The position numbers were made by a program, and so were the translations under genes. The notes under the pieces are model-generated. The model was not told the DNA's origin, ran no database searches, and saw nothing but the letters and a program-made list of their open reading frames with translations. Source: Chlorokybus atmophyticus (taxonomy: Eukaryota; Plantae; Mesostigma and Chlorokybus algae). Taken from it: a stretch of 49,687 bases of DNA. Location of the stretch: NCBI GenBank assembly GCA_009103225.1, contig RHPI01001921.1, positions 1-49,687 of the forward strand, written 5' to 3'. Below are positions 1 through 49,687 of this stretch, in pieces. Position 1 is the first letter of the stretch; the number at the start of each line of letters is the position of its first letter.

Positions 1-140
1 AACCCTAACCCTAACCCTAACCCTAACCCTAACCCTAACCCTAACCCTAACCCTAACCCTAACCCTAACCCTAACCCTAACCCACAACCCTAACCCTAAC
101 CCTAACCCTAACCCTAACCCTAACCCTAACCCCAACCCTA
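1..140. repeat. Telomeric repeat array (CCCTAA)n, i.e. TTAGGG type, left chromosome end
   Basis: Window starts with about 23 CCCTAA units. Variant units (CCCACAA near 81-87, CCCCAA near 130-135) occur only toward the inner edge, as expected at a telomere/subtelomere junction. Confidence 0.97.
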
Positions 141-972
141 GTCTTAGCTCTACCTTGGCCCCCGCCTAATTTATTGCTCTAACTGTGTGTGCTCATACTC
201 GTGTGCGTGCATGCTTGCTCTATGGTTTGCCTTGTGCATACATTTGTTTTTTCTCAGAGCGTGCTTTGCGCAGCTCTGCTGTAAGTTATGTGTGGGACTC
301 GTTTAGACTTACCGAGCCATGGTTCGCCGAAGTCATGCAATAGCCACCATTACCTCTGCCCTCATGTGAGAGACAATTTTTTATGCATAGTGAATCAAAG
401 CGTGCGTGCGTGCGTGCGTGACTGATTAGGGGATGCGTCACTCATTCAGGAGAACCACCATGTGGACCTGCACTTGGTTTGGCGCTGGCTCTAACATGCA
501 GTAGCTGTCCTCCATGATCTGCTAGTAAAGGGATGTTGTGTGTCTTGTCACATCTGACAATTGCTGCTAGTCAACAGAAGTTGACTATGCTCTAACATTT
601 GAGCTTGTGCACGCCCTATAAATGCAACTCTCGCTACCTGTGCACTTTGCTTGCGCAGTAGTCAGTATGCACATAAATTCGGTTGACACTGCGACATCTC
701 CATTGTGTGCATCTTGTGTCTCGTGTGTCACATCCGCTTCTCTCGCTATGCAGATGGTTGCCGGCAACTACGCAACGACTGATCACAGCAATATAGCACA
801 ATATATTGTCCTAGATAAGTACACCGGATGGTAGTGATGAGACAGCGAATAATGTAGAGTTTGGGGTGTTGTCTCTCCTAACTAGTTATTGACGGAGAGT
901 GATAGGCTACACTGCTGCACACGTGTGTGAGTGTGTATTGGCTTCGATCATGATCATCGTTGTTGGCATGTG

Positions 973-3376
973 TCAGCATATCAACGACAAAAGCTGGCCC
1001 ACGTCTGCTCGTCCCACCCAATGCAACTCCGAATCGGCCTGCAAGCAACACACATCTTCATATTAGCAAGCGAGATAACACGCGTGTGGATGCATGTGGA
1101 CTTTTGGACTCAACCTGTATACGAGCCACTTTGGCACTACTTACATCAGCACACAGATAGTGGTGTGCGTCGCACGAGCGCTCGAACCATGTCTCGGTGA
1201 TGGCGAACGAGTCCCACACGGGCAGACCGAGTGCGCTCATCACCGCGGAGGAGTAACTTGCTGCCTCTCGCAGCCGCTCGTTGGTGCGGTACTCCCGCGG
1301 GCCCAACAACGCGTTGCGGTAAGAGAACGCCGGCGCGGTCCGCCACACCACGAGAGGGATGCCTCGAGTGCTGTTGTTGTTCGTGTTATTGTTGACACCC
1401 GCCGCGGCCTCCGCCAACACCTGCTTCAGCACGGCCGCAATGTCACGCACGCCAAGCTTGTACTCCTCTAAACCAACGTCGCGCAGGTCCCAATGTGCTG
1501 TGTCACCCAACACAACCACGTCACGCGCGCTCAGACTCGCCAGCTGGCCAGGCAACACCTCCTACACGCAACGCCGTGTTGGTGTGCATGCTCCAACACA
1601 TAAGATAATAAACGCACATGGTGTGTACCTTGATGTAGGTGAGGAGCGTAACGCACACTTTTCGGTTGTACACGACGGGTTTTGAGCAGTCTCCTCCCTT
1701 TTTCCCACTTTTGCCCTTTTTCCCCGCTGCCGGCGTGCGCTTCATGTCGAGGTACCGACACGCCGTGTTGCCGCGCACTCTGTACGGCTGGTTGGTCCGT
1801 GCATATGCATGCCATTTGGTAAGAGTGCAAGTGTCAACATAACATGGACCTCAACTCATCAACAACATGCTTTTTTCATATATCCGAAGCACCCACGCAT
1901 GCCCATGCTCATGCACATGCACACGCAGTGACTCCCCACCTTGCGTACCTGCAACAAAAGCATCTGTGAGTGGAACTGTGTGGTTTGTCATTGGCATGCG
2001 GCACAGCTCTCTGCACACGCTGAACGCCGAGCACACAAGTTGCTGCCAATGAACAAAAAAAAAAAGCGGAACGTACACCCCATTGGAAGCCCCGAATTCG
2101 GACGAAGAAAAGGGCTGCGCGCATCGTGTGGGAGTCCCCAACAAGAACCATCTCCCTTTGCGGTAGCGTTGGTAATGGTGATGAGTCAGATATCGCTCCT
2201 TCTCCCTTGCTGCTCGAACGGATATCGGGCACGGTCAAGCACTCCCCCGCTGTCGCGTACACCCAGTCTTGCCTCTGATATCGGCATGCCCAAGGCACCC
2301 ATCTGTACTCGCTGCCCTCCGTCCTGTCCGACCTTGCCACCCATCTACCCGCCGGCGTGATAAGCTGATCACACGCAGGGAGTTCTGCTTCTTGTTGTGG
2401 TGATGATACTGGTGCCAAGGGTGGCATGTCCACCTTCAAGGCCTTGTGCGTTGCCTCCGACACGAGCACGCTGTTGTGGTCGCAAGCAACTATGAGACAT
2501 GGATACTTGCTTGTAGCCCTGATTCCAATAAGAGTTGTGCGTGCTCGTGTTGTTGCTGTTGTTGTTGTTACCTGCATATGCAGCCTTTGGAGCAGAGGGG
2601 AGGTTTGATGAAGGCGTCCTGGCTTGATGCATACGTGAGAAAGATGTCGAGTTGGTACGTGCCGGCGGTGATGGCGGGAGGGAATACTAGAGAGTAGCGA
2701 CTCTGATATGGTATATCACTACCAACGCTGTGTCCAACAACAGTAGTGTTGCTGATGTCCGCGAGCACGGTCTCGGGCCCGACGGCGCGCGCGATGAAGG
2801 AGAGCTCGTCCACGGGTATGTCGACGCTGGTGGCCTCAACAATAATCTCTACGCTGCCATCAACCTTCCTGCTGGCCAACGGGAGAATGGCCCCACGGCT
2901 GCCGTCAGTGGGGATTGTGTCATCACGTGGTAGCCAACCCGCGCGAAAGGATAGCATGGCTGGCCTCAATGCCGTTGTCTCGCCAGAAGCAACCTGCAAG
3001 GGACAAGCTATGTACATGTATTGCATTGTGCCAACGCATGCTTGATAATGCGTGTGCGCGTGTGTGTACATGCACATGTGCGTGTGCGTGTGCGCGTGCG
3101 TGTGCGTGTGTGCCAAAGCTCAGTGCCCTACGCATGAACAACATGTACCTGGGGGAGGGCGTCGAGGCCGCTGGATATGGTGGGTGGCCAGTCTTTTTCA
3201 TAAGGCGCCAATACCAGAGGCACAAATCTCAACGGCGTTTCCTCCTCGCTTGCGGCCGCACCGCATAACAACCACATGACAGCGCACAGTAGCAAGTAGC
3301 AAAGGCAACTACTGAAGCGGATTGAGCACGGTGACGCGGCGCACACGACGGGAAGACCTGTATATGTAAGCAACAT
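973..3376 (-). CDS. Multi-exon secreted or membrane SGNH-fold protein of PC-esterase/NXPE/TBL-like type (putative O-acyltransferase or esterase); start codon uncertain
   Basis: Exons join in frame at GT-AG introns, e.g. the 53-nt intron 2519-2571 gives CICR-ATSKYP. Hydrophobic N-terminus (CYLLLCAVMWLLCGAAA), Ig-like region (YQLDIFLTY), WVPWACRY, VLVGDSH (GDS motif), AHWDL, VVWRTAPAF, and SCDAHH (DxxH). Last exon 973-1038 reads ADSELHWVGRADVGQLLSLIC*. Confidence 0.75.
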
Positions 3377-6140
3377 GATGTTGGTTTGACATCAAGCAAA
3401 TTGTTGGCATACCTAATACTGATCTGACACCTCTTCTTCATCATGTATGGATCTACGGCTGGCCATGTGGATCAGGGCGACAACTCGCGAGCGAGGAGAA
3501 CAAAGGAAATGTATATATGTACACGACCAGTTGTACAAATTCACGTAGGCGTTCTGTGCTACAATGATTGTCAAACACCCACCATACCTAGCAGCTCCCA
3601 GAGCAAATCAAGGTTTGCATGTTAAAGACACGTGATGTGGCTGTGCAACAGCCAAAGCAACATTGAATAATACAGCAGCGTTGGAGCACATATTGACGCA
3701 TTTTCGGGGGTTGATTTCAATCAATCTGACACAGCAGCTCAGCTCTCGGTTATACCACTACGCTCTCCGTGCAAGAAAGCAACATCATCAATCCCTCCCA
3801 ACCTTAAGCCTGCCGTTACCTGCAGCGGCGCGGTGCGGCGGGCGTGTCATGTCCGTTACGGCGCTGTTGCGCCTCATGCTGCCACTGCTCCGCCAGCCAT
3901 GTCAGAACACATGTGTACCACCACTATCTCTGGCCCATCGGCCGCCGACGCTGACGACGACAACGGCCAGGGCGAACCAACCGCTCACGTGCGACGCGGA
4001 AGAATGAGTCAGAGTCATGTAAGAAACAAGTTCTGCCGGCACCACCTGACGGATTATGAGTCAGAGTCTGATGCTCATTGTCACCGCAGAGCATCCAGAC
4101 TATATACGTAAATGACTTGCCTTCATTGACCGCTGAGACCAAAGTGACCCAAACCTGATAACATGAGTCTTGAAGGAATGGGAGAATCTTACCATGTGAG
4201 AAATGTATCAGCATTCATACTATCTCGGTTGTTTTTATTGTGGTTGTTATTATCATTGCCGATGCTAACACTGCTAGTGTTCCTTGCTATGTGAGCACTA
4301 TCACGGAGCGCATGGTTAAAATGCAACAAGTTGTTGCATCTCAGATTGGAACTTATTCATAACCAGGATGAGGTTGCAAGGTAGTGTATTATCATGTCGT
4401 GGGTTGTTTGATGAGACGAAAATCTCGCACGTAATGCGTTTACTTTAAAGTTAAATAAGGGTTAGGATTCGTATTGCCATAATTAGCATTATCACTATCA
4501 TTATATCTTTCTCGATATAATTCAAGTGCCATCCCTATCACCATATTATTCCCTATCGCCATCTCATTGGGTATCGCCATCGAGAAGGCTATTGCTGTAA
4601 TAATCATTGTAGCTTTATCTACCGCAATTACATAACAGTTTTTATTTAAATATAAATTCATATCACTATCTCCGCTATAAATCTTCGATTGCGCGCAAGT
4701 GCGCAATGAAGATGCATCATCGATGCTTTCTAGCAAGCGCGAGATGATGAAGACTAAACATGATGTTGCATTGTTTGCGAAAAACATGACAAGTATGATG
4801 TAAAGCACAAAGATGCAAATGCGAACACCCACACACAAATGGGTGCAATTAATAGGTGTGGTTGAGATGCATGCATGGCTAACGGGGTCGGTGGTTAGTG
4901 TTGTAAGTAGTAGTGGTGGTAGTGGAGGTAGTGTTGAACAGCCCGATGGTCATATGCATAAACAAGGTGCTGGTGAGCGTGCATGGCAGAGTTGAGTTGA
5001 GTATGCGCTGCTTTAGCTACCATGTGCATGTTGCTTGAATTGCAGGCACGCTATGCATGTCGCATCTTTTATACACACAACGGCCGTGGTGCAGGTGATG
5101 CGCGTGCATGCATGCTTGTCTAACGGGGTTTGGGCTAGTAGTGAAGTTAGGTAGGTAGTAAGTAGGAAGAGCACCCGGTGGTGAATGTAAGTGTTGTGTG
5201 CTGTTGTGTGTGGTGTGCAATGCATGCCTCACATTGTGATACATGCCACAATCTCTGCATCCTATATATATTGTACACACACGCATGGTTCTTGTAGGTT
5301 GGGGTGAGGGCCCAAAGTAGGGCTAGGGTGGGGGCAGCGGAAGCGGGCAACAAGGGCAAAGCACAATCGGCATATGATGTAAAGCAAGTATATCAAAAAG
5401 TTACAATTGCTGCCACCGTTGTGGATGTCATAGGCTATGATGGTTCACCATGACATAACACAAAGGTTGCATATCCTTCAACACTTAGCAGCGGATGTTA
5501 GTAGTAGCCACATTGCTGCCAAGCAGATTTCTTTAGCAAGGTCAGACTTTAAAATGTTTTAGACAGCGAATACTACCACAAGATCACGTTATCAATGCTA
5601 CCTTGTCTTCTCTTTCTCTCTCTCAAGGTCTTCAAGGTGTACAAAACATCCAAGGCAACTTAGGCACGAAAGACTGTGATGGATGTGCTTGTTAGCAGGC
5701 ACATGTATCTCGACAGCCATAGGGGCCGAATACAAGCAGCCACACAGTCATGCACAAATGTGGGCCCTTCACTTCAAAGGGTGGTGTACCATCAGCCAAG
5801 TGACCCGTATACGGTACCTTGTTATAAATACTCCGTTCACAGGTGTTGGCTTAGCCTGTGTTTAGTAGCAACTCAACAGCCACTTGGTGGCATCGTCCTA
5901 TGTATCCTGACCAAATCTTTGGCAACTCCGAGCGCTGCTTCACAGCCTACGCAACCTTACCGACAAAACACAGAAAGATATATACAAACACAACCAGGCA
6001 TGCCTGGCGGGCTAGGGCACCAGCTTAATGCTACCTATGTGGGCACTCACTCTACAAAGCACAGAGCATACTGCAGCTCTGTAGATGCCTGCAAAACAGA
6101 TCAGTCTCTACCTGTGCACAAGAAGACAAGATGCGTCCAG

Positions 6141-7935
6141 TTAGGACGCTTGTGCCATCTCCATTGCTGTCTGCTGGCGCGCTGGTGATGAGTTGATGAA
6201 CTCAGACCCGGCGGGTGCAGAGGCTGGCAGCTGACCTGCTGATGCCATCCTGCCATAGTTTGCTTTCAACCGCTGAAGATCCTCCCGCAAAGCCTCATTC
6301 AACGCTGCCGGCCAACAGATAATGTAAGCAACACCAAACCGTGCTGCAGAGTTCTGCTCAGTGACAAGACAGATGCAGGAAGAATACATCACACAACCAA
6401 GTCAATAACCACTTGCCCTTACCATCTTTGTAGCGCGTCGCTTGTGCTATTTGCGTCAGACGCGCCTTCAACTCTTGGTTCTCAGCATCCAGTCCCATGC
6501 GCTTGTTTGTTAGGTACTGCACTTGAGGTGCAATGTTTGCCACGTCATTCTGCGCAAACCATCAGAATGTGACCAAGGGCCTCTTGAACACGAGGTGACG
6601 CAAGCCTTCCCTGCAGTACCTGCAAGGCCGCCACGCGCTTTTCCAACTCTGAAATGTATTGCAGCTTGCGCATGCGCGAGCGTTGTGCTGACTGCCGGTT
6701 TGCAAGAATGCTGCACATACAGACATGTCAATGCAAAGACACTTGCACGCGCATAATGTACGCTCACAATGTCAGCACAATTAGCATTGTGTTGGCAACT
6801 CTGGTAATGCATGTAAAAAGCATGCAGTGTACGCAAGTACCGCTGTGACCGCAGTTATGCAACCAATGCCCGTGAATTGTGCTCACCGCTTGGCACGCTT
6901 TGGGTCCAGCAAGTTGGGATCCTGTGCTTTGCCGCTGGACGTTGCTGCTGCCAACAGTGCTGGATCCGAGGCATACATGCGCGCTAAGGAACCCTCCTCG
7001 CTAGTGCTGTTGGGATCACTGCCATCAGATCCGTCACTTAGGTTTTCTTCAGGGCAGCTGGGAATGGGCACCGCATTTGCTGCAATCCCATTGGATGGTA
7101 GTATTGGCCTGCGTGCTGCTGCTGTCTTCATGGGCCGCTGCTGCTGTTGTTGTGCAGAGCTGCCTGGCGGCACGCCCAGTGCGGCCCTGTTGGGCGTTTC
7201 GGTGGGCAGGGCAATGGAGTCCAATGTGTCAACATCCATGAACATGGAAAGCAGCTGCTCGTCGTCCAGCTTGTCGTAATGCGGGTCACCTACGCCCATG
7301 CGCGAGGTTGAAGGCAGCTGGCCGACGCCTACGCCCATGCTGCCCATGCCGACTCCAACCTGTGCATGGGAAGGGCCAGGAGCATCGCCAAACTCGTCAG
7401 CAAAGGCGTCGTCAACAAAATTGTAGCTGTCACTAGCACTCCGGCGGTGACCACCACCACCTCCACTGGGTCCGGCCCGCTGGAGCGCTCCGCCCGCCCC
7501 GACAGGCACCCACATGGGCGGCTCCTGCTTCACCCTGATGTCCGGCAGGAGCACGTCAGAGGCGTCGTTCCTCCACCCGCCGCCCAGCGGCGAGGACGCG
7601 TCCATGGCGGAGGCGGACGACGACGACGCCGCCGGCACGTGCGCAGCCGCGGCCATGCCGGCGGCTGGCACTCTGCCGTGTGCCGCGGCAAGGTGGTGCT
7701 GATGGTGCTGGTGGTGGTGCGCGGAGAAGTCTACTACAGCTAGCCCCGCCCCAATCCCAACGCCGCCCCCTCCCCCAAGCGCAGTAATCTGGTCAAGGTT
7801 GAGCTCGCTGCGCACACGCCGGAACGGCAGTCCACCACTACCACCATCGGCACGTCCAAAACCTCCTCCACCTCCTCCTCCTCCACCGCCTCCAGCTCCA
7901 CCTCCTCCTGCACCGCCGCTCCCCCAGTTCATCAT
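6141..7935 (-). CDS. bZIP transcription factor, plant group E type (AtbZIP34/61-like); 4 exons reconstructed
   Basis: Exon 1 (7935-6887) ends DPKRAKR. Exon 2 (6710-6620) is ILANRQSAQRSRMRKLQYISELEKRVAALQ, exon 3 is NDVANIAPQVQYL...TRYKD, exon 4 is ALNEALREDLQRLK. The QRSRxRKLQYISELE basic region matches group E. N-terminal RRVRSE and HRRSASDS motifs are present. The 3' end is tentative. Confidence 0.92.
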
Positions 7936-10392
7936 GGCCTGCCAAACCCTAGCCCCTCCCCTCTACCCCCGGCAGCGTCACGCCTGCGTCACGCTTTTCC
8001 TCCCCCTCCTATAGGCCGACGGTCCCGCCCCGCCGCCACAGCGTCACACATGCAAGAAAAGAATGCCAGCTGCTGCTTATTGCCGCGGCTCCAGCTGGCA
8101 CGCCCGCCGTCAATGGTTTTTCGCATCGACAGGAAGTTCAATAGCTTGCGTTGGCGACGTCTATGAATTTATGAAGGTTTAGAAACGGCCACAGTCTCCC
8201 TGTAGTGACACCACGCGCGTTTTGAGCCTCATTGTCAGTGCATAGAGGGTGTCGCGTCCACGATGTACTGACATCAGTCGCTACAGCGCATCCACTATTT
8301 GCGTTGACATACGGTCGTGACTGAATTGCAATATCACACAATTAGCAAAACAATAGCTGTAAAAAGCATTCTTGAGGTATAAATAGCTCATTATTGAAAC
8401 GGTGATGCATCCTGGTGGTAGGGTGCTGTTTTACCACTGGTTGTCAATAGCGCACCTTCAATGCTCGATGCACATTCATTGCATCAAAGCGCAAGTGCAC
8501 CAAGTGCCTTTGCTGGTTCCGTATGCCTTGTGCAATCATCGATGTATGCGAGCGTCTCAGCTACACCAGCTTTCTCATTTTTACATATCAGTGGACATTA
8601 TTGCGCACCAATGCAAGGCAGTTGCCACGCATACAGTCTGTCGTCATCATCTACACGTCTTGTTGCTGAGACATTGCCATTTGATCATCAATTAACGCCA
8701 CCCTGCTGACACGGCATGCCATCAATTGCATCAGGCCTCCAGCCACCCCTTTTTGTTATAAAGTTATGTATACAATGCAAGAGGTATGCAAGTAACTAGT
8801 AGCGAACATTTCGTATCAACATATGCATGAAGCGGGCAAGAAACAAGGCACTTTAACACTACGATTGTGTACCGCGCGCGCGCACACACACACACACACA
8901 TACTTCTTATCACCCACCAGCTAATTAATGCAAGTGCGTGCAGTAGTGGAGAATGAACAATCAACTCGTACATTACAAATAGCATGGGCAAGGGTTCGAG
9001 GCAGTAGTGGAGGATGGGATGGGATGAGATAGTGTACACGGTACCAAGTACAGCGCAGCAGAACTAGCAGGGGGACAACCTGCAGGAGGAGATGGGCGTA
9101 AGTCCGGTTGGTAGGGATAGCACGTGGGAGTGTTGTGCGTAATATATGTTGCTGCCTGTTCGCTGGCTTGATTGTGGTGTGCAACTGCATCCGCATGGTT
9201 GCAAACGGCACAGCTAGTTACGTAGTGCACACGCATTGCTAAAGCCAACATGCATTATGAGACACCCCGTACACTATTGTTCTCCCCAGGTACACTTGAG
9301 AGCTGACCTTAGCCTTTGTGCCCACTGTCCATACTTGCATAGCACCTAACAACCCAGCCCCTAGATAGTTGTTAATCTGTCAGCCTTGCCTTGATATTGG
9401 GTTGGTGCTGTACTATTGCTTTATTTTGCCTGCTTGCTGTTTCAATACTGCACAGTGAGCGCCATAGCGAACAGTTGCCCGCATGGCAACTGTCTCATTG
9501 TGGCGCTCTTGGCACATGTGCGGAGTGTGGTGATGGTGGGCGCTGTGTTGTAAGCTCGCCTAGCTGATACTGATGTTGTCGCCTAGCTGATAATCATATT
9601 ATTTGATGTTGTTGATGCTTTGAGCCAACCCATGTGACAGTGCTTGGCTGTTGGATTTGTTGCTGTTTGGAATGCGGACTAGGAATGCAAGCGCGCACTG
9701 TGCTGGTTGAAGTTGCAATAGTGTTGTACCCTACACATCACGTGGACATGACCACTTTGTGTATATGCACAGACTGCAACGCCAAGTTAGCAAGTTGGTA
9801 AGTTAACAGCATGGCAGCAAGCAAGATGAGCGTAACAGTGTGTATTACTGCAACATGTAGCAGCAGCAACAGCGACAATAACAGTAGCAAGGGTTAGCCC
9901 AAACCCCTGATTGTTGAAACATGCATAGCAATCACATTGCACAGACTCACAAGCAGCCACATAGAGGTTGCAGTAGAGCAGGCACAGGTTGCAGAGACCA
10001 TTTACATGCCAATGCACATGTGTAACAACGCCACACGTTAACAACTGCCAAGGAGGGTAACGTTACCTGCAGCCACTGCTCGGATATGGCCGGAAATGTG
10101 GCGTGATTTACTTTACGAAGGGCTGCATATGGCAAATGCTGAACGGTGACTAACACTTAGGGTGGGGCACACAAAGCAATCCGCGTTAAGAAAAGGAATG
10201 TACACCCGACTAGCTACAATTCCGCAACTGTTTGAGAAACCACCACTTCAGACCTTGCAGTGTCCTGACAAGCTCGCCAAGTTTGAGCTGTGACATGAAA
10301 CTCCAACTGTGCCCTGCAAGTCGCAGTAGGGAACAGGCGCGAGGTGCGATCCAGTCAATAACTAACCTGCCTTAGTACAATCTAAACCTAGC

Positions 10393-13300
10393 CTACAATA
10401 AACCGCAAAATGCGTACGCTACAATGAAAGCAGCCACCACCACCAGTGTGTGGAAACTGGGAAGATGATGAGCTGCGCCGTTGCCTTTTGGTGATGGTGC
10501 TACAATCAAACCAGGCGTTGGCCCTGCTGCTGTGCAAACCAGCGTGCCATCAGCCTGGCGACTTTGCGTGCAGGGCACCGGGGGTGCAAACGTTATGGGT
10601 CCTCCAGCTGGAACTGGTGGGGACGCAGGCAGTGGGCTACCATCGTCCAAAACATACTGTGCCGTGACGGCGCCAGCAGCGATAACTGTGACTTGATGTA
10701 TACGTGCGCCTCCATCTGACCAATACGCAAACCTGGGGAAACATGCGTCTCAGCCAAGTGCGAGTAACACACATCTGGTGAACAACAAGCGCACTACCAC
10801 GATGAAGCCTCGGTGCGCATTCAGTTTTGCAATTGAAGTACCTGTAGTTGGTGTTGTTCAGCGTGACTGTCACTGGCGCGGCTGCTGTCAGGCTAACCCC
10901 AACAATGGCCTGACTGGGAAATGGTGCATTCTGGGATGTAGACCCTAGTGTAAGGTTCACGCCTGGCGGCGTGGAGGCCAATGTTACCTGCAGCCACCAG
11001 TTGAGTGAGCAGGGGGGGGTTTGCCTTGACATGCCTGGCAGCCTTGTCGATCTGGACAACATGCTCACATACCTGAACTGCCTTGGGATAAATAAAGACT
11101 TCTGCAGTGCTGGTCAGTCCATTCAATGCTGTTACGGTGAGAGTAATTGTGAGGTACGTAGGCATTTCATGCTCTGGTCCCACAAACGTGCCGTTGCTAA
11201 CACCCTGCACATCTACAAGTGGGTGGGTGTGACAGGAGTTCAAGCCGCTGGGGCAATGGTTGATGACGATGTTCCAGGACAGTATGTCAGTGACAGCATT
11301 TCCAGTGCCAGAATACGGGACTACTTGGCCAACAGTCCATGACTGATCCCCATTTGGAGCCAAGATCGTGGCTTCAGGTTGCTGCATTGAGAAATAGAAA
11401 CTTCAGCAAATGAGTGCAGATGGAGAAACCGACAACTAGACGAGCAGAGGACACACCTGCTCTGCAGTGCTGAAGGCATAGATGTTGTAGGTGGTGTTGC
11501 CCTGGCGCCCCAACTGGTCTGTAACGATGAGACTGACGACGAACCGCCCTGTGTTAGAATACACAAAGACTGGGCTTGCTGCGGTGGAATCTCCAAAGTT
11601 GCCATCTCCATCCAAATCCCAATCGTATGTTAGGCTACCGCCATTGGCAGCTTGTGATTTGCTACCATCAAAATATGCGGTGAGGGGTGCCAGCCCAGAG
11701 TTTGGAGTTGCAGTGATCACAGCAATGGGCTCATTTGACACGTAAACCAGCTTGAAGATCAGGTTCGTTGCAAAGTCAACAACATAGATGTTGCCATCTG
11801 GGCCTGTCTCAATTGCTGCAAGCACATGCACTTATTAGCATAGGTTGTCAACAGGGCCAGCCGAGCACTTATTAGCATAGGTTCTCACAGTGCAATGACA
11901 TGCTGCACTTACAGGCCACGCTCAGCTGATCAATAACAGTAACGATATCAGTAACGCTGGGTTGCCCACTGGAGTCAACTCGCATAGCCCAGACGCATCG
12001 CTGCGAGTAATCTCCAAACACTAGCGCACCATTGTAGTCGCTGGGGTAATTCGCATCACCCGCATAAAACGACAAGCCTGAGATAGCGCCTGAAGATGGT
12101 AAAGAGCAGCCAACAGGATTGGGCTGCTCATTGTGTGCATAGGAGTAAAATGGGGGGATATACTGGTAGCCAGTTGCGTTGTTGTACACATCATTGCACA
12201 TCTTGTAGTCAAGCGGCTGCCACAGGGGTTGAACAATGTCACCTTCATAGCATGGCCATCCGTAGTTGCGCAGCTGCCCATCTGCCAACGGCATCAAAGT
12301 CAGCCCGCAAGTGGTAACCACATCAACGCGAGCAGCAACACGTGTCTACCATGCACCATCATAACCAGCTTGCACCAACCTGTTACATCAGGAACAACAT
12401 CGATCTCCTCATACATACCCCAGCCAACATCACCAATCCAAAGCTCACTGCACCACGCAAGCAATGGTGTTAAGCACACAACATGACTAGCCAGACAAGA
12501 CATCTTGCAGTGAGGCAGTCAGCTACAGTCAAGATGTTATTAGTATCAACCAGCTACCAAACCATGAGGGCACCCAGTACACAAGTACAACCAGTAAGTA
12601 GCGTGGCATAGATTATCCCTGGCTTACTTGGTATTTGGCCGAAGAGTGACTCTGTAGGGATTGCGAAGACCGAATGCGACAACACGGCCCTCGTCACTTG
12701 ATGGACTTTGAGAATTATACAATGCGTTGCCAGGCAGACCATCGCCAGTCTCGGGATCAATTCTCAAAATGGTTCCATCATAACCCAAGGGATCGCCTGT
12801 TATCAGAGAAGTCAGAAACAGGCAAAGGATGCCCTCATGCCATGTGCTAGGGATGAATGCGTTACCTGAAGTCAGTATGTCCTGTGCTCGCAGTGAGCCA
12901 CCCTCGCCTCCAGGTGGACCAATACTCACTGTGCCAGGTGGGTCCTTGCATGGATTCGTGTAGCCAGCTGGCCCAACCTGCAGGTTATTGATGCGCAATT
13001 AACACATGCACAATGTGATACAGCCTCCCAACACCATTCATACCATGCCATCATCCAGATTCCACCAGGATGATCCTTCACCGGCAGAAACATACAGTGC
13101 CGAACCATCCTCTCCAAAAATCAGGGAGCCCATGCTGTGTGATTGCCACTCAAAGCACCAATGGTTGTCCAGCATGATTTCTTCCTGAGATGCCGTGTCA
13201 CCCACAACCTGCAATATAGTCACTGTGACTATGTGACAACACTTGAGCAGCATACACGACGAAAGCATTCTTGCAGACAGTACGACAGTCAAACTAGCAC

Positions 13301-14291
13301 CGCTTGCCAGCAAGGTTAGGCATTGCGCGAAACTGCGCAACAAGGTCCCCATACCCTGAACCGGGAGAGACGTCCATGGACAGTGCACCTTAAGTCTGCG
13401 CACTGATCCTTCAGCGTGTTGCCTGTTGATGACAAAGGGTGAGGCAACCAACCTTGTCTGCAAAGGCGAACAAGTAGATGGTAGAATAGATGGACAGACC
13501 TGGATCTGAAGCATACAACACGTAGATATATGGGGCGCCACTTGTATACTTGGGGTGCAAGGCCATGCCCAAAAATCCACGATCTTGTTGGTAGTCCACA
13601 TTAATGCTAAAATCTAAGAGAACTTTGCCAACAGTATCATCATTGATGCTGCTAAACCGCTTCACCCGACCCTGCAAGATGACACGAAGGGTCACTGAGC
13701 ATGCAGTTAGTGCCAGTGCAACAGTCCTAGTCCTTGACACACATGCGTTGCCGAGTACCAAAGGCTTTAAACCCGGTCCACCCGGACTTGACTAGCAATT
13801 GTGCTGAACACCAAACCCAAAAGCATTCCTCCCACACAACGGTTCTAGTACAGCCACTTACCAACACAGACGTTTCTTGCAAACCGTCACAAGCAGCATG
13901 CGCACAGCACCAGCACATTGAGAGCCAAGCATTTGCAAGAAACAGCTGCACATAGTATCAAGCAACGCAGCTACAAAGCTGCAGCATCATTATCGAACGT
14001 TCTTGGCCATAAGCGCCTAGAAGAGGCAACTGAGGTGCGCTATAGGAGGACACTGCATGGTCTGCATATAACATTCAGGCAAAAAGTCCTGCTGCACTGT
14101 ACCTGCTTCTCAGCAACAAACACGGTGCCGTCGTCGGCAAACTTGATGTCGACCGGCGCATTCAGCTGCTGGAAGGGCAGAGCGACGAGGGCGAAGTTGG
14201 GCTGGCGAGGCACGGCGGTAATCGGCTGCTGCGCGCAAACAACGGTCACCAGCTGCACAAGGGCGGTGACCGCGAGCTGCCACCTCGCCAT
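10393..14291 (-). CDS. Secreted PQQ-dependent glucose/sorbosone dehydrogenase-like beta-propeller with a PKD domain and probable C-terminal GPI signal; multi-exon
   Basis: Signal peptide MARWQLAVTALVQLVTVVCA. GSDH motifs DRGFLGMALHP, ALYVSAGEG, DGTILRIDPETGDGLPGN, AFGLRNPYR, LWIGDVGW..YEEID, NYGWPCYEG, LVFGDYS. PKD domain PIAVITATP...LTYDWDLDGDGNFGDST. Then YWSDGGA, a Pro-rich linker and a hydrophobic C-terminus LVVVAAFIVAYAFCGLL*. Confidence 0.88.
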
Positions 14292-15513
14292 GGCCTGTAC
14301 CGCAGCAATGGGCCGCCTAGAGCGCCGCTAGCTGGCGCCGCCGCCTCACCGCCCACGGCCCACCTCCCCGCGCAGTACCTGTGCGCTCACCAACCGAGCG
14401 TAGGTGGCCAACCACGTCAACCCAGCCACACCGAACACTGCGACCGCCCTTATCCTCCGCCGCCGCCGCCGCCGCCGCTGCGACCACCACGGCCACTACA
14501 CTGTACCGTGTGCGCTACGCGTCGTAATGCTTCCCTGCGGCTGCGGTCCGTTACGTGCACACGCGGCGGCTGCTCCCGCCTCCTCTCAAAAACACAGGCT
14601 GCACACGGCATGGATTGTGCGATTCATGACATCAACAGCTTGTCGGCTATGATGAGGCCCAAAAGGCCCCGCTCGCTTTTCGAGACTAGTCCTGTAGATT
14701 ACGGCGAGCTACATACCATTGCAGGATTCGGAACACGCTCAAACGTGCGTCACTGGTACACCACCAATGGGCAAAATTTGGCACGTACCAGTGACAGCGA
14801 GGCCTCATGACGTCGGCATGATTGCGCATTGTGTGCTGCTATCGGTGGCAACAGCATATGCAACAGTGGCCTTAGTGCAGTTAGAGCAGTGGCCCGCTGC
14901 TGCAGTGTACCGCGTGGCCTGCCGTTAGCAGTGTGTTGGGGACTGTGTAGGCCGGCAGTGTGTCGCGATCTTCTAGATGCGAGTCGCCGGCTATGAGTTG
15001 GGCGTTGCAATGTCCCATTGGTCACATGTGATGAGCTGCTGTGAGTGTCAGTCGCCGATGGCGCTTACTTGGTATGGTACTCGAGAAGTAACCTAAGGCA
15101 TCTGTCTGTCTGCACTTATTAGGATCTCTCCCACCTAGTTCATTTCGGTGTAACTGCTGAGACACGCACCACCTGCCAGCTCAGGCTCGCACAGTGTACC
15201 CGTTGTGGTGTGTCTGATGCCTACAATTGTGCTGGTAGGCTATCATCCTTGCATACAATATCGACGATACCGTGGTGTACGGGGCTGTGCGCCACAGTCC
15301 GTATCACGTGCCACGGTGGCACGTTGATGGTGACACGTGACGACGAAACACTTGTATCATAAGCATTGCATTTAGGTTAGCTTAGGCATTTAGGTTAGCT
15401 TGGGACATTACGAAACCTGGGATTGCGTTTGATGGCGGCAGCTTATCCAACGCCATGGACCTTAACTGACGTCTTAATGATGGTGACAACCTATAGGCCT
15501 ACAGTCAATTTAC

Positions 15514-15536
15514 CCCTAACCCTAACCCTAACCCTA
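15514..15536. repeat. Interstitial telomeric tract (CCCTAA)x3.8
   Basis: CCCTAACCCTAACCCTAACCCTA, same orientation as the terminal array. Confidence 0.85.
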
Positions 15537-15994
15537 CTTCTATGAAATGTGGGTAGTTACATGGTACATGGTCTACATAATGTAACTTGTGTTGCCAGCG
15601 AACAAAGCAGAGGTGATGCTCACCGCAAGCTAATGGTGGTTGACTGCCACATGGTTTACCCGATCAACTCTACCGGGACTCTTAACCACGCCACGGCCGA
15701 ACGAAAATAAGCCGCGGTCACTGATCGGGTCGGCTGCAAACGTTGCTTGCTTTTTGACCGTTACGTTACCCTAGACAGATCGAGGCCGTGCAAGAAACAT
15801 CTCTTTATGACCAATCCTATTTATCTTATGATAAATCGACATTGAGCACAGCCATGCGCATCATGTGCATTTGGATCAACACGGATCTTTTATGGAGTGT
15901 ATAACATGGTATCATATGTGACACAATAGTACTTTGTACTCCATCCATTGATGCTTTCAGCATGAGGACAACATATGTACATATGATAATTTGA

Positions 15995-16105
15995 TTACAT
16001 AAATATGCATAAATACATATATGTATGTACATATGTGCAGATATGCATGTATACATCTTTATATACATGTATACATGTATATCAGTACATACATGTATAT
16101 ATGTT
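15995..16105. repeat. AT-rich low-complexity TACA/TATG microsatellite-like tract
   Basis: Repeated tacata/tatgta/atacatgtat units. Confidence 0.6.
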
Positions 16106-16430
16106 TCGATGATGACCCTTGGCATACACTTCTCCATCGCACTTTTTGTGCGCTCCAACCTACTTCAGGATTACTCAAACTAGCTTAGCATTGTCGGACA
16201 GCGTGACAAGACCTCTCGATGCACTGGCAGTTGCGGGCATGGCTTAATTAGAAGCAAGGCTTATGGCGGCGGCCGACATTGATGGCCTTAGCCAAACTCC
16301 GTCGCAAAATGTTTCTCCTGCCGGCCGATTTAATATTAGCAACGGCCGTGCAGCTGAAGATATGAGTCTTAACTGTCGTGGCTCAGTCCACCACTGTAAT
16401 CTCGATACAGGGATCTGAGTACAACTTCTG

Positions 16431-16800
16431 TTAACATCAGGCCCTTTCCGTCACAATTTAATCTTTAACAATTGACTATGCGTAATTAACAGGCCCCTGT
16501 TCGTCACTTATTAGGCCTTAACAGGTGACCATGCCTACTTAACTGGCACTTGTTAGTTACTTACCAGGCCTTAACATGTGACTATAAACAATTAACGGGC
16601 ACTTGTAAGTTGCACATCAGACCTTGACAGGTGACTATACCTAATTAACAAGCACCTGTAAATTACACATCAGTCTTACTTGGGTGACTCAGCCTATGTA
16701 ACAGGCACCTGCAGGTTACACACCAATCAAGCGCAGGCGAATGAGCATAATTCACAAGCACCAACTAGGAAGTTATCGACCAGATAAGGCATTCTTCAAG
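16431..16800. repeat. Degenerate 53-bp tandem array, about 7 units
   Basis: Unit starts (ttaac or variant) at 16486, 16539, 16592, 16645, 16698 and 16751, an exact 53-bp spacing. Approximate consensus ttaacaggcacttgtaagttacacatcaggccttaacaggtgactatgcctaa. Confidence 0.85.
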
Positions 16801-17316
16801 CAACCGAAGGTGACTGAGGCCAAACTATTGTTATATGTATTTACATAGCATGACTACACGCGACTGACTGCCAGCATCGTTATGTGCATGTGCTGTGTAC
16901 AGGTACCTGAAATGTGTACAGTGTCTCTCAGTCACTTGCCAAGGCTTGTAGTTCGATTATGTGACTCGAATGCCAGCAATTCTGTTGTATATCATAGGGA
17001 TGCAAGTTTTGACATGCATGAGCATAATGACGCTTGATTGAGCTGGTTTAAGATGCACAACACTAAGTCACAAGAGCCTTGCAGCTGTGTACACTACCAG
17101 CTAAACGGACTACCAACTGCGCTACAGCTCCTCTCCATCATCGCCTTGCTCGTCATCATGGAACAAAGCACAACGTGCTGGGGTCTATAGAGGAGACGCC
17201 GGAGGTTGCTCTTCCTCCTTCTCAAACGGTTGCGCCAGCCAATCAAATGCCGCATTTGCCTCAGCGAGCGGGTCACGAGCAGACGTCTCTCGCGGCCGGC
17301 GCCGATTGGGACCTTC

Positions 17317-18250
17317 CTAATATGTGACACAAGATGCAGTATGGCGTTTCACAAGGGTGAATGGCTTGAGGGCTGCGTACCGTTGCCTCATCTCTCGCTT
17401 CATTGACATGATGATGATGTTGATTTCGCTGAGGTACTCTGCATGTGTGTCGATGCTGGCAGCTATGAGAGGGTCTCCATCCTTGCCCTTTGAGATGCGC
17501 TCCACATGCGTAGTTTACAGGCATGTTATAGTGGCATTGAAAGCCACTATTCACTGCAGCGCGTCTGCAAGCCTATAGTTTGGGGCTACAACATTCCCGA
17601 ATTGCTAGTGATTGAGCTCACCATAAGCAACAGGTATGCGAGGTGGTTGACTGTCAGCTGCCGGCGACCAGGTGTAGTAACGGCGTAAGACCAGCATTGC
17701 ACGATCATTTGCCAGATTATGCGATTGCCCCATTCATGGATGTATCTCCTCTGCTCCGGGTCTGCATTATTGGTCACCTCAAATTTTCGTGATGACTTAT
17801 CTGCGAGAGTCATACCAACAAGGCATTAGTCACGATATGGACAGTTCAAGTTGAGCCAGCACTAGGCTAGAATAGTGCATGTGATTTACTTTGGAGCGCG
17901 TTGCGCATCTGCGCTTTTTGGGACTCGGGGTTCATTAGGGCGTCGATGTGCCTGATTGAATCGGTTACAATAGGCGAGATGCGTACGTGTGTATGGAGGC
18001 TGAGTAAGAAGGCAGTGTTGCATAGCAGACATGGTGGTGAGGGACCCAACTCACTTGCGTTTGTTGCTGTTGAATAGTGTCCACTTATACTCCTTCTCAA
18101 GGACATGCTTGATCTTGGTGCATTCTCACACCGGACCTGCGTAGCTTTCTTCAAGGCGACACTCTAGTGGAAGGGGCACTCCTTGAGCGTCCAGTACACC
18201 TCATAGATATTGGCCGCATTGGCCTCGTCGTCATGGTCGAAGTTAACTAC
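17317..18250 (-). pseudogene. Probable remnant exons of an unidentified spliced gene
   Basis: Protein-like segments near splice-like sites: VVNFDHDDEANAANIYEVYWTLKECPFH*SVALKKATQ, DKSSRKFEVTNNADPEQRRYIHEWG, ERISKGKDGDPLIAASIDTHAEYL. No family recognised. Confidence 0.3.
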
Positions 18251-18329
18251 CTGTCACGGGCAGGTTGGTTAGTGTCACGGTGCAGTGAGGTCATGAAGCA
18301 TTCACACACTGGTAATTCTGAGCCCCCCC

Positions 18330-18930
18330 GATTCCTGAATTTTCAGACTGTTTGGTCTGAATAGTCAACAAAAACAGAGTGAATAGCCTAGAATACGGCG
18401 TCCCTGGCTCCTGCATGTCGAGGTGAATATTCAGACCGTTTGGTCTGAAAGGTGTTAAAGCCTGTTCAATGTAATTGTCGGTGAATATCCCTGTGGCAAT
18501 TAGATTGCACACTAGTCCTATATGTGGGGCATTTATTCACTTGCAGTGGAGCTGTACATTCAACCTGTATGGTGTAGTGCTGTAACCAACACATGTATTA
18601 CACCACTGAATATTCAAGCAGGAATCGTTTGAATACTTGTAGTTAGGCAAGACAGACTCTTGCAAAAGCGTTGAACATTCACAGGCAGGATTCGTTTCAA
18701 TACCTGTAGTATTCCATATGGCAGCTGCAACAGACTTGAATATGCACGCAGGGATTGTTTGAACACTTATAGTCACCCAAAACTTTCACTTGCAGTAGAG
18801 TTGAATATTCACCCTGTATGGTGTGGTGCTGCAACTGTACTACACCACTGAATATGCACGCATGTATTGTTTAATTACTCATAGTAATCTAGTCTGCACA
18901 TTAAGTCCTACATGTGAGTAGTTATTCAAT
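18330..18930. repeat. Degenerate repeat field resembling a CACTA subterminal region
   Basis: Two palindromes TTCAGAC-N6-GTCTGAA (18342-18361, 18430-18449), many gaatattca-like motifs, and a roughly 250-bp direct duplication (18536 vs 18785). It lies just downstream of the TnpA-like gene. Confidence 0.55.
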
Positions 18931-19181
18931 GGCAATGAAGTTGAACAATGGTAAGCTGCTGTTTTACGACCGTCAATGTTACTATGAATGTTCAAGTGAT
19001 TTCGAGTAGAACAAGACCCATATATGCAGTGCTACTGATAATATTCACAGCAGTCCGTCCAGCCAGCCCAGCAATGTCAGCTGAATGGCAGCCGACTTAC
19101 AACAACACATTCAATGCTGACTACAATGTATGTCTGCTACCCAGAGCTGCACTTGCAAGTGGAAATCTCCTGCGGCAATAT

Positions 19182-21908
19182 CTACTTCCTGCTGCTTCGC
19201 CCCCGACCACCCCGACTCCCCTTCCCACGGCCTCTCCCCCGCGGTGTGGATGTGCCTTCCTTTGTTGGCAGCTCCCTCACCTTGATGGTCTTCATCAACC
19301 TAGTAGGCCAAAGTAGCAACAACCCCGCCTCGCACTCTTCACATGCATCAACCACACATGAATACGTCAGACGCAGTGTGTTGTCATAACGCACGCACAG
19401 TCAGCACGCAATCATCGTTCACCTCTCAAGTGGGTCACTTGCACTCCAACCCCATCACGCTTGAAGCTGATTGGCTAAGGCACAACCTCTTCTTCCCCTG
19501 CACCAGGACGTCTGGTCCTAGTGATGTGAAGACTGCGGCTGAACTGGACCACCATGTTACCCTCTCCAATCTTCTTGCCATAAAACTTGTTGACGGGCTT
19601 GATGTCGCTTACGTGCGCCTCCCCTACTGGCTCCTTGCGCCCATCGATAAACAACTTGACTTCATCACCAACCTTCATCGTCGGTGCAGTGTCATCCTTG
19701 TCGCTTAGGTCTTCCTGCGCATGCAAGTGACAAACACATCAACTGGCAGACACATACACAAATGCACTCTCCTATATAGCGCTTGCAAACAAACCTGCCT
19801 TTTGGGAGTCGTTGTCACTGTCGTCGGGGCTGTTCGCATCGTCCTTGGCGCCATCTTCATCGTTGTCCTCGCTTTTGTCTGTCTCAGATACTTCTGAATA
19901 CGATGGCTCATCCTGTGCAACCAGGTGGCACGCCGTGTTATCAAGCTTATAATTGATAGGCATGCATGCGAGTCTGCTGCAGTGACAGTTTTTCCGCAAC
20001 CAGAAGGACCCAAGAAGCCTATAAGCGCACATAGATGGTCCTTCATACCTCTTTTTGCTTGCCCCTCTTTTGATCCAACATCTTCTCCTGCTTGCCAGTC
20101 GAGGGGCCTGCCTCCTTAGACTTGTAGGGAGCCGGAATTGAGCGAACAGTCTTTGCTTTCTTTTGGGGGCTTAACACCTCAGTCTTCTGCCAACAGCATA
20201 CACATCAGATTGTGAGCCACAACGTAATGCTATGCCATTTGTTGTGAAGCAGAGTGGTGCGTACATCACCGGACACTTTGCGCTTCCCTTGCCCTCTGCC
20301 TTCCTTTTCTTTCATGAGCTCCATGACATTCGCGGCGTCCTGTGTCTACATGTGGTGCGATTTCGGTTGCAAAAACTGATATGCTTGTTAGATACTTGCT
20401 CCAGTCGTTGTTGCATACCTTGAGAGCTGAGCTGGTATCACGCACTTCAGCATCCTGTTTGGCAGGTGCCTGAACACAACAGTCATGAACGGTCATGATG
20501 ACATGTACAGGAGAGTACAAGCATTTGGCTGCTCGTGTAATGATGACAGACATCTAAATTGTGAACCAGTAGCAGGTGACCTTGTGGGTTGTGGCGCAGT
20601 GCCTTCCTTGTTACCTATCGCACGCACAAGGCACCGATCAGAACAGTGTATACACAGTACCTCCCGCAGCGACCCGCGCGCGCAAAACATGGCTCACGCT
20701 GCGAGGTGACATTTCGGTCGTCGCTGGCGTTGCTGGCGGGAGGTGAACGCGTGGGCGCCGTGCATGCACAAGGGACTATCATACACACCTCACACCCTGC
20801 ATACATAAGGCACCATCAAACACAAAGTGTTTCGTTCTCAACATAGTCATTTACCAAACCGTAGCTCACCCTGTGAGGTGGCATTCTTGGCGTCGCTGGC
20901 AGAGTGGTGCAGCGAGGAGCTGTCTCTTGCCTTTGACTTGTCTTTGACCTGCAATTATGCACATGGCAAAGGCACTTAAGACATGCAAACATTGCACAGA
21001 CAACTCAGTCACTGCATGGCACACACCTTGTTGTTCTTGTCCCTGGGCGCTCCCTTGCGCTTTCGCTCAAACCCCCCTGCTTCAGCGCGCTCTATCATCT
21101 CCTTGTAACGTTCCCTACTCTTCTGTCTCTGCCTTTCTTTGTGCTTGGCGTTGGTATATGCCTTTTTGTTGGTAAGAAAGTCCTGAATTATCGTTTTTGC
21201 CTGCACCAGGCCCAGAGTGGTGACTGCCACCGAATGCAAAATCCTTCAAGCTTGAACTATGCTGCTCGACAGCTGGTGACACTCTGACAACCTTGCCAAC
21301 CTTTTCAGGACGGAACTCTGGATGAAGCAGATGCCAGCATGTAACTGCAAGAGCAAACTTAAGTGGGTCCTGCTTCGTCTGGGTCTTCCCCGGTAGCAAA
21401 CGACAGTACTCATAGCAAATCCGGCCCTTGTCCGCCAGCTTTGTGATATCGCGGCGATCACTGGTATGATGCTGACCACGCCAATGAAGGACCTTCAGTG
21501 CCTGCACAGTGCAAATATTGCATACTAGAGCGCTGTTACAACAATATTAATAGTGTGAGTTGCTGGTGCAAACCTCAAAAATCGAGACAGACTCCGGCAG
21601 CACATGCTCATATCGACAGTGGTTGCTTGCACATCATTGTAAGCTCACTTTCAAGGGCATCATTGCTGTGGTCTCAAGGTCGCGGAGGTGAGCCGTCTCC
21701 TCAGATTTTTCCCACTCACGCTGGAGCTGCTCATCTGATGGTGCACCAGCACTTTTGCCCCAGATCTCATCGTCCAAGTTTTCCCAGCCTCCACTCAGGT
21801 CGCTAGACCGCCCACCAAACGTCGTGCCNCAGACGTCGTCTCATCGTCCAAGCTTTCCCAGCCTCCACTCAGGTCGCTAGACCGCCCACCAGACGTTGTG
21901 CCTGACAT
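19182..21908 (-). CDS. CACTA/En-Spm TnpA-like (Tnp1/Transposase_23-like) multi-exon gene, probably disabled
   Basis: Basic and acidic exons lead to KVGDEVKLFIDGRKEPVGEAHVSDIKPVNKFYGKKIGEGNMVVQF...VVP*P...LLLLWPTRLMK, which resembles the C-terminal beta domain of CACTA ORF2 proteins. Probable ATG at 21908. In-frame TAG at 19475-19477. Family assignment is by recall, not by search. Confidence 0.55.
21766..21902. repeat. Two copies of a roughly 74-bp unit flanking an N at 21829 (possible assembly gap or collapsed coding repeat)
   Basis: ctcatcgtccaag...gaccgcccacca at 21766 and 21840. On the minus strand it encodes GTT(S/F)GGRSSDLSGGWE(S/N)LDDE. Confidence 0.8.
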
Positions 21909-22600
21909 GACCACTGCTCCACCTGTGTATTGAGTAGGTCAAACTAGTAGGTCAAACTGCTTGTCAAGCTGTGCACAACCGCAACACTGTTCAACCAGAA
22001 ACCTCAGTTAACTGCCTCAGTTGACTGCAGCTGCTTGGCCATGTGCATGTGCTTCACACATCAAGCAAACCGTACTTTACCTTGCCGAAGCACGTCGTTC
22101 AGCTCCCTGCCAGCTGCTAACATGACTTAGTCCAGCTGAACAGCAAGCTAGCAGGCAAATGCCAGTGCATGCACAAACCTTGCCTGCATGTCTACAAGAA
22201 AGCTGTGCTTTATGGTCATGAGGAATTGAGCATGAAACCGATAGCAGCACAGTGAGACAGACAAGTGTGCCGCTAGCAGCCGCTCACCTACCGCCGTCGT
22301 CGCCGCCGCCAACACCACGAGCAACAAGCACTGCGTAGGGTACTGCCGTGCGTATGGAATCGATTGTGCATTCTGCTCGACACGTCAACAAATGTGCTTA
22401 TCGGACATCAGTCACGACTCACGACTCTGTCTCCGACCTACCATAATAAATGCCGCCTGTCACAAGCACAAAGATGACAATGAATAATGTTGCATTCGTG
22501 TACTATAGTGTACCAAATTGCTTATGTACTATAGTATACCAAATTGCGATAATAAAGAATAAATAACTCGAACATCTGTTTAGGCGGAGCTACAACCCGT

Positions 22601-22688
22601 AGTTGTCAACTACTACTGCCAGTGTGGCTCACGAATTCCACACTAATGTGGATGTTGCGAGCCCCACTGGTAGTAGTAGTTGACAACT
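22601..22688. other. 88-bp near-perfect inverted repeat (hairpin)
   Basis: AGTTGTCAACTACTACTGCCAGTG pairs with CACTGGTAGTAGTAGTTGACAACT (23/24 plus one G-T). Inner GGCTC/GAGCC and TCCACA/TGTGGA stems close a 4-nt loop, CTAA. Confidence 0.85.
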
Positions 22689-22749
22689 CACCCACAACCA
22701 TCACAACTGCAGACGCATTTACAAGAAGAATGCAACCATGCAACCTGGA

Positions 22750-24125
22750 CACCGAGGCCTTACGCACGAGGCTGCCCCAGCGTTTTGCGCCAACCAACTT
22801 GTGCAAGGGCACAGGGAAGGACACCGAGGCCTTACGCACGAGGCTGCCCCAGCACATACACCAACACATGTTGGGGAATGCAATCTGTGACGGACATCAG
22901 CAGACCATGTACACAGCCTGAGTTGTACTCCCACCATTGCATTCGTTGATGCAGTGCTGCAGACTGATCGCACACATGCATCTACACATACTTACATGCA
23001 AGGAGATATATACATGGGGCCAAGGGCTTGCTCGCCAATGTCACTGGCCAAGGTCACTGCTGAACCTGGTACATGGCTCAGACAGCACCACTATGACAGC
23101 CTGAACCTGCACAAAACTGTACACGCATTGCATGTGCACAGAGTCACTGGGCCTCGGGTAGCTGCATGGGCCAAGGTCCATCCACGATAGGTATGATCGG
23201 CCCTGCGCGCAGCACATCCCCCACAACTGATCCCGATGCAAGGCTCCAGCCAACTGGAGTCTGATTGACGGTCTCGATGGTGAGACGCACAGCAGTGTAG
23301 CCAATGACGCCAACATCGAAGGACGTGAGCAGTGGCATGGGAGCGGGCTCAGGGTCGGGCACAGGGTCGGGCGGCGCCGCCGGGCTGGTGGCTCTCTCAT
23401 GCTGCGATACATTGCACGTCACTGGACCCTTCACAACGGTTCGAATAGCAAAAGGGCCAGTGTCCTCGTAGCCATGCGTGGATACCGCCCAGTCATCAAG
23501 CTTGCACTGCTTGTATCCGTCACCGATGCTAACCTTCCCCAACCAGCGCTGCACCTTCCCCGGGCGCTTGCCCACCTGGAAAAGTTTGTCAGTCAATTCT
23601 GGACTCATGTATGGCAATGGCTGAGGCGTCTTTGAATGCGTCTTGGGACGCTTTGCCAGGCTTCCGCTCGCGGATGCTTCCATGACCTGCATGTACATGC
23701 ACGCAGGTATGACTGAGTTCACGGGCTTGCAATCGAAGGAAACTTACACACCACGACAAGCAACGACACAAGCCCAAGCCCCCACCCCCCAACCACCACA
23801 CACACACACAGACACCAGCACACGCACATATGTGAAGGCAAGCAAGTAAACCATCCAAGCAATCGCACCCAAGCGCAGGTGACCACCGCAAAACTACTGA
23901 AACTGAAAACCACACGCATAATGCAAGCATGCAACCTGGACACCGAGGCCTTACGCACGAGGCTGCCCCAGCGTTTTCCCCCAACTTGTGCAAGGGCGCA
24001 GGGAAGGTCACCGAGGCCTTACGCACAAGGCTGCCCCAGCGTTTTCCCCAAACCAACTTGTGCAAGGGCGCAGGGAAGGTCACCGAGGCCTTACGCACGA
24101 GGCTGCCCCAGCGTTTTGCCCCAAC
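22750..24125. repeat. 72-bp repeat family in two clusters (2 copies plus 3 copies)
   Basis: Core CACCGAGGCCTTACGCACGAGGCTGCCCCAGC at 22750, 22822, 23941, 24009 and 24081. Spacing is 72/68/72 and the intervening sequence is conserved. Confidence 0.9.
23144..23686 (-). CDS. Exon of an unidentified protein lying between the two 72-bp clusters
   Basis: An acceptor (tgcag) precedes 23686, followed by about 180 open codons of protein-like sequence (SPELTDKLFQVGKRPGKVQRWLGKVSIGDGYKQCKLDDW...). Confidence 0.4.
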   Translation of the reverse strand, partial: VMEASASGSLAKRPKTHSKTPQPLPYMSPELTDKLFQVGKRPGKVQRWLGKVSIGDGYKQCKLDDWAVSTHGYEDTGPFAIRTVVKGPVTCNVSQHERATSPAAPPDPVPDPEPAPMPLLTSFDVGVIGYTAVRLTIETVNQTPVGWSLASGSVVGDVLRAGPIIPIVDGPWPMQLPEAQ

Positions 24126-25206
24126 CACGAGAAGTAACAACACAAGCCCAACCCAACCACCCACACACACATGCACACACACACACACACCGGCACACGC
24201 ACAGATGTTCAGGTAAGCAAACAAACCAAGCAAGCAAGCGCTCCCAAGCGCAGGTGACCATCAGCTGCTTACCGGCGAGGGCGGCGGCACGGGACTTCCT
24301 CAACAAAGACTAGCACCGGCGGCGGCACGGGACTTCCCCACAAGAACATGGGCGCTCTATCATGGCTAGCCATGGCTATGGCGGCGTGGGTGACAGCGAC
24401 ATGATACCCATCAGGGCTACCTATCAACTCAGGCTTGTCAGACTCACCGCCACAATCAGCAGAAATTGCAGCCTATTTGCACCGAGTTGAGCAAACAGCC
24501 GTTTGGCCAGCTGTTACACCCCTCACATGCCTCTCAACTTGAGAGGCGGGTGTCAGGTAGTAGAATATCGCTCAACAAGACCGATCAGGTACGAATTAGG
24601 GTTTGGAGTTGCGGGCGGCGTGGGCGGCGGCAGTATCAGCGGCGTGGGCGGCAGCGTCGGGGGTGACTTTGCGACTGTCAATTCTCAGTCCTCTGCTGAC
24701 GCACTAGGCTTTCAGCAATGGGCTGAGACTTGACAGGGTGCCACATTATGAAACCCTCGTCCACGCCGGTTGTGTGCATGTGGGCGTCAAGGTTGTTGCA
24801 GTTGTAGTCTTGTTTTCGAAAGCGCCGCCGCCGTCTCTCTTCTCGCAGTGCTTCTTCCCTCGCCGCCACGCCCTTTGATCTGGTATTCCACCTCACTGTG
24901 TGTAAACCTTCTTGTTGTGCTGGCTTGCTCTGGTTTGTGTATGCACAAAGTTGAGATGCTTCATTGTCTGTGCATGTGTGTGTGCATATGTGTTTGTGTG
25001 TTGACCAAGTTAGTCAACGCACGGCCAGCCTCTTCTTGCCCAGTCTCTGTTGGCATGCGCCGTCGCCTTCTTCCCTCGCCGCCACGCCCTTTGATCTGGT
25101 ATTCCACCTCACTGTGTGTAAACCTTCTTGTTGTGCAGGCTTGCTCTGGTTTGTATATGTCTCTGTTGGCATGCATGCTTGTGCATATCGGCTTGGCTGC
25201 GCCACG

Positions 25207-25594
25207 ACGTGAGAGAGCTGCGGCAAACCGTTGCCGACTTGCGCAGGAAGGTATGACTTGCACTATCTGTAAGCTGCTGATATCTGTTGGTAGCATGCAT
25301 TGTGACCAAACTCTAGCAACGCAGGTGTCTGCACAGCGTCAAGAGATAGACAGGCTTGGTGTAGAACTGGAGGATGTTATAGCGGAGAATGTACGTGCCG
25401 CCCGCTACAAGTACAAGTTCCGTCGCATGCGCTATCGCATACGGAGGGTGCCCAATCTCCCCGATAACGTGAGGGAGGAGATTTACAACCTCTTCCTGGC
25501 ACTCGCTGCATCCGATAGCGAGCTGTCGGAGTATACCGAGGCCACCATGGGAGACTACGACAGCGATGGTCACGGCTATGTCTACTCCAATTGA
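25207..25594 (+). CDS. 3' exons of a small coiled-coil protein
   Basis: LRHDVRELRQTVADLRRK, then intron 25251-25324 (gtatga...gcag), then VSAQRQEIDRLGVELEDVIAEN...YVYSN*. A telo-box-like TAGGGTTT and GC-rich leader lie near 24597. An internal segment of about 90 bp is duplicated at 24851 and 25067. Confidence 0.5.
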
Positions 25595-27440
25595 GTCAGC
25601 AGCAGTTTTCACCTTGTACATAGCTGCTCTTTCAATGTCTTGCTGTTGAGGTTCCAGTAGGCCCCTAGCTGCTCGATCAGTGGGCCATAAGACCAGTTCC
25701 AATAGGCCAGTGGCGTTGTATACATGTGCTTCCTGCCTGCCTGCAATGAGAACCTGCTATTATAGCGGCTGCTGTCTGTGCATACGGGTACTCCATCACA
25801 CGCATGTCTTGCGTTTTCTGTACGCAACATGCTTACATGCGCAGTCTGCTACATGTCTAATGCATGCGCATATGCACGCCACATTGTATAAGGAAAATAG
25901 CGGCGCCCCCAATCAGCACACTGCATGCAGAGCTAACGGGGTACGGGCTGTAGTGAAGATAGGCAGCTAGGTAGCTAGGTTTGTATAGGTAGCCCGGTGG
26001 TGATAAAGATGTTGTGGGTGTTGCCATGTTGATTGTGCTGGTGCTTGTGTATGTCACATAGGCCGTGCAATGGTGAGTCACATGCACATCATTGCATATT
26101 TTCTACACACCGTGCACCAGCCGTCACATTAACCAGCAACACCAAGCACAACCACGACAACTACAGCTAGGGGGGCTGGTCTAGTGCAAGTGCTGAAATT
26201 GTATGTGCACTTGTATGACGCACAAAATTACACAACCTTCACATGTGCAACTACTGTCTTTGTTTCCATGTGGTTGTTCTATAGTGACGGCCTATACCTG
26301 GTTGCTGCATATAGGACTACCTGGTGCAATTCATACCCTCTACATGCATTTTTACAGATGGATCGATTGCACCCAATTTGCAATACATCATTCAATGACC
26401 CTTGCCCAGTACAGCGCCGCCTGACGCGCGGTACAGGGTTGCTTCAATGAATAGTGCACGGCTGTGTAATTTTGTGCGCTGTACAGCACCTGACACATGA
26501 CATTACGAATAGTGTCCTCCTTGAGATAAACGTGGCTCTCTACCCAATCGCCGTTTATGATTTCAATGACGGCATCTCGCAAATGCTGTCCATTGAAGAA
26601 CAATCCGTTACACACAGCGTCACAGTGTCACACAGTGCTTACCTCGTTGCCAATCTTCCACTTGCTTGGGGAAGGGTTGCTGACGGCCGAGGTTGCTACA
26701 CCACGGTCAAATGCGTTTGGGCTGGGGGTTTCAATCGACCCTCTGCAAGCACAACCATGTGACTCATGCTGCCAGCAATGAAAGATGCAACCCTCACAGT
26801 TGAGCAAGAAGAACGACGTGCACGGTGTATCCAATACGCATGTAGTGAGTCACTGTGCCAGTCATGACAGAGGCAAGCATGAATGTTTGAAGTTGAGCAA
26901 GAAGCAACGTGCACAGTGCATAAAAAACGCATGCATTCTAGCTTGCCCTTGCGACTGCGGTGTCAGGTGGAGTTGTTGTGATGGGCTGGGCGTTAGCGCG
27001 GGGTCTTGCTGCGATTGGTTGGCCAAGAGTGGCTACTGCTGGTTGGCGACGGTTGCCTGGTTGAACACTGTGGGCAATGTGGACTTGGGGCGCCGACCTT
27101 TACGACGAGGTGCACCTGTAGATGGACCACGAGGCATCTCTCCAACTGATAGTCGGGTGCCGCCTGTTTAGCTAATAGTGGCGCTGCCGCATCCAACGCT
27201 GCCGCCAGGTGGCCCGCCTAAATGTACGAGGCGCGAAAACGAATATGAGGCGGTTTTGAACGTCTGATGTCCCGCACCAGAGTCGCATTTGTAGTGCGTC
27301 CTTCTCCTATGGTTGATGGTATAGATTATGCATTTGTACCATCCATGCTTCATACAACCAAGGGTACCAATGGTTGGGGCGTAACATTAATGGTACGGCA
27401 TGGGCATCTCTCGTCCAACCTAGCCATTAGCGTACTATGG

Positions 27441-27470
27441 CTCTGTCGTACCATCCATGGTACGACAGAG
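27441..27470. promoter_or_regulatory. 30-bp palindrome within a GTAC-rich putative divergent promoter
   Basis: CTCTGTCGTACCAT-CC-ATGGTACGACAGAG. Six GTAC cores fall in about 27330-27470. Confidence 0.45.
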
Positions 27471-27529
27471 GCATTGCTCGATCAGCCCAAATGGGAGTTA
27501 GCGTGCACTCACCCAAACACGCTTCATTG

Positions 27530-29757
27530 ATGGCCGGATGATGGCACGCAGGGGCACCAGGTCGATGACGGGTCGAATGTCAGGCTTGATGGGCCTGGGT
27601 TCGACTAGGAGGCAGAGGACCAGGAGTCGGAGGAGGCGGCGGCGGCGGCGTGGCACATCTTGCGAGAAGTTGTGGTCGTAAGAGTTCAAGCAGCGAAGCC
27701 AGCTACTACCGGTCGCCACGTCATGGATCATGGCAGGCGTCAGCAATGGGGCTGTCCAACATGCATCATCAACATTGGACAAACCAGCAGGCAAGCCATT
27801 AAAGACCATCTTCACACAGAGAGCTGCTTGGTGGCTCGCTTTCTGCAACAAGGAGTGGATCAGGAGCTGCAGTCCTTGGAGCCCCTTGTCAGAACCATGC
27901 GGGACCAATTGCGGCTATGGGAACAAGCACAAAGGAATGCAGAGGTACGCTCAACAGTCACATGCATTTCCTTGCAAGAGCAATTTGTTTTTTAGCGCAG
28001 TCCATGTGATATATGTAGCGTGGCTGCAGGCCTCCACTATTCACCCATACCCACCCTACAGTCAAGCCGACATTGCGGAAGCAAGAGCAGATAGACAGAG
28101 CTGGGCGGCGGTATGTTGTTGCCAATCTCGCTGTGCATTATGACTGCAATGTCGGCTCCAATGCATGCCTACCTTTGCATGCTATAGGATGTGCGTGAGC
28201 GTGCGAAGTCGCGCGCGCGTGCCGAACGAAGTAGGCTGGGTTTGAGCACAGGAGCGCGTGGCCATTCGTCCGGCAATCAACCAGTAGTGCATTAACCAGC
28301 AATGACGCAGTCCATGCAATCATTCGCGCATCAACCAGCAATGTCGTAGGTGACTGTTCTAAGCAACCAAGTAATTACGGTGTGACGCAGTTGACTATTG
28401 CAATTGTTGTGTCGCATGCATGCAGCTAACCCACATGTGATTGGTTGACAGCACCTCAGTGCACTAGGTCCTATTAAAACTCCTATGCAAGCCTGGATTG
28501 GATCCCATCCAATGGTCCTTCAATCCCACTTGCTGATGGGCGCGGCGGCAATGCGGCATCAGTTTAACATGCATGTTGGCCTGTTGAATCTCAACATGAC
28601 CATTGGGGCAGTGGCGCCTCCTGTGCCCATAGCTTCGTAACGAGTCTGCAAGGGTGGCGGGGGAAGTGCACCCAATACCACCTTGTCAGCCCCCATGTCT
28701 TCCGCTGCTCCATGCAGCCCACGGGCCATTGAGGTAAGTCGCTGTCTTTTATGCTTGTGCCTTTGTAATAATGCGTTTGGCACTGCATAAGCTTACATTC
28801 GTCATTTGCAATATTGTAAGCCATCTTATCATGTGTCCTATATACAGGCCCCCTTGCTGCATGCACAAGTGGTCTCACCTGACGCACCTGCTCCCCTCGC
28901 AGCCAGAGCGCATCTACCTTCCGTGGCACCAGTCCTTTATGCACTGCCGTCTCCTCCACGAGCAGCACCGATAATTGCGGGGCAACAATCCTTCTTGCCG
29001 CAACTTACGAGACCACAGCACAATGCAACTACCGATGTGGCTTCTGCACCTACCTTACCCCACCCGCTGCAAATTGAAGCCGGCAGTCTGCCCCAAGCTC
29101 AGGTATTTTATGATTCACTGTGACTGTCACCGTCGCTGAAACGACCACAAGTCGCCTGAAATCAAAGACAGAATGTAAGTGTTGAGAACGCTTCCTCAGT
29201 GCATGGTCGTACATGTCATTGTGCATTCATAGACTGCACTTGTGTCACCAGAACGACACAGTCAATCACACTGTCAGAGAGGCGTCTGTACGCCTTTTAG
29301 AAGGGATATTTAACTCAGCTGAAAGCAAGTGCGCTGAGCTTACACGCGTGCTAGATAGACTATTCCTGCTGTTAACACAGATAGACTCCAGAATAGAACA
29401 AGAGAAAGAACAGAGGGTATGTTTGTGTTATTCGTAAATGAGTTGTGTGTAATTCGTGTTCTAACTGGTGGTTATGATTCGCAGAAACTTACCAAGGAAG
29501 TGTTCCGTAAGGCAGAGACCACAATTCGCAAAGGCCTTCAAGAGATCCGCTCCCGCTCAGGGCGCCATGGTGACACGGGCTGCAAATCAGCACAGGCTGA
29601 AGGAGCAGGATTATCAGTCAACCTGTCCCTAGTTTTCTGGCCATTGTTGCCACAGTTGAACACTTGGCTGGCAGAAGGCACTGCGGTCACAATTGTTACA
29701 CTATGCACAAAGCACCTAAGCTTCCAGGTGACAAAAGGCTCACACCGCAGTCTATAG
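27530..29757 (+). pseudogene. Gene A: acidic leader, CxxC-x12-H-x5-C zinc-finger-like exon, Pro/Ala-rich exons, then coiled-coil exons
   Basis: WGCPTCIINIGQTSRQAIKDHLHTESC, with GT-AG introns. Downstream exons NDTVNHTVREASVRLLEG...EKEQR and KLTKEVFRKAETTIRKGLQEI. In-frame TAG at 27606 (GFD*EAEDQE). Ends are approximate. Confidence 0.55.
27717..29126 (+). repeat. Left arm of a long inverted repeat (at least 1.4 kb); may extend further left
   Basis: Reverse complement of 48269-49687. The ORF track shows near-identical peptides at 27730..28143(+) and 49261..49674(-). Confidence 0.97.
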
Positions 29758-29920
29758 CACGAGAGTCTACAGCACGCGACTTATTGCAGCTGCGATAACC
29801 AGTGCCGAAGTCATACTGCGCACAACGCACAACACATGCGCACAACGCACGCGCGAGCGAACAAAACTTCCCAATGACGGAATCTGACAACAAATACTTC
29901 CAAATGAATCAACTTCTAGT

Positions 29921-30004
29921 GCCTGTGACCTAGGGTTCGTCGGAGCGGCCTATGCGGTCGCCTGTGACCTAGGGTTCGTTGGAGCGGCCTATGCGGTCGC
30001 CTGT
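29921..30004. repeat. 39-bp tandem duplication at the probable 5' end of the SET gene
   Basis: gcctgtgacctagggttcgt(c/t)ggagcggcctatgcggtc x2, plus gcctgt. Confidence 0.9.
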
Positions 30005-31604
30005 CACGCCGCCGGCAGCCTGATGTTTGGTGTGCCTAAGGTAGTTCTGGCGGTGCTGGCAGAGGTGTGGTAGCAGAGTGCTGGCTTGTGTTGCACAAGA
30101 GTGTTATCCAATGCAAGTTGTTGCAGAGATCAGCAAGCTGAGAAACACCATGGATGATGACATCCCTACCGTGTCGGCGGCATCGTCGACTTCAGAGGAG
30201 ACTCGTAGGCAGCCTTCACACCAGCGGACTTTCTATTGGCACTGTCCCTACTTCAGAACAAATGTGAAGGCGGGCCATGTAAAGTCCAACGGGCTTCCAA
30301 AAACCACACACACCAAGACTGCAAAGATCGCGCAGCACCTGCACATCAGATATTGCAGGTACATGCGCAGACAAACCAACCAGGGCGGCAGGGAGACAGC
30401 AGATGAGCTGAAGGCACGGATGGGGGATTCTCTCTCCAAACCAGTACGGGTGCGTGCGATGTTGTGAAAGTGCGTTTGTTCATATGGACTTGTAGACTCA
30501 TAGACGTTGTATGCATGCTAGTGAACTAATATCTGGGCAAAAGACTATGCAACAAAATTGACTTACGTGAAGCATATGTTAGCGTGCAGGCCCTGAATCA
30601 TCCAAAACAAAGCAGAGTTTCCGTCGACAACGTGCGGAGAGTCACCGAGGAGTATCTGCGAAAGCATCACACTGGAGCCTTTGCATTTGTAAGCACATGC
30701 AGCATGCAACTGTTAGCGAAACAAATGCCATTACAACGCCTTGGTTGCTAACCTTGTCGCTTGTTACACAGAACAAGAAATTCTGGGATGACGCTGAGCA
30801 CGATTACAACAACATCCCCCTCTACCCGAAGGAGCAAATCACACCAAAGCGGACAAAGCGGCAGCGGCAGCAAGGTTCAGGTGTTGCCGCTGCAGGTTCA
30901 GCGGCAGAAGCGTCAACAGCGGAGGAAACCGAGTTCGACTTCGCTGCGACAGAGACGAGGGAGCCAGAGGAGCTTGAGGAACAACTTGAGGATGTGATGC
31001 AGGAGGGGTCGGAGGAGTCAGCGCAGAAGGCTACGGAGGAGGTGTTGGAATTGGAGCAGTCTGAGGAGGAAGAGGTGGTGCCACCTGCAAAGAAACCGAG
31101 GCATGCCAGCTGGCAAGGCATGAAAATAGGAACGTCATCGGCAGCCGGCTCTCCCCAAACTCCCCAAACACCTGTGAGTATCCATGCGAATACTCATAGA
31201 CTGCTCTGATCAGGACATGTGCGCGTTGTCTTATGTCATAGGCCGAGACAGTTTGTGAGTCAATAAATGTATATGATATCCTTACCATTGTCTTACACAC
31301 AGGGTGGCAGGGTGAACCAACCTGTAGCCGATGCCCCACAGGCTACTAAGCCAAGGCAACACCGATCAGCGCAGGCCCGTGAACTGGCTGTGACCAATGC
31401 TGCAGCCGAGGTCAATCGATTCACCAAGACGGGGATGGACGCTGTGGAGTTGCCACCGCCATCAGAAGAACATCTGCGGGTGCGTCTTTGTTCGCATGGT
31501 ATCATGCATGCTGATCACATGCCATGGGCGCCATGCTGCATGCACTGCTCAGTTGCAGCCTATGACAATTCACACCAACTTACCGTCACTTGTTGTTTGC
31601 ACAG

Positions 31605-32145
31605 TGACAGAGAGCTTCCCAATCGCAAGCGCATACATAGAGCGACCGGTGACCCATGGCAGCTGTGGATGAATGGTCCAATTCCCATAGGCGAACTCTT
31701 CTATTTTGCTGGCAAAGAGTTCGTCATCAAGCCTTCAAATATCCCTGGCGCAGGGCTCGGCTTGTTCACCTGCCAGCCAATTAAGAAGGGTGACCGCATC
31801 ATGGTCTTTGACGGCAAGTGGTACTCCTACCGGGAGATGCAGAAGACATTCCCTCAGAAGGAGCACCTGCACCACCAGCGATACCACCTGCAGGTCATCA
31901 GGGACGTGCCACGCCGCCAGAGCCCTGTCATCGATGGCCACCCTCGATATGGGAACATAGCTGGCTTCCTCAACTCCAGCCGCGATACGCAGTACAAACC
32001 CAACTGCCACATCATGGACTCTGTTGATGAGGCTGCGGTGCAGACAGCTGAGGTTAGGAGTCAGAGTGTCATCGCCGCCGGGGAAGAGCTGCTCATGGAA
32101 TACGATTCCTTCCCTCCACCTACAGACGAGCAACCTACAGACCAT
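31605..32145 (+). CDS. SET domain exon (lysine methyltransferase fold)
   Basis: IKPSNIPGAGLGLFTCQPIKKGD (GxG), GNIAGFLNSS (RxxNHS-like with H replaced by S), and GEELLMEY. Confidence 0.85.
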
Positions 32146-33073
32146 GTGAGTATATGCAGCCTGTGGCTCATGCCTATAGACATCACTTGCTCTGCCAGAC
32201 ACTGTCTCCTGCTGTTATAGACTGCATATGTGAGAGCTGTGCGGTCTATGACCTTGTCATTCAGCATTGCAAACAATGTGCTGATCACCGTCTTACCTCA
32301 AGTCATGGAGTACTTTTTCGAGGCGGCCAGAGAAAAGTTTATCAAGGAGGCAACAGAGTTGGCAGCTCGCCATGGCGTCGCGCTCGAAGACGGCGCGTAC
32401 CTCGCAGCTTGCACTGCACCGCGTCAAGCTGGTGAATCTTTAGGCTCCTACACATGGAGGATGTAGTATCGAGAAGACCATTTTGTCCATGGTGCGCAAT
32501 GGTCTGAATGAAAGCAGGCGACATTGGTTGACTGAGGAGCAGATAGCTGCCGTGCGCACCAATGTTCAAAACGCCCAAGATATGACTGCACAGTGGCAGG
32601 CTGAGCAAAAGCAATTGCAGCAACGCAACAAGGCGGAGTGGGAGACACGCCGGCTACGCATCAACGCCATTGCTAATCGGAGGAAACAGAAGCGAGAAGT
32701 TTGGCTGGAAGAGCAGATGAAGACCATCCATTTTCAAGATCCAGGTGGGGCTGAGAATTACAAGTCCTTGCGCGCATACCTCATCAACAAGTGGGAGTGC
32801 AACCATCCTTGGCCATCCATTCCTGCTGCAGCTCCTGGTCCGACTCCTTCTAGTGCTGCTTCTGGTGCTGCGGCTACCTCTAGCAATCCTTCTCAAGCTG
32901 CTGTCGATGCTGCTCTTGCCTCAGCTGCTGCTGCTGCTGCTGCACTTGCAGCATTGGGAGGGGTTTCGGGGCGACCTTCAGTTCCTCTAGTGTTTCCGAA
33001 CATGCCACCACAAGGAAGCGCAGAAAAGGATGCCATAGACCGTGGCCATCAAACTGCTGGAGGGACTTCAGGT

Positions 33074-33497
33074 TGTTGAGAGTATTCCTACATACGATCA
33101 GCATCGACCCTCCACACAGGAGTAGAAGGTCGTAAGGACGAGCACTAGGTCCGGACTTAGCAAGATGGCATCGTCGGACCAGACTCCGGACTCCAGACTG
33201 GAGCCTTACTAACTGCTTCGTATCTCCGCGTATACTTACTCATATTAGGCGTGTAAGAGCTTGTTGGAAAGCTCTGGTTGTAAGGAAGACAACACAGCTT
33301 AGAGCGCGTCAAACGGCTGAGTATAGCTTACGCAGTGCTTGCAAACGTAGACGTGTGTGTAACTGGCTGGTATAAGAACCAGCGGACAACTTGTAATAGA
33401 TGAATGTGATGTGACTTGTGTATGCTCTGGTGGCGGTAGCTCTGTCTCTGTGTATCCATGCTTGCCTCAACTACATGTGCATGCTAGTCCTTCAACA
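33074..33497 (+). repeat. 5' LTR (424 bp)
   Basis: TG...CA ends; 7 mismatches to the 3' LTR by eye. Confidence 0.97.
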
Positions 33498-33510
33498 GGT
33501 TATGGGCCCA
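33498..33510 (+). other. Primer-binding site of the half-tRNAiMet type
   Basis: GGTTATGGGCCCA directly after the 5' LTR, as in Drosophila copia-type elements primed by a tRNAiMet fragment. Confidence 0.85.
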
Positions 33511-33624
33511 CACTACGCTTGAGGAGTGTGAGACTAGCTTGTGTGCATAGTAGTTCTACACTACGGTAGCTTGTTGGTAGCAGAGCCTTGGGTGTCAACT
33601 GCAAGAAAGGCAGGCTCGACAGAA

Positions 33625-36600
33625 ATGGAGGCGACCTACGACAAGGGGCAGATTGCAAAGCTGGACACCGACAACTACAACACATGGTGCGTGGAGATGA
33701 AGGCCTTGCTCATCCACAAGAAGGTGTGGAAGTACGTTGATCCGAAGGCACCACCACCAACACCAGGAGCGAACACTGTGTGGTCAGAGCATTCAGCAGA
33801 AGCACACTCTTTGCTTGTGTTGAACAGCAAACCGCATCACTTTCCCATGCTCACTGCATGTGAAGATGGTAGACAAGCTTGGGAAAAGCTATCAGCCGTT
33901 TTCAGAGCCAAGAACAATGCCAGAAAGTTGCATCTACGCAAGCAGCTCAGCGCACTCAGGAAGGAGGCAGCAGAACCCATCACAAAGTATGTTGCGCGCG
34001 CGAGAGAGCTGTGGGCGGACCTCATCAACGTCGGCCACAACATGGGGGAGACGGAGGTAGTGCTGGCCATTGTTGCAGGGCTACCAGCAGAGTACGAGGT
34101 CGTCGCAACCCTGCTGGAGACGTCATCATCGGAGTTGACGTTGGACGATGTGCTACCGAAGCTGCTCACCGTGGAGCAGAGGGTTGTGAAGAAGGACGAG
34201 CAAGCGGATGCCGTCGCCTTCTACACCGGCAAGCACGCAAAGAAGAGCAACCATGAAGAGAAGTACAAGGGCAACAAGCCAGGCAATCCTCGTCACAAAG
34301 ACCTCACATGCCACTGGTGTGGTTGGAAGGGGCACATTGTGAAGGACTGTAGGAGGAAACAACAGGGGCAACCTAGAGCAAGCACCAGCAACAGCGGCAA
34401 CGAGCACCAACACAAGGAGAAACATGTCGCCTTCACTGCATCCAGTTCGAGGGCGGGCACAGCTTTCTGGGTGGTGGACTCTGGCTGCGATCGTCATCTC
34501 ACACCAAACAAGGAGGTGATGGAGGGCTACAGGAAGCTGACGTCCACAATCAAGGTGGCGGGCTTCGGTGGCGAAGTACTGGTGGCTGAGGGAGTTGGCA
34601 ACGTACGACTCCAGTGCAAGGTTGGTAACACACTACGCGAGGTGTTGTTACGCAACGTCCTGCATGTTCCTAAGGCTATTGCGAGTCTATTCTCTGTGAG
34701 GGTTGCGGAGCGCTTAGGCGCGGAGATCCTATTTCGGAAGGGTGGCTGCTCAGTCATCCTTGACGGGGTCGTGCACATGGTTGGAATCGCTGATCCGGGA
34801 GGGCTCTACCACGTGGAGCAGCCTCAAGACAGAGACATTCAAGCCATGGTGGTGAAGGACAAGGAGTCGCCAACATTGTGGCATCGGAGGTTCGGGCATC
34901 TCAGCTACGTCAACCTCACTCGCCTTGTCGCTGAGAAGATGGTCAAGGGCATCCATCTCAGCACAGAAGAACTCAAGAATGCATCAGGTGCACTTTGTGA
35001 ACCATGCCTGGTTGCAAAGCAGCATGCTATGCCATTCCCATCATCCTCTTCTAGCAGTCAGCATCCTTGCGAGCTTGTGCACATGGATGTCTGTGGCCCT
35101 ATGCGCATTGTGGCGAAGGGAGGGGCCAGGTACTTTGCTACATTCCTCGACGACTACAGCAAGCTGTCCATCATCTTTCCATTGACGCTGAAGTCAGAAG
35201 TTGCTGGAGCTGTGCGCACAGTTGTGGCCTTGTTGGAGACCCAGTCTGGCAACAAGATGAAGGCAATGAGGAGTGATCGAGGAGGGGAGTACATCAACAA
35301 GGAGTTGAAGGAGTTCTTCGCCAGCAAGGGCATACGCCACGAGACAACGGCACCCTACACCCCGCAGCAGAATGGAGCAGCTGAACGCCTCAACAGGACA
35401 CTCTTGGAGCGTGTTCGAGCCATGCTCAACGACACAAAGATGGAAGACAGTTTGTGGAAGGAGGCGGTACTCACTGCCAACTACATCCGCAACAGGTCTC
35501 CGGTGAGCTCAGAGCAGAAGACTCCGTGGGAGCACTTCTATGGAGCCACACCAGATGTGAGTGGTATGCGTGTGTTTGGATGCACGGCATATGCACTAGT
35601 GCCTAAACAGCTCAGGCACAAGCTGGAGCCGGTCAGCAAGAAGGGCATCTTCGTTGGCTATGAACCGGGTTCCAAGGCTTACAGGATCTTGCTCGAGGAC
35701 ACTCAGAAGATCATCGTGAGCAGAGAGGTGGTTTTCCACGAGGGATTATCACAACCAGAAGCAGGCTTCTTTCCTGAAGATGAAGCACAGCCGGAGCATC
35801 CTGAAACAGTGGAGGCTACAGGCAAGGCCATCATCGACGATAAGGGTGAGCAGGACTCCACTGTAGCAGACAAGCAGTCGCACCTGCAGCAGGAGCACGC
35901 AGCTCGGAGATACCCAGTGAGGGAGAGAAAGGCACCTGACTTCCTACACAAGGCACACGTCGCCAGTGTGCAGAATGAGGAGCCAAGCACCTACGAGGAG
36001 GCATTGTTAGCACCAGATGCGGAGCAATGGCAGCGTGCTATGGACGAGGAGATTGCGTCACTCCATGCCAACAACACTTGGTCACTGGAGCAGTTACCGC
36101 AAGGAGTGAAGACCATTCCAGTGAAATGGGTCTTCAAGGTGAAGCGTGATGGTCAGGGCAACATTGAGCGCTACAAGGCAAGACTGGTGGCAAAGGGCTT
36201 CTTGCAGCAGGAAGGTGTGGACTTCAACGAAGTGTTTGCACCTGCAAGTAAGCATACCACCTTCCGTGCACTGCTAGCTATGGTTGCTGCTGAAGACCTA
36301 GAGCTGCATCACCTGGATGTGAAGACTGCCTTCCTCTACGGAGAGCTGGAGGAGGAGATCTTCATCGAGCAACCACCTGGATATGAAGAAGGGGAGAGAG
36401 GCACAGCGTGCAAGCTGATCAAGGCACTGTACGGGCTGCGACAGGCACCGCGTATGTGGCACATCAAGCTCACCAAGGAGCTGGAGGCACTTGGCTTCAC
36501 CGCATCCTCTGCAGACCCTGGGCTCTTCATCCATGCAGACAACAAGGTCTGGCTGCTCGTGTATGTTGATGATATCATCATCACCGCCAGGCAGGTGCAC

Positions 36601-37512
36601 CACCTGCAGGAGACGAAACTTGCTCTACAGCAAGCATTCTCAGTTCGTGATCTTGGAGAGGCCAAGTGGTTCCTTGGCATGGTGATTGAGCGCGACAGGG
36701 CGGCTCGCACAATCAAGATCAGTCAGGAGCAGATGGTGAGAAGACTCGTCACCAAGTTTGGGCTCACTGAAGCGAAGACCAAGACCACACCGTTGGCACT
36801 TGGCACTGCCCTCATCAAGGCAAAGGATGAGGAGGTACTCGACAAGGCTCAGTATCCATATGGTGAGCTGGTAGGCAGCATGCTCTATCTGGCAGTGTGC
36901 ACACGTCCCGATGTTGCACATGCTGTGGGAGTACTTGCTCGCTACATGTCTGCACCGAGCATGGAGCACTGGAGAGCAGCAAAGGGAGTACTACGCTATG
37001 TTGCTGGGAGCGCAACAGTTGGCATCAAGTTTGGGAGCGGGAGCACTGAGTTGGAGGGCTACTGCGACTCGGACTTTGCTGGTGACCTCAACAGCAGGAG
37101 GTCCACTACAGGCTACGTCTTCAAGCTGAACGGAGGCGTGGTGAGCTGGAACAGCAGGCTGCAGCCAACAACAGCAGCATCTACATCAGAGGCTGAGTAC
37201 ATGGCAGCGGCAGCAGCAGTGAAGGAGGCACTCTGGCTTCGCAAGCTCATGGCAGACTTGGAGCACCCCATGGCGTGCATCGTCATCAACTGTGACAACC
37301 AAGGAGCCATCAAGTTGTTGAAGCACCCTATCGCCTCGGCAAGGACGAAGCACATTGATGTCATGCATCACTTTGTGCGTGACAGAGTCACAAGGAAGGA
37401 GGTGGAGTTCCAGTACTGCAACACCGAGGGCATGCTGGCGGACTTCATGACAAAGCCATTGTCACCACTCAAGTTCAAGACTTGTTGTGCAGGACTTGGC
37501 ATCTGTGTTTGA
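33625..37512 (+). CDS. Copia gag-pol polyprotein (gag, CCHC knuckle, protease, integrase, RT, RNase H), uninterrupted
   Basis: CHWCGWKGHIVKDC; WVVDSGC; LWHRRFGHL; VHMDVCGP, FLDDYS, RSDRGGEY, QQNGAAERLN; KARLVAKG, LDVKTAFL, YVDDII; YCDSDFAGD, EAEYMA, KHIDV. Domain order is PR-IN-RT-RH. Confidence 0.98.
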   Translation: MEATYDKGQIAKLDTDNYNTWCVEMKALLIHKKVWKYVDPKAPPPTPGANTVWSEHSAEAHSLLVLNSKPHHFPMLTACEDGRQAWEKLSAVFRAKNNARKLHLRKQLSALRKEAAEPITKYVARARELWADLINVGHNMGETEVVLAIVAGLPAEYEVVATLLETSSSELTLDDVLPKLLTVEQRVVKKDEQADAVAFYTGKHAKKSNHEEKYKGNKPGNPRHKDLTCHWCGWKGHIVKDCRRKQQGQPRASTSNSGNEHQHKEKHVAFTASSSRAGTAFWVVDSGCDRHLTPNKEVMEGYRKLTSTIKVAGFGGEVLVAEGVGNVRLQCKVGNTLREVLLRNVLHVPKAIASLFSVRVAERLGAEILFRKGGCSVILDGVVHMVGIADPGGLYHVEQPQDRDIQAMVVKDKESPTLWHRRFGHLSYVNLTRLVAEKMVKGIHLSTEELKNASGALCEPCLVAKQHAMPFPSSSSSSQHPCELVHMDVCGPMRIVAKGGARYFATFLDDYSKLSIIFPLTLKSEVAGAVRTVVALLETQSGNKMKAMRSDRGGEYINKELKEFFASKGIRHETTAPYTPQQNGAAERLNRTLLERVRAMLNDTKMEDSLWKEAVLTANYIRNRSPVSSEQKTPWEHFYGATPDVSGMRVFGCTAYALVPKQLRHKLEPVSKKGIFVGYEPGSKAYRILLEDTQKIIVSREVVFHEGLSQPEAGFFPEDEAQPEHPETVEATGKAIIDDKGEQDSTVADKQSHLQQEHAARRYPVRERKAPDFLHKAHVASVQNEEPSTYEEALLAPDAEQWQRAMDEEIASLHANNTWSLEQLPQGVKTIPVKWVFKVKRDGQGNIERYKARLVAKGFLQQEGVDFNEVFAPASKHTTFRALLAMVAAEDLELHHLDVKTAFLYGELEEEIFIEQPPGYEEGERGTACKLIKALYGLRQAPRMWHIKLTKELEALGFTASSADPGLFIHADNKVWLLVYVDDIIITARQVHHLQETKLALQQAFSVRDLGEAKWFLGMVIERDRAARTIKISQEQMVRRLVTKFGLTEAKTKTTPLALGTALIKAKDEEVLDKAQYPYGELVGSMLYLAVCTRPDVAHAVGVLARYMSAPSMEHWRAAKGVLRYVAGSATVGIKFGSGSTELEGYCDSDFAGDLNSRRSTTGYVFKLNGGVVSWNSRLQPTTAASTSEAEYMAAAAAVKEALWLRKLMADLEHPMACIVINCDNQGAIKLLKHPIASARTKHIDVMHHFVRDRVTRKEVEFQYCNTEGMLADFMTKPLSPLKFKTCCAGLGICV

Positions 37513-37554
37513 CTACAGGAGCAAGCGTTGGAGGTCAAGCTGCTCGCGTGGGAG

Positions 37555-37978
37555 TGTTGAGAGTATTCCTACATACGATCAGCATCGACCCTCCACACAG
37601 GAGTAGAAGGTCGTAAGGACGAGCACTAGGTCCGGACTTAGCAAGATGGCATCGTCGGACCAGACTCCGGACTCCAGACTGGAGCCTTACTAACTGCTTT
37701 GTATCTCCGCGTATACTTACTCATATTAGGCGTGTGAGAGCTTGTTGGAAAGCTCTGGTTGTAAGGAAGACAATGCAGCTTAGAGCGCGTCAAACGGCTG
37801 AGTATAGCTTACGCAGTGCTTGCAAACGTAGACGTGTGTGTAACTGGCTGGTATAAGAACCAGCGGACAACTTGTAATAGATGAATGTGATGTGACTTGT
37901 GTATGCTCTGGTGGCGGTAGCTCTGTCCGTGTGTATCCATGCTTGCCTCAGCTACATGTGCATGCTAGTCCTTCAACA
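37555..37978 (+). repeat. 3' LTR (424 bp)
   Basis: Matches the 5' LTR; preceded by a short purine-rich GTGGGAG. Confidence 0.97.
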
Positions 37979-38403
37979 CAGGTGCTGCTGAGGGTCAATA
38001 TGTCAGCGGTAATGAACCTGCTGGAGGTGATGAACCTGCTGGAGGTGATCATCATGAACCTGCTGTTGGTGATCATCATGGAGACGGCAGTGGTGATGAA
38101 CCCAGCGATCATGAAAGCAGCGATGATGACAGCAACGGTGACAGTGACAACGATGCTCGTAAGAAGTTGGAAGACGGTATCGCTGCTGCACGTTCAGGAG
38201 TCGCCAATGCTAGCAACATAGCCAAGTTGGTTGAAGGCTTTGTCCAGAACTTTCAACAGCAAGTGCCCCAACTTCAGGTAACCCTTGGCCAAAGTCAGCA
38301 TTAGTCAGTCTATGGCTACTTGTGCGTCACAGGCCGCATTGTCCATTTCGGTCAATGACCCCGCTGTTTCGTGTTTGTGCTCTAACTTGGTGTTTCGATG
38401 CAG

Positions 38404-40707
38404 CAACACCTAGAAGAGGCGTCTACAAGCACCCAGGCCGTTGCATCCGCCAGCACTGATGTCAAACGCATCCATGCAGCGGAGTTATCAACCGCTGTTG
38501 AAGCAGCAGCCAAGGCTAGCCAACAGCATGCAGAGTTGCTGCAACAGGAGAAGAAGGCCAGAGAGGAGGCCGGGGGGCGCATATAGAAGCTTGAGGTGGC
38601 AAAGCAGGAGAAGGAAAGAGAGGAGGCCGTGGGGCGCATACCACAGTTGCAGGCCGCTCTCGATGCAGCCAATGCTGAGCGACAAAGGCTGCAACAACAG
38701 GATCAGGCCAGAGCGCAAGACCGCCAGCGCGTACAACAGCTACAACAAACTTTGCAAGAGCTGGGAGAAATCAATGCTCGGCGTTCAGAGCTGGCGAGGG
38801 AAGAAGATGAACGTCTGTGCGGTGAACGCCCTGCCTTGAAAGAGCACCTCACCCGCTGCAAGCGCATTGAAGATGACGTCAAGGCCGCCTTTAACGGGAT
38901 CAGCGAGTTGGATGAAGAGTTGGTGCTGGCTTTGCAGCGTGAGGATGCAGCGCAAGAGTTGGTTGCCATCACTGATGACAGGGACCGCCTACGACAGCAG
39001 TTGGCGACAGCCGAGGAGGCCAGGAAAAAGCATCAGAACCTTCTTGACCAGCTTCAGCAGCAGCCCTCCGCGCAAGCACAAAAGCTCCAAGCAGAGGTTG
39101 ACGCCCTTAATGCAAGACTTCAGCGTCAGCAGTCACACCAAGACTCCATTCGGAAGCAGCAGGAAGACACGCTTCAGCACCAGTTGAGGTGGACCAATGC
39201 GGAGAGGCAACGCTTGGAAACAGAGAATGTGAGCCTACGGCAGGCGAGGAGCAGCTTTAAAGGATCAGCAGCAGCACGCTTGGAGGAGATCCAGAGCCTG
39301 CAAGAGCGCCTGCGCAAAGCCAAGGAGGCCTCGCAACAAGCGCGTGACGCTGCGCGCAAAGCCGAGGAGGCCTCTCAACTCCAAATCCAGCTTCAGCAAA
39401 TGGCCTCCCTCCAGCGGCAGGCGCGTGAGGAGGCGGACCGCCGACAAAAGGAAAATGCAGAACTGAGTGAGCGCCTGCGCCAAGCTGAGGAGGTCAGGAA
39501 GAAGCAGCAGGAGAGCGGCGGCCAGCAGCAGCAGGAGGCGTCCACTCAGCAGAAGGCGCTTGAGGAGGCGGACCGTCTACGACAAGACAATGCAAGCCTG
39601 ACTGAGCGGCTGCGCCAAAGCGAGGAGGCCAAGAACAAGCTGGAGGAGAGCAGCGGCCAGCAGCAGCAGCAGGAGTCCTCCGCTCAGCAGGTGCGTGAAG
39701 AGGCGGACCGCCTACGAGAGGAGAATTTGCAACTGAGTGAGCGCCTGCGCTCAACCGAGGAGGCCAGGAAGAAGCTGCAGGCGAGCAGCCTACGGCAGGA
39801 CAATGAGAGCCTGCGCGAGCGCCTGCGCACAGGCGAGGAGGCCAGGAGGAAGCTCCGTGCAGCAGTGCAGTCTCTCAATGAAAAACTCGGGAAGGCCTCT
39901 CAACAGGCGCAAGAGGCTGGGCGCAAGCTGCAAACAGAGGTTGAATCTTTGACTGCTGAGAAGAACCGCCTCGAAGCAAGAGTGGAGTCTCTCAACAAAC
40001 AACTCCAGCGGCTGGCCTCTCAAACGCAAGAGACTGGGGGCAAGCTGCAAGCAGAGGCAAGCAGGCAAGCAGACGCCCTGAATGCGGAGGTGAAACGCCT
40101 GCGTCAGGAAAATGCCAAACTCCAGAAGTCCAATAAGAAGCTTATCAAAGACGGCAAGCGACCAGCCACCATGGACGACCCGAAAATCCTAAAGGCGCAG
40201 GCGGACCTGGCAGAATCGGAAGAAAACGTTGCTCAAGCCATGCAGCGTGTCAGTCATACAGAGAAGCTGCTCGAAGATACCCAGCAGAGGCTCGAGGAAA
40301 CGCTTCAGATGCTGCAGACTGTAATGCCAGGTGGTGGAGCTGCTGACATTCCTTCCACGTCCGCACTACCGCCAGAAGCTGAACTGCAAGAGAAAGTCAT
40401 TGAACAGCAAAGGGAGAATAATCAACTTGATAGGCGGGTCACGAACTTAGAAGATGACCTGGAGCTCGTTGAAAAACAAATTCGCATGGAAGGCGTGCTG
40501 GTTGATGAGTGGATGCGGGTTGTAATGGAGGACTTCCTGGCTAAAAGTCCTGGCGCGCGGGCACGTTCGTTGCGCGAAGGAGGAGCACAGACTACCCAGC
40601 GCATACAGCAGTACTTGCAAGGTTGGCAACAGCTGATGGCTCCAGAGCTTGCGGTCTGCATACAAGCTCGCAATGCCTGGGCGCAGAGGAACAATCAAGC
40701 GACATGA
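38404..40707 (+). CDS. Long Gln/Glu-rich coiled-coil exon with internal repeats of about 43 aa (part of the SET gene)
   Basis: 703-aa ORF plus the in-frame upstream segment. The unit EEADRLRx(D/E)NxxL(S/T)ERLRxxEExxxK occurs 3-4 times. Confidence 0.75.
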
Positions 40708-41279
40708 GACACTTGGGACAGTGATCCTGCTGCACTGTGTGTTTTGATCAGAAACACAGCGCACCATTACCTCCGTGACATCAATCAACGGCGAGCGGAG
40801 AATGGGCTCCCTTTGTACGCCAACACTTTGGAGGCGTTTGGTGCTCTGCAGCCGGGCCTCACTCACTTTTTACTTCTGCTTGATCAGAACATGGCGAACA
40901 GATCATATACACACCTCACTGCGGCACAACGGGAAGTTATGCACCTGGGCCCACACTACACCAAAGCCGTTTATCATAACCTGATCGGCTACTACTTGAG
41001 CAGACACTCACCACCACCACCGCCACCACCACCACCCTAGTATGGCCTATAGACTGAGTCAGTAGCACCCAGGTACCTACTTCAGGTTGCTTATAGTCCA
41101 GCTGCAGGCTGGGCTTACTGGCATCCATTCAGTGTACATAGCCTGCAGAACAGATGTGCATAAGTGTATACAGTAATATATTGCCATTACATGTTCATTG
41201 CTTGCCCTGCTTGCTCGGCCATCACACATGCAGTCGCATGCACACGCGCACAGTGCACATAGTTGTCTGCAAGGCGCAG

Positions 41280-44200
41280 TTATCCGAACTGGTCTATGAT
41301 ACAGACACACGCACTCACAAACACGTGAATGCAAGTGCAAACACACTCACTTGCTGCCTGCTGTCCTGGCTTCCAATACATGCGATGTTGGTTGAATTTC
41401 ATTCGCCGTCCATCATTTCTACCCCTCTCAGTCCACGCAAAGCTGCTTCTGCTGCTTCCTTGCCTTGGCCAGTCGAGCTTTGTTTTGGCTGAGAAAGGGT
41501 CCTCCACCTGGTCGCTCGCAGATGTGTTAACCACCTAGACGCCTAGCCTCCTCCCCCCTGCTTTCTTCAGGTAGTCGACTACCATATGACCGTCGGACCG
41601 CACCTCTTTGACCACAACAACCCAAGGGGGTGGGTCAGCAGGATCTTCATCTGGGGGCTCATGCGGAAGTCTGAAGTCGAAAATGGACTTGCTGTTGTGC
41701 CGCATCTCCAGGACATCGCCCTTTTCTGGCCACACCGGCAAGGGGATGTCGGCTGCAGTGACTCTCAACTCTGTGCTGTCATAGTCGTACGCCAATTGAT
41801 GATTTGCTACATCACGGTTGAGCAACACCCAGAGCTTGCGTTGCAACTGGTCTCCACCAATGAGCGTAAACTCATCTGCCAAACGCCCAATGCACTGTGC
41901 ACCAGTGTCTAGGTCAATCAGGTCATTGCCCATGGCATCACGCTTCTTGGTATAAGGCCGCACTTGCACATGGACAGTGGATTTCCGCCAATTAAACAGG
42001 TAGATCTCATCCACCCGGCATGGTGCGACAGTTGGGTCCGCCATCTTCACGTTATCAACGCCTCTGCGTCTGCAAATATTAAAGGCTTTACTCACGCACT
42101 TTATATCAAGAGATGACAGTAGACACTGCCCATGAGACACCTGACAGTGCCTATGAGACTTTAGGTCAGAGCAATAGATTACATAATTTGTAGACTAAAC
42201 CACACCTGTAGATGACCCCGTTACGCAGATATGCGCAGGACTTGCGTATGCCTCCGGGCAAGTTGCCAGTGATGTTCTCAACGCGCTTGATTTCCAAGGC
42301 CAAGGGTCCCTGAAGAGGGACAGGCTTCCTGGTGCTGCCAATAAGGATGCCCTTTTCTCTGATCAGTCGCGCATGCTCCAAGTCTGGGAATTTCTCAGCG
42401 AGGGTCCAGAGCTCCATGGCGTGCTTCTGAGTGCGCACTTCGTAATGACAGTCACTACATGCTCCACTCAGAGGCTGGTAAACCTGCTGAGAGTGCGCCA
42501 CTATATCATTAGCTCGGTGGCACAACAGCTTTCCAGTCCTCTGATCTTCTCGCATGACGTTGAGCGTCCTCAGAAACCATCTCCTTTGTGTACGCCGCAT
42601 GTAGCTGATCTCAAACTGCTTCCCATTGGTGAAGGTGTTGACATAGTTGGACACAGTGCGCTCTTGCACAACACACCAGTACACATCATGACTCCCGTGC
42701 CAGATGATGTCCTCCAGAATGTGACCGGCACCGGCCACATGCTCGTTGGGCCTTTTGTTGGTGCCAAACAGGTCCTTCGAGTAGACCCTCCATTATTTCA
42801 AGAGCGTCAGCAAGTTCCTACAGCTCCGCAGTCCAGCCATGTAGGCGAGAGTTGTGGAAGAAGATGCGGATGAGCAAGTGAAGCGCAAAGCTGACGCCTC
42901 TGGTTGCTTCGTCTACCAGATCGGACACAGTGTATGGCACAGCATACTGCACGAACATCTGCAAGTCCTGGGCCTTGAACTAAGCCAGGTGCTTGCTGAT
43001 GCCTCTTGGGAAACGTTTGCTCTTCAAGTCCATGGGGCTTGATATGCGCATCTGAGACAGCCTGCGCTCCACCTTGGCAATGTCTTCGACATGCTTTGAA
43101 CTGTCTGCACCCAGCGTACTGTGCACGAAACTCTTGCAAAGCCCCTCCAGCAACAGGTGCATCGTGTCATAGACAAAGTCACGGCAAGGGTTAAACTCAT
43201 GCAGATGCCACAACCGCCAGAGTGGAGATTTCCCTGTGATGCCGCACTCCATTGATTTTTCTTTCTGGTTTTGGCCATCGAGTGAGTCCACCATGCACGC
43301 GCTATCGAACGCATCCTTTGCTGCTCTCTCTGCTGGGGGATGGCGGCAGTAGTAGCGATTGTCACCATAAAAATGGTCTGTACGTGTCCTCGTAGTATCT
43401 TCACCCTGCTCAGCACGCCGGGGCACTTGGTGCTGAGTGGCTTTGAGGAGACAACGCCGGCAGGGGACGAGGCCTCCATTCTTAAACTGGCCTATCTCAC
43501 ATTGCGCTGGCTGGTCACCCGTCCAAGCCCACAGCACTACCCGCAGCGTTATCTCTTGACCTGCAATGAAGTCAACATCAGTATCTCACAACCAGTCTGA
43601 TAGACTGTTATAGGCCGCACTGGGCAGTGCAGCCTATGACAGTCTCATAGACCGCAAGAAGGCAGATATGCTATAACCAAGTCGCAGCCACTGAACAGTG
43701 GCTATGAGACTTTAGCACACACAAAAATGGACTGCATAAGTTGTAGACTCTGGATAGTGCCTATGAGACTTTGGGTGATATAGGTGACAAAACATGTTAT
43801 AACCCAGTCATTACCTGGTTGTCGATCAAGCACGCGGCTGTCGATATGATTGGAATCGAGGCCATAACGAACAGTGAAGCCGTTCGAGTAGAGGTTCTCC
43901 AGGTCACGCACCAGTGGTTCCAGAAAGGGCTTCAGACTGTCCACACCGTTTGGGAGCTGATCAGTGGGAACAAAGAGCAAAGGCATGACGGAAGACTCTT
44001 GTGAGGAAATGCGCTTCCTGCCATTGAGCACAGAGGCACTGACAACGGTGCAGCTCTGCTTCACAGTGGTTGTTGAGCTGAAGCCGTCGGCGTGGATTAG
44101 CAGGGCTATGTTGCGAGGGTCGCCAAGAGCTTGCTGTACCATCTGATGGTTGTTTTTGTGGCACCCTGAGCATTTAAATGTTACGTGATCGCCTGCGTTG

Positions 44201-45381
44201 TGATGCTCCAAATCGACATCCGGGATGTGGTGGCAGAATGCGCAGGACACAGGCAGCTTATTTTTGTGGCGAGGGTCCCAGAAGCTGCAGTGATGCTGCT
44301 TCTTCGCACCATGCCAGTACTCAGTGTTTGCAGCAGGTAGTTGTTCCACAGGGACGTGCAACCACTCATCTTTGTGGCGCCATTCCTCAAGATAGTCGTG
44401 AGCGATTGAAGGGACAGCTAACTTGGCGCTGAGCCAGGCACCTATACGATTGTACAAGAAGTCGCAACATTCTTTGCGAACCCTGCCGCATCCCCCTCCG
44501 CACGGTGTGTTGCGAAGGCGATCAATCATTTTTTGCTTGGTCTCGCCCGTGTCCGAGTCCTCGTCATCTTCATTGAGTGTGGGATAAGGTGCATCAAACA
44601 AGTACTTGCATGTGGGACAGGCGGTCAGGCGCTGAGGAACAGGCATGCCGAGCGCGGCCAACAATTTATCCACGGCGGCAATGTCTGTTGGCAGCTCATC
44701 CGCGACAGGGCTGTGCGATATTGTGTCGCCTGAGGCTGGCGATGTCATCCCGCAACTGCTCCTGTTCAAAAGGAACCTCCAAGGCCAGCTTGACCACAGA
44801 ATTTATCTGGCCAAAGATGAGCTTCATAATCTCGTTGACGAGAGCAACCTGGACACCAGAATCTTCCAGGGCTGTCACAATCTTTAGGTAGATATCCAGC
44901 CACTTCTTCGTAGCAGACTCCGATGGTGGTTGGCTGGGCTCGAGAGGTTGACTATGGGGAATAGGTGGTGCCCACCTGCTTGCGGCTGCCAGGTCAAGTG
45001 CACGGTGCACCCTTGCAACTGCTTCGTCCACCATTTATGATGACAGATCTTGGTTAGCACGCCAGCGATCAACACCAATCCACATCACCACGCTATCAAG
45101 AACCACAAGCAAGACACACGCGTGCATGGCTGTGTCATAGACCAGACTGGCACTGTCCAGTGCCTATGAGTCCTTAGGTCTCAGCAAAGGAATGCATAAG
45201 TCGTAGACACCGGACAGTGCCTATGAGACTTTAGGTCAGAGCAATGGAGTGCATGACTCGTAGACACTGGACAGTGTCTATGAGACTTTCGGTTAGAGCA
45301 ATAGATGCATAACTCATAGACCGCACTGCTTACCATGCCGCGGCATCCACTGAAACTGCAGTTGCAGATAACCTGACGATT

Positions 45382-45415
<34 letters not shown>

Positions 45416-45944
45416 CTCTCCACATGATCAGATGACTCGTCGGCGAATGAGCCACCTCCAGCTTCAGCAGCCGGTAACAGAGGGGAATGCGAAGTGGATG
45501 GCTGGCCAGCGGTTGTAGGGGGGTGAGCAGCAGGCTGAGTTGCTGAAGCTGGCCTGCAGGGAGTCATATTAGGCGCTTAACAACTTCTGTCATAGAATCT
45601 GTGCTGGCTGTGTCGCAATGAGGCTTGAAAGCTAGCTAGTGGGGGCAAGGATGTTATCTGAGTGAGGGGTCTGCCTGCCCATCCACCTCCATGGGGGACG
45701 CGTTGTCACCAGCGAGGCCGCTGTCAGCCAAAAGTTGGGACACCTCAGCTTCTCTGCGGGCAAGAGCTTGCTCTCTTTTACTCAACTCCAAGTCCTTCTG
45801 ACGTAGGAGACCTTGCGTTGCGTTGACAACCAACTTGGAACGCTGCTTCCGCTTGTGCAAAGCTGCAAGGTTGACTGCAGGTAGCTTGAATGCGATAGAC
45901 TGGTGGAGTCTTTTAGCAATATCAGCTGCTTTTCGGTCCGCCAT
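41280..45944 (-). pseudogene. CACTA/En-Spm Tnp2-family (TnpD-like) DDE transposase, multi-exon, disabled
   Basis: DPRNIALLIHADGF, FLEPLVRDLENLY, TGDQPA, CRRC, YDTMHLLLEG, FKAQDLQMF, RPNEH...HILEDIIWHGSHDVYWCVVQER. In-frame TAGs at 42980, 42818 and 41535. Frameshifts near 44715 and 42800. Confidence 0.88.
45150..45325. repeat. 57-bp intronic repeat x3, with related copies in two other introns of the transposase
   Basis: cagtgcctatgagactttaggtcagagcaa-like cores at 45158, 45215 and 45272; also at 43696/43755 and 42145. Confidence 0.9.
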
Positions 45945-46299
45945 GCTGGGTGCATGCGTAGTACCCACGAAACCAGCTGTTCCAAAGGTTTTCGCCACCG
46001 CCGCCGCCGCCGCCGAGACTGCAGCGCAAGCCCAAAACCCTAGCAAATGGACAGAGGACCATGCATGCCCAGTGCCTGCTACTCGTTTAGCATTGGCGCA
46101 CGTGACCTTGGGAGCAACGAGCCAGGTGAGATGTGTCGTATGCTTCCGACGTCATTCTTCACCGTTGATATCATAGTATATCAACGATCTAAAACAGCTG
46201 TTGAGTTGTTGAGTGCTGTTTCGGTTTCGGAACCATGCATGGTCTATGAGGGCCGCTTGCAACCGTACCAGTGCAGCTTGGTCCCGCTTGTGAGGACAT

Positions 46300-46599
46300 A
46301 ATTGGTCCGTACAGTACATGCGTTCTGTACCAGTGCTGCCCTGGCTCATAGGCCGCAGGGCATGCGACCAGCCTTGGTCCTACTGCTCAGGCCGCGTGCT
46401 GACCAGTGCTGTACCGGTCTACAAGCCGCGGGACACGCCACCAGCCCTGGTCCGGTCATTCGGACCATATCAGCGGGCTCCGGGGCCGGACCACCGGTGG
46501 TCCGATCATGCCGGACCAGTCGCGGCACTGGTACGCTACAACGTACCAGACGTGGTCTACGGGCTGCGTACGACTGGTCCGCGCGTAAAAAGCCCTGTG
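46300..46599. promoter_or_regulatory. GGACC/GGTCC- and GTAC-dense, CpG-rich field upstream of the transposase (promoter or subterminal repeats)
   Basis: Many tggtcc/ggacca motifs in both orientations and about 7 GTAC cores. The field ends in CCCTGTG at 46593-46599 (CACAGGG on the minus strand). Confidence 0.5.
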
Positions 46600-46957
46600 C
46601 AATCCCTAGAGGTCTGTTTAGACCGCATTCTCCGCGTTTGCTCCCACTTATTGCAAACTTTCGTCACCCACCTCGAGGCATGCCGCATGCGGTGATGCAG
46701 CGCGTCTTGGGCGTACTGTAGGGTGATCAACTCCTTTGCACTACGAGTCAGCCCCTCAAAGCGTCTGCGCGTCGGTGCTTTGAGCTTAGGCAGCTCGTGC
46801 CGCACCGGTTGTCTCTCTGGACGATGCTGAGCAACCACTTGACGCTGTAAACCCGCCTGTGCCTACTCAGGACACACAGTCAGCCCCAGTGAGGCTTGAA
46901 GGCGCTGTGCTTCTCCTAATGTTGTAACGATGCCTCACCTTTCCTTTTTTGGTCCTG

Positions 46958-49687
46958 TCAGCGTCCCTTGTTCCAACAACCTTCTTCTTTGTTTTTTTTG
47001 TCACCCTGCACATCCTGGCAGGCGCTCTCCGTGGCACTGTCACTCAGAGGAGGTAAGGCGTTATCTTCTTGCTCCACAGCCTTGCGCTTGTTGGTTGCCT
47101 CCCGTTCCTCCACGACCTCATGTTGCTTCATGAGGTCGAGCATGAAGCCTTTGTCTTTCAGCGCAGCTTTCAGGACACCTCGATCAATCTCGTTACCAAC
47201 AAGACAGGCTGGGATCAATGTGGCAAGCTTAGAGGGAGAGGGCGAGCTACAGCTGCTTCTTGATGGAGATGCCTCTGGATGGTCAGAGTGCGGTGGCAAG
47301 TGAGTCTCCGCGGCAGGAAGGGAGGGTTCTAAATTGGGATTGCGATTGCATGTGGCTGTGGTTGAGGGGAGGCAGGATGTGCAAAACACTCGGCTACTTC
47401 TTGCCTACCATAAAAAGGCGAGGCCTGAGGCGTTGGCGCAGCACTCTGGGTCACAGCCGGTGGTAGCGGGGAATTGGCAACGCCATTCCGCCACTCTTCG
47501 ATTAGCTGTGTTACCTCCGGTGGCACTTCATGCATAGGCCACGACCACTGTTCGGTGCTTGCAGGCTTGAGGAGCCAAAAGTGTGCTTCTGGCTCATCAG
47601 GAGCAGTGTTGCCCACCACCAGGACTGAGTTGGGGGCTTCTTTATTTCCAACCCAAACTGCGCTGCCGGGCCGTGGCACCCACTCCCCATGCTCGAGCTG
47701 AACGGTCACGCAGCCAATCAAGAAGCCCAGCTTGTTGGCAAACATGGTCATCTGCAGGTGCTCGACGTACACATCTTTTCTCCGTGCGATCTGTCGCACC
47801 TTGGCCATGGCTAGGTCAATGTTGCAGTTGACATCAGCCAACAGGGCCGCAGGCAGTTTGTCGTAATACTGCGCCATCTCTCCCAGGCACCAGTGGCTCT
47901 GCAGAAGTCTGAAATTCTGCTCGCCACGCCTGCATCGACAGCCTTGGCGGTGATTTTGCGGAGAGTGTGCCCCCTGCCGTCGTCGTCCATGGTGTCCAGC
48001 ATGGCCCAAAATCTGCTCGAGCTGGGGCACTTATGATCATCCAGGACACTTTGCGCTATGGATGGCCTGGCGCGAAATACACAATGGTAGAAGCAATTAC
48101 CATCCGTTGGCGCATTGAAGTGGTCCCATGAGGCGAGCTGGCCACCTAGCATGACTGATGGCCGTATGCGGGTTGCGGCCAGCTCTTTTGATGACTCGCT
48201 GGCAGGTGGTGACTCCTGCTGCATGCGCATACAGCACTCACATGGTGTGTCCAACTGTGGACGGCAAGAGTCACAGTGACTGATAAAGTACCTGAGTTTG
48301 GGGCAGACTGCCGGCTTCAACTTGCAGCGGGTGGGGTAAGGTAGGTGCAGAAACCACATCGGTTGTTGCATTGTGCTGTTGTCTCGCCGGTGGCGGCAAG
48401 AAGGATTGTTGCCCCGCAATCACCGGTGCTGCCCGTGGAGGAGATGGCAGTGCATGAAGGACTGGTGCCGCGGAAGGTGGTTGCGCTCTGGCTGGGAGGG
48501 GAGCAGGAGCTGCAGGTGAGACCACTTGTGCATGCAGCAAGGGGGGCTGTATACAGGACCCAGGATAAGATGGCTCACAATGTTGCAAAGGACGAATATA
48601 AGCTTGTGCAGTGCCTGACGCAGTGTTACCAAGGCACGAGCATAAAAGACAGCGACTTACCTGAATGGCCCATGGGCTGCATGGAGCAGGGGAAGTCATG
48701 GGGGCTGACAAGGTGGTATTGGCTGCACTCTCCCCGCCACCCTCGATGGCAGACTCATCACGGAGCTCGTGAGCCATGGGCACATCATGCGCCACTGCCC
48801 CAATGGACATGTCGGGATTCAACAGGCCAACATGCATGTTAAACTGATGCCGCATTGCCGCCGCGCCCATCAGCAAGTGGGATTGAAGGACCAGTTGATG
48901 GGATTGAATCCAGGCTTGCATAGGAGCTCCAACAGGACCTAGTGCACTGTGGTGCTGTCAACCAATTACATGTGGGTTAGCTGCATGCTTGCGACACTGC
49001 AATTGCAATAGTCAACTGCGTCACACCGTCATCAGTTGGTTGCTTTGAACAGTCACCTGCGGCATTGCTGGTTGATGCACGAATGATTCCATGGACTGCG
49101 TCATTGCTGGTTGATGCACTATTGGTTGAATGCCGGACGAATGGCCACACGCTCCTGTGCTCAAACCCAACCTACTTCGTTCGGCACGCGCGCGCGACTT
49201 CGCACGCTCACGCACATCCTAGCATGCAAAGGTAGGCATGCATTGGAGCCGACATTGCAGTCAACATGCACAGCGAGATTGGCAACAACATACCGCCGCC
49301 CAGCTCTGTCTATCTGCTCTTGCTTCCGCAATGTCGGCTTGACTGTAGGGTGGGTATGGGTGAATAGTGGAGGCCTGCAGCCACGCTACATATATCACAT
49401 GGACTGCGCTAAAAAACAAATTGCTCTTGCAAGGAAATGCATGTGACTGTTGAGCGTACCTCTGCATTCCTTTGTGCTTGTTCCCACAGCCGCAATTGGT
49501 CCCGCATGGTTCTGACAAGGGGCTCCAAGGACTGCAGCTCCTGATCCACTCCTTGTTGCAGAAAGCGAGCCACCAAGCAGCTCTCTGTGTGAAGATGGTC
49601 TTTAATGGCTTGCCTGCTGGTTTGTCCAATGTTGGTGATGCATGTTGGACAGCCCCATTGCTGACGCCTGCCATGATCCATGACGTG
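46958..49687 (-). CDS. Gene A': zinc-finger and Pro/Ala exons shared with gene A, joined to an OTU-family cysteine protease domain; 5' end lies outside the window
   Basis: After the shared exons an acceptor near 48221 leads to HFNAPTDGNCFYHCVF (OTU DGNC motif) and later EAHFWLL (catalytic His). An intron of about 47329-47408 restores the frame to EPSLPAAETH...KGR*. A frame change near 47930 is unresolved. Confidence 0.7.
48269..49687 (-). repeat. Right arm of the long inverted repeat, running off the window end
   Basis: Reverse complement of 27717-29126. Confidence 0.97.

Follow-up and report, generated by a model that had tools for sequence, protein, structure and literature searches.

Organization of the locus

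The window, i.e. the whole 49,687-nucleotide stretch of DNA that was analyzed, contains a SET-domain gene and a Tnp2-type transposase gene, along with a nested retrotransposon, tandem repeats and an inverted repeat (Table 1). The SET domain itself is encoded by the exon 31605-32145, and the gene is truncated by the copia element at position 33074. The transposase copy in the window is a pseudogene, interrupted by the in-frame stop TAG at 42980-42982 and shifted in frame near 42800 and 44730. Its match to PF02992 (E=2.3e-5, 24.1 bits) lies under the 28.6-bit Pfam cut-off; phmmer recovered 155 protein relatives (best E=4e-25), and tblastn homology extends over 44694-42313, crossing both intron B and the in-frame stop. 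Neither protein database contained a close relative of this transposase, with identities ranging from 24 to 45% (35-38% for the best matches of the transposase ORF). The gene corresponds to a DDE transposase of the Tnp2 type, by which the CACTA/EnSpm (CMC) superfamily is recognized. Introns other than transposase intron B were defined by GT..AG borders and stops in the ORFs.

CACTA terminal inverted repeats are flanked by 3-bp target duplications; no CACTA/CACTG terminal pair bracketing the genes was found in the window, and a 24-nt inverted pair beginning with CACTGG at 22601-22688 belongs to something else. The left inverted-repeat arm contains the 5' exons of a zinc-finger-like gene whose product begins MDHGRRQQWGCPTC...HLHTESC. 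Neither this zinc-finger-like N-terminus nor an OTU-like ORF matched any family in Pfam or the Atlas, a weak C2H2 lead being the only indication, and no known RNA families or tRNAs were found. Contigs from two related samples span the region at ~98% identity, indicating that the sequence is not an assembly artifact, and they are open where the present transposase copy carries its stop and frameshifts. A CpG observed/expected ratio of 0.56-0.73 and a transition-biased spectrum (C>T/G>A) among the family copies are indirect signs of cytosine methylation acting here. The word TGACAG occurs 0.7 times per kb in flanking DNA and 1.0-1.6 times per kb in the element segments, which does not amount to a clear enrichment.

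Table 1. Coordinates of the genes, repeats and motif sites in the window
Feature	Position	Strand	Remarks
Inverted repeat, left arm	27717..29134	+	Partner at 48260-49687, 90-99% alike, truncated by the window end
12-mer TCATAGACTGCA	29227..29238	+	Non-coding; 19.6 bits
39-bp tandem repeat	29921..30004		2.2 copies, 97% matches; ~150-230 bp upstream of SET ATG
SET-domain gene, 5' part	30150..33073	+	ATG at 30150; Pfam SET, E=2.3e-9
SET introns 1-6	~30450-30589, 30689-30771, 31174-31302, 31480-31604(?), 32146-32302, 32432-32517	+	From splice borders and joined translation
12-mer TCATAGACTGCT	31194..31205	+	SET intron 3, 20 nt beyond donor
12-mer TCATAGGCTGCA	31554..31565	-	Probable SET intron 4
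Inverted pair TTATAGACTGCA ... TGCGGTCTATGA	32215..32251		SET intron 5; hairpin-capable dyad
Copia-type LTR retrotransposon, nested	33074..37854	+	300-nt LTRs; 1323-aa gag-pol ORF
Tnp2-type (CACTA/EnSpm-like) transposase gene	41535..45944	-	Decayed here; convergent to SET gene
Transposase introns A, B, C	~45090-45337, 43561-43816, 42072-42207	-	B backed by protein homology across the gap
Three-site cluster	43596..43670 (43608+, 43628-, 43645+)		Transposase intron B; alternating orientation, plus degenerate cores
57-bp tandem repeat	45158..45321		2.9 copies
12-mer TCATAGACCGCA	45314..45325	+	Transposase intron A, 13 nt within donor end; adjoins 57-bp array
12-mer TCATAGGCCGCA	46346..46357	+	~400 bp upstream of transposase ATG; leader or promoter

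Distribution of a 12-bp motif in the element

The 12-mer TYATAGRCYGCA is present in ten exact copies, seven on the plus and three on the minus strand, all of them in introns of the two transposon genes or in the leaders that precede these genes; it is absent from the rest of the window. An initial annotation of this DNA had described its 11-letter form, TYATAGRCYGC, at nine positions. An exact search recovered all nine along with an overlooked tenth (31555-31565, minus strand), so that the excess over chance claimed there is slightly stronger than first stated. The ten observed matches compare with 0.12 expected from dinucleotide shuffles (maximum of one per shuffle), with analytic Markov expectations of 0.05-0.12 for orders 1-3 over the 17.2 kb of element DNA, and with 0.06 under a Markov model trained on the first 27.7 kb. 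All ten lie within 29.2-32.3 kb and 43.6-46.4 kb; there are none in 1-29226, in agreement with the earlier observation on the first 29 kb, and none in 32252-43607, including the copia insertion at 33074-37854. This nested, motif-free insertion provides an internal negative control. The sites, read from a single, decayed copy of the element, can be grouped into seven loci that are independent of one another: 29227; 31194, accompanied by the near copy 31236; 31555; 32215/32241; 43608/43629/43645; 45314; and 46346.

As previously proposed, the sites are almost entirely non-coding: nine of the ten are outside ORF-supported exons, and the tenth, 31555, is ambiguous in that it lies in an intron-like stretch whose length is not a multiple of three and whose frame is open throughout. 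The 29227 site, just beyond the inner end of the left inverted-repeat arm, is probably in an intron or in the spacer upstream of the SET gene. When one mismatch is allowed 18 matches are obtained, against 5 expected, and four of the eight additional ones (29747, 29945, 29984 and 31236) adjoin exact sites. Two of the near matches reported earlier, 29945 and 29984, belong to this set, each being the minus-strand near-motif GCATAGGCCGC of one 39-bp unit, whereas those at 30498, 45135 and 46241 have 2-3 mismatches and share the 8-mer core TCATAGAC alone. The near copy in SET intron 3, at 31236-31246, reads TCATAGGCCGA, and core copies surround the 46346 site at 46242(-) and 46417(-).

The motif is also connected to the 57-bp tandem repeat, of which related units at 43667-43776 and 42116-42195 extend the distribution to three transposase introns in all. 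The best-conserved block of this repeat is a shorter motif variant, GTCTCATAGRCACTG (AAAGTCTCATAGRCACTG), which lacks the YGC and has an inverted TCGTAGACAC box as its partner. Across the intronic and upstream arrays alike, such variant or near copies make up the best-conserved portion of the repeat. The motif was not found in the coiled-coil part, in the part of the OTU gene or in either arm of the inverted repeat; the suggested pairing with OTU therefore lacks positional support, and a link to SET is hypothetical. Other enriched 8-mers (CATGCAGC, GACATTGC and more) have most of their copies in the two inverted-repeat arms, so that their excess largely reflects a repeat counted twice. A metagenome scan with the 15-mer GTCTCATAGGCACTG returned 120 loci, all of them chance matches that contain the word once and do not otherwise resemble the window; they were used as a background control. 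In 748 kb of unrelated metagenome DNA there were three TYATAGRCYGC matches, equal to the uniform expectation of ~2.9. Two transposase homologs from 39%-GC organisms (L001 and L002) lack the motif, and a literature search for the motif string yielded primer coincidences only.

Sharp boundaries of the motif and its relationship to repeats

The information content is high over 12 positions and close to zero beyond them, giving TYATAGRCYGCA sharp edges. In a position weight matrix scan the ten sites score 17-19.6 bits, the next best match reaches 14.7 bits and the remainder stay at or below 12.6 bits, the background level in element and host DNA alike. The scores are thus bimodal, without a decay tail. 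The three degenerate Y/R positions vary independently, with six of the eight possible combinations among the ten sites; the other eight letters of the 11-mer are invariant, which is in part forced by the search pattern. Sequences flanking the seven loci are about as similar to each other (6.64) as random pairs of non-coding sequence (6.19 +/- 0.52) and bear no trace of the 57-bp unit; the 12-mer sites are thus not relics of a longer dispersed repeat. The same unrelatedness of the surrounding intron sequence led us to reject an origin from introner-like elements, mobile repeats that would have left introns alike over their whole length. Sense and antisense copies are present in each of the two genes and inverted pairs are frequent; this use of both orientations favors a signal read in double-stranded DNA over one in single-stranded RNA. 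In these respects the motif behaves like a selected short cis-element, and to that extent the binding-site interpretation of the initial annotation is upheld.

These properties have to be weighed against neutral or selfish debris, whereby a hairpin-forming minisatellite or tiny palindromic repeat would have colonized the non-coding DNA and left the 12-mers as functionless fragments. The motif core is indeed common to the 57-bp tandem repeat of three introns, and in the contigs of the relatives this repeat reaches 5-6 times the depth of the adjoining sequence, with loose ends running into other sequence, implying that it exists in other contexts too. Moreover, several exact sites belong to palindromes, the three-site cluster of intron B being a near-perfect one with 27-nt arms. 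However, neutral relics should form a continuum of decayed copies in place of two score classes. The variation is confined to three independently assorting positions, and the flanks resemble neither each other nor the 57-bp unit. Inspection by eye revealed no target-site duplications or terminal repeats bounding such units. On balance we regard this explanation as unlikely, though it deserves to be taken seriously.

Alternative explanations at the level of host DNA or RNA

A second alternative is that the motif belongs to the host and merely happens to be dense here, either as a mini-repeat found throughout the genome or as the binding site of a transcription factor or repressor of host origin. 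The examined DNA amounts to ~50 kb of one genome, and no intron-bearing host genes were recognized in the flanking 27.7 kb, so that host introns are barely sampled. Against this explanation, the comparison DNA from this one genome, comprising 32.5 kb of neighboring DNA and nested copia, contains no exact site where 19 would be expected at the density of the element, and neither of the neighboring genes, zinc-finger or OTU, has a copy in its introns. A host origin appears improbable. A general splicing signal can be rejected, given splice-site distances that range from 13 to >160 nt, the occurrence of both orientations and the lack of copies in the introns of the neighboring genes.

The remaining alternative, which we also consider to be improbable, is a signal at the level of RNA, with inverted copies forming intron hairpins in the pre-mRNA that tune splicing or yield family-wide small RNAs. 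Transposase introns A and B fold far more stably than shuffled sequence (z = -5.1 and -5.2), SET intron 5 gives z = -2.8, and with G-U wobble permitted the 32215/32251 pair can base-pair along its whole length in the sense RNA. Yet five of the seven loci are single, partnerless sites with unremarkable folds (z about -0.9 to -1.5), and among the single sites the sense and antisense orientations are both represented. Several cores and one exact site precede the start codons and may not be transcribed. Whichever strand is considered, pairing of 43608 with 43629 leaves a C-A mismatch, and no match was found in Rfam.

A putative protein docking site

The non-random, sharply bounded and, within the window, element-confined nature of TYATAGRCYGCA makes it look like a candidate docking site for a protein. 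We tentatively favor, with a confidence somewhat short of even, the proposal that it is a short cis-element which selection has maintained in introns and promoter-proximal DNA of the SET and Tnp2-type genes, the pair that would form the core of a CACTA/EnSpm-superfamily element. Its most likely role would then be to dock a sequence-specific protein on double-stranded DNA, with the frequent inverted dyads suiting a dimer, while local tandem duplication, as in the 57-bp and 39-bp arrays, might generate new copies and variants. Individual sites are not inviolable, as indicated by a T>A change at the second letter of site 43608 in a 98%-identical relative. The most plausible source of the binder would be the element family; in a TnpA-like or VANC-like role, such a protein could mark either the genes of its element, for regulation, or the element's DNA, for transposition. 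The cis-element side of the earlier proposal of an element-encoded binder is supported by the sequence, but its protein side found no counterpart: neither a TnpA-type DNA-binding domain (PF03004) nor a VANC-type domain was detected by Pfam among the 28 ORFs and exons scanned in the element region, from which short exons may escape. From the motif sites, then, we infer the binding of a protein, its origin in the element and an effect of that binding; an anti-silencing role is purely conjectural.

A more elaborate version of the docking-site proposal, to which we attach little credence, would have a zinc-finger-like module dock on TYATAGRCYGCA in a VANC-like form of self-recognition and thereby bring SET and OTU-like activities to the chromatin of the element. 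A zinc-finger-like N-terminal module appears to start the two flanking genes, one of which has an OTU-like protease box, and a degenerate version may be present at the start of the SET protein. Histone methyltransferase and deubiquitinase activities might thus be recruited to counter silencing or to self-limit the element, and other CACTA families of the same genome would be predicted to carry diverged, different motifs.

To our knowledge, sequence-specific self-recognition of transposons by their own proteins has been experimentally established in few plant systems (En/Spm TnpA and VANDAL VANC), and only proposed for the Plavaka elements of red algae. A 12-bp word behaving like a selected site in introns and leaders of an algal SET-carrying transposon would carry the concept to a further lineage and superfamily, although the finding would be an ordinary one if the word proves to be repeat debris or genome-wide. 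With eight invariant positions within the original 11 letters, TYATAGRCYGCA offers a concrete and cheap probe.

Comparison with known systems

On the most likely reading, the TYATAGRCYGCA sites would resemble the TnpA sites of En/Spm or the VANC targets of VANDAL elements. Maize En/Spm, a CACTA element studied by Gierl/Saedler and Fedoroff, reportedly has 12-bp subterminal TnpA-binding repeats in direct and inverted orientation, including dyads. These repeats are found no more than a few hundred bp from the CACTA termini, some of them in the leader or promoter region of the element transcript. The present element shares with it the transposase superfamily, the motif length, the direct and inverted copies with dyads, and some copies in leaders or promoters. 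It differs in that its sites are spread over ~3 kb of introns in two genes, its motif sequence is unrelated and no TnpA homolog was detected.

In Arabidopsis VANDAL21, of the Mutator superfamily, the VANC21 targets are 9 bp long, enriched in one transposon, located in introns, upstream and intergenic non-coding DNA, and tied to tandem repeats (Hosaka et al. 2017, PMC5735166). The 12-bp motif described here similarly occupies intronic and upstream non-coding DNA of the element's genes and is tied to tandem repeats. The VANC21 motifs form high-density arrays in one orientation (PMC5735166), whereas the exact sites here are single or inverted and occur in both orientations, with the tandem arrays holding variant and near copies. 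Furthermore, the present element is Tnp2/CACTA-like and not a MULE, no VANC (DUF1985-type) gene was found in it, and its motif is known from sequence, while binding and hypomethylation have been demonstrated for VANC21 (PMC5735166).

The giant Plavaka (EnSpm/CACTA) elements of red algae, described in a preprint on Bostrychia, carry a SET-domain accessory gene, and their tandem inverted-repeat arrays have been proposed as the target of a protein which the element encodes and which modifies its chromatin or DNA (bioRxiv 10.1101/2025.02.11.637652). A ParB-like/2OG-oxygenase protein has been put forward as that binder, and the SET domain there is joined to an N6-adenine methylase domain (bioRxiv 10.1101/2025.02.11.637652); in contrast, a Pfam scan of the ORFs and exons detected no ParB, 2OG or methylase domains here, and the present genes are intron-rich with a mostly intronic motif. 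Despite these differences, both are large algal elements of the EnSpm superfamily with a SET-domain accessory gene.

Occurrence and form of the motif

Exact searching of both strands for the 11-mer TYATAGRCYGC recovered 10 matches. Dinucleotide-preserving shuffles give an expectation of 0.12, and none of them contained more than one. All nine coordinates reported in the initial annotation proved correct, and a tenth site, absent from that list, lies at 31555-31565(-); the motif as originally observed is real. Analytic Markov models of orders 1-3 predict 0.05-0.12 matches in the 17.2 kb of element DNA, and training on the left 27.7 kb gives an expectation of 0.06. Unrelated metagenome sequence totalling 748 kb served as a control and contained 3 matches, equal to the uniform expectation. 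The ten sites represent seven independent loci and are all confined to 29227-32251 and 43608-46356, with no exact match in 1-29226, in 32252-43607 or in the nested copia element (33074-37854). Low-complexity words aside, the top over-represented 8-mer of the element is TCATAGRC, with 19 copies in the element, 2 in the left 27.7 kb and none in the copia. The word TGACAG/CTGTCA shows no clear enrichment in this element.

In the alignment of the ten sites the twelfth letter is also conserved (A in 9 of 10) and the information content is approximately zero on either side, which together indicate that the motif unit is the 12-mer TYATAGRCYGCA. Scores from a weight-matrix scan are bimodal, with the ten sites at 17-19.6 bits, the next best match at 14.7 bits, and all remaining matches at or below 12.6 bits, a background level that is equal in element and non-element DNA. 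The three degenerate positions vary only by transitions and independently of one another, the ten sites displaying 6 of the 8 combinations; the other 8 of the 11 original letters are invariant, which is partly built in by the search pattern. Compared among the seven loci, the flanking 40 nt show a likeness of 6.64, no closer than that of random non-coding pairs from the same element (6.19 +/- 0.52), and retain no residual likeness to the 57-bp tandem repeat of the transposase introns, except at 45314, which adjoins the array. Taken together, these features speak against descent from a longer dispersed repeat and in favour of selection on the short site itself. The alternative that the sites are repeat debris is weakened, given that their flanks are unrelated and their scores lack a decay tail.

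The two genes and their motif sites

Motif sites, genes and repeats of the element
Feature	Position	Strand	Remarks
SET-domain gene	ATG 30150	+	Pfam SET E=2.3e-9; GT..AG introns
SET gene break	33074		copia insertion
Motif site	29227		non-coding DNA upstream of SET gene
39-bp tandem repeat	29921-30004		near motif copies; upstream of SET gene
SET intron sites	31194 (near copy 31236); 31555; 32215/32241 pair		intronic status of 31555 uncertain
Tnp2-type transposase gene	roughly 45944 down to 41535	-	convergent with SET gene
Motif site	46346		~400 bp upstream of transposase ATG
Transposase intron sites	45314; triple 43608/43629/43645
57-bp tandem repeat	45158-45321; related units 43667-43776, 42116-42195		all three transposase introns

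Both genes hold sense and antisense motif sites at variable distances from the splice sites. The stretch around 31555 has textbook intron borders, yet is 125 nt long with its frame open throughout. Motif copies are absent from the inverted-repeat arms (27717-29134 and 48260-49687), from the coiled-coil part (37.9-41 kb) and from the OTU-like gene part (46.7-48.3 kb); with the OTU-like gene lacking sites, the pairing with OTU put forward in the initial annotation has no positional support. A 10-bp perfect palindrome, GYCTATAGRC, made up of two overlapping motif half-cores, is present in two copies, one in SET intron 5 (32170-32181) and the other in the spacer between the convergent genes (41043-41054).

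The transposase matches PF02992 with E=2.3e-5, which is under the curated cut-off, and phmmer recovers 155 relatives at identities of up to 45%. Its intron B (43561-43816) is confirmed by homology, as residues 294/294 and 739/743 of the homologues P0003 and P0014, respectively, flank the gap. Contigs from two related samples match the window at ~98%. At the window's in-frame TAG (42980-42982) they show T>C at 42981, and they carry two extra letters each at 42799 and 44730, where the window is frameshifted (~42800 and ~44730); the differences at all three breaks are consistent with an open frame. Since the related contigs differ at every frame break, and tblastn homology continues straight across the in-frame TAG, the window's copy of the transposase is a decayed pseudogene. 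Transitions predominate among the family contigs, with an excess of C>T/G>A, and the CpG o/e is 0.56-0.73 across the entire window; both features would fit with cytosine methylation of this DNA. At site 43608 the second letter is changed (T>A) in a relative, and the other two sites of this cluster show no change among the differences listed for the one related sample's contig that spans them.

The region upstream of the transposase (46260-46540) contains GCACTGGT(A/C) four times, with both orientations represented, along with several GGACC/GGTCC palindromes. GCACTGGT(A/C) is a possible second cis-motif, and it has the word GCACTG in common with the sequence flanking several 12-mer sites on their 3' side.

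Dyads and folding

Several of the exact matches form one half of an inverted dyad, as at 32215-32251 and in the palindrome with 27-nt arms at 43596-43670. The 57-bp repeat carries a motif variant without the YGC, GTCTCATAGRCACTG, paired with an inverted TCGTAGACAC box, and this block is the best-conserved part of the repeat across six aligned units. In the Logan contigs from both related samples, depth over the 57-bp stretch is 5-6x that of its surroundings and loose ends lead into other sequence, so the unit is present in other contexts too. As a consequence of the dyads, transposase introns A and B fold far better than their shuffled counterparts, with z of about -5; the folding of single-site introns is unremarkable by the same comparison. 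The proposal that the motif forms intronic RNA hairpins is weakened by the occurrence of single sites in both orientations and of further copies upstream.

Candidate binding proteins and surroundings of the element

The ORFs and exons that were scanned yielded no match to TnpA, VANC, ParB or any other DNA-binding family. Both inverted-repeat arm genes begin with the same 74-aa exon, at 27723-27944 (+) and 49681-49460 (-), which encodes a zinc-finger-like module, Cys-x2-Cys...His-x-His-x3-Cys. Pfam returned no match for this module, and Atlas gave just a weak lead of C2H2 type. The first exon of the SET protein, 30150-30449 (+), contains a degenerate look-alike (WHCPYF...HLHIRYC), and the module is a candidate for a shared DNA-binding module. 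The ORF at 47811-48419 (-) has an OTU-like catalytic Cys box, TDGNCFYHC, with no Pfam match at the ORF level. The termini of the element were searched for and not found.

Telomere repeats, (CCCTAA)n, occupy the first ~150 nt of the window (1-150), which is therefore a chromosome end, and the transposon cluster is subtelomeric; a short interstitial CCCTAA run lies at 15519-15536. An 88-bp structure at 22601-22688 has 24-nt inverted arms and ends in CACTGG(C/T)AGTAGTAGTTGACAACT; it resembles either a pair of CACTG-type transposon ends set side by side or a very small foldback element, and 72-bp repeats are found near it (22747-22853 and 23934-24184). The copia (33074-37854) appears young, given that its 300-nt LTRs are 99% identical and its 1323-aa gag-pol ORF is uninterrupted; no clear target-site duplication is seen at the repeat-finder borders.

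Interpretation and comparison with known systems

The best available reading of the 12-mer, which we hold tentatively and at slightly below even confidence, is that it is a binding site on double-stranded DNA. This reading draws on its sharp 12-bp edges, bimodal scores, independent Y/R variation, unrelated flanks, occurrence in both orientations with dyads, and restriction to non-coding parts of two genes belonging to a single element. The alternative of a host or genome-wide word is somewhat weakened by the absence of copies from 32.5 kb of neighbouring DNA. Anti-silencing, and any pairing of it with SET or OTU, is an inference; as a specific system it is possible but unsupported, and we regard it as improbable.

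The TnpA sites of En/Spm are likewise 12 bp in length, and the 12-mer resembles them. It also resembles the VANC21 target pattern of VANDAL21, in which the motifs occupy introns and other non-coding DNA, both intergenic and terminal, and evolve through tandem repeats (PMC5735166). The idea of an element protein acting on repeats has an algal precedent in the giant Plavaka (EnSpm) elements of red algae, which combine SET-containing accessory genes with internal inverted-repeat arrays, and for which an element protein has been proposed as the binder (preprint, 10.1101/2025.02.11.637652).

Follow-up and report, generated by a model that had tools for sequence, protein, structure and literature searches.

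A candidate remnant of a large CACTA-like transposon locus with exon-bearing inverted arms and SET and OTU-like genes in Chlorokybus atmophyticus

Related elements and layout of the locus

In MuDR the mudrA and mudrB genes are transcribed convergently from promoters located in terminal repeats of approximately 215 bp. Ulp1 proteases are carried by MULE and CACTA elements, and transposons with chromatin enzymes, most known cases of which carry one, are candidates for active counter-silencing or self-marking. SET-carrying DNA transposons, namely HarbingerS and Phytophthora MuDR families, are described in one report (PMC12730594, refs 9-10 therein), and EnSpm families of 16-20 kb with 4-5 ORFs from the red alga Chondrus crispus in another (PMC6431247, citing Kojima 2013). 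OTU peptidase domains are present in Helentrons/Helitrons (PMC6431247).

The DNA analyzed here, a stretch of 49,687 nt referred to as the window, is from Chlorokybus atmophyticus, and the candidate block at 27717-49687 is a 22-kb stretch close to a chromosome end (Table 1). We read this interval, with a probability of roughly 0.45, as the remnant of one large cut-and-paste CMC/EnSpm (CACTA-like) transposon locus with two convergent transcription units, at least 17.1 kb in length when an inserted copia element is discounted. The plus strand unit would consist of a gene of approximately 1,700 codons in which a Cys/His module is followed by a SET domain, then by an acidic region and finally by a long coiled coil. 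The minus strand unit would comprise a Tnp2-like DDE transposase gene with a zinc-finger and OTU-like gene upstream of it, and the convergent halves meet at 41.0-41.5 kb. A 1.4-kb inverted repeat would represent a single 5' gene module that occurs at each outer edge and comprises a start codon and Cys/His-finger exon together with an intron and Q/P-rich exons. With SET cargo, OTU cargo and EnSpm elements of 16-20 kb with 4-5 ORFs already published (PMC12730594, PMC6431247), the claim in the original prediction that this architecture matches no described family was too strong, and the sole unusual feature of the locus is its long, exon-bearing putative ends. The short sequence piece begins at a telomere, and the setting is subtelomeric and repeat-rich. 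ORFs of the left 27-kb flank gave no Pfam match, and further paralogy was not found by six-frame self-comparison or by comparison of 10-mers shared between segments.

The locus resembles En/Spm (CACTA) elements in having a Tnp2-like transposase with DGF, D-x-PA and C-x2-C blocks, a large size with several genes and short motifs repeated in both orientations. It differs from them in the length of its arms, which is 1.4 kb or more compared with TIRs of 10-28 bp in En/Spm, in having a motif scattered through introns rather than subterminally, and in that CACTA termini and a 3-bp duplication were not seen in the window and the Pfam Tnp2 score was below threshold. Two inward genes, each starting within a terminal repeat arm, would be analogous to the arrangement in MuDR/Mutator, although the transposase superfamily differs and the arms here are approximately seven times longer, contain coding exons and have a putative promoter activity. 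As in HarbingerS and the Phytophthora MuDR families, a SET lysine-methyltransferase-type gene is found beside the transposase, but those elements belong to other superfamilies, and here the SET domain has NSS in its AdoMet pocket and continues, in a fused protein, into an acidic region and a coiled coil of 700 residues. The OTU-like gene would be a transposon-borne ubiquitin-like-modifier protease comparable to the OTU of Helentrons and the Ulp1 of MULE and CACTA elements; in Helentrons, however, the OTU domain forms part of the Rep/helicase protein, whereas here OTU is a separate, finger-linked gene that is recognized by motifs only and is broken in this copy.

Table 1. Positions of the features of the locus in the window (strand +, - or not applicable,.)
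Feature	Position	Strand	Details
Left arm	27717..29134	+	ATG 27723, Cys/His-finger exon, intron, Q/P-rich open frames, in-frame TAA 28638
Left-arm exon 1	27723..27944	+	74 codons, WGCPTC...HLHTESC, then GT donor; mirror copy 49681-49460
Motif TYATAGRCYGC	29227..46356	.	10 exact copies, often inverted pairs; non-coding parts of SET and transposase regions only
Open frame with second degenerate Cys/His module	30045..30464	+	YWHCPYF...HLHIRYC
SET-domain exon ORF	31267..32220	+	SET domain at codons 163-279
Copia-split exon, upstream part	32444..33073	+	continues 37984-38302
Ty1/copia LTR retrotransposon, intact	33074..37978	+	424-nt LTRs 98.3% identical; 5-bp target duplication CAGGT
Coiled-coil ORF	38596..40707	+	703 codons, 45-residue tandem repeats, acidic; C-terminal part of SET gene
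SET-gene tail ORF	40744-41040	+	follows coiled-coil ORF
Tnp2-like (CMC/EnSpm-type) transposase gene	41535..45567	-	exon ORFs 45181-45567, 44696-45034, 43702-44769, 42980-43537, 42166-42738, 41535-42140
Short-repeat cluster	46265..46581	.	TGGTCCG/CGGACCA x7, GTACCAGTG/CACTGGTAC x3; between OTU gene end and transposase gene start
OTU-like coding region	46961..48254	-	Cys-loop half in frame of 48419-47814; His-loop half in frame of 48030-47332
OTU C-terminal ORF	47404-46961	-	end of OTU-like region
Right arm	48260..49687	-	cut by window end; ATG 49681; 228-codon frame 48957-48274 open

SET, transposase and OTU-like genes

The SET ORF matched the Pfam SET profile at 38.1 bits (cut-off 22.4), and an AlphaFold model with a core pLDDT above 90 gave the SET domains of MLL1, SETD8, EZH2 and NSD1 as best Foldseek matches (E 2e-7), so that the identity of the SET domain is confirmed by both profile and modelled fold. 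The protein is predicted from its fold to be of lysine-methyltransferase type. The AdoMet-pocket motif reads GFLNSSRD, with NSS where canonical enzymes have NHS (NHSC), and a second motif, EELLMEYD, retains the Tyr of the canonical ELxF/YDY. The frame at 30045-30464 is possibly the N-terminus of this gene, which may thus have a start of its own at approximately 30.1 kb. An intact retrotransposon, assigned to Ty1/copia from its full gag-pol ORF in the order gag-protease-integrase-RT, is inserted within an exon of the SET gene, and removal of this element together with one copy of the target duplication leaves an open frame of 316 codons. The copy at 27717-49687 is dead: the copia interrupts a coding exon of the SET gene, a frameshift breaks the OTU region, and the left arm is closed by a stop at a point where the frame of the right arm stays open.

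The central transposase ORF (43702-44769) matched Transposase_21 with an E value of 2.3e-5 and a score of 24.1 bits, under the 28.6 cut-off, and this was the sole match to a transposase family. Relatives from metagenomes scored 18.8 bits against Pfam Tnp2, also below threshold. The DGF, GDxPAxC and CxxC blocks are readable and collinear with those of the relatives, and the exon blocks are likewise conserved and collinear with relatives from elsewhere.

In the OTU-like region an Asp/Cys loop (PTDGNCFYHC) is followed by a His loop (AHFWLL) approximately 170 residues on, in the order expected of OTU proteases, with the two loops in different frames owing to a frame change near 47890-47905. The OTU profile PF02338 matched neither ORF and neither half at E values up to 5. 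The best match among solved structures (E 0.11) was aligned on the Cys loop and was to a fragment of a nairovirus L protein that we regard as its OTU domain. Language-model neighbours, which serve as leads only, had OTU as the highest-ranked named family for each half (0.86 and 0.89). The frameshifted region is probably OTU-like and encodes a candidate deubiquitinase. The OTU identity is the weakest-supported part of the locus, coming from motifs and not from a profile. The original prediction had placed a SET/acidic/coiled-coil gene, a Tnp2 transposase and an OTU gene in this interval, and every one of these parts was recovered, with unequal support: SET was upheld by Pfam and fold, Tnp2 fell under its cut-off and OTU was seen as motifs with no profile match.

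Inverted arms, shared motif and extent of the element

An inverted repeat of at least 1.4 kb had been predicted to bracket approximately 19 kb (approximately 14 kb without the copia), and this was confirmed: the two arms are 92.8% identical over 1430 aligned columns, which form three ungapped blocks at 99%, 93% and 90%, and are separated by 19,125 nt, or approximately 14.2 kb without the copia. The repeat start at 27717 is set by the end of the window, and since this end cuts the right arm the length of 1.4 kb is a minimum. Each arm also opens, as proposed, with the same ATG and Cys/His exon pointing inward, and the right arm's final exon connects in frame to the OTU exon across a GT-AG gap (37 or 73 nt). 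The outermost 470 nt, intron included, are 99.4% identical and the inner portion approximately 90%, a gradient far from uniform decay that points to DNA-level constraint or gene conversion acting on the outer ends. In the inner arm frames pN/pS was approximately 1 or more, with no purifying selection on the inner arm exons seen by this measure, and in combination with the left-arm stop this indicates that one arm or both cannot serve as a functional gene start.

Neutral inner divergence and a left-arm stop would also be produced if the zinc-finger-OTU gene were an ordinary host gene whose 5' end had been duplicated once, locally and in inverted orientation, to give a left arm that gene conversion later homogenized in part and that has no role in mobility. 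An identity gradient is expected from a gene-conversion tract, and the subtelomeric, repeat-rich setting also speaks for this reading; it is nevertheless quite unlikely, as a broken OTU frame would be unusual in a needed host gene and the finger of arm exon 1 resembles the N-terminal Cys/His module of the SET gene at 30045-30464 (BLASTP E 8e-4). An assembly artefact at the contig end might be suspected as the source of the inverted repeat, since the window ends within an arm and the short piece begins at a telomere. This is extremely improbable: 19 kb separates the arms, and their alignment has 104 differing positions together with indels and an identity gradient, whereas fold-back artefacts are contiguous and identical. 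A fold-back artefact was ruled out on the basis of this divergence and distance.

The 11-bp motif TYATAGRCYGC was observed ten times compared with 0.12 expected and was absent from the rest of the window. Judged at the level of sequence, the SET and transposase regions belong together, because this private motif is common to both. The 8-mer TCATAGRC was present at approximately 2 per kb in the core and was not found in the arms and OTU segment (5.3 kb). The 9-mer CACTGGTAC/GTACCAGTG was also enriched (five copies), with no consistent terminal pair, and separate local clusters at 27310-27480 and 46265-46581 carry differing motifs.

Absence of the core-marking motif from the arms and OTU segment favours a reading, possible if somewhat unlikely, in which only the core (approximately 29.1 to 46.4-47.0 kb, approximately 12.5 kb without the copia, containing the SET gene and transposase) is a CACTA-type element. 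The arms would then belong to something else, either a small long-armed element carrying the zinc-finger-OTU gene within which the core is nested, or an inverted duplication of the 5' part of that gene. The arm homology breaks off at 29134/48260, within an intron and 32 nt from its beginning, a candidate Cys/His start belonging to the SET gene itself lies at approximately 30.1 kb and the repeat cluster at 46265-46581 has the appearance of a subterminal region, all of which suits a core bounded in this way. However, the left inner boundary lacks a matching repeat cluster, and a comparison of 29.1-30.1 kb with 46.1-47.0 kb gave no CAC...GTG pair with a target duplication, compared with 3.5 chance matches expected in shuffles, so that a smaller inner element would be one without visible ends. 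Such a core also requires a coincidental element exactly between mirror-image arms, or an extra and undescribed long-armed element.

Convergent halves that meet at 41.0-41.5 kb and are opened by the same module might instead represent two truncated elements that are distinct and arranged tail to tail, a left one with finger, SET and coiled coil and a right one with finger-OTU and transposase, each starting with this 5' module. This is very unlikely, since the private motif links the left, SET-bearing half with the transposase portion of the right half, OTU lacking it, and no internal termini were seen at 41.0-41.5 kb.

Across the window, CACT...AGTG pairs occurred at chance level, the pair at 17092/27180 (15/20) being like approximately 14 others, and neither CAC...GTG termini nor a 3-bp target duplication was found in the window. 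The right end of the unit falls beyond 49687, outside the window, which accounts for the lack of visible CACTA termini and of a target duplication. CpG depletion and GC content marked no boundary. Of the proposal that the interval is one mobile CACTA unit, the part joining SET and transposase is supported by their private motif, whereas the lack of termini and target duplication in the window, the motif-free arms and OTU segment, the neutral inner arm exons, the possible separate start of the SET gene, the missing OTU profile match and the low Tnp2 score count against the remainder. In favour of a single locus are also the mirror-image arms with their inward ATG exons, the near identity of the outer arm ends, the likeness of the arm finger to the Cys/His module of the SET gene, the in-frame connection of the right arm to OTU, the collinear transposase blocks and the lack of visible ends for a smaller inner element.

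Possible mechanism and relatives elsewhere

In the preferred reading, that of one large CACTA-like locus, the arms would belong to the element ends. By analogy with the terminal repeats of MuDR, each of these long ends would supply a promoter along with first exons, with transcription directed inward, and the transposase would cut and paste the whole unit. The shared finger module may recruit the lysine-methyltransferase-type and deubiquitinase-type enzymes to the same chromatin, perhaps at the element's own 11-bp motif, with altered host marking of the element as the effect. The broader proposal is of a CACTA-type family with kilobase-long terminal arms, each bearing a promoter as well as the opening exons of a common zinc-finger module used for targeting. 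Members of this family would convergently express a writer of SET type and an eraser of OTU type, both directed to the same sites in chromatin, which may be the 11-bp motif itself; this we consider unlikely. If true, a second superfamily would have evolved a MuDR-like layout on its own, and with it an integral writer/eraser pair. Genes of methyltransferase and deubiquitinase type that share one DNA- or chromatin-targeting finger would amount to a natural writer/eraser system in compact form, and would offer a testable model for the manipulation of host chromatin by mobile DNA in an early-diverging streptophyte. With a dead copy and ends unseen, the present value of the locus is as a pointer towards intact copies and not as a result in itself.

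In a word-indexed protein search the transposase ORF gave two matches at 35% and the SET ORF none. The six metagenome contigs with transposase relatives (1.2-8 kb) contained no SET and no OTU. No Tnp2-like or OTU-like neighbour was present in the contexts of the nearest SET relatives, namely a lycophyte intron, virus-like contigs and short contigs, and SET, OTU and transposase were not found together among relatives elsewhere, the contigs being short. An exhaustive HMMER scan with the SET ORF, against collections that lack the proteins of this genome, the window's own included, gave a best E value of 1e-8, and the nearest SET relatives have the sequence GNxAGxxNSS in common.

Long inverted repeat near a chromosome end

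Tandem copies of CCCTAA (approximately 22, at 1–140), a TTAGGG-type telomere repeat, place the start of this 49.7-kb piece at a chromosome end, which makes the locus subtelomeric. At 15515–15538 there is a further, short interstitial run of this repeat, and the left flank has tandem and dispersed repeats of 72–107 nt at 22720–24260 and 24851–25159. Among the ORFs examined in the 27 kb left of the locus (excluding those overlapping 24965–25005), none had a Pfam domain.

The original prediction of a long inverted repeat bracketing approximately 19 kb was borne out, the two arms being 92.8% identical across 1430 alignment columns and 19,125 nt apart. The repeat appears to begin at 27717 because the window stops at 49687, and the arm length in the table is thus a lower bound. 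The predicted inward gene start in each arm is also present: an ATG (27723 on the plus strand in the left arm, 49681 on the minus strand in the right) opens a first exon of 74 codons (MDHGRRQQWGCPTC...HLHTESC) that ends at a GT donor. Identity between the arms is 99.4% in the outer 470 nt, including the intron, and approximately 90% farther in. This gradient is incompatible with uniform decay after a single duplication, so that DNA-level constraint or gene conversion is needed at the outer ends, and it argues for the locus being one unit. Against this, pN/pS of the inner-arm open frames is approximately 1 or higher, and a TAA interrupts the left arm at 28638, whereas the right arm is open there (228 codons).

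Upstream of the left-arm ATG, at 27310–27480, GTACCAT/ATGGTAC occurs four times in approximately 130 bp (four of the window's eight copies) together with three near-copies and an 18-nt palindrome at 27437–27474. This cluster is possibly a subterminal or promoter structure, the mirror copy of which would fall beyond the window end.

Features of the locus and the evidence for each
Feature	Position	Strand	Description or basis
Left arm	27717–29134	+	inverted repeat
Degenerate second Cys/His module	30045–30464	+	open frame; weak likeness to arm exon (BLASTP E 8e-4)
SET domain ORF	31267–32220	+	Pfam SET, 38.1 bits (cut-off 22.4)
Exon split by copia	from 32444	+	316-codon open frame to 38302 without copia and one duplication copy
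Copia, intact	33074–37978		424-nt LTRs 98.3% identical; full gag-pol ORF; CAGGT target duplication
Coiled-coil ORF	38596–40707	+	703 codons; short tail ORF next
Transposase	45567 to 41535	-	six exon-like ORFs; Pfam match below threshold and readable blocks
OTU-like region	46961–48254	-	see text
Right arm	48260–49687	-	inverted repeat

Genes between the arms

The claimed SET domain was confirmed by a Pfam match above cut-off and by a structure model built from a 26-sequence alignment, which has a core pLDDT > 90 and most closely resembles the SET domains of MLL1, SETD8, EZH2 and NSD1 (E ~2e-7). The AdoMet-pocket motif reads NSS rather than the NHS of canonical enzymes, as it does in the closest relatives, and from this motif methyltransferase activity appears uncertain. 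No homologue of the SET ORF better than E 1e-8 was found among 1.84 billion representatives, and word-indexed searches for other copies returned next to nothing. The nearest relatives (contigs L002, 10001–10432; L012, 10001–10498; and L013–L018) form a small group with GNxAGxxNSS in place of NHS. Their settings are unrelated to the window locus: one is an orphan ORF in a lycophyte gene intron, another lies on a contig with giant-virus-type genes, and a third is found repeatedly, on six short Logan contigs. Within the coiled-coil ORF, 39387–39807 holds three tandem repeats of 135 nt (45 residues) with 74–78% identity.

The predicted Tnp2 transposase is supported by DGF, GDxPAxC and CxxC blocks directly readable in its ORFs. 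Collinear relatives of these ORFs occur on one Logan and six metagenome contigs (26–44% identity). The match of ORF 43702–44769 to Pfam Transposase_21 (E 2.3e-5, 24.1 bits), however, falls under the curated threshold of 28.6. As these relatives themselves match Tnp2 weakly, the window transposase likely belongs to a distant branch within the EnSpm/CMC group. The Tnp2-like transposases of metagenome and Logan contigs L001 and L006–L011 form a clade, 26–44% identical to the window transposase, with few or no introns and weak scores against Transposase_21. A repeat of approximately 57 bp containing TCATAGGCACTGT occurs in three non-coding stretches of the transposase gene (42135–42195, 43679–43776 and 45151–45321).

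Upstream of the transposase gene, an exon encoding PTDGNCFYHC can be joined in frame to the right arm's last open frame across a GT-AG gap (37 or 73 nt). For the claimed OTU-protease gene the evidence was divided. The OTU-like catalytic motifs occur in proper order, and among the language-model neighbours of each half OTU was the named family ranked highest. The best solved-structure match was a nairovirus L-protein fragment, which we take to be its OTU domain, aligned at the Cys loop (E 0.11). Neither half matched Pfam OTU, however, and the AHFWLL motif, approximately 170 residues after PTDGNCFYHC, lies in a different frame, the switch occurring near 47890–47905 with no plausible intron. On its sequence features OTU identity of the reading frame is probable, with the window copy either broken or mis-read at one base.

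One element or two

The strict motif TYATAGRCYGC occurs ten times, against 0.12 expected, with all copies within 29227–46356, in non-coding parts of the SET and transposase regions, where many form inverted pairs; the copia and the 27 kb left of the locus are free of it. Possession of this private motif by both regions indicates a shared history and supports that part of the predicted single mobile unit. Extension of the unit to the arms and OTU segment is less secure, as these 5.3 kb contain no TCATAGRC motifs, compared with approximately two per kb in the core. The inverted pairs, 5–13 nt apart (for example TTATAGGCCGCACTGGGCAGTGCAGCCTATGA), form small palindromes in introns, at 32215–32251 and 43608–43655, of the kind that a dimeric binding site or a hairpin would show.

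The main rival is a 12.5-kb SET–transposase element lying inside or between the arms of a separate finger–OTU unit. Evidence against one unit further includes a possible start of the SET gene's own near 30.1 kb, and a dense cluster at 46265–46581, between the OTU gene stop and the transposase gene start, of TGGTCCG/CGGACCA (seven copies) and GTACCAGTG/CACTGGTAC (three). This cluster sits inside the arms and may represent either a promoter or what was once a subterminal region. Element termini were not seen anywhere in the window, which stops inside the right arm. Conversely, at the candidate inner boundaries no CA...TG terminus pair with target duplication was found (shuffles give approximately 3.5), which counts for one unit. 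We consider the two-unit explanation less likely than the single element.

Our leading interpretation, to which we assign a probability of approximately 0.45, is a single composite element, CACTA-like, in which two transcription units converge and one promoter-proximal gene module is repeated at the ends; this copy of it is dead. In such an element the transposase would move the whole unit, whilst the shared finger might direct methyltransferase-type and deubiquitinase-type enzymes to the same chromatin. MuDR elements characteristically have convergent genes that their terminal repeats drive, a layout resembling the inward gene started by each arm here. SET cargo is carried by HarbingerS and Phytophthora MuDR (PMC12730594) and EnSpm families of 16–20 kb with 4–5 ORFs occur in Chondrus (PMC6431247); OTU domains are published in Helentrons (PMC6431247). 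The putative novelty would be a CACTA-type element whose ends are kilobases long and bear exons.

A 43-bp mini-palindrome at 14751–14793, CACTGGTAC...GTACCAGTG, shares its 9-mer with the cluster at 46.3 kb; it may be a chance occurrence, or else a related element may have left it as a tiny derivative or a footprint.
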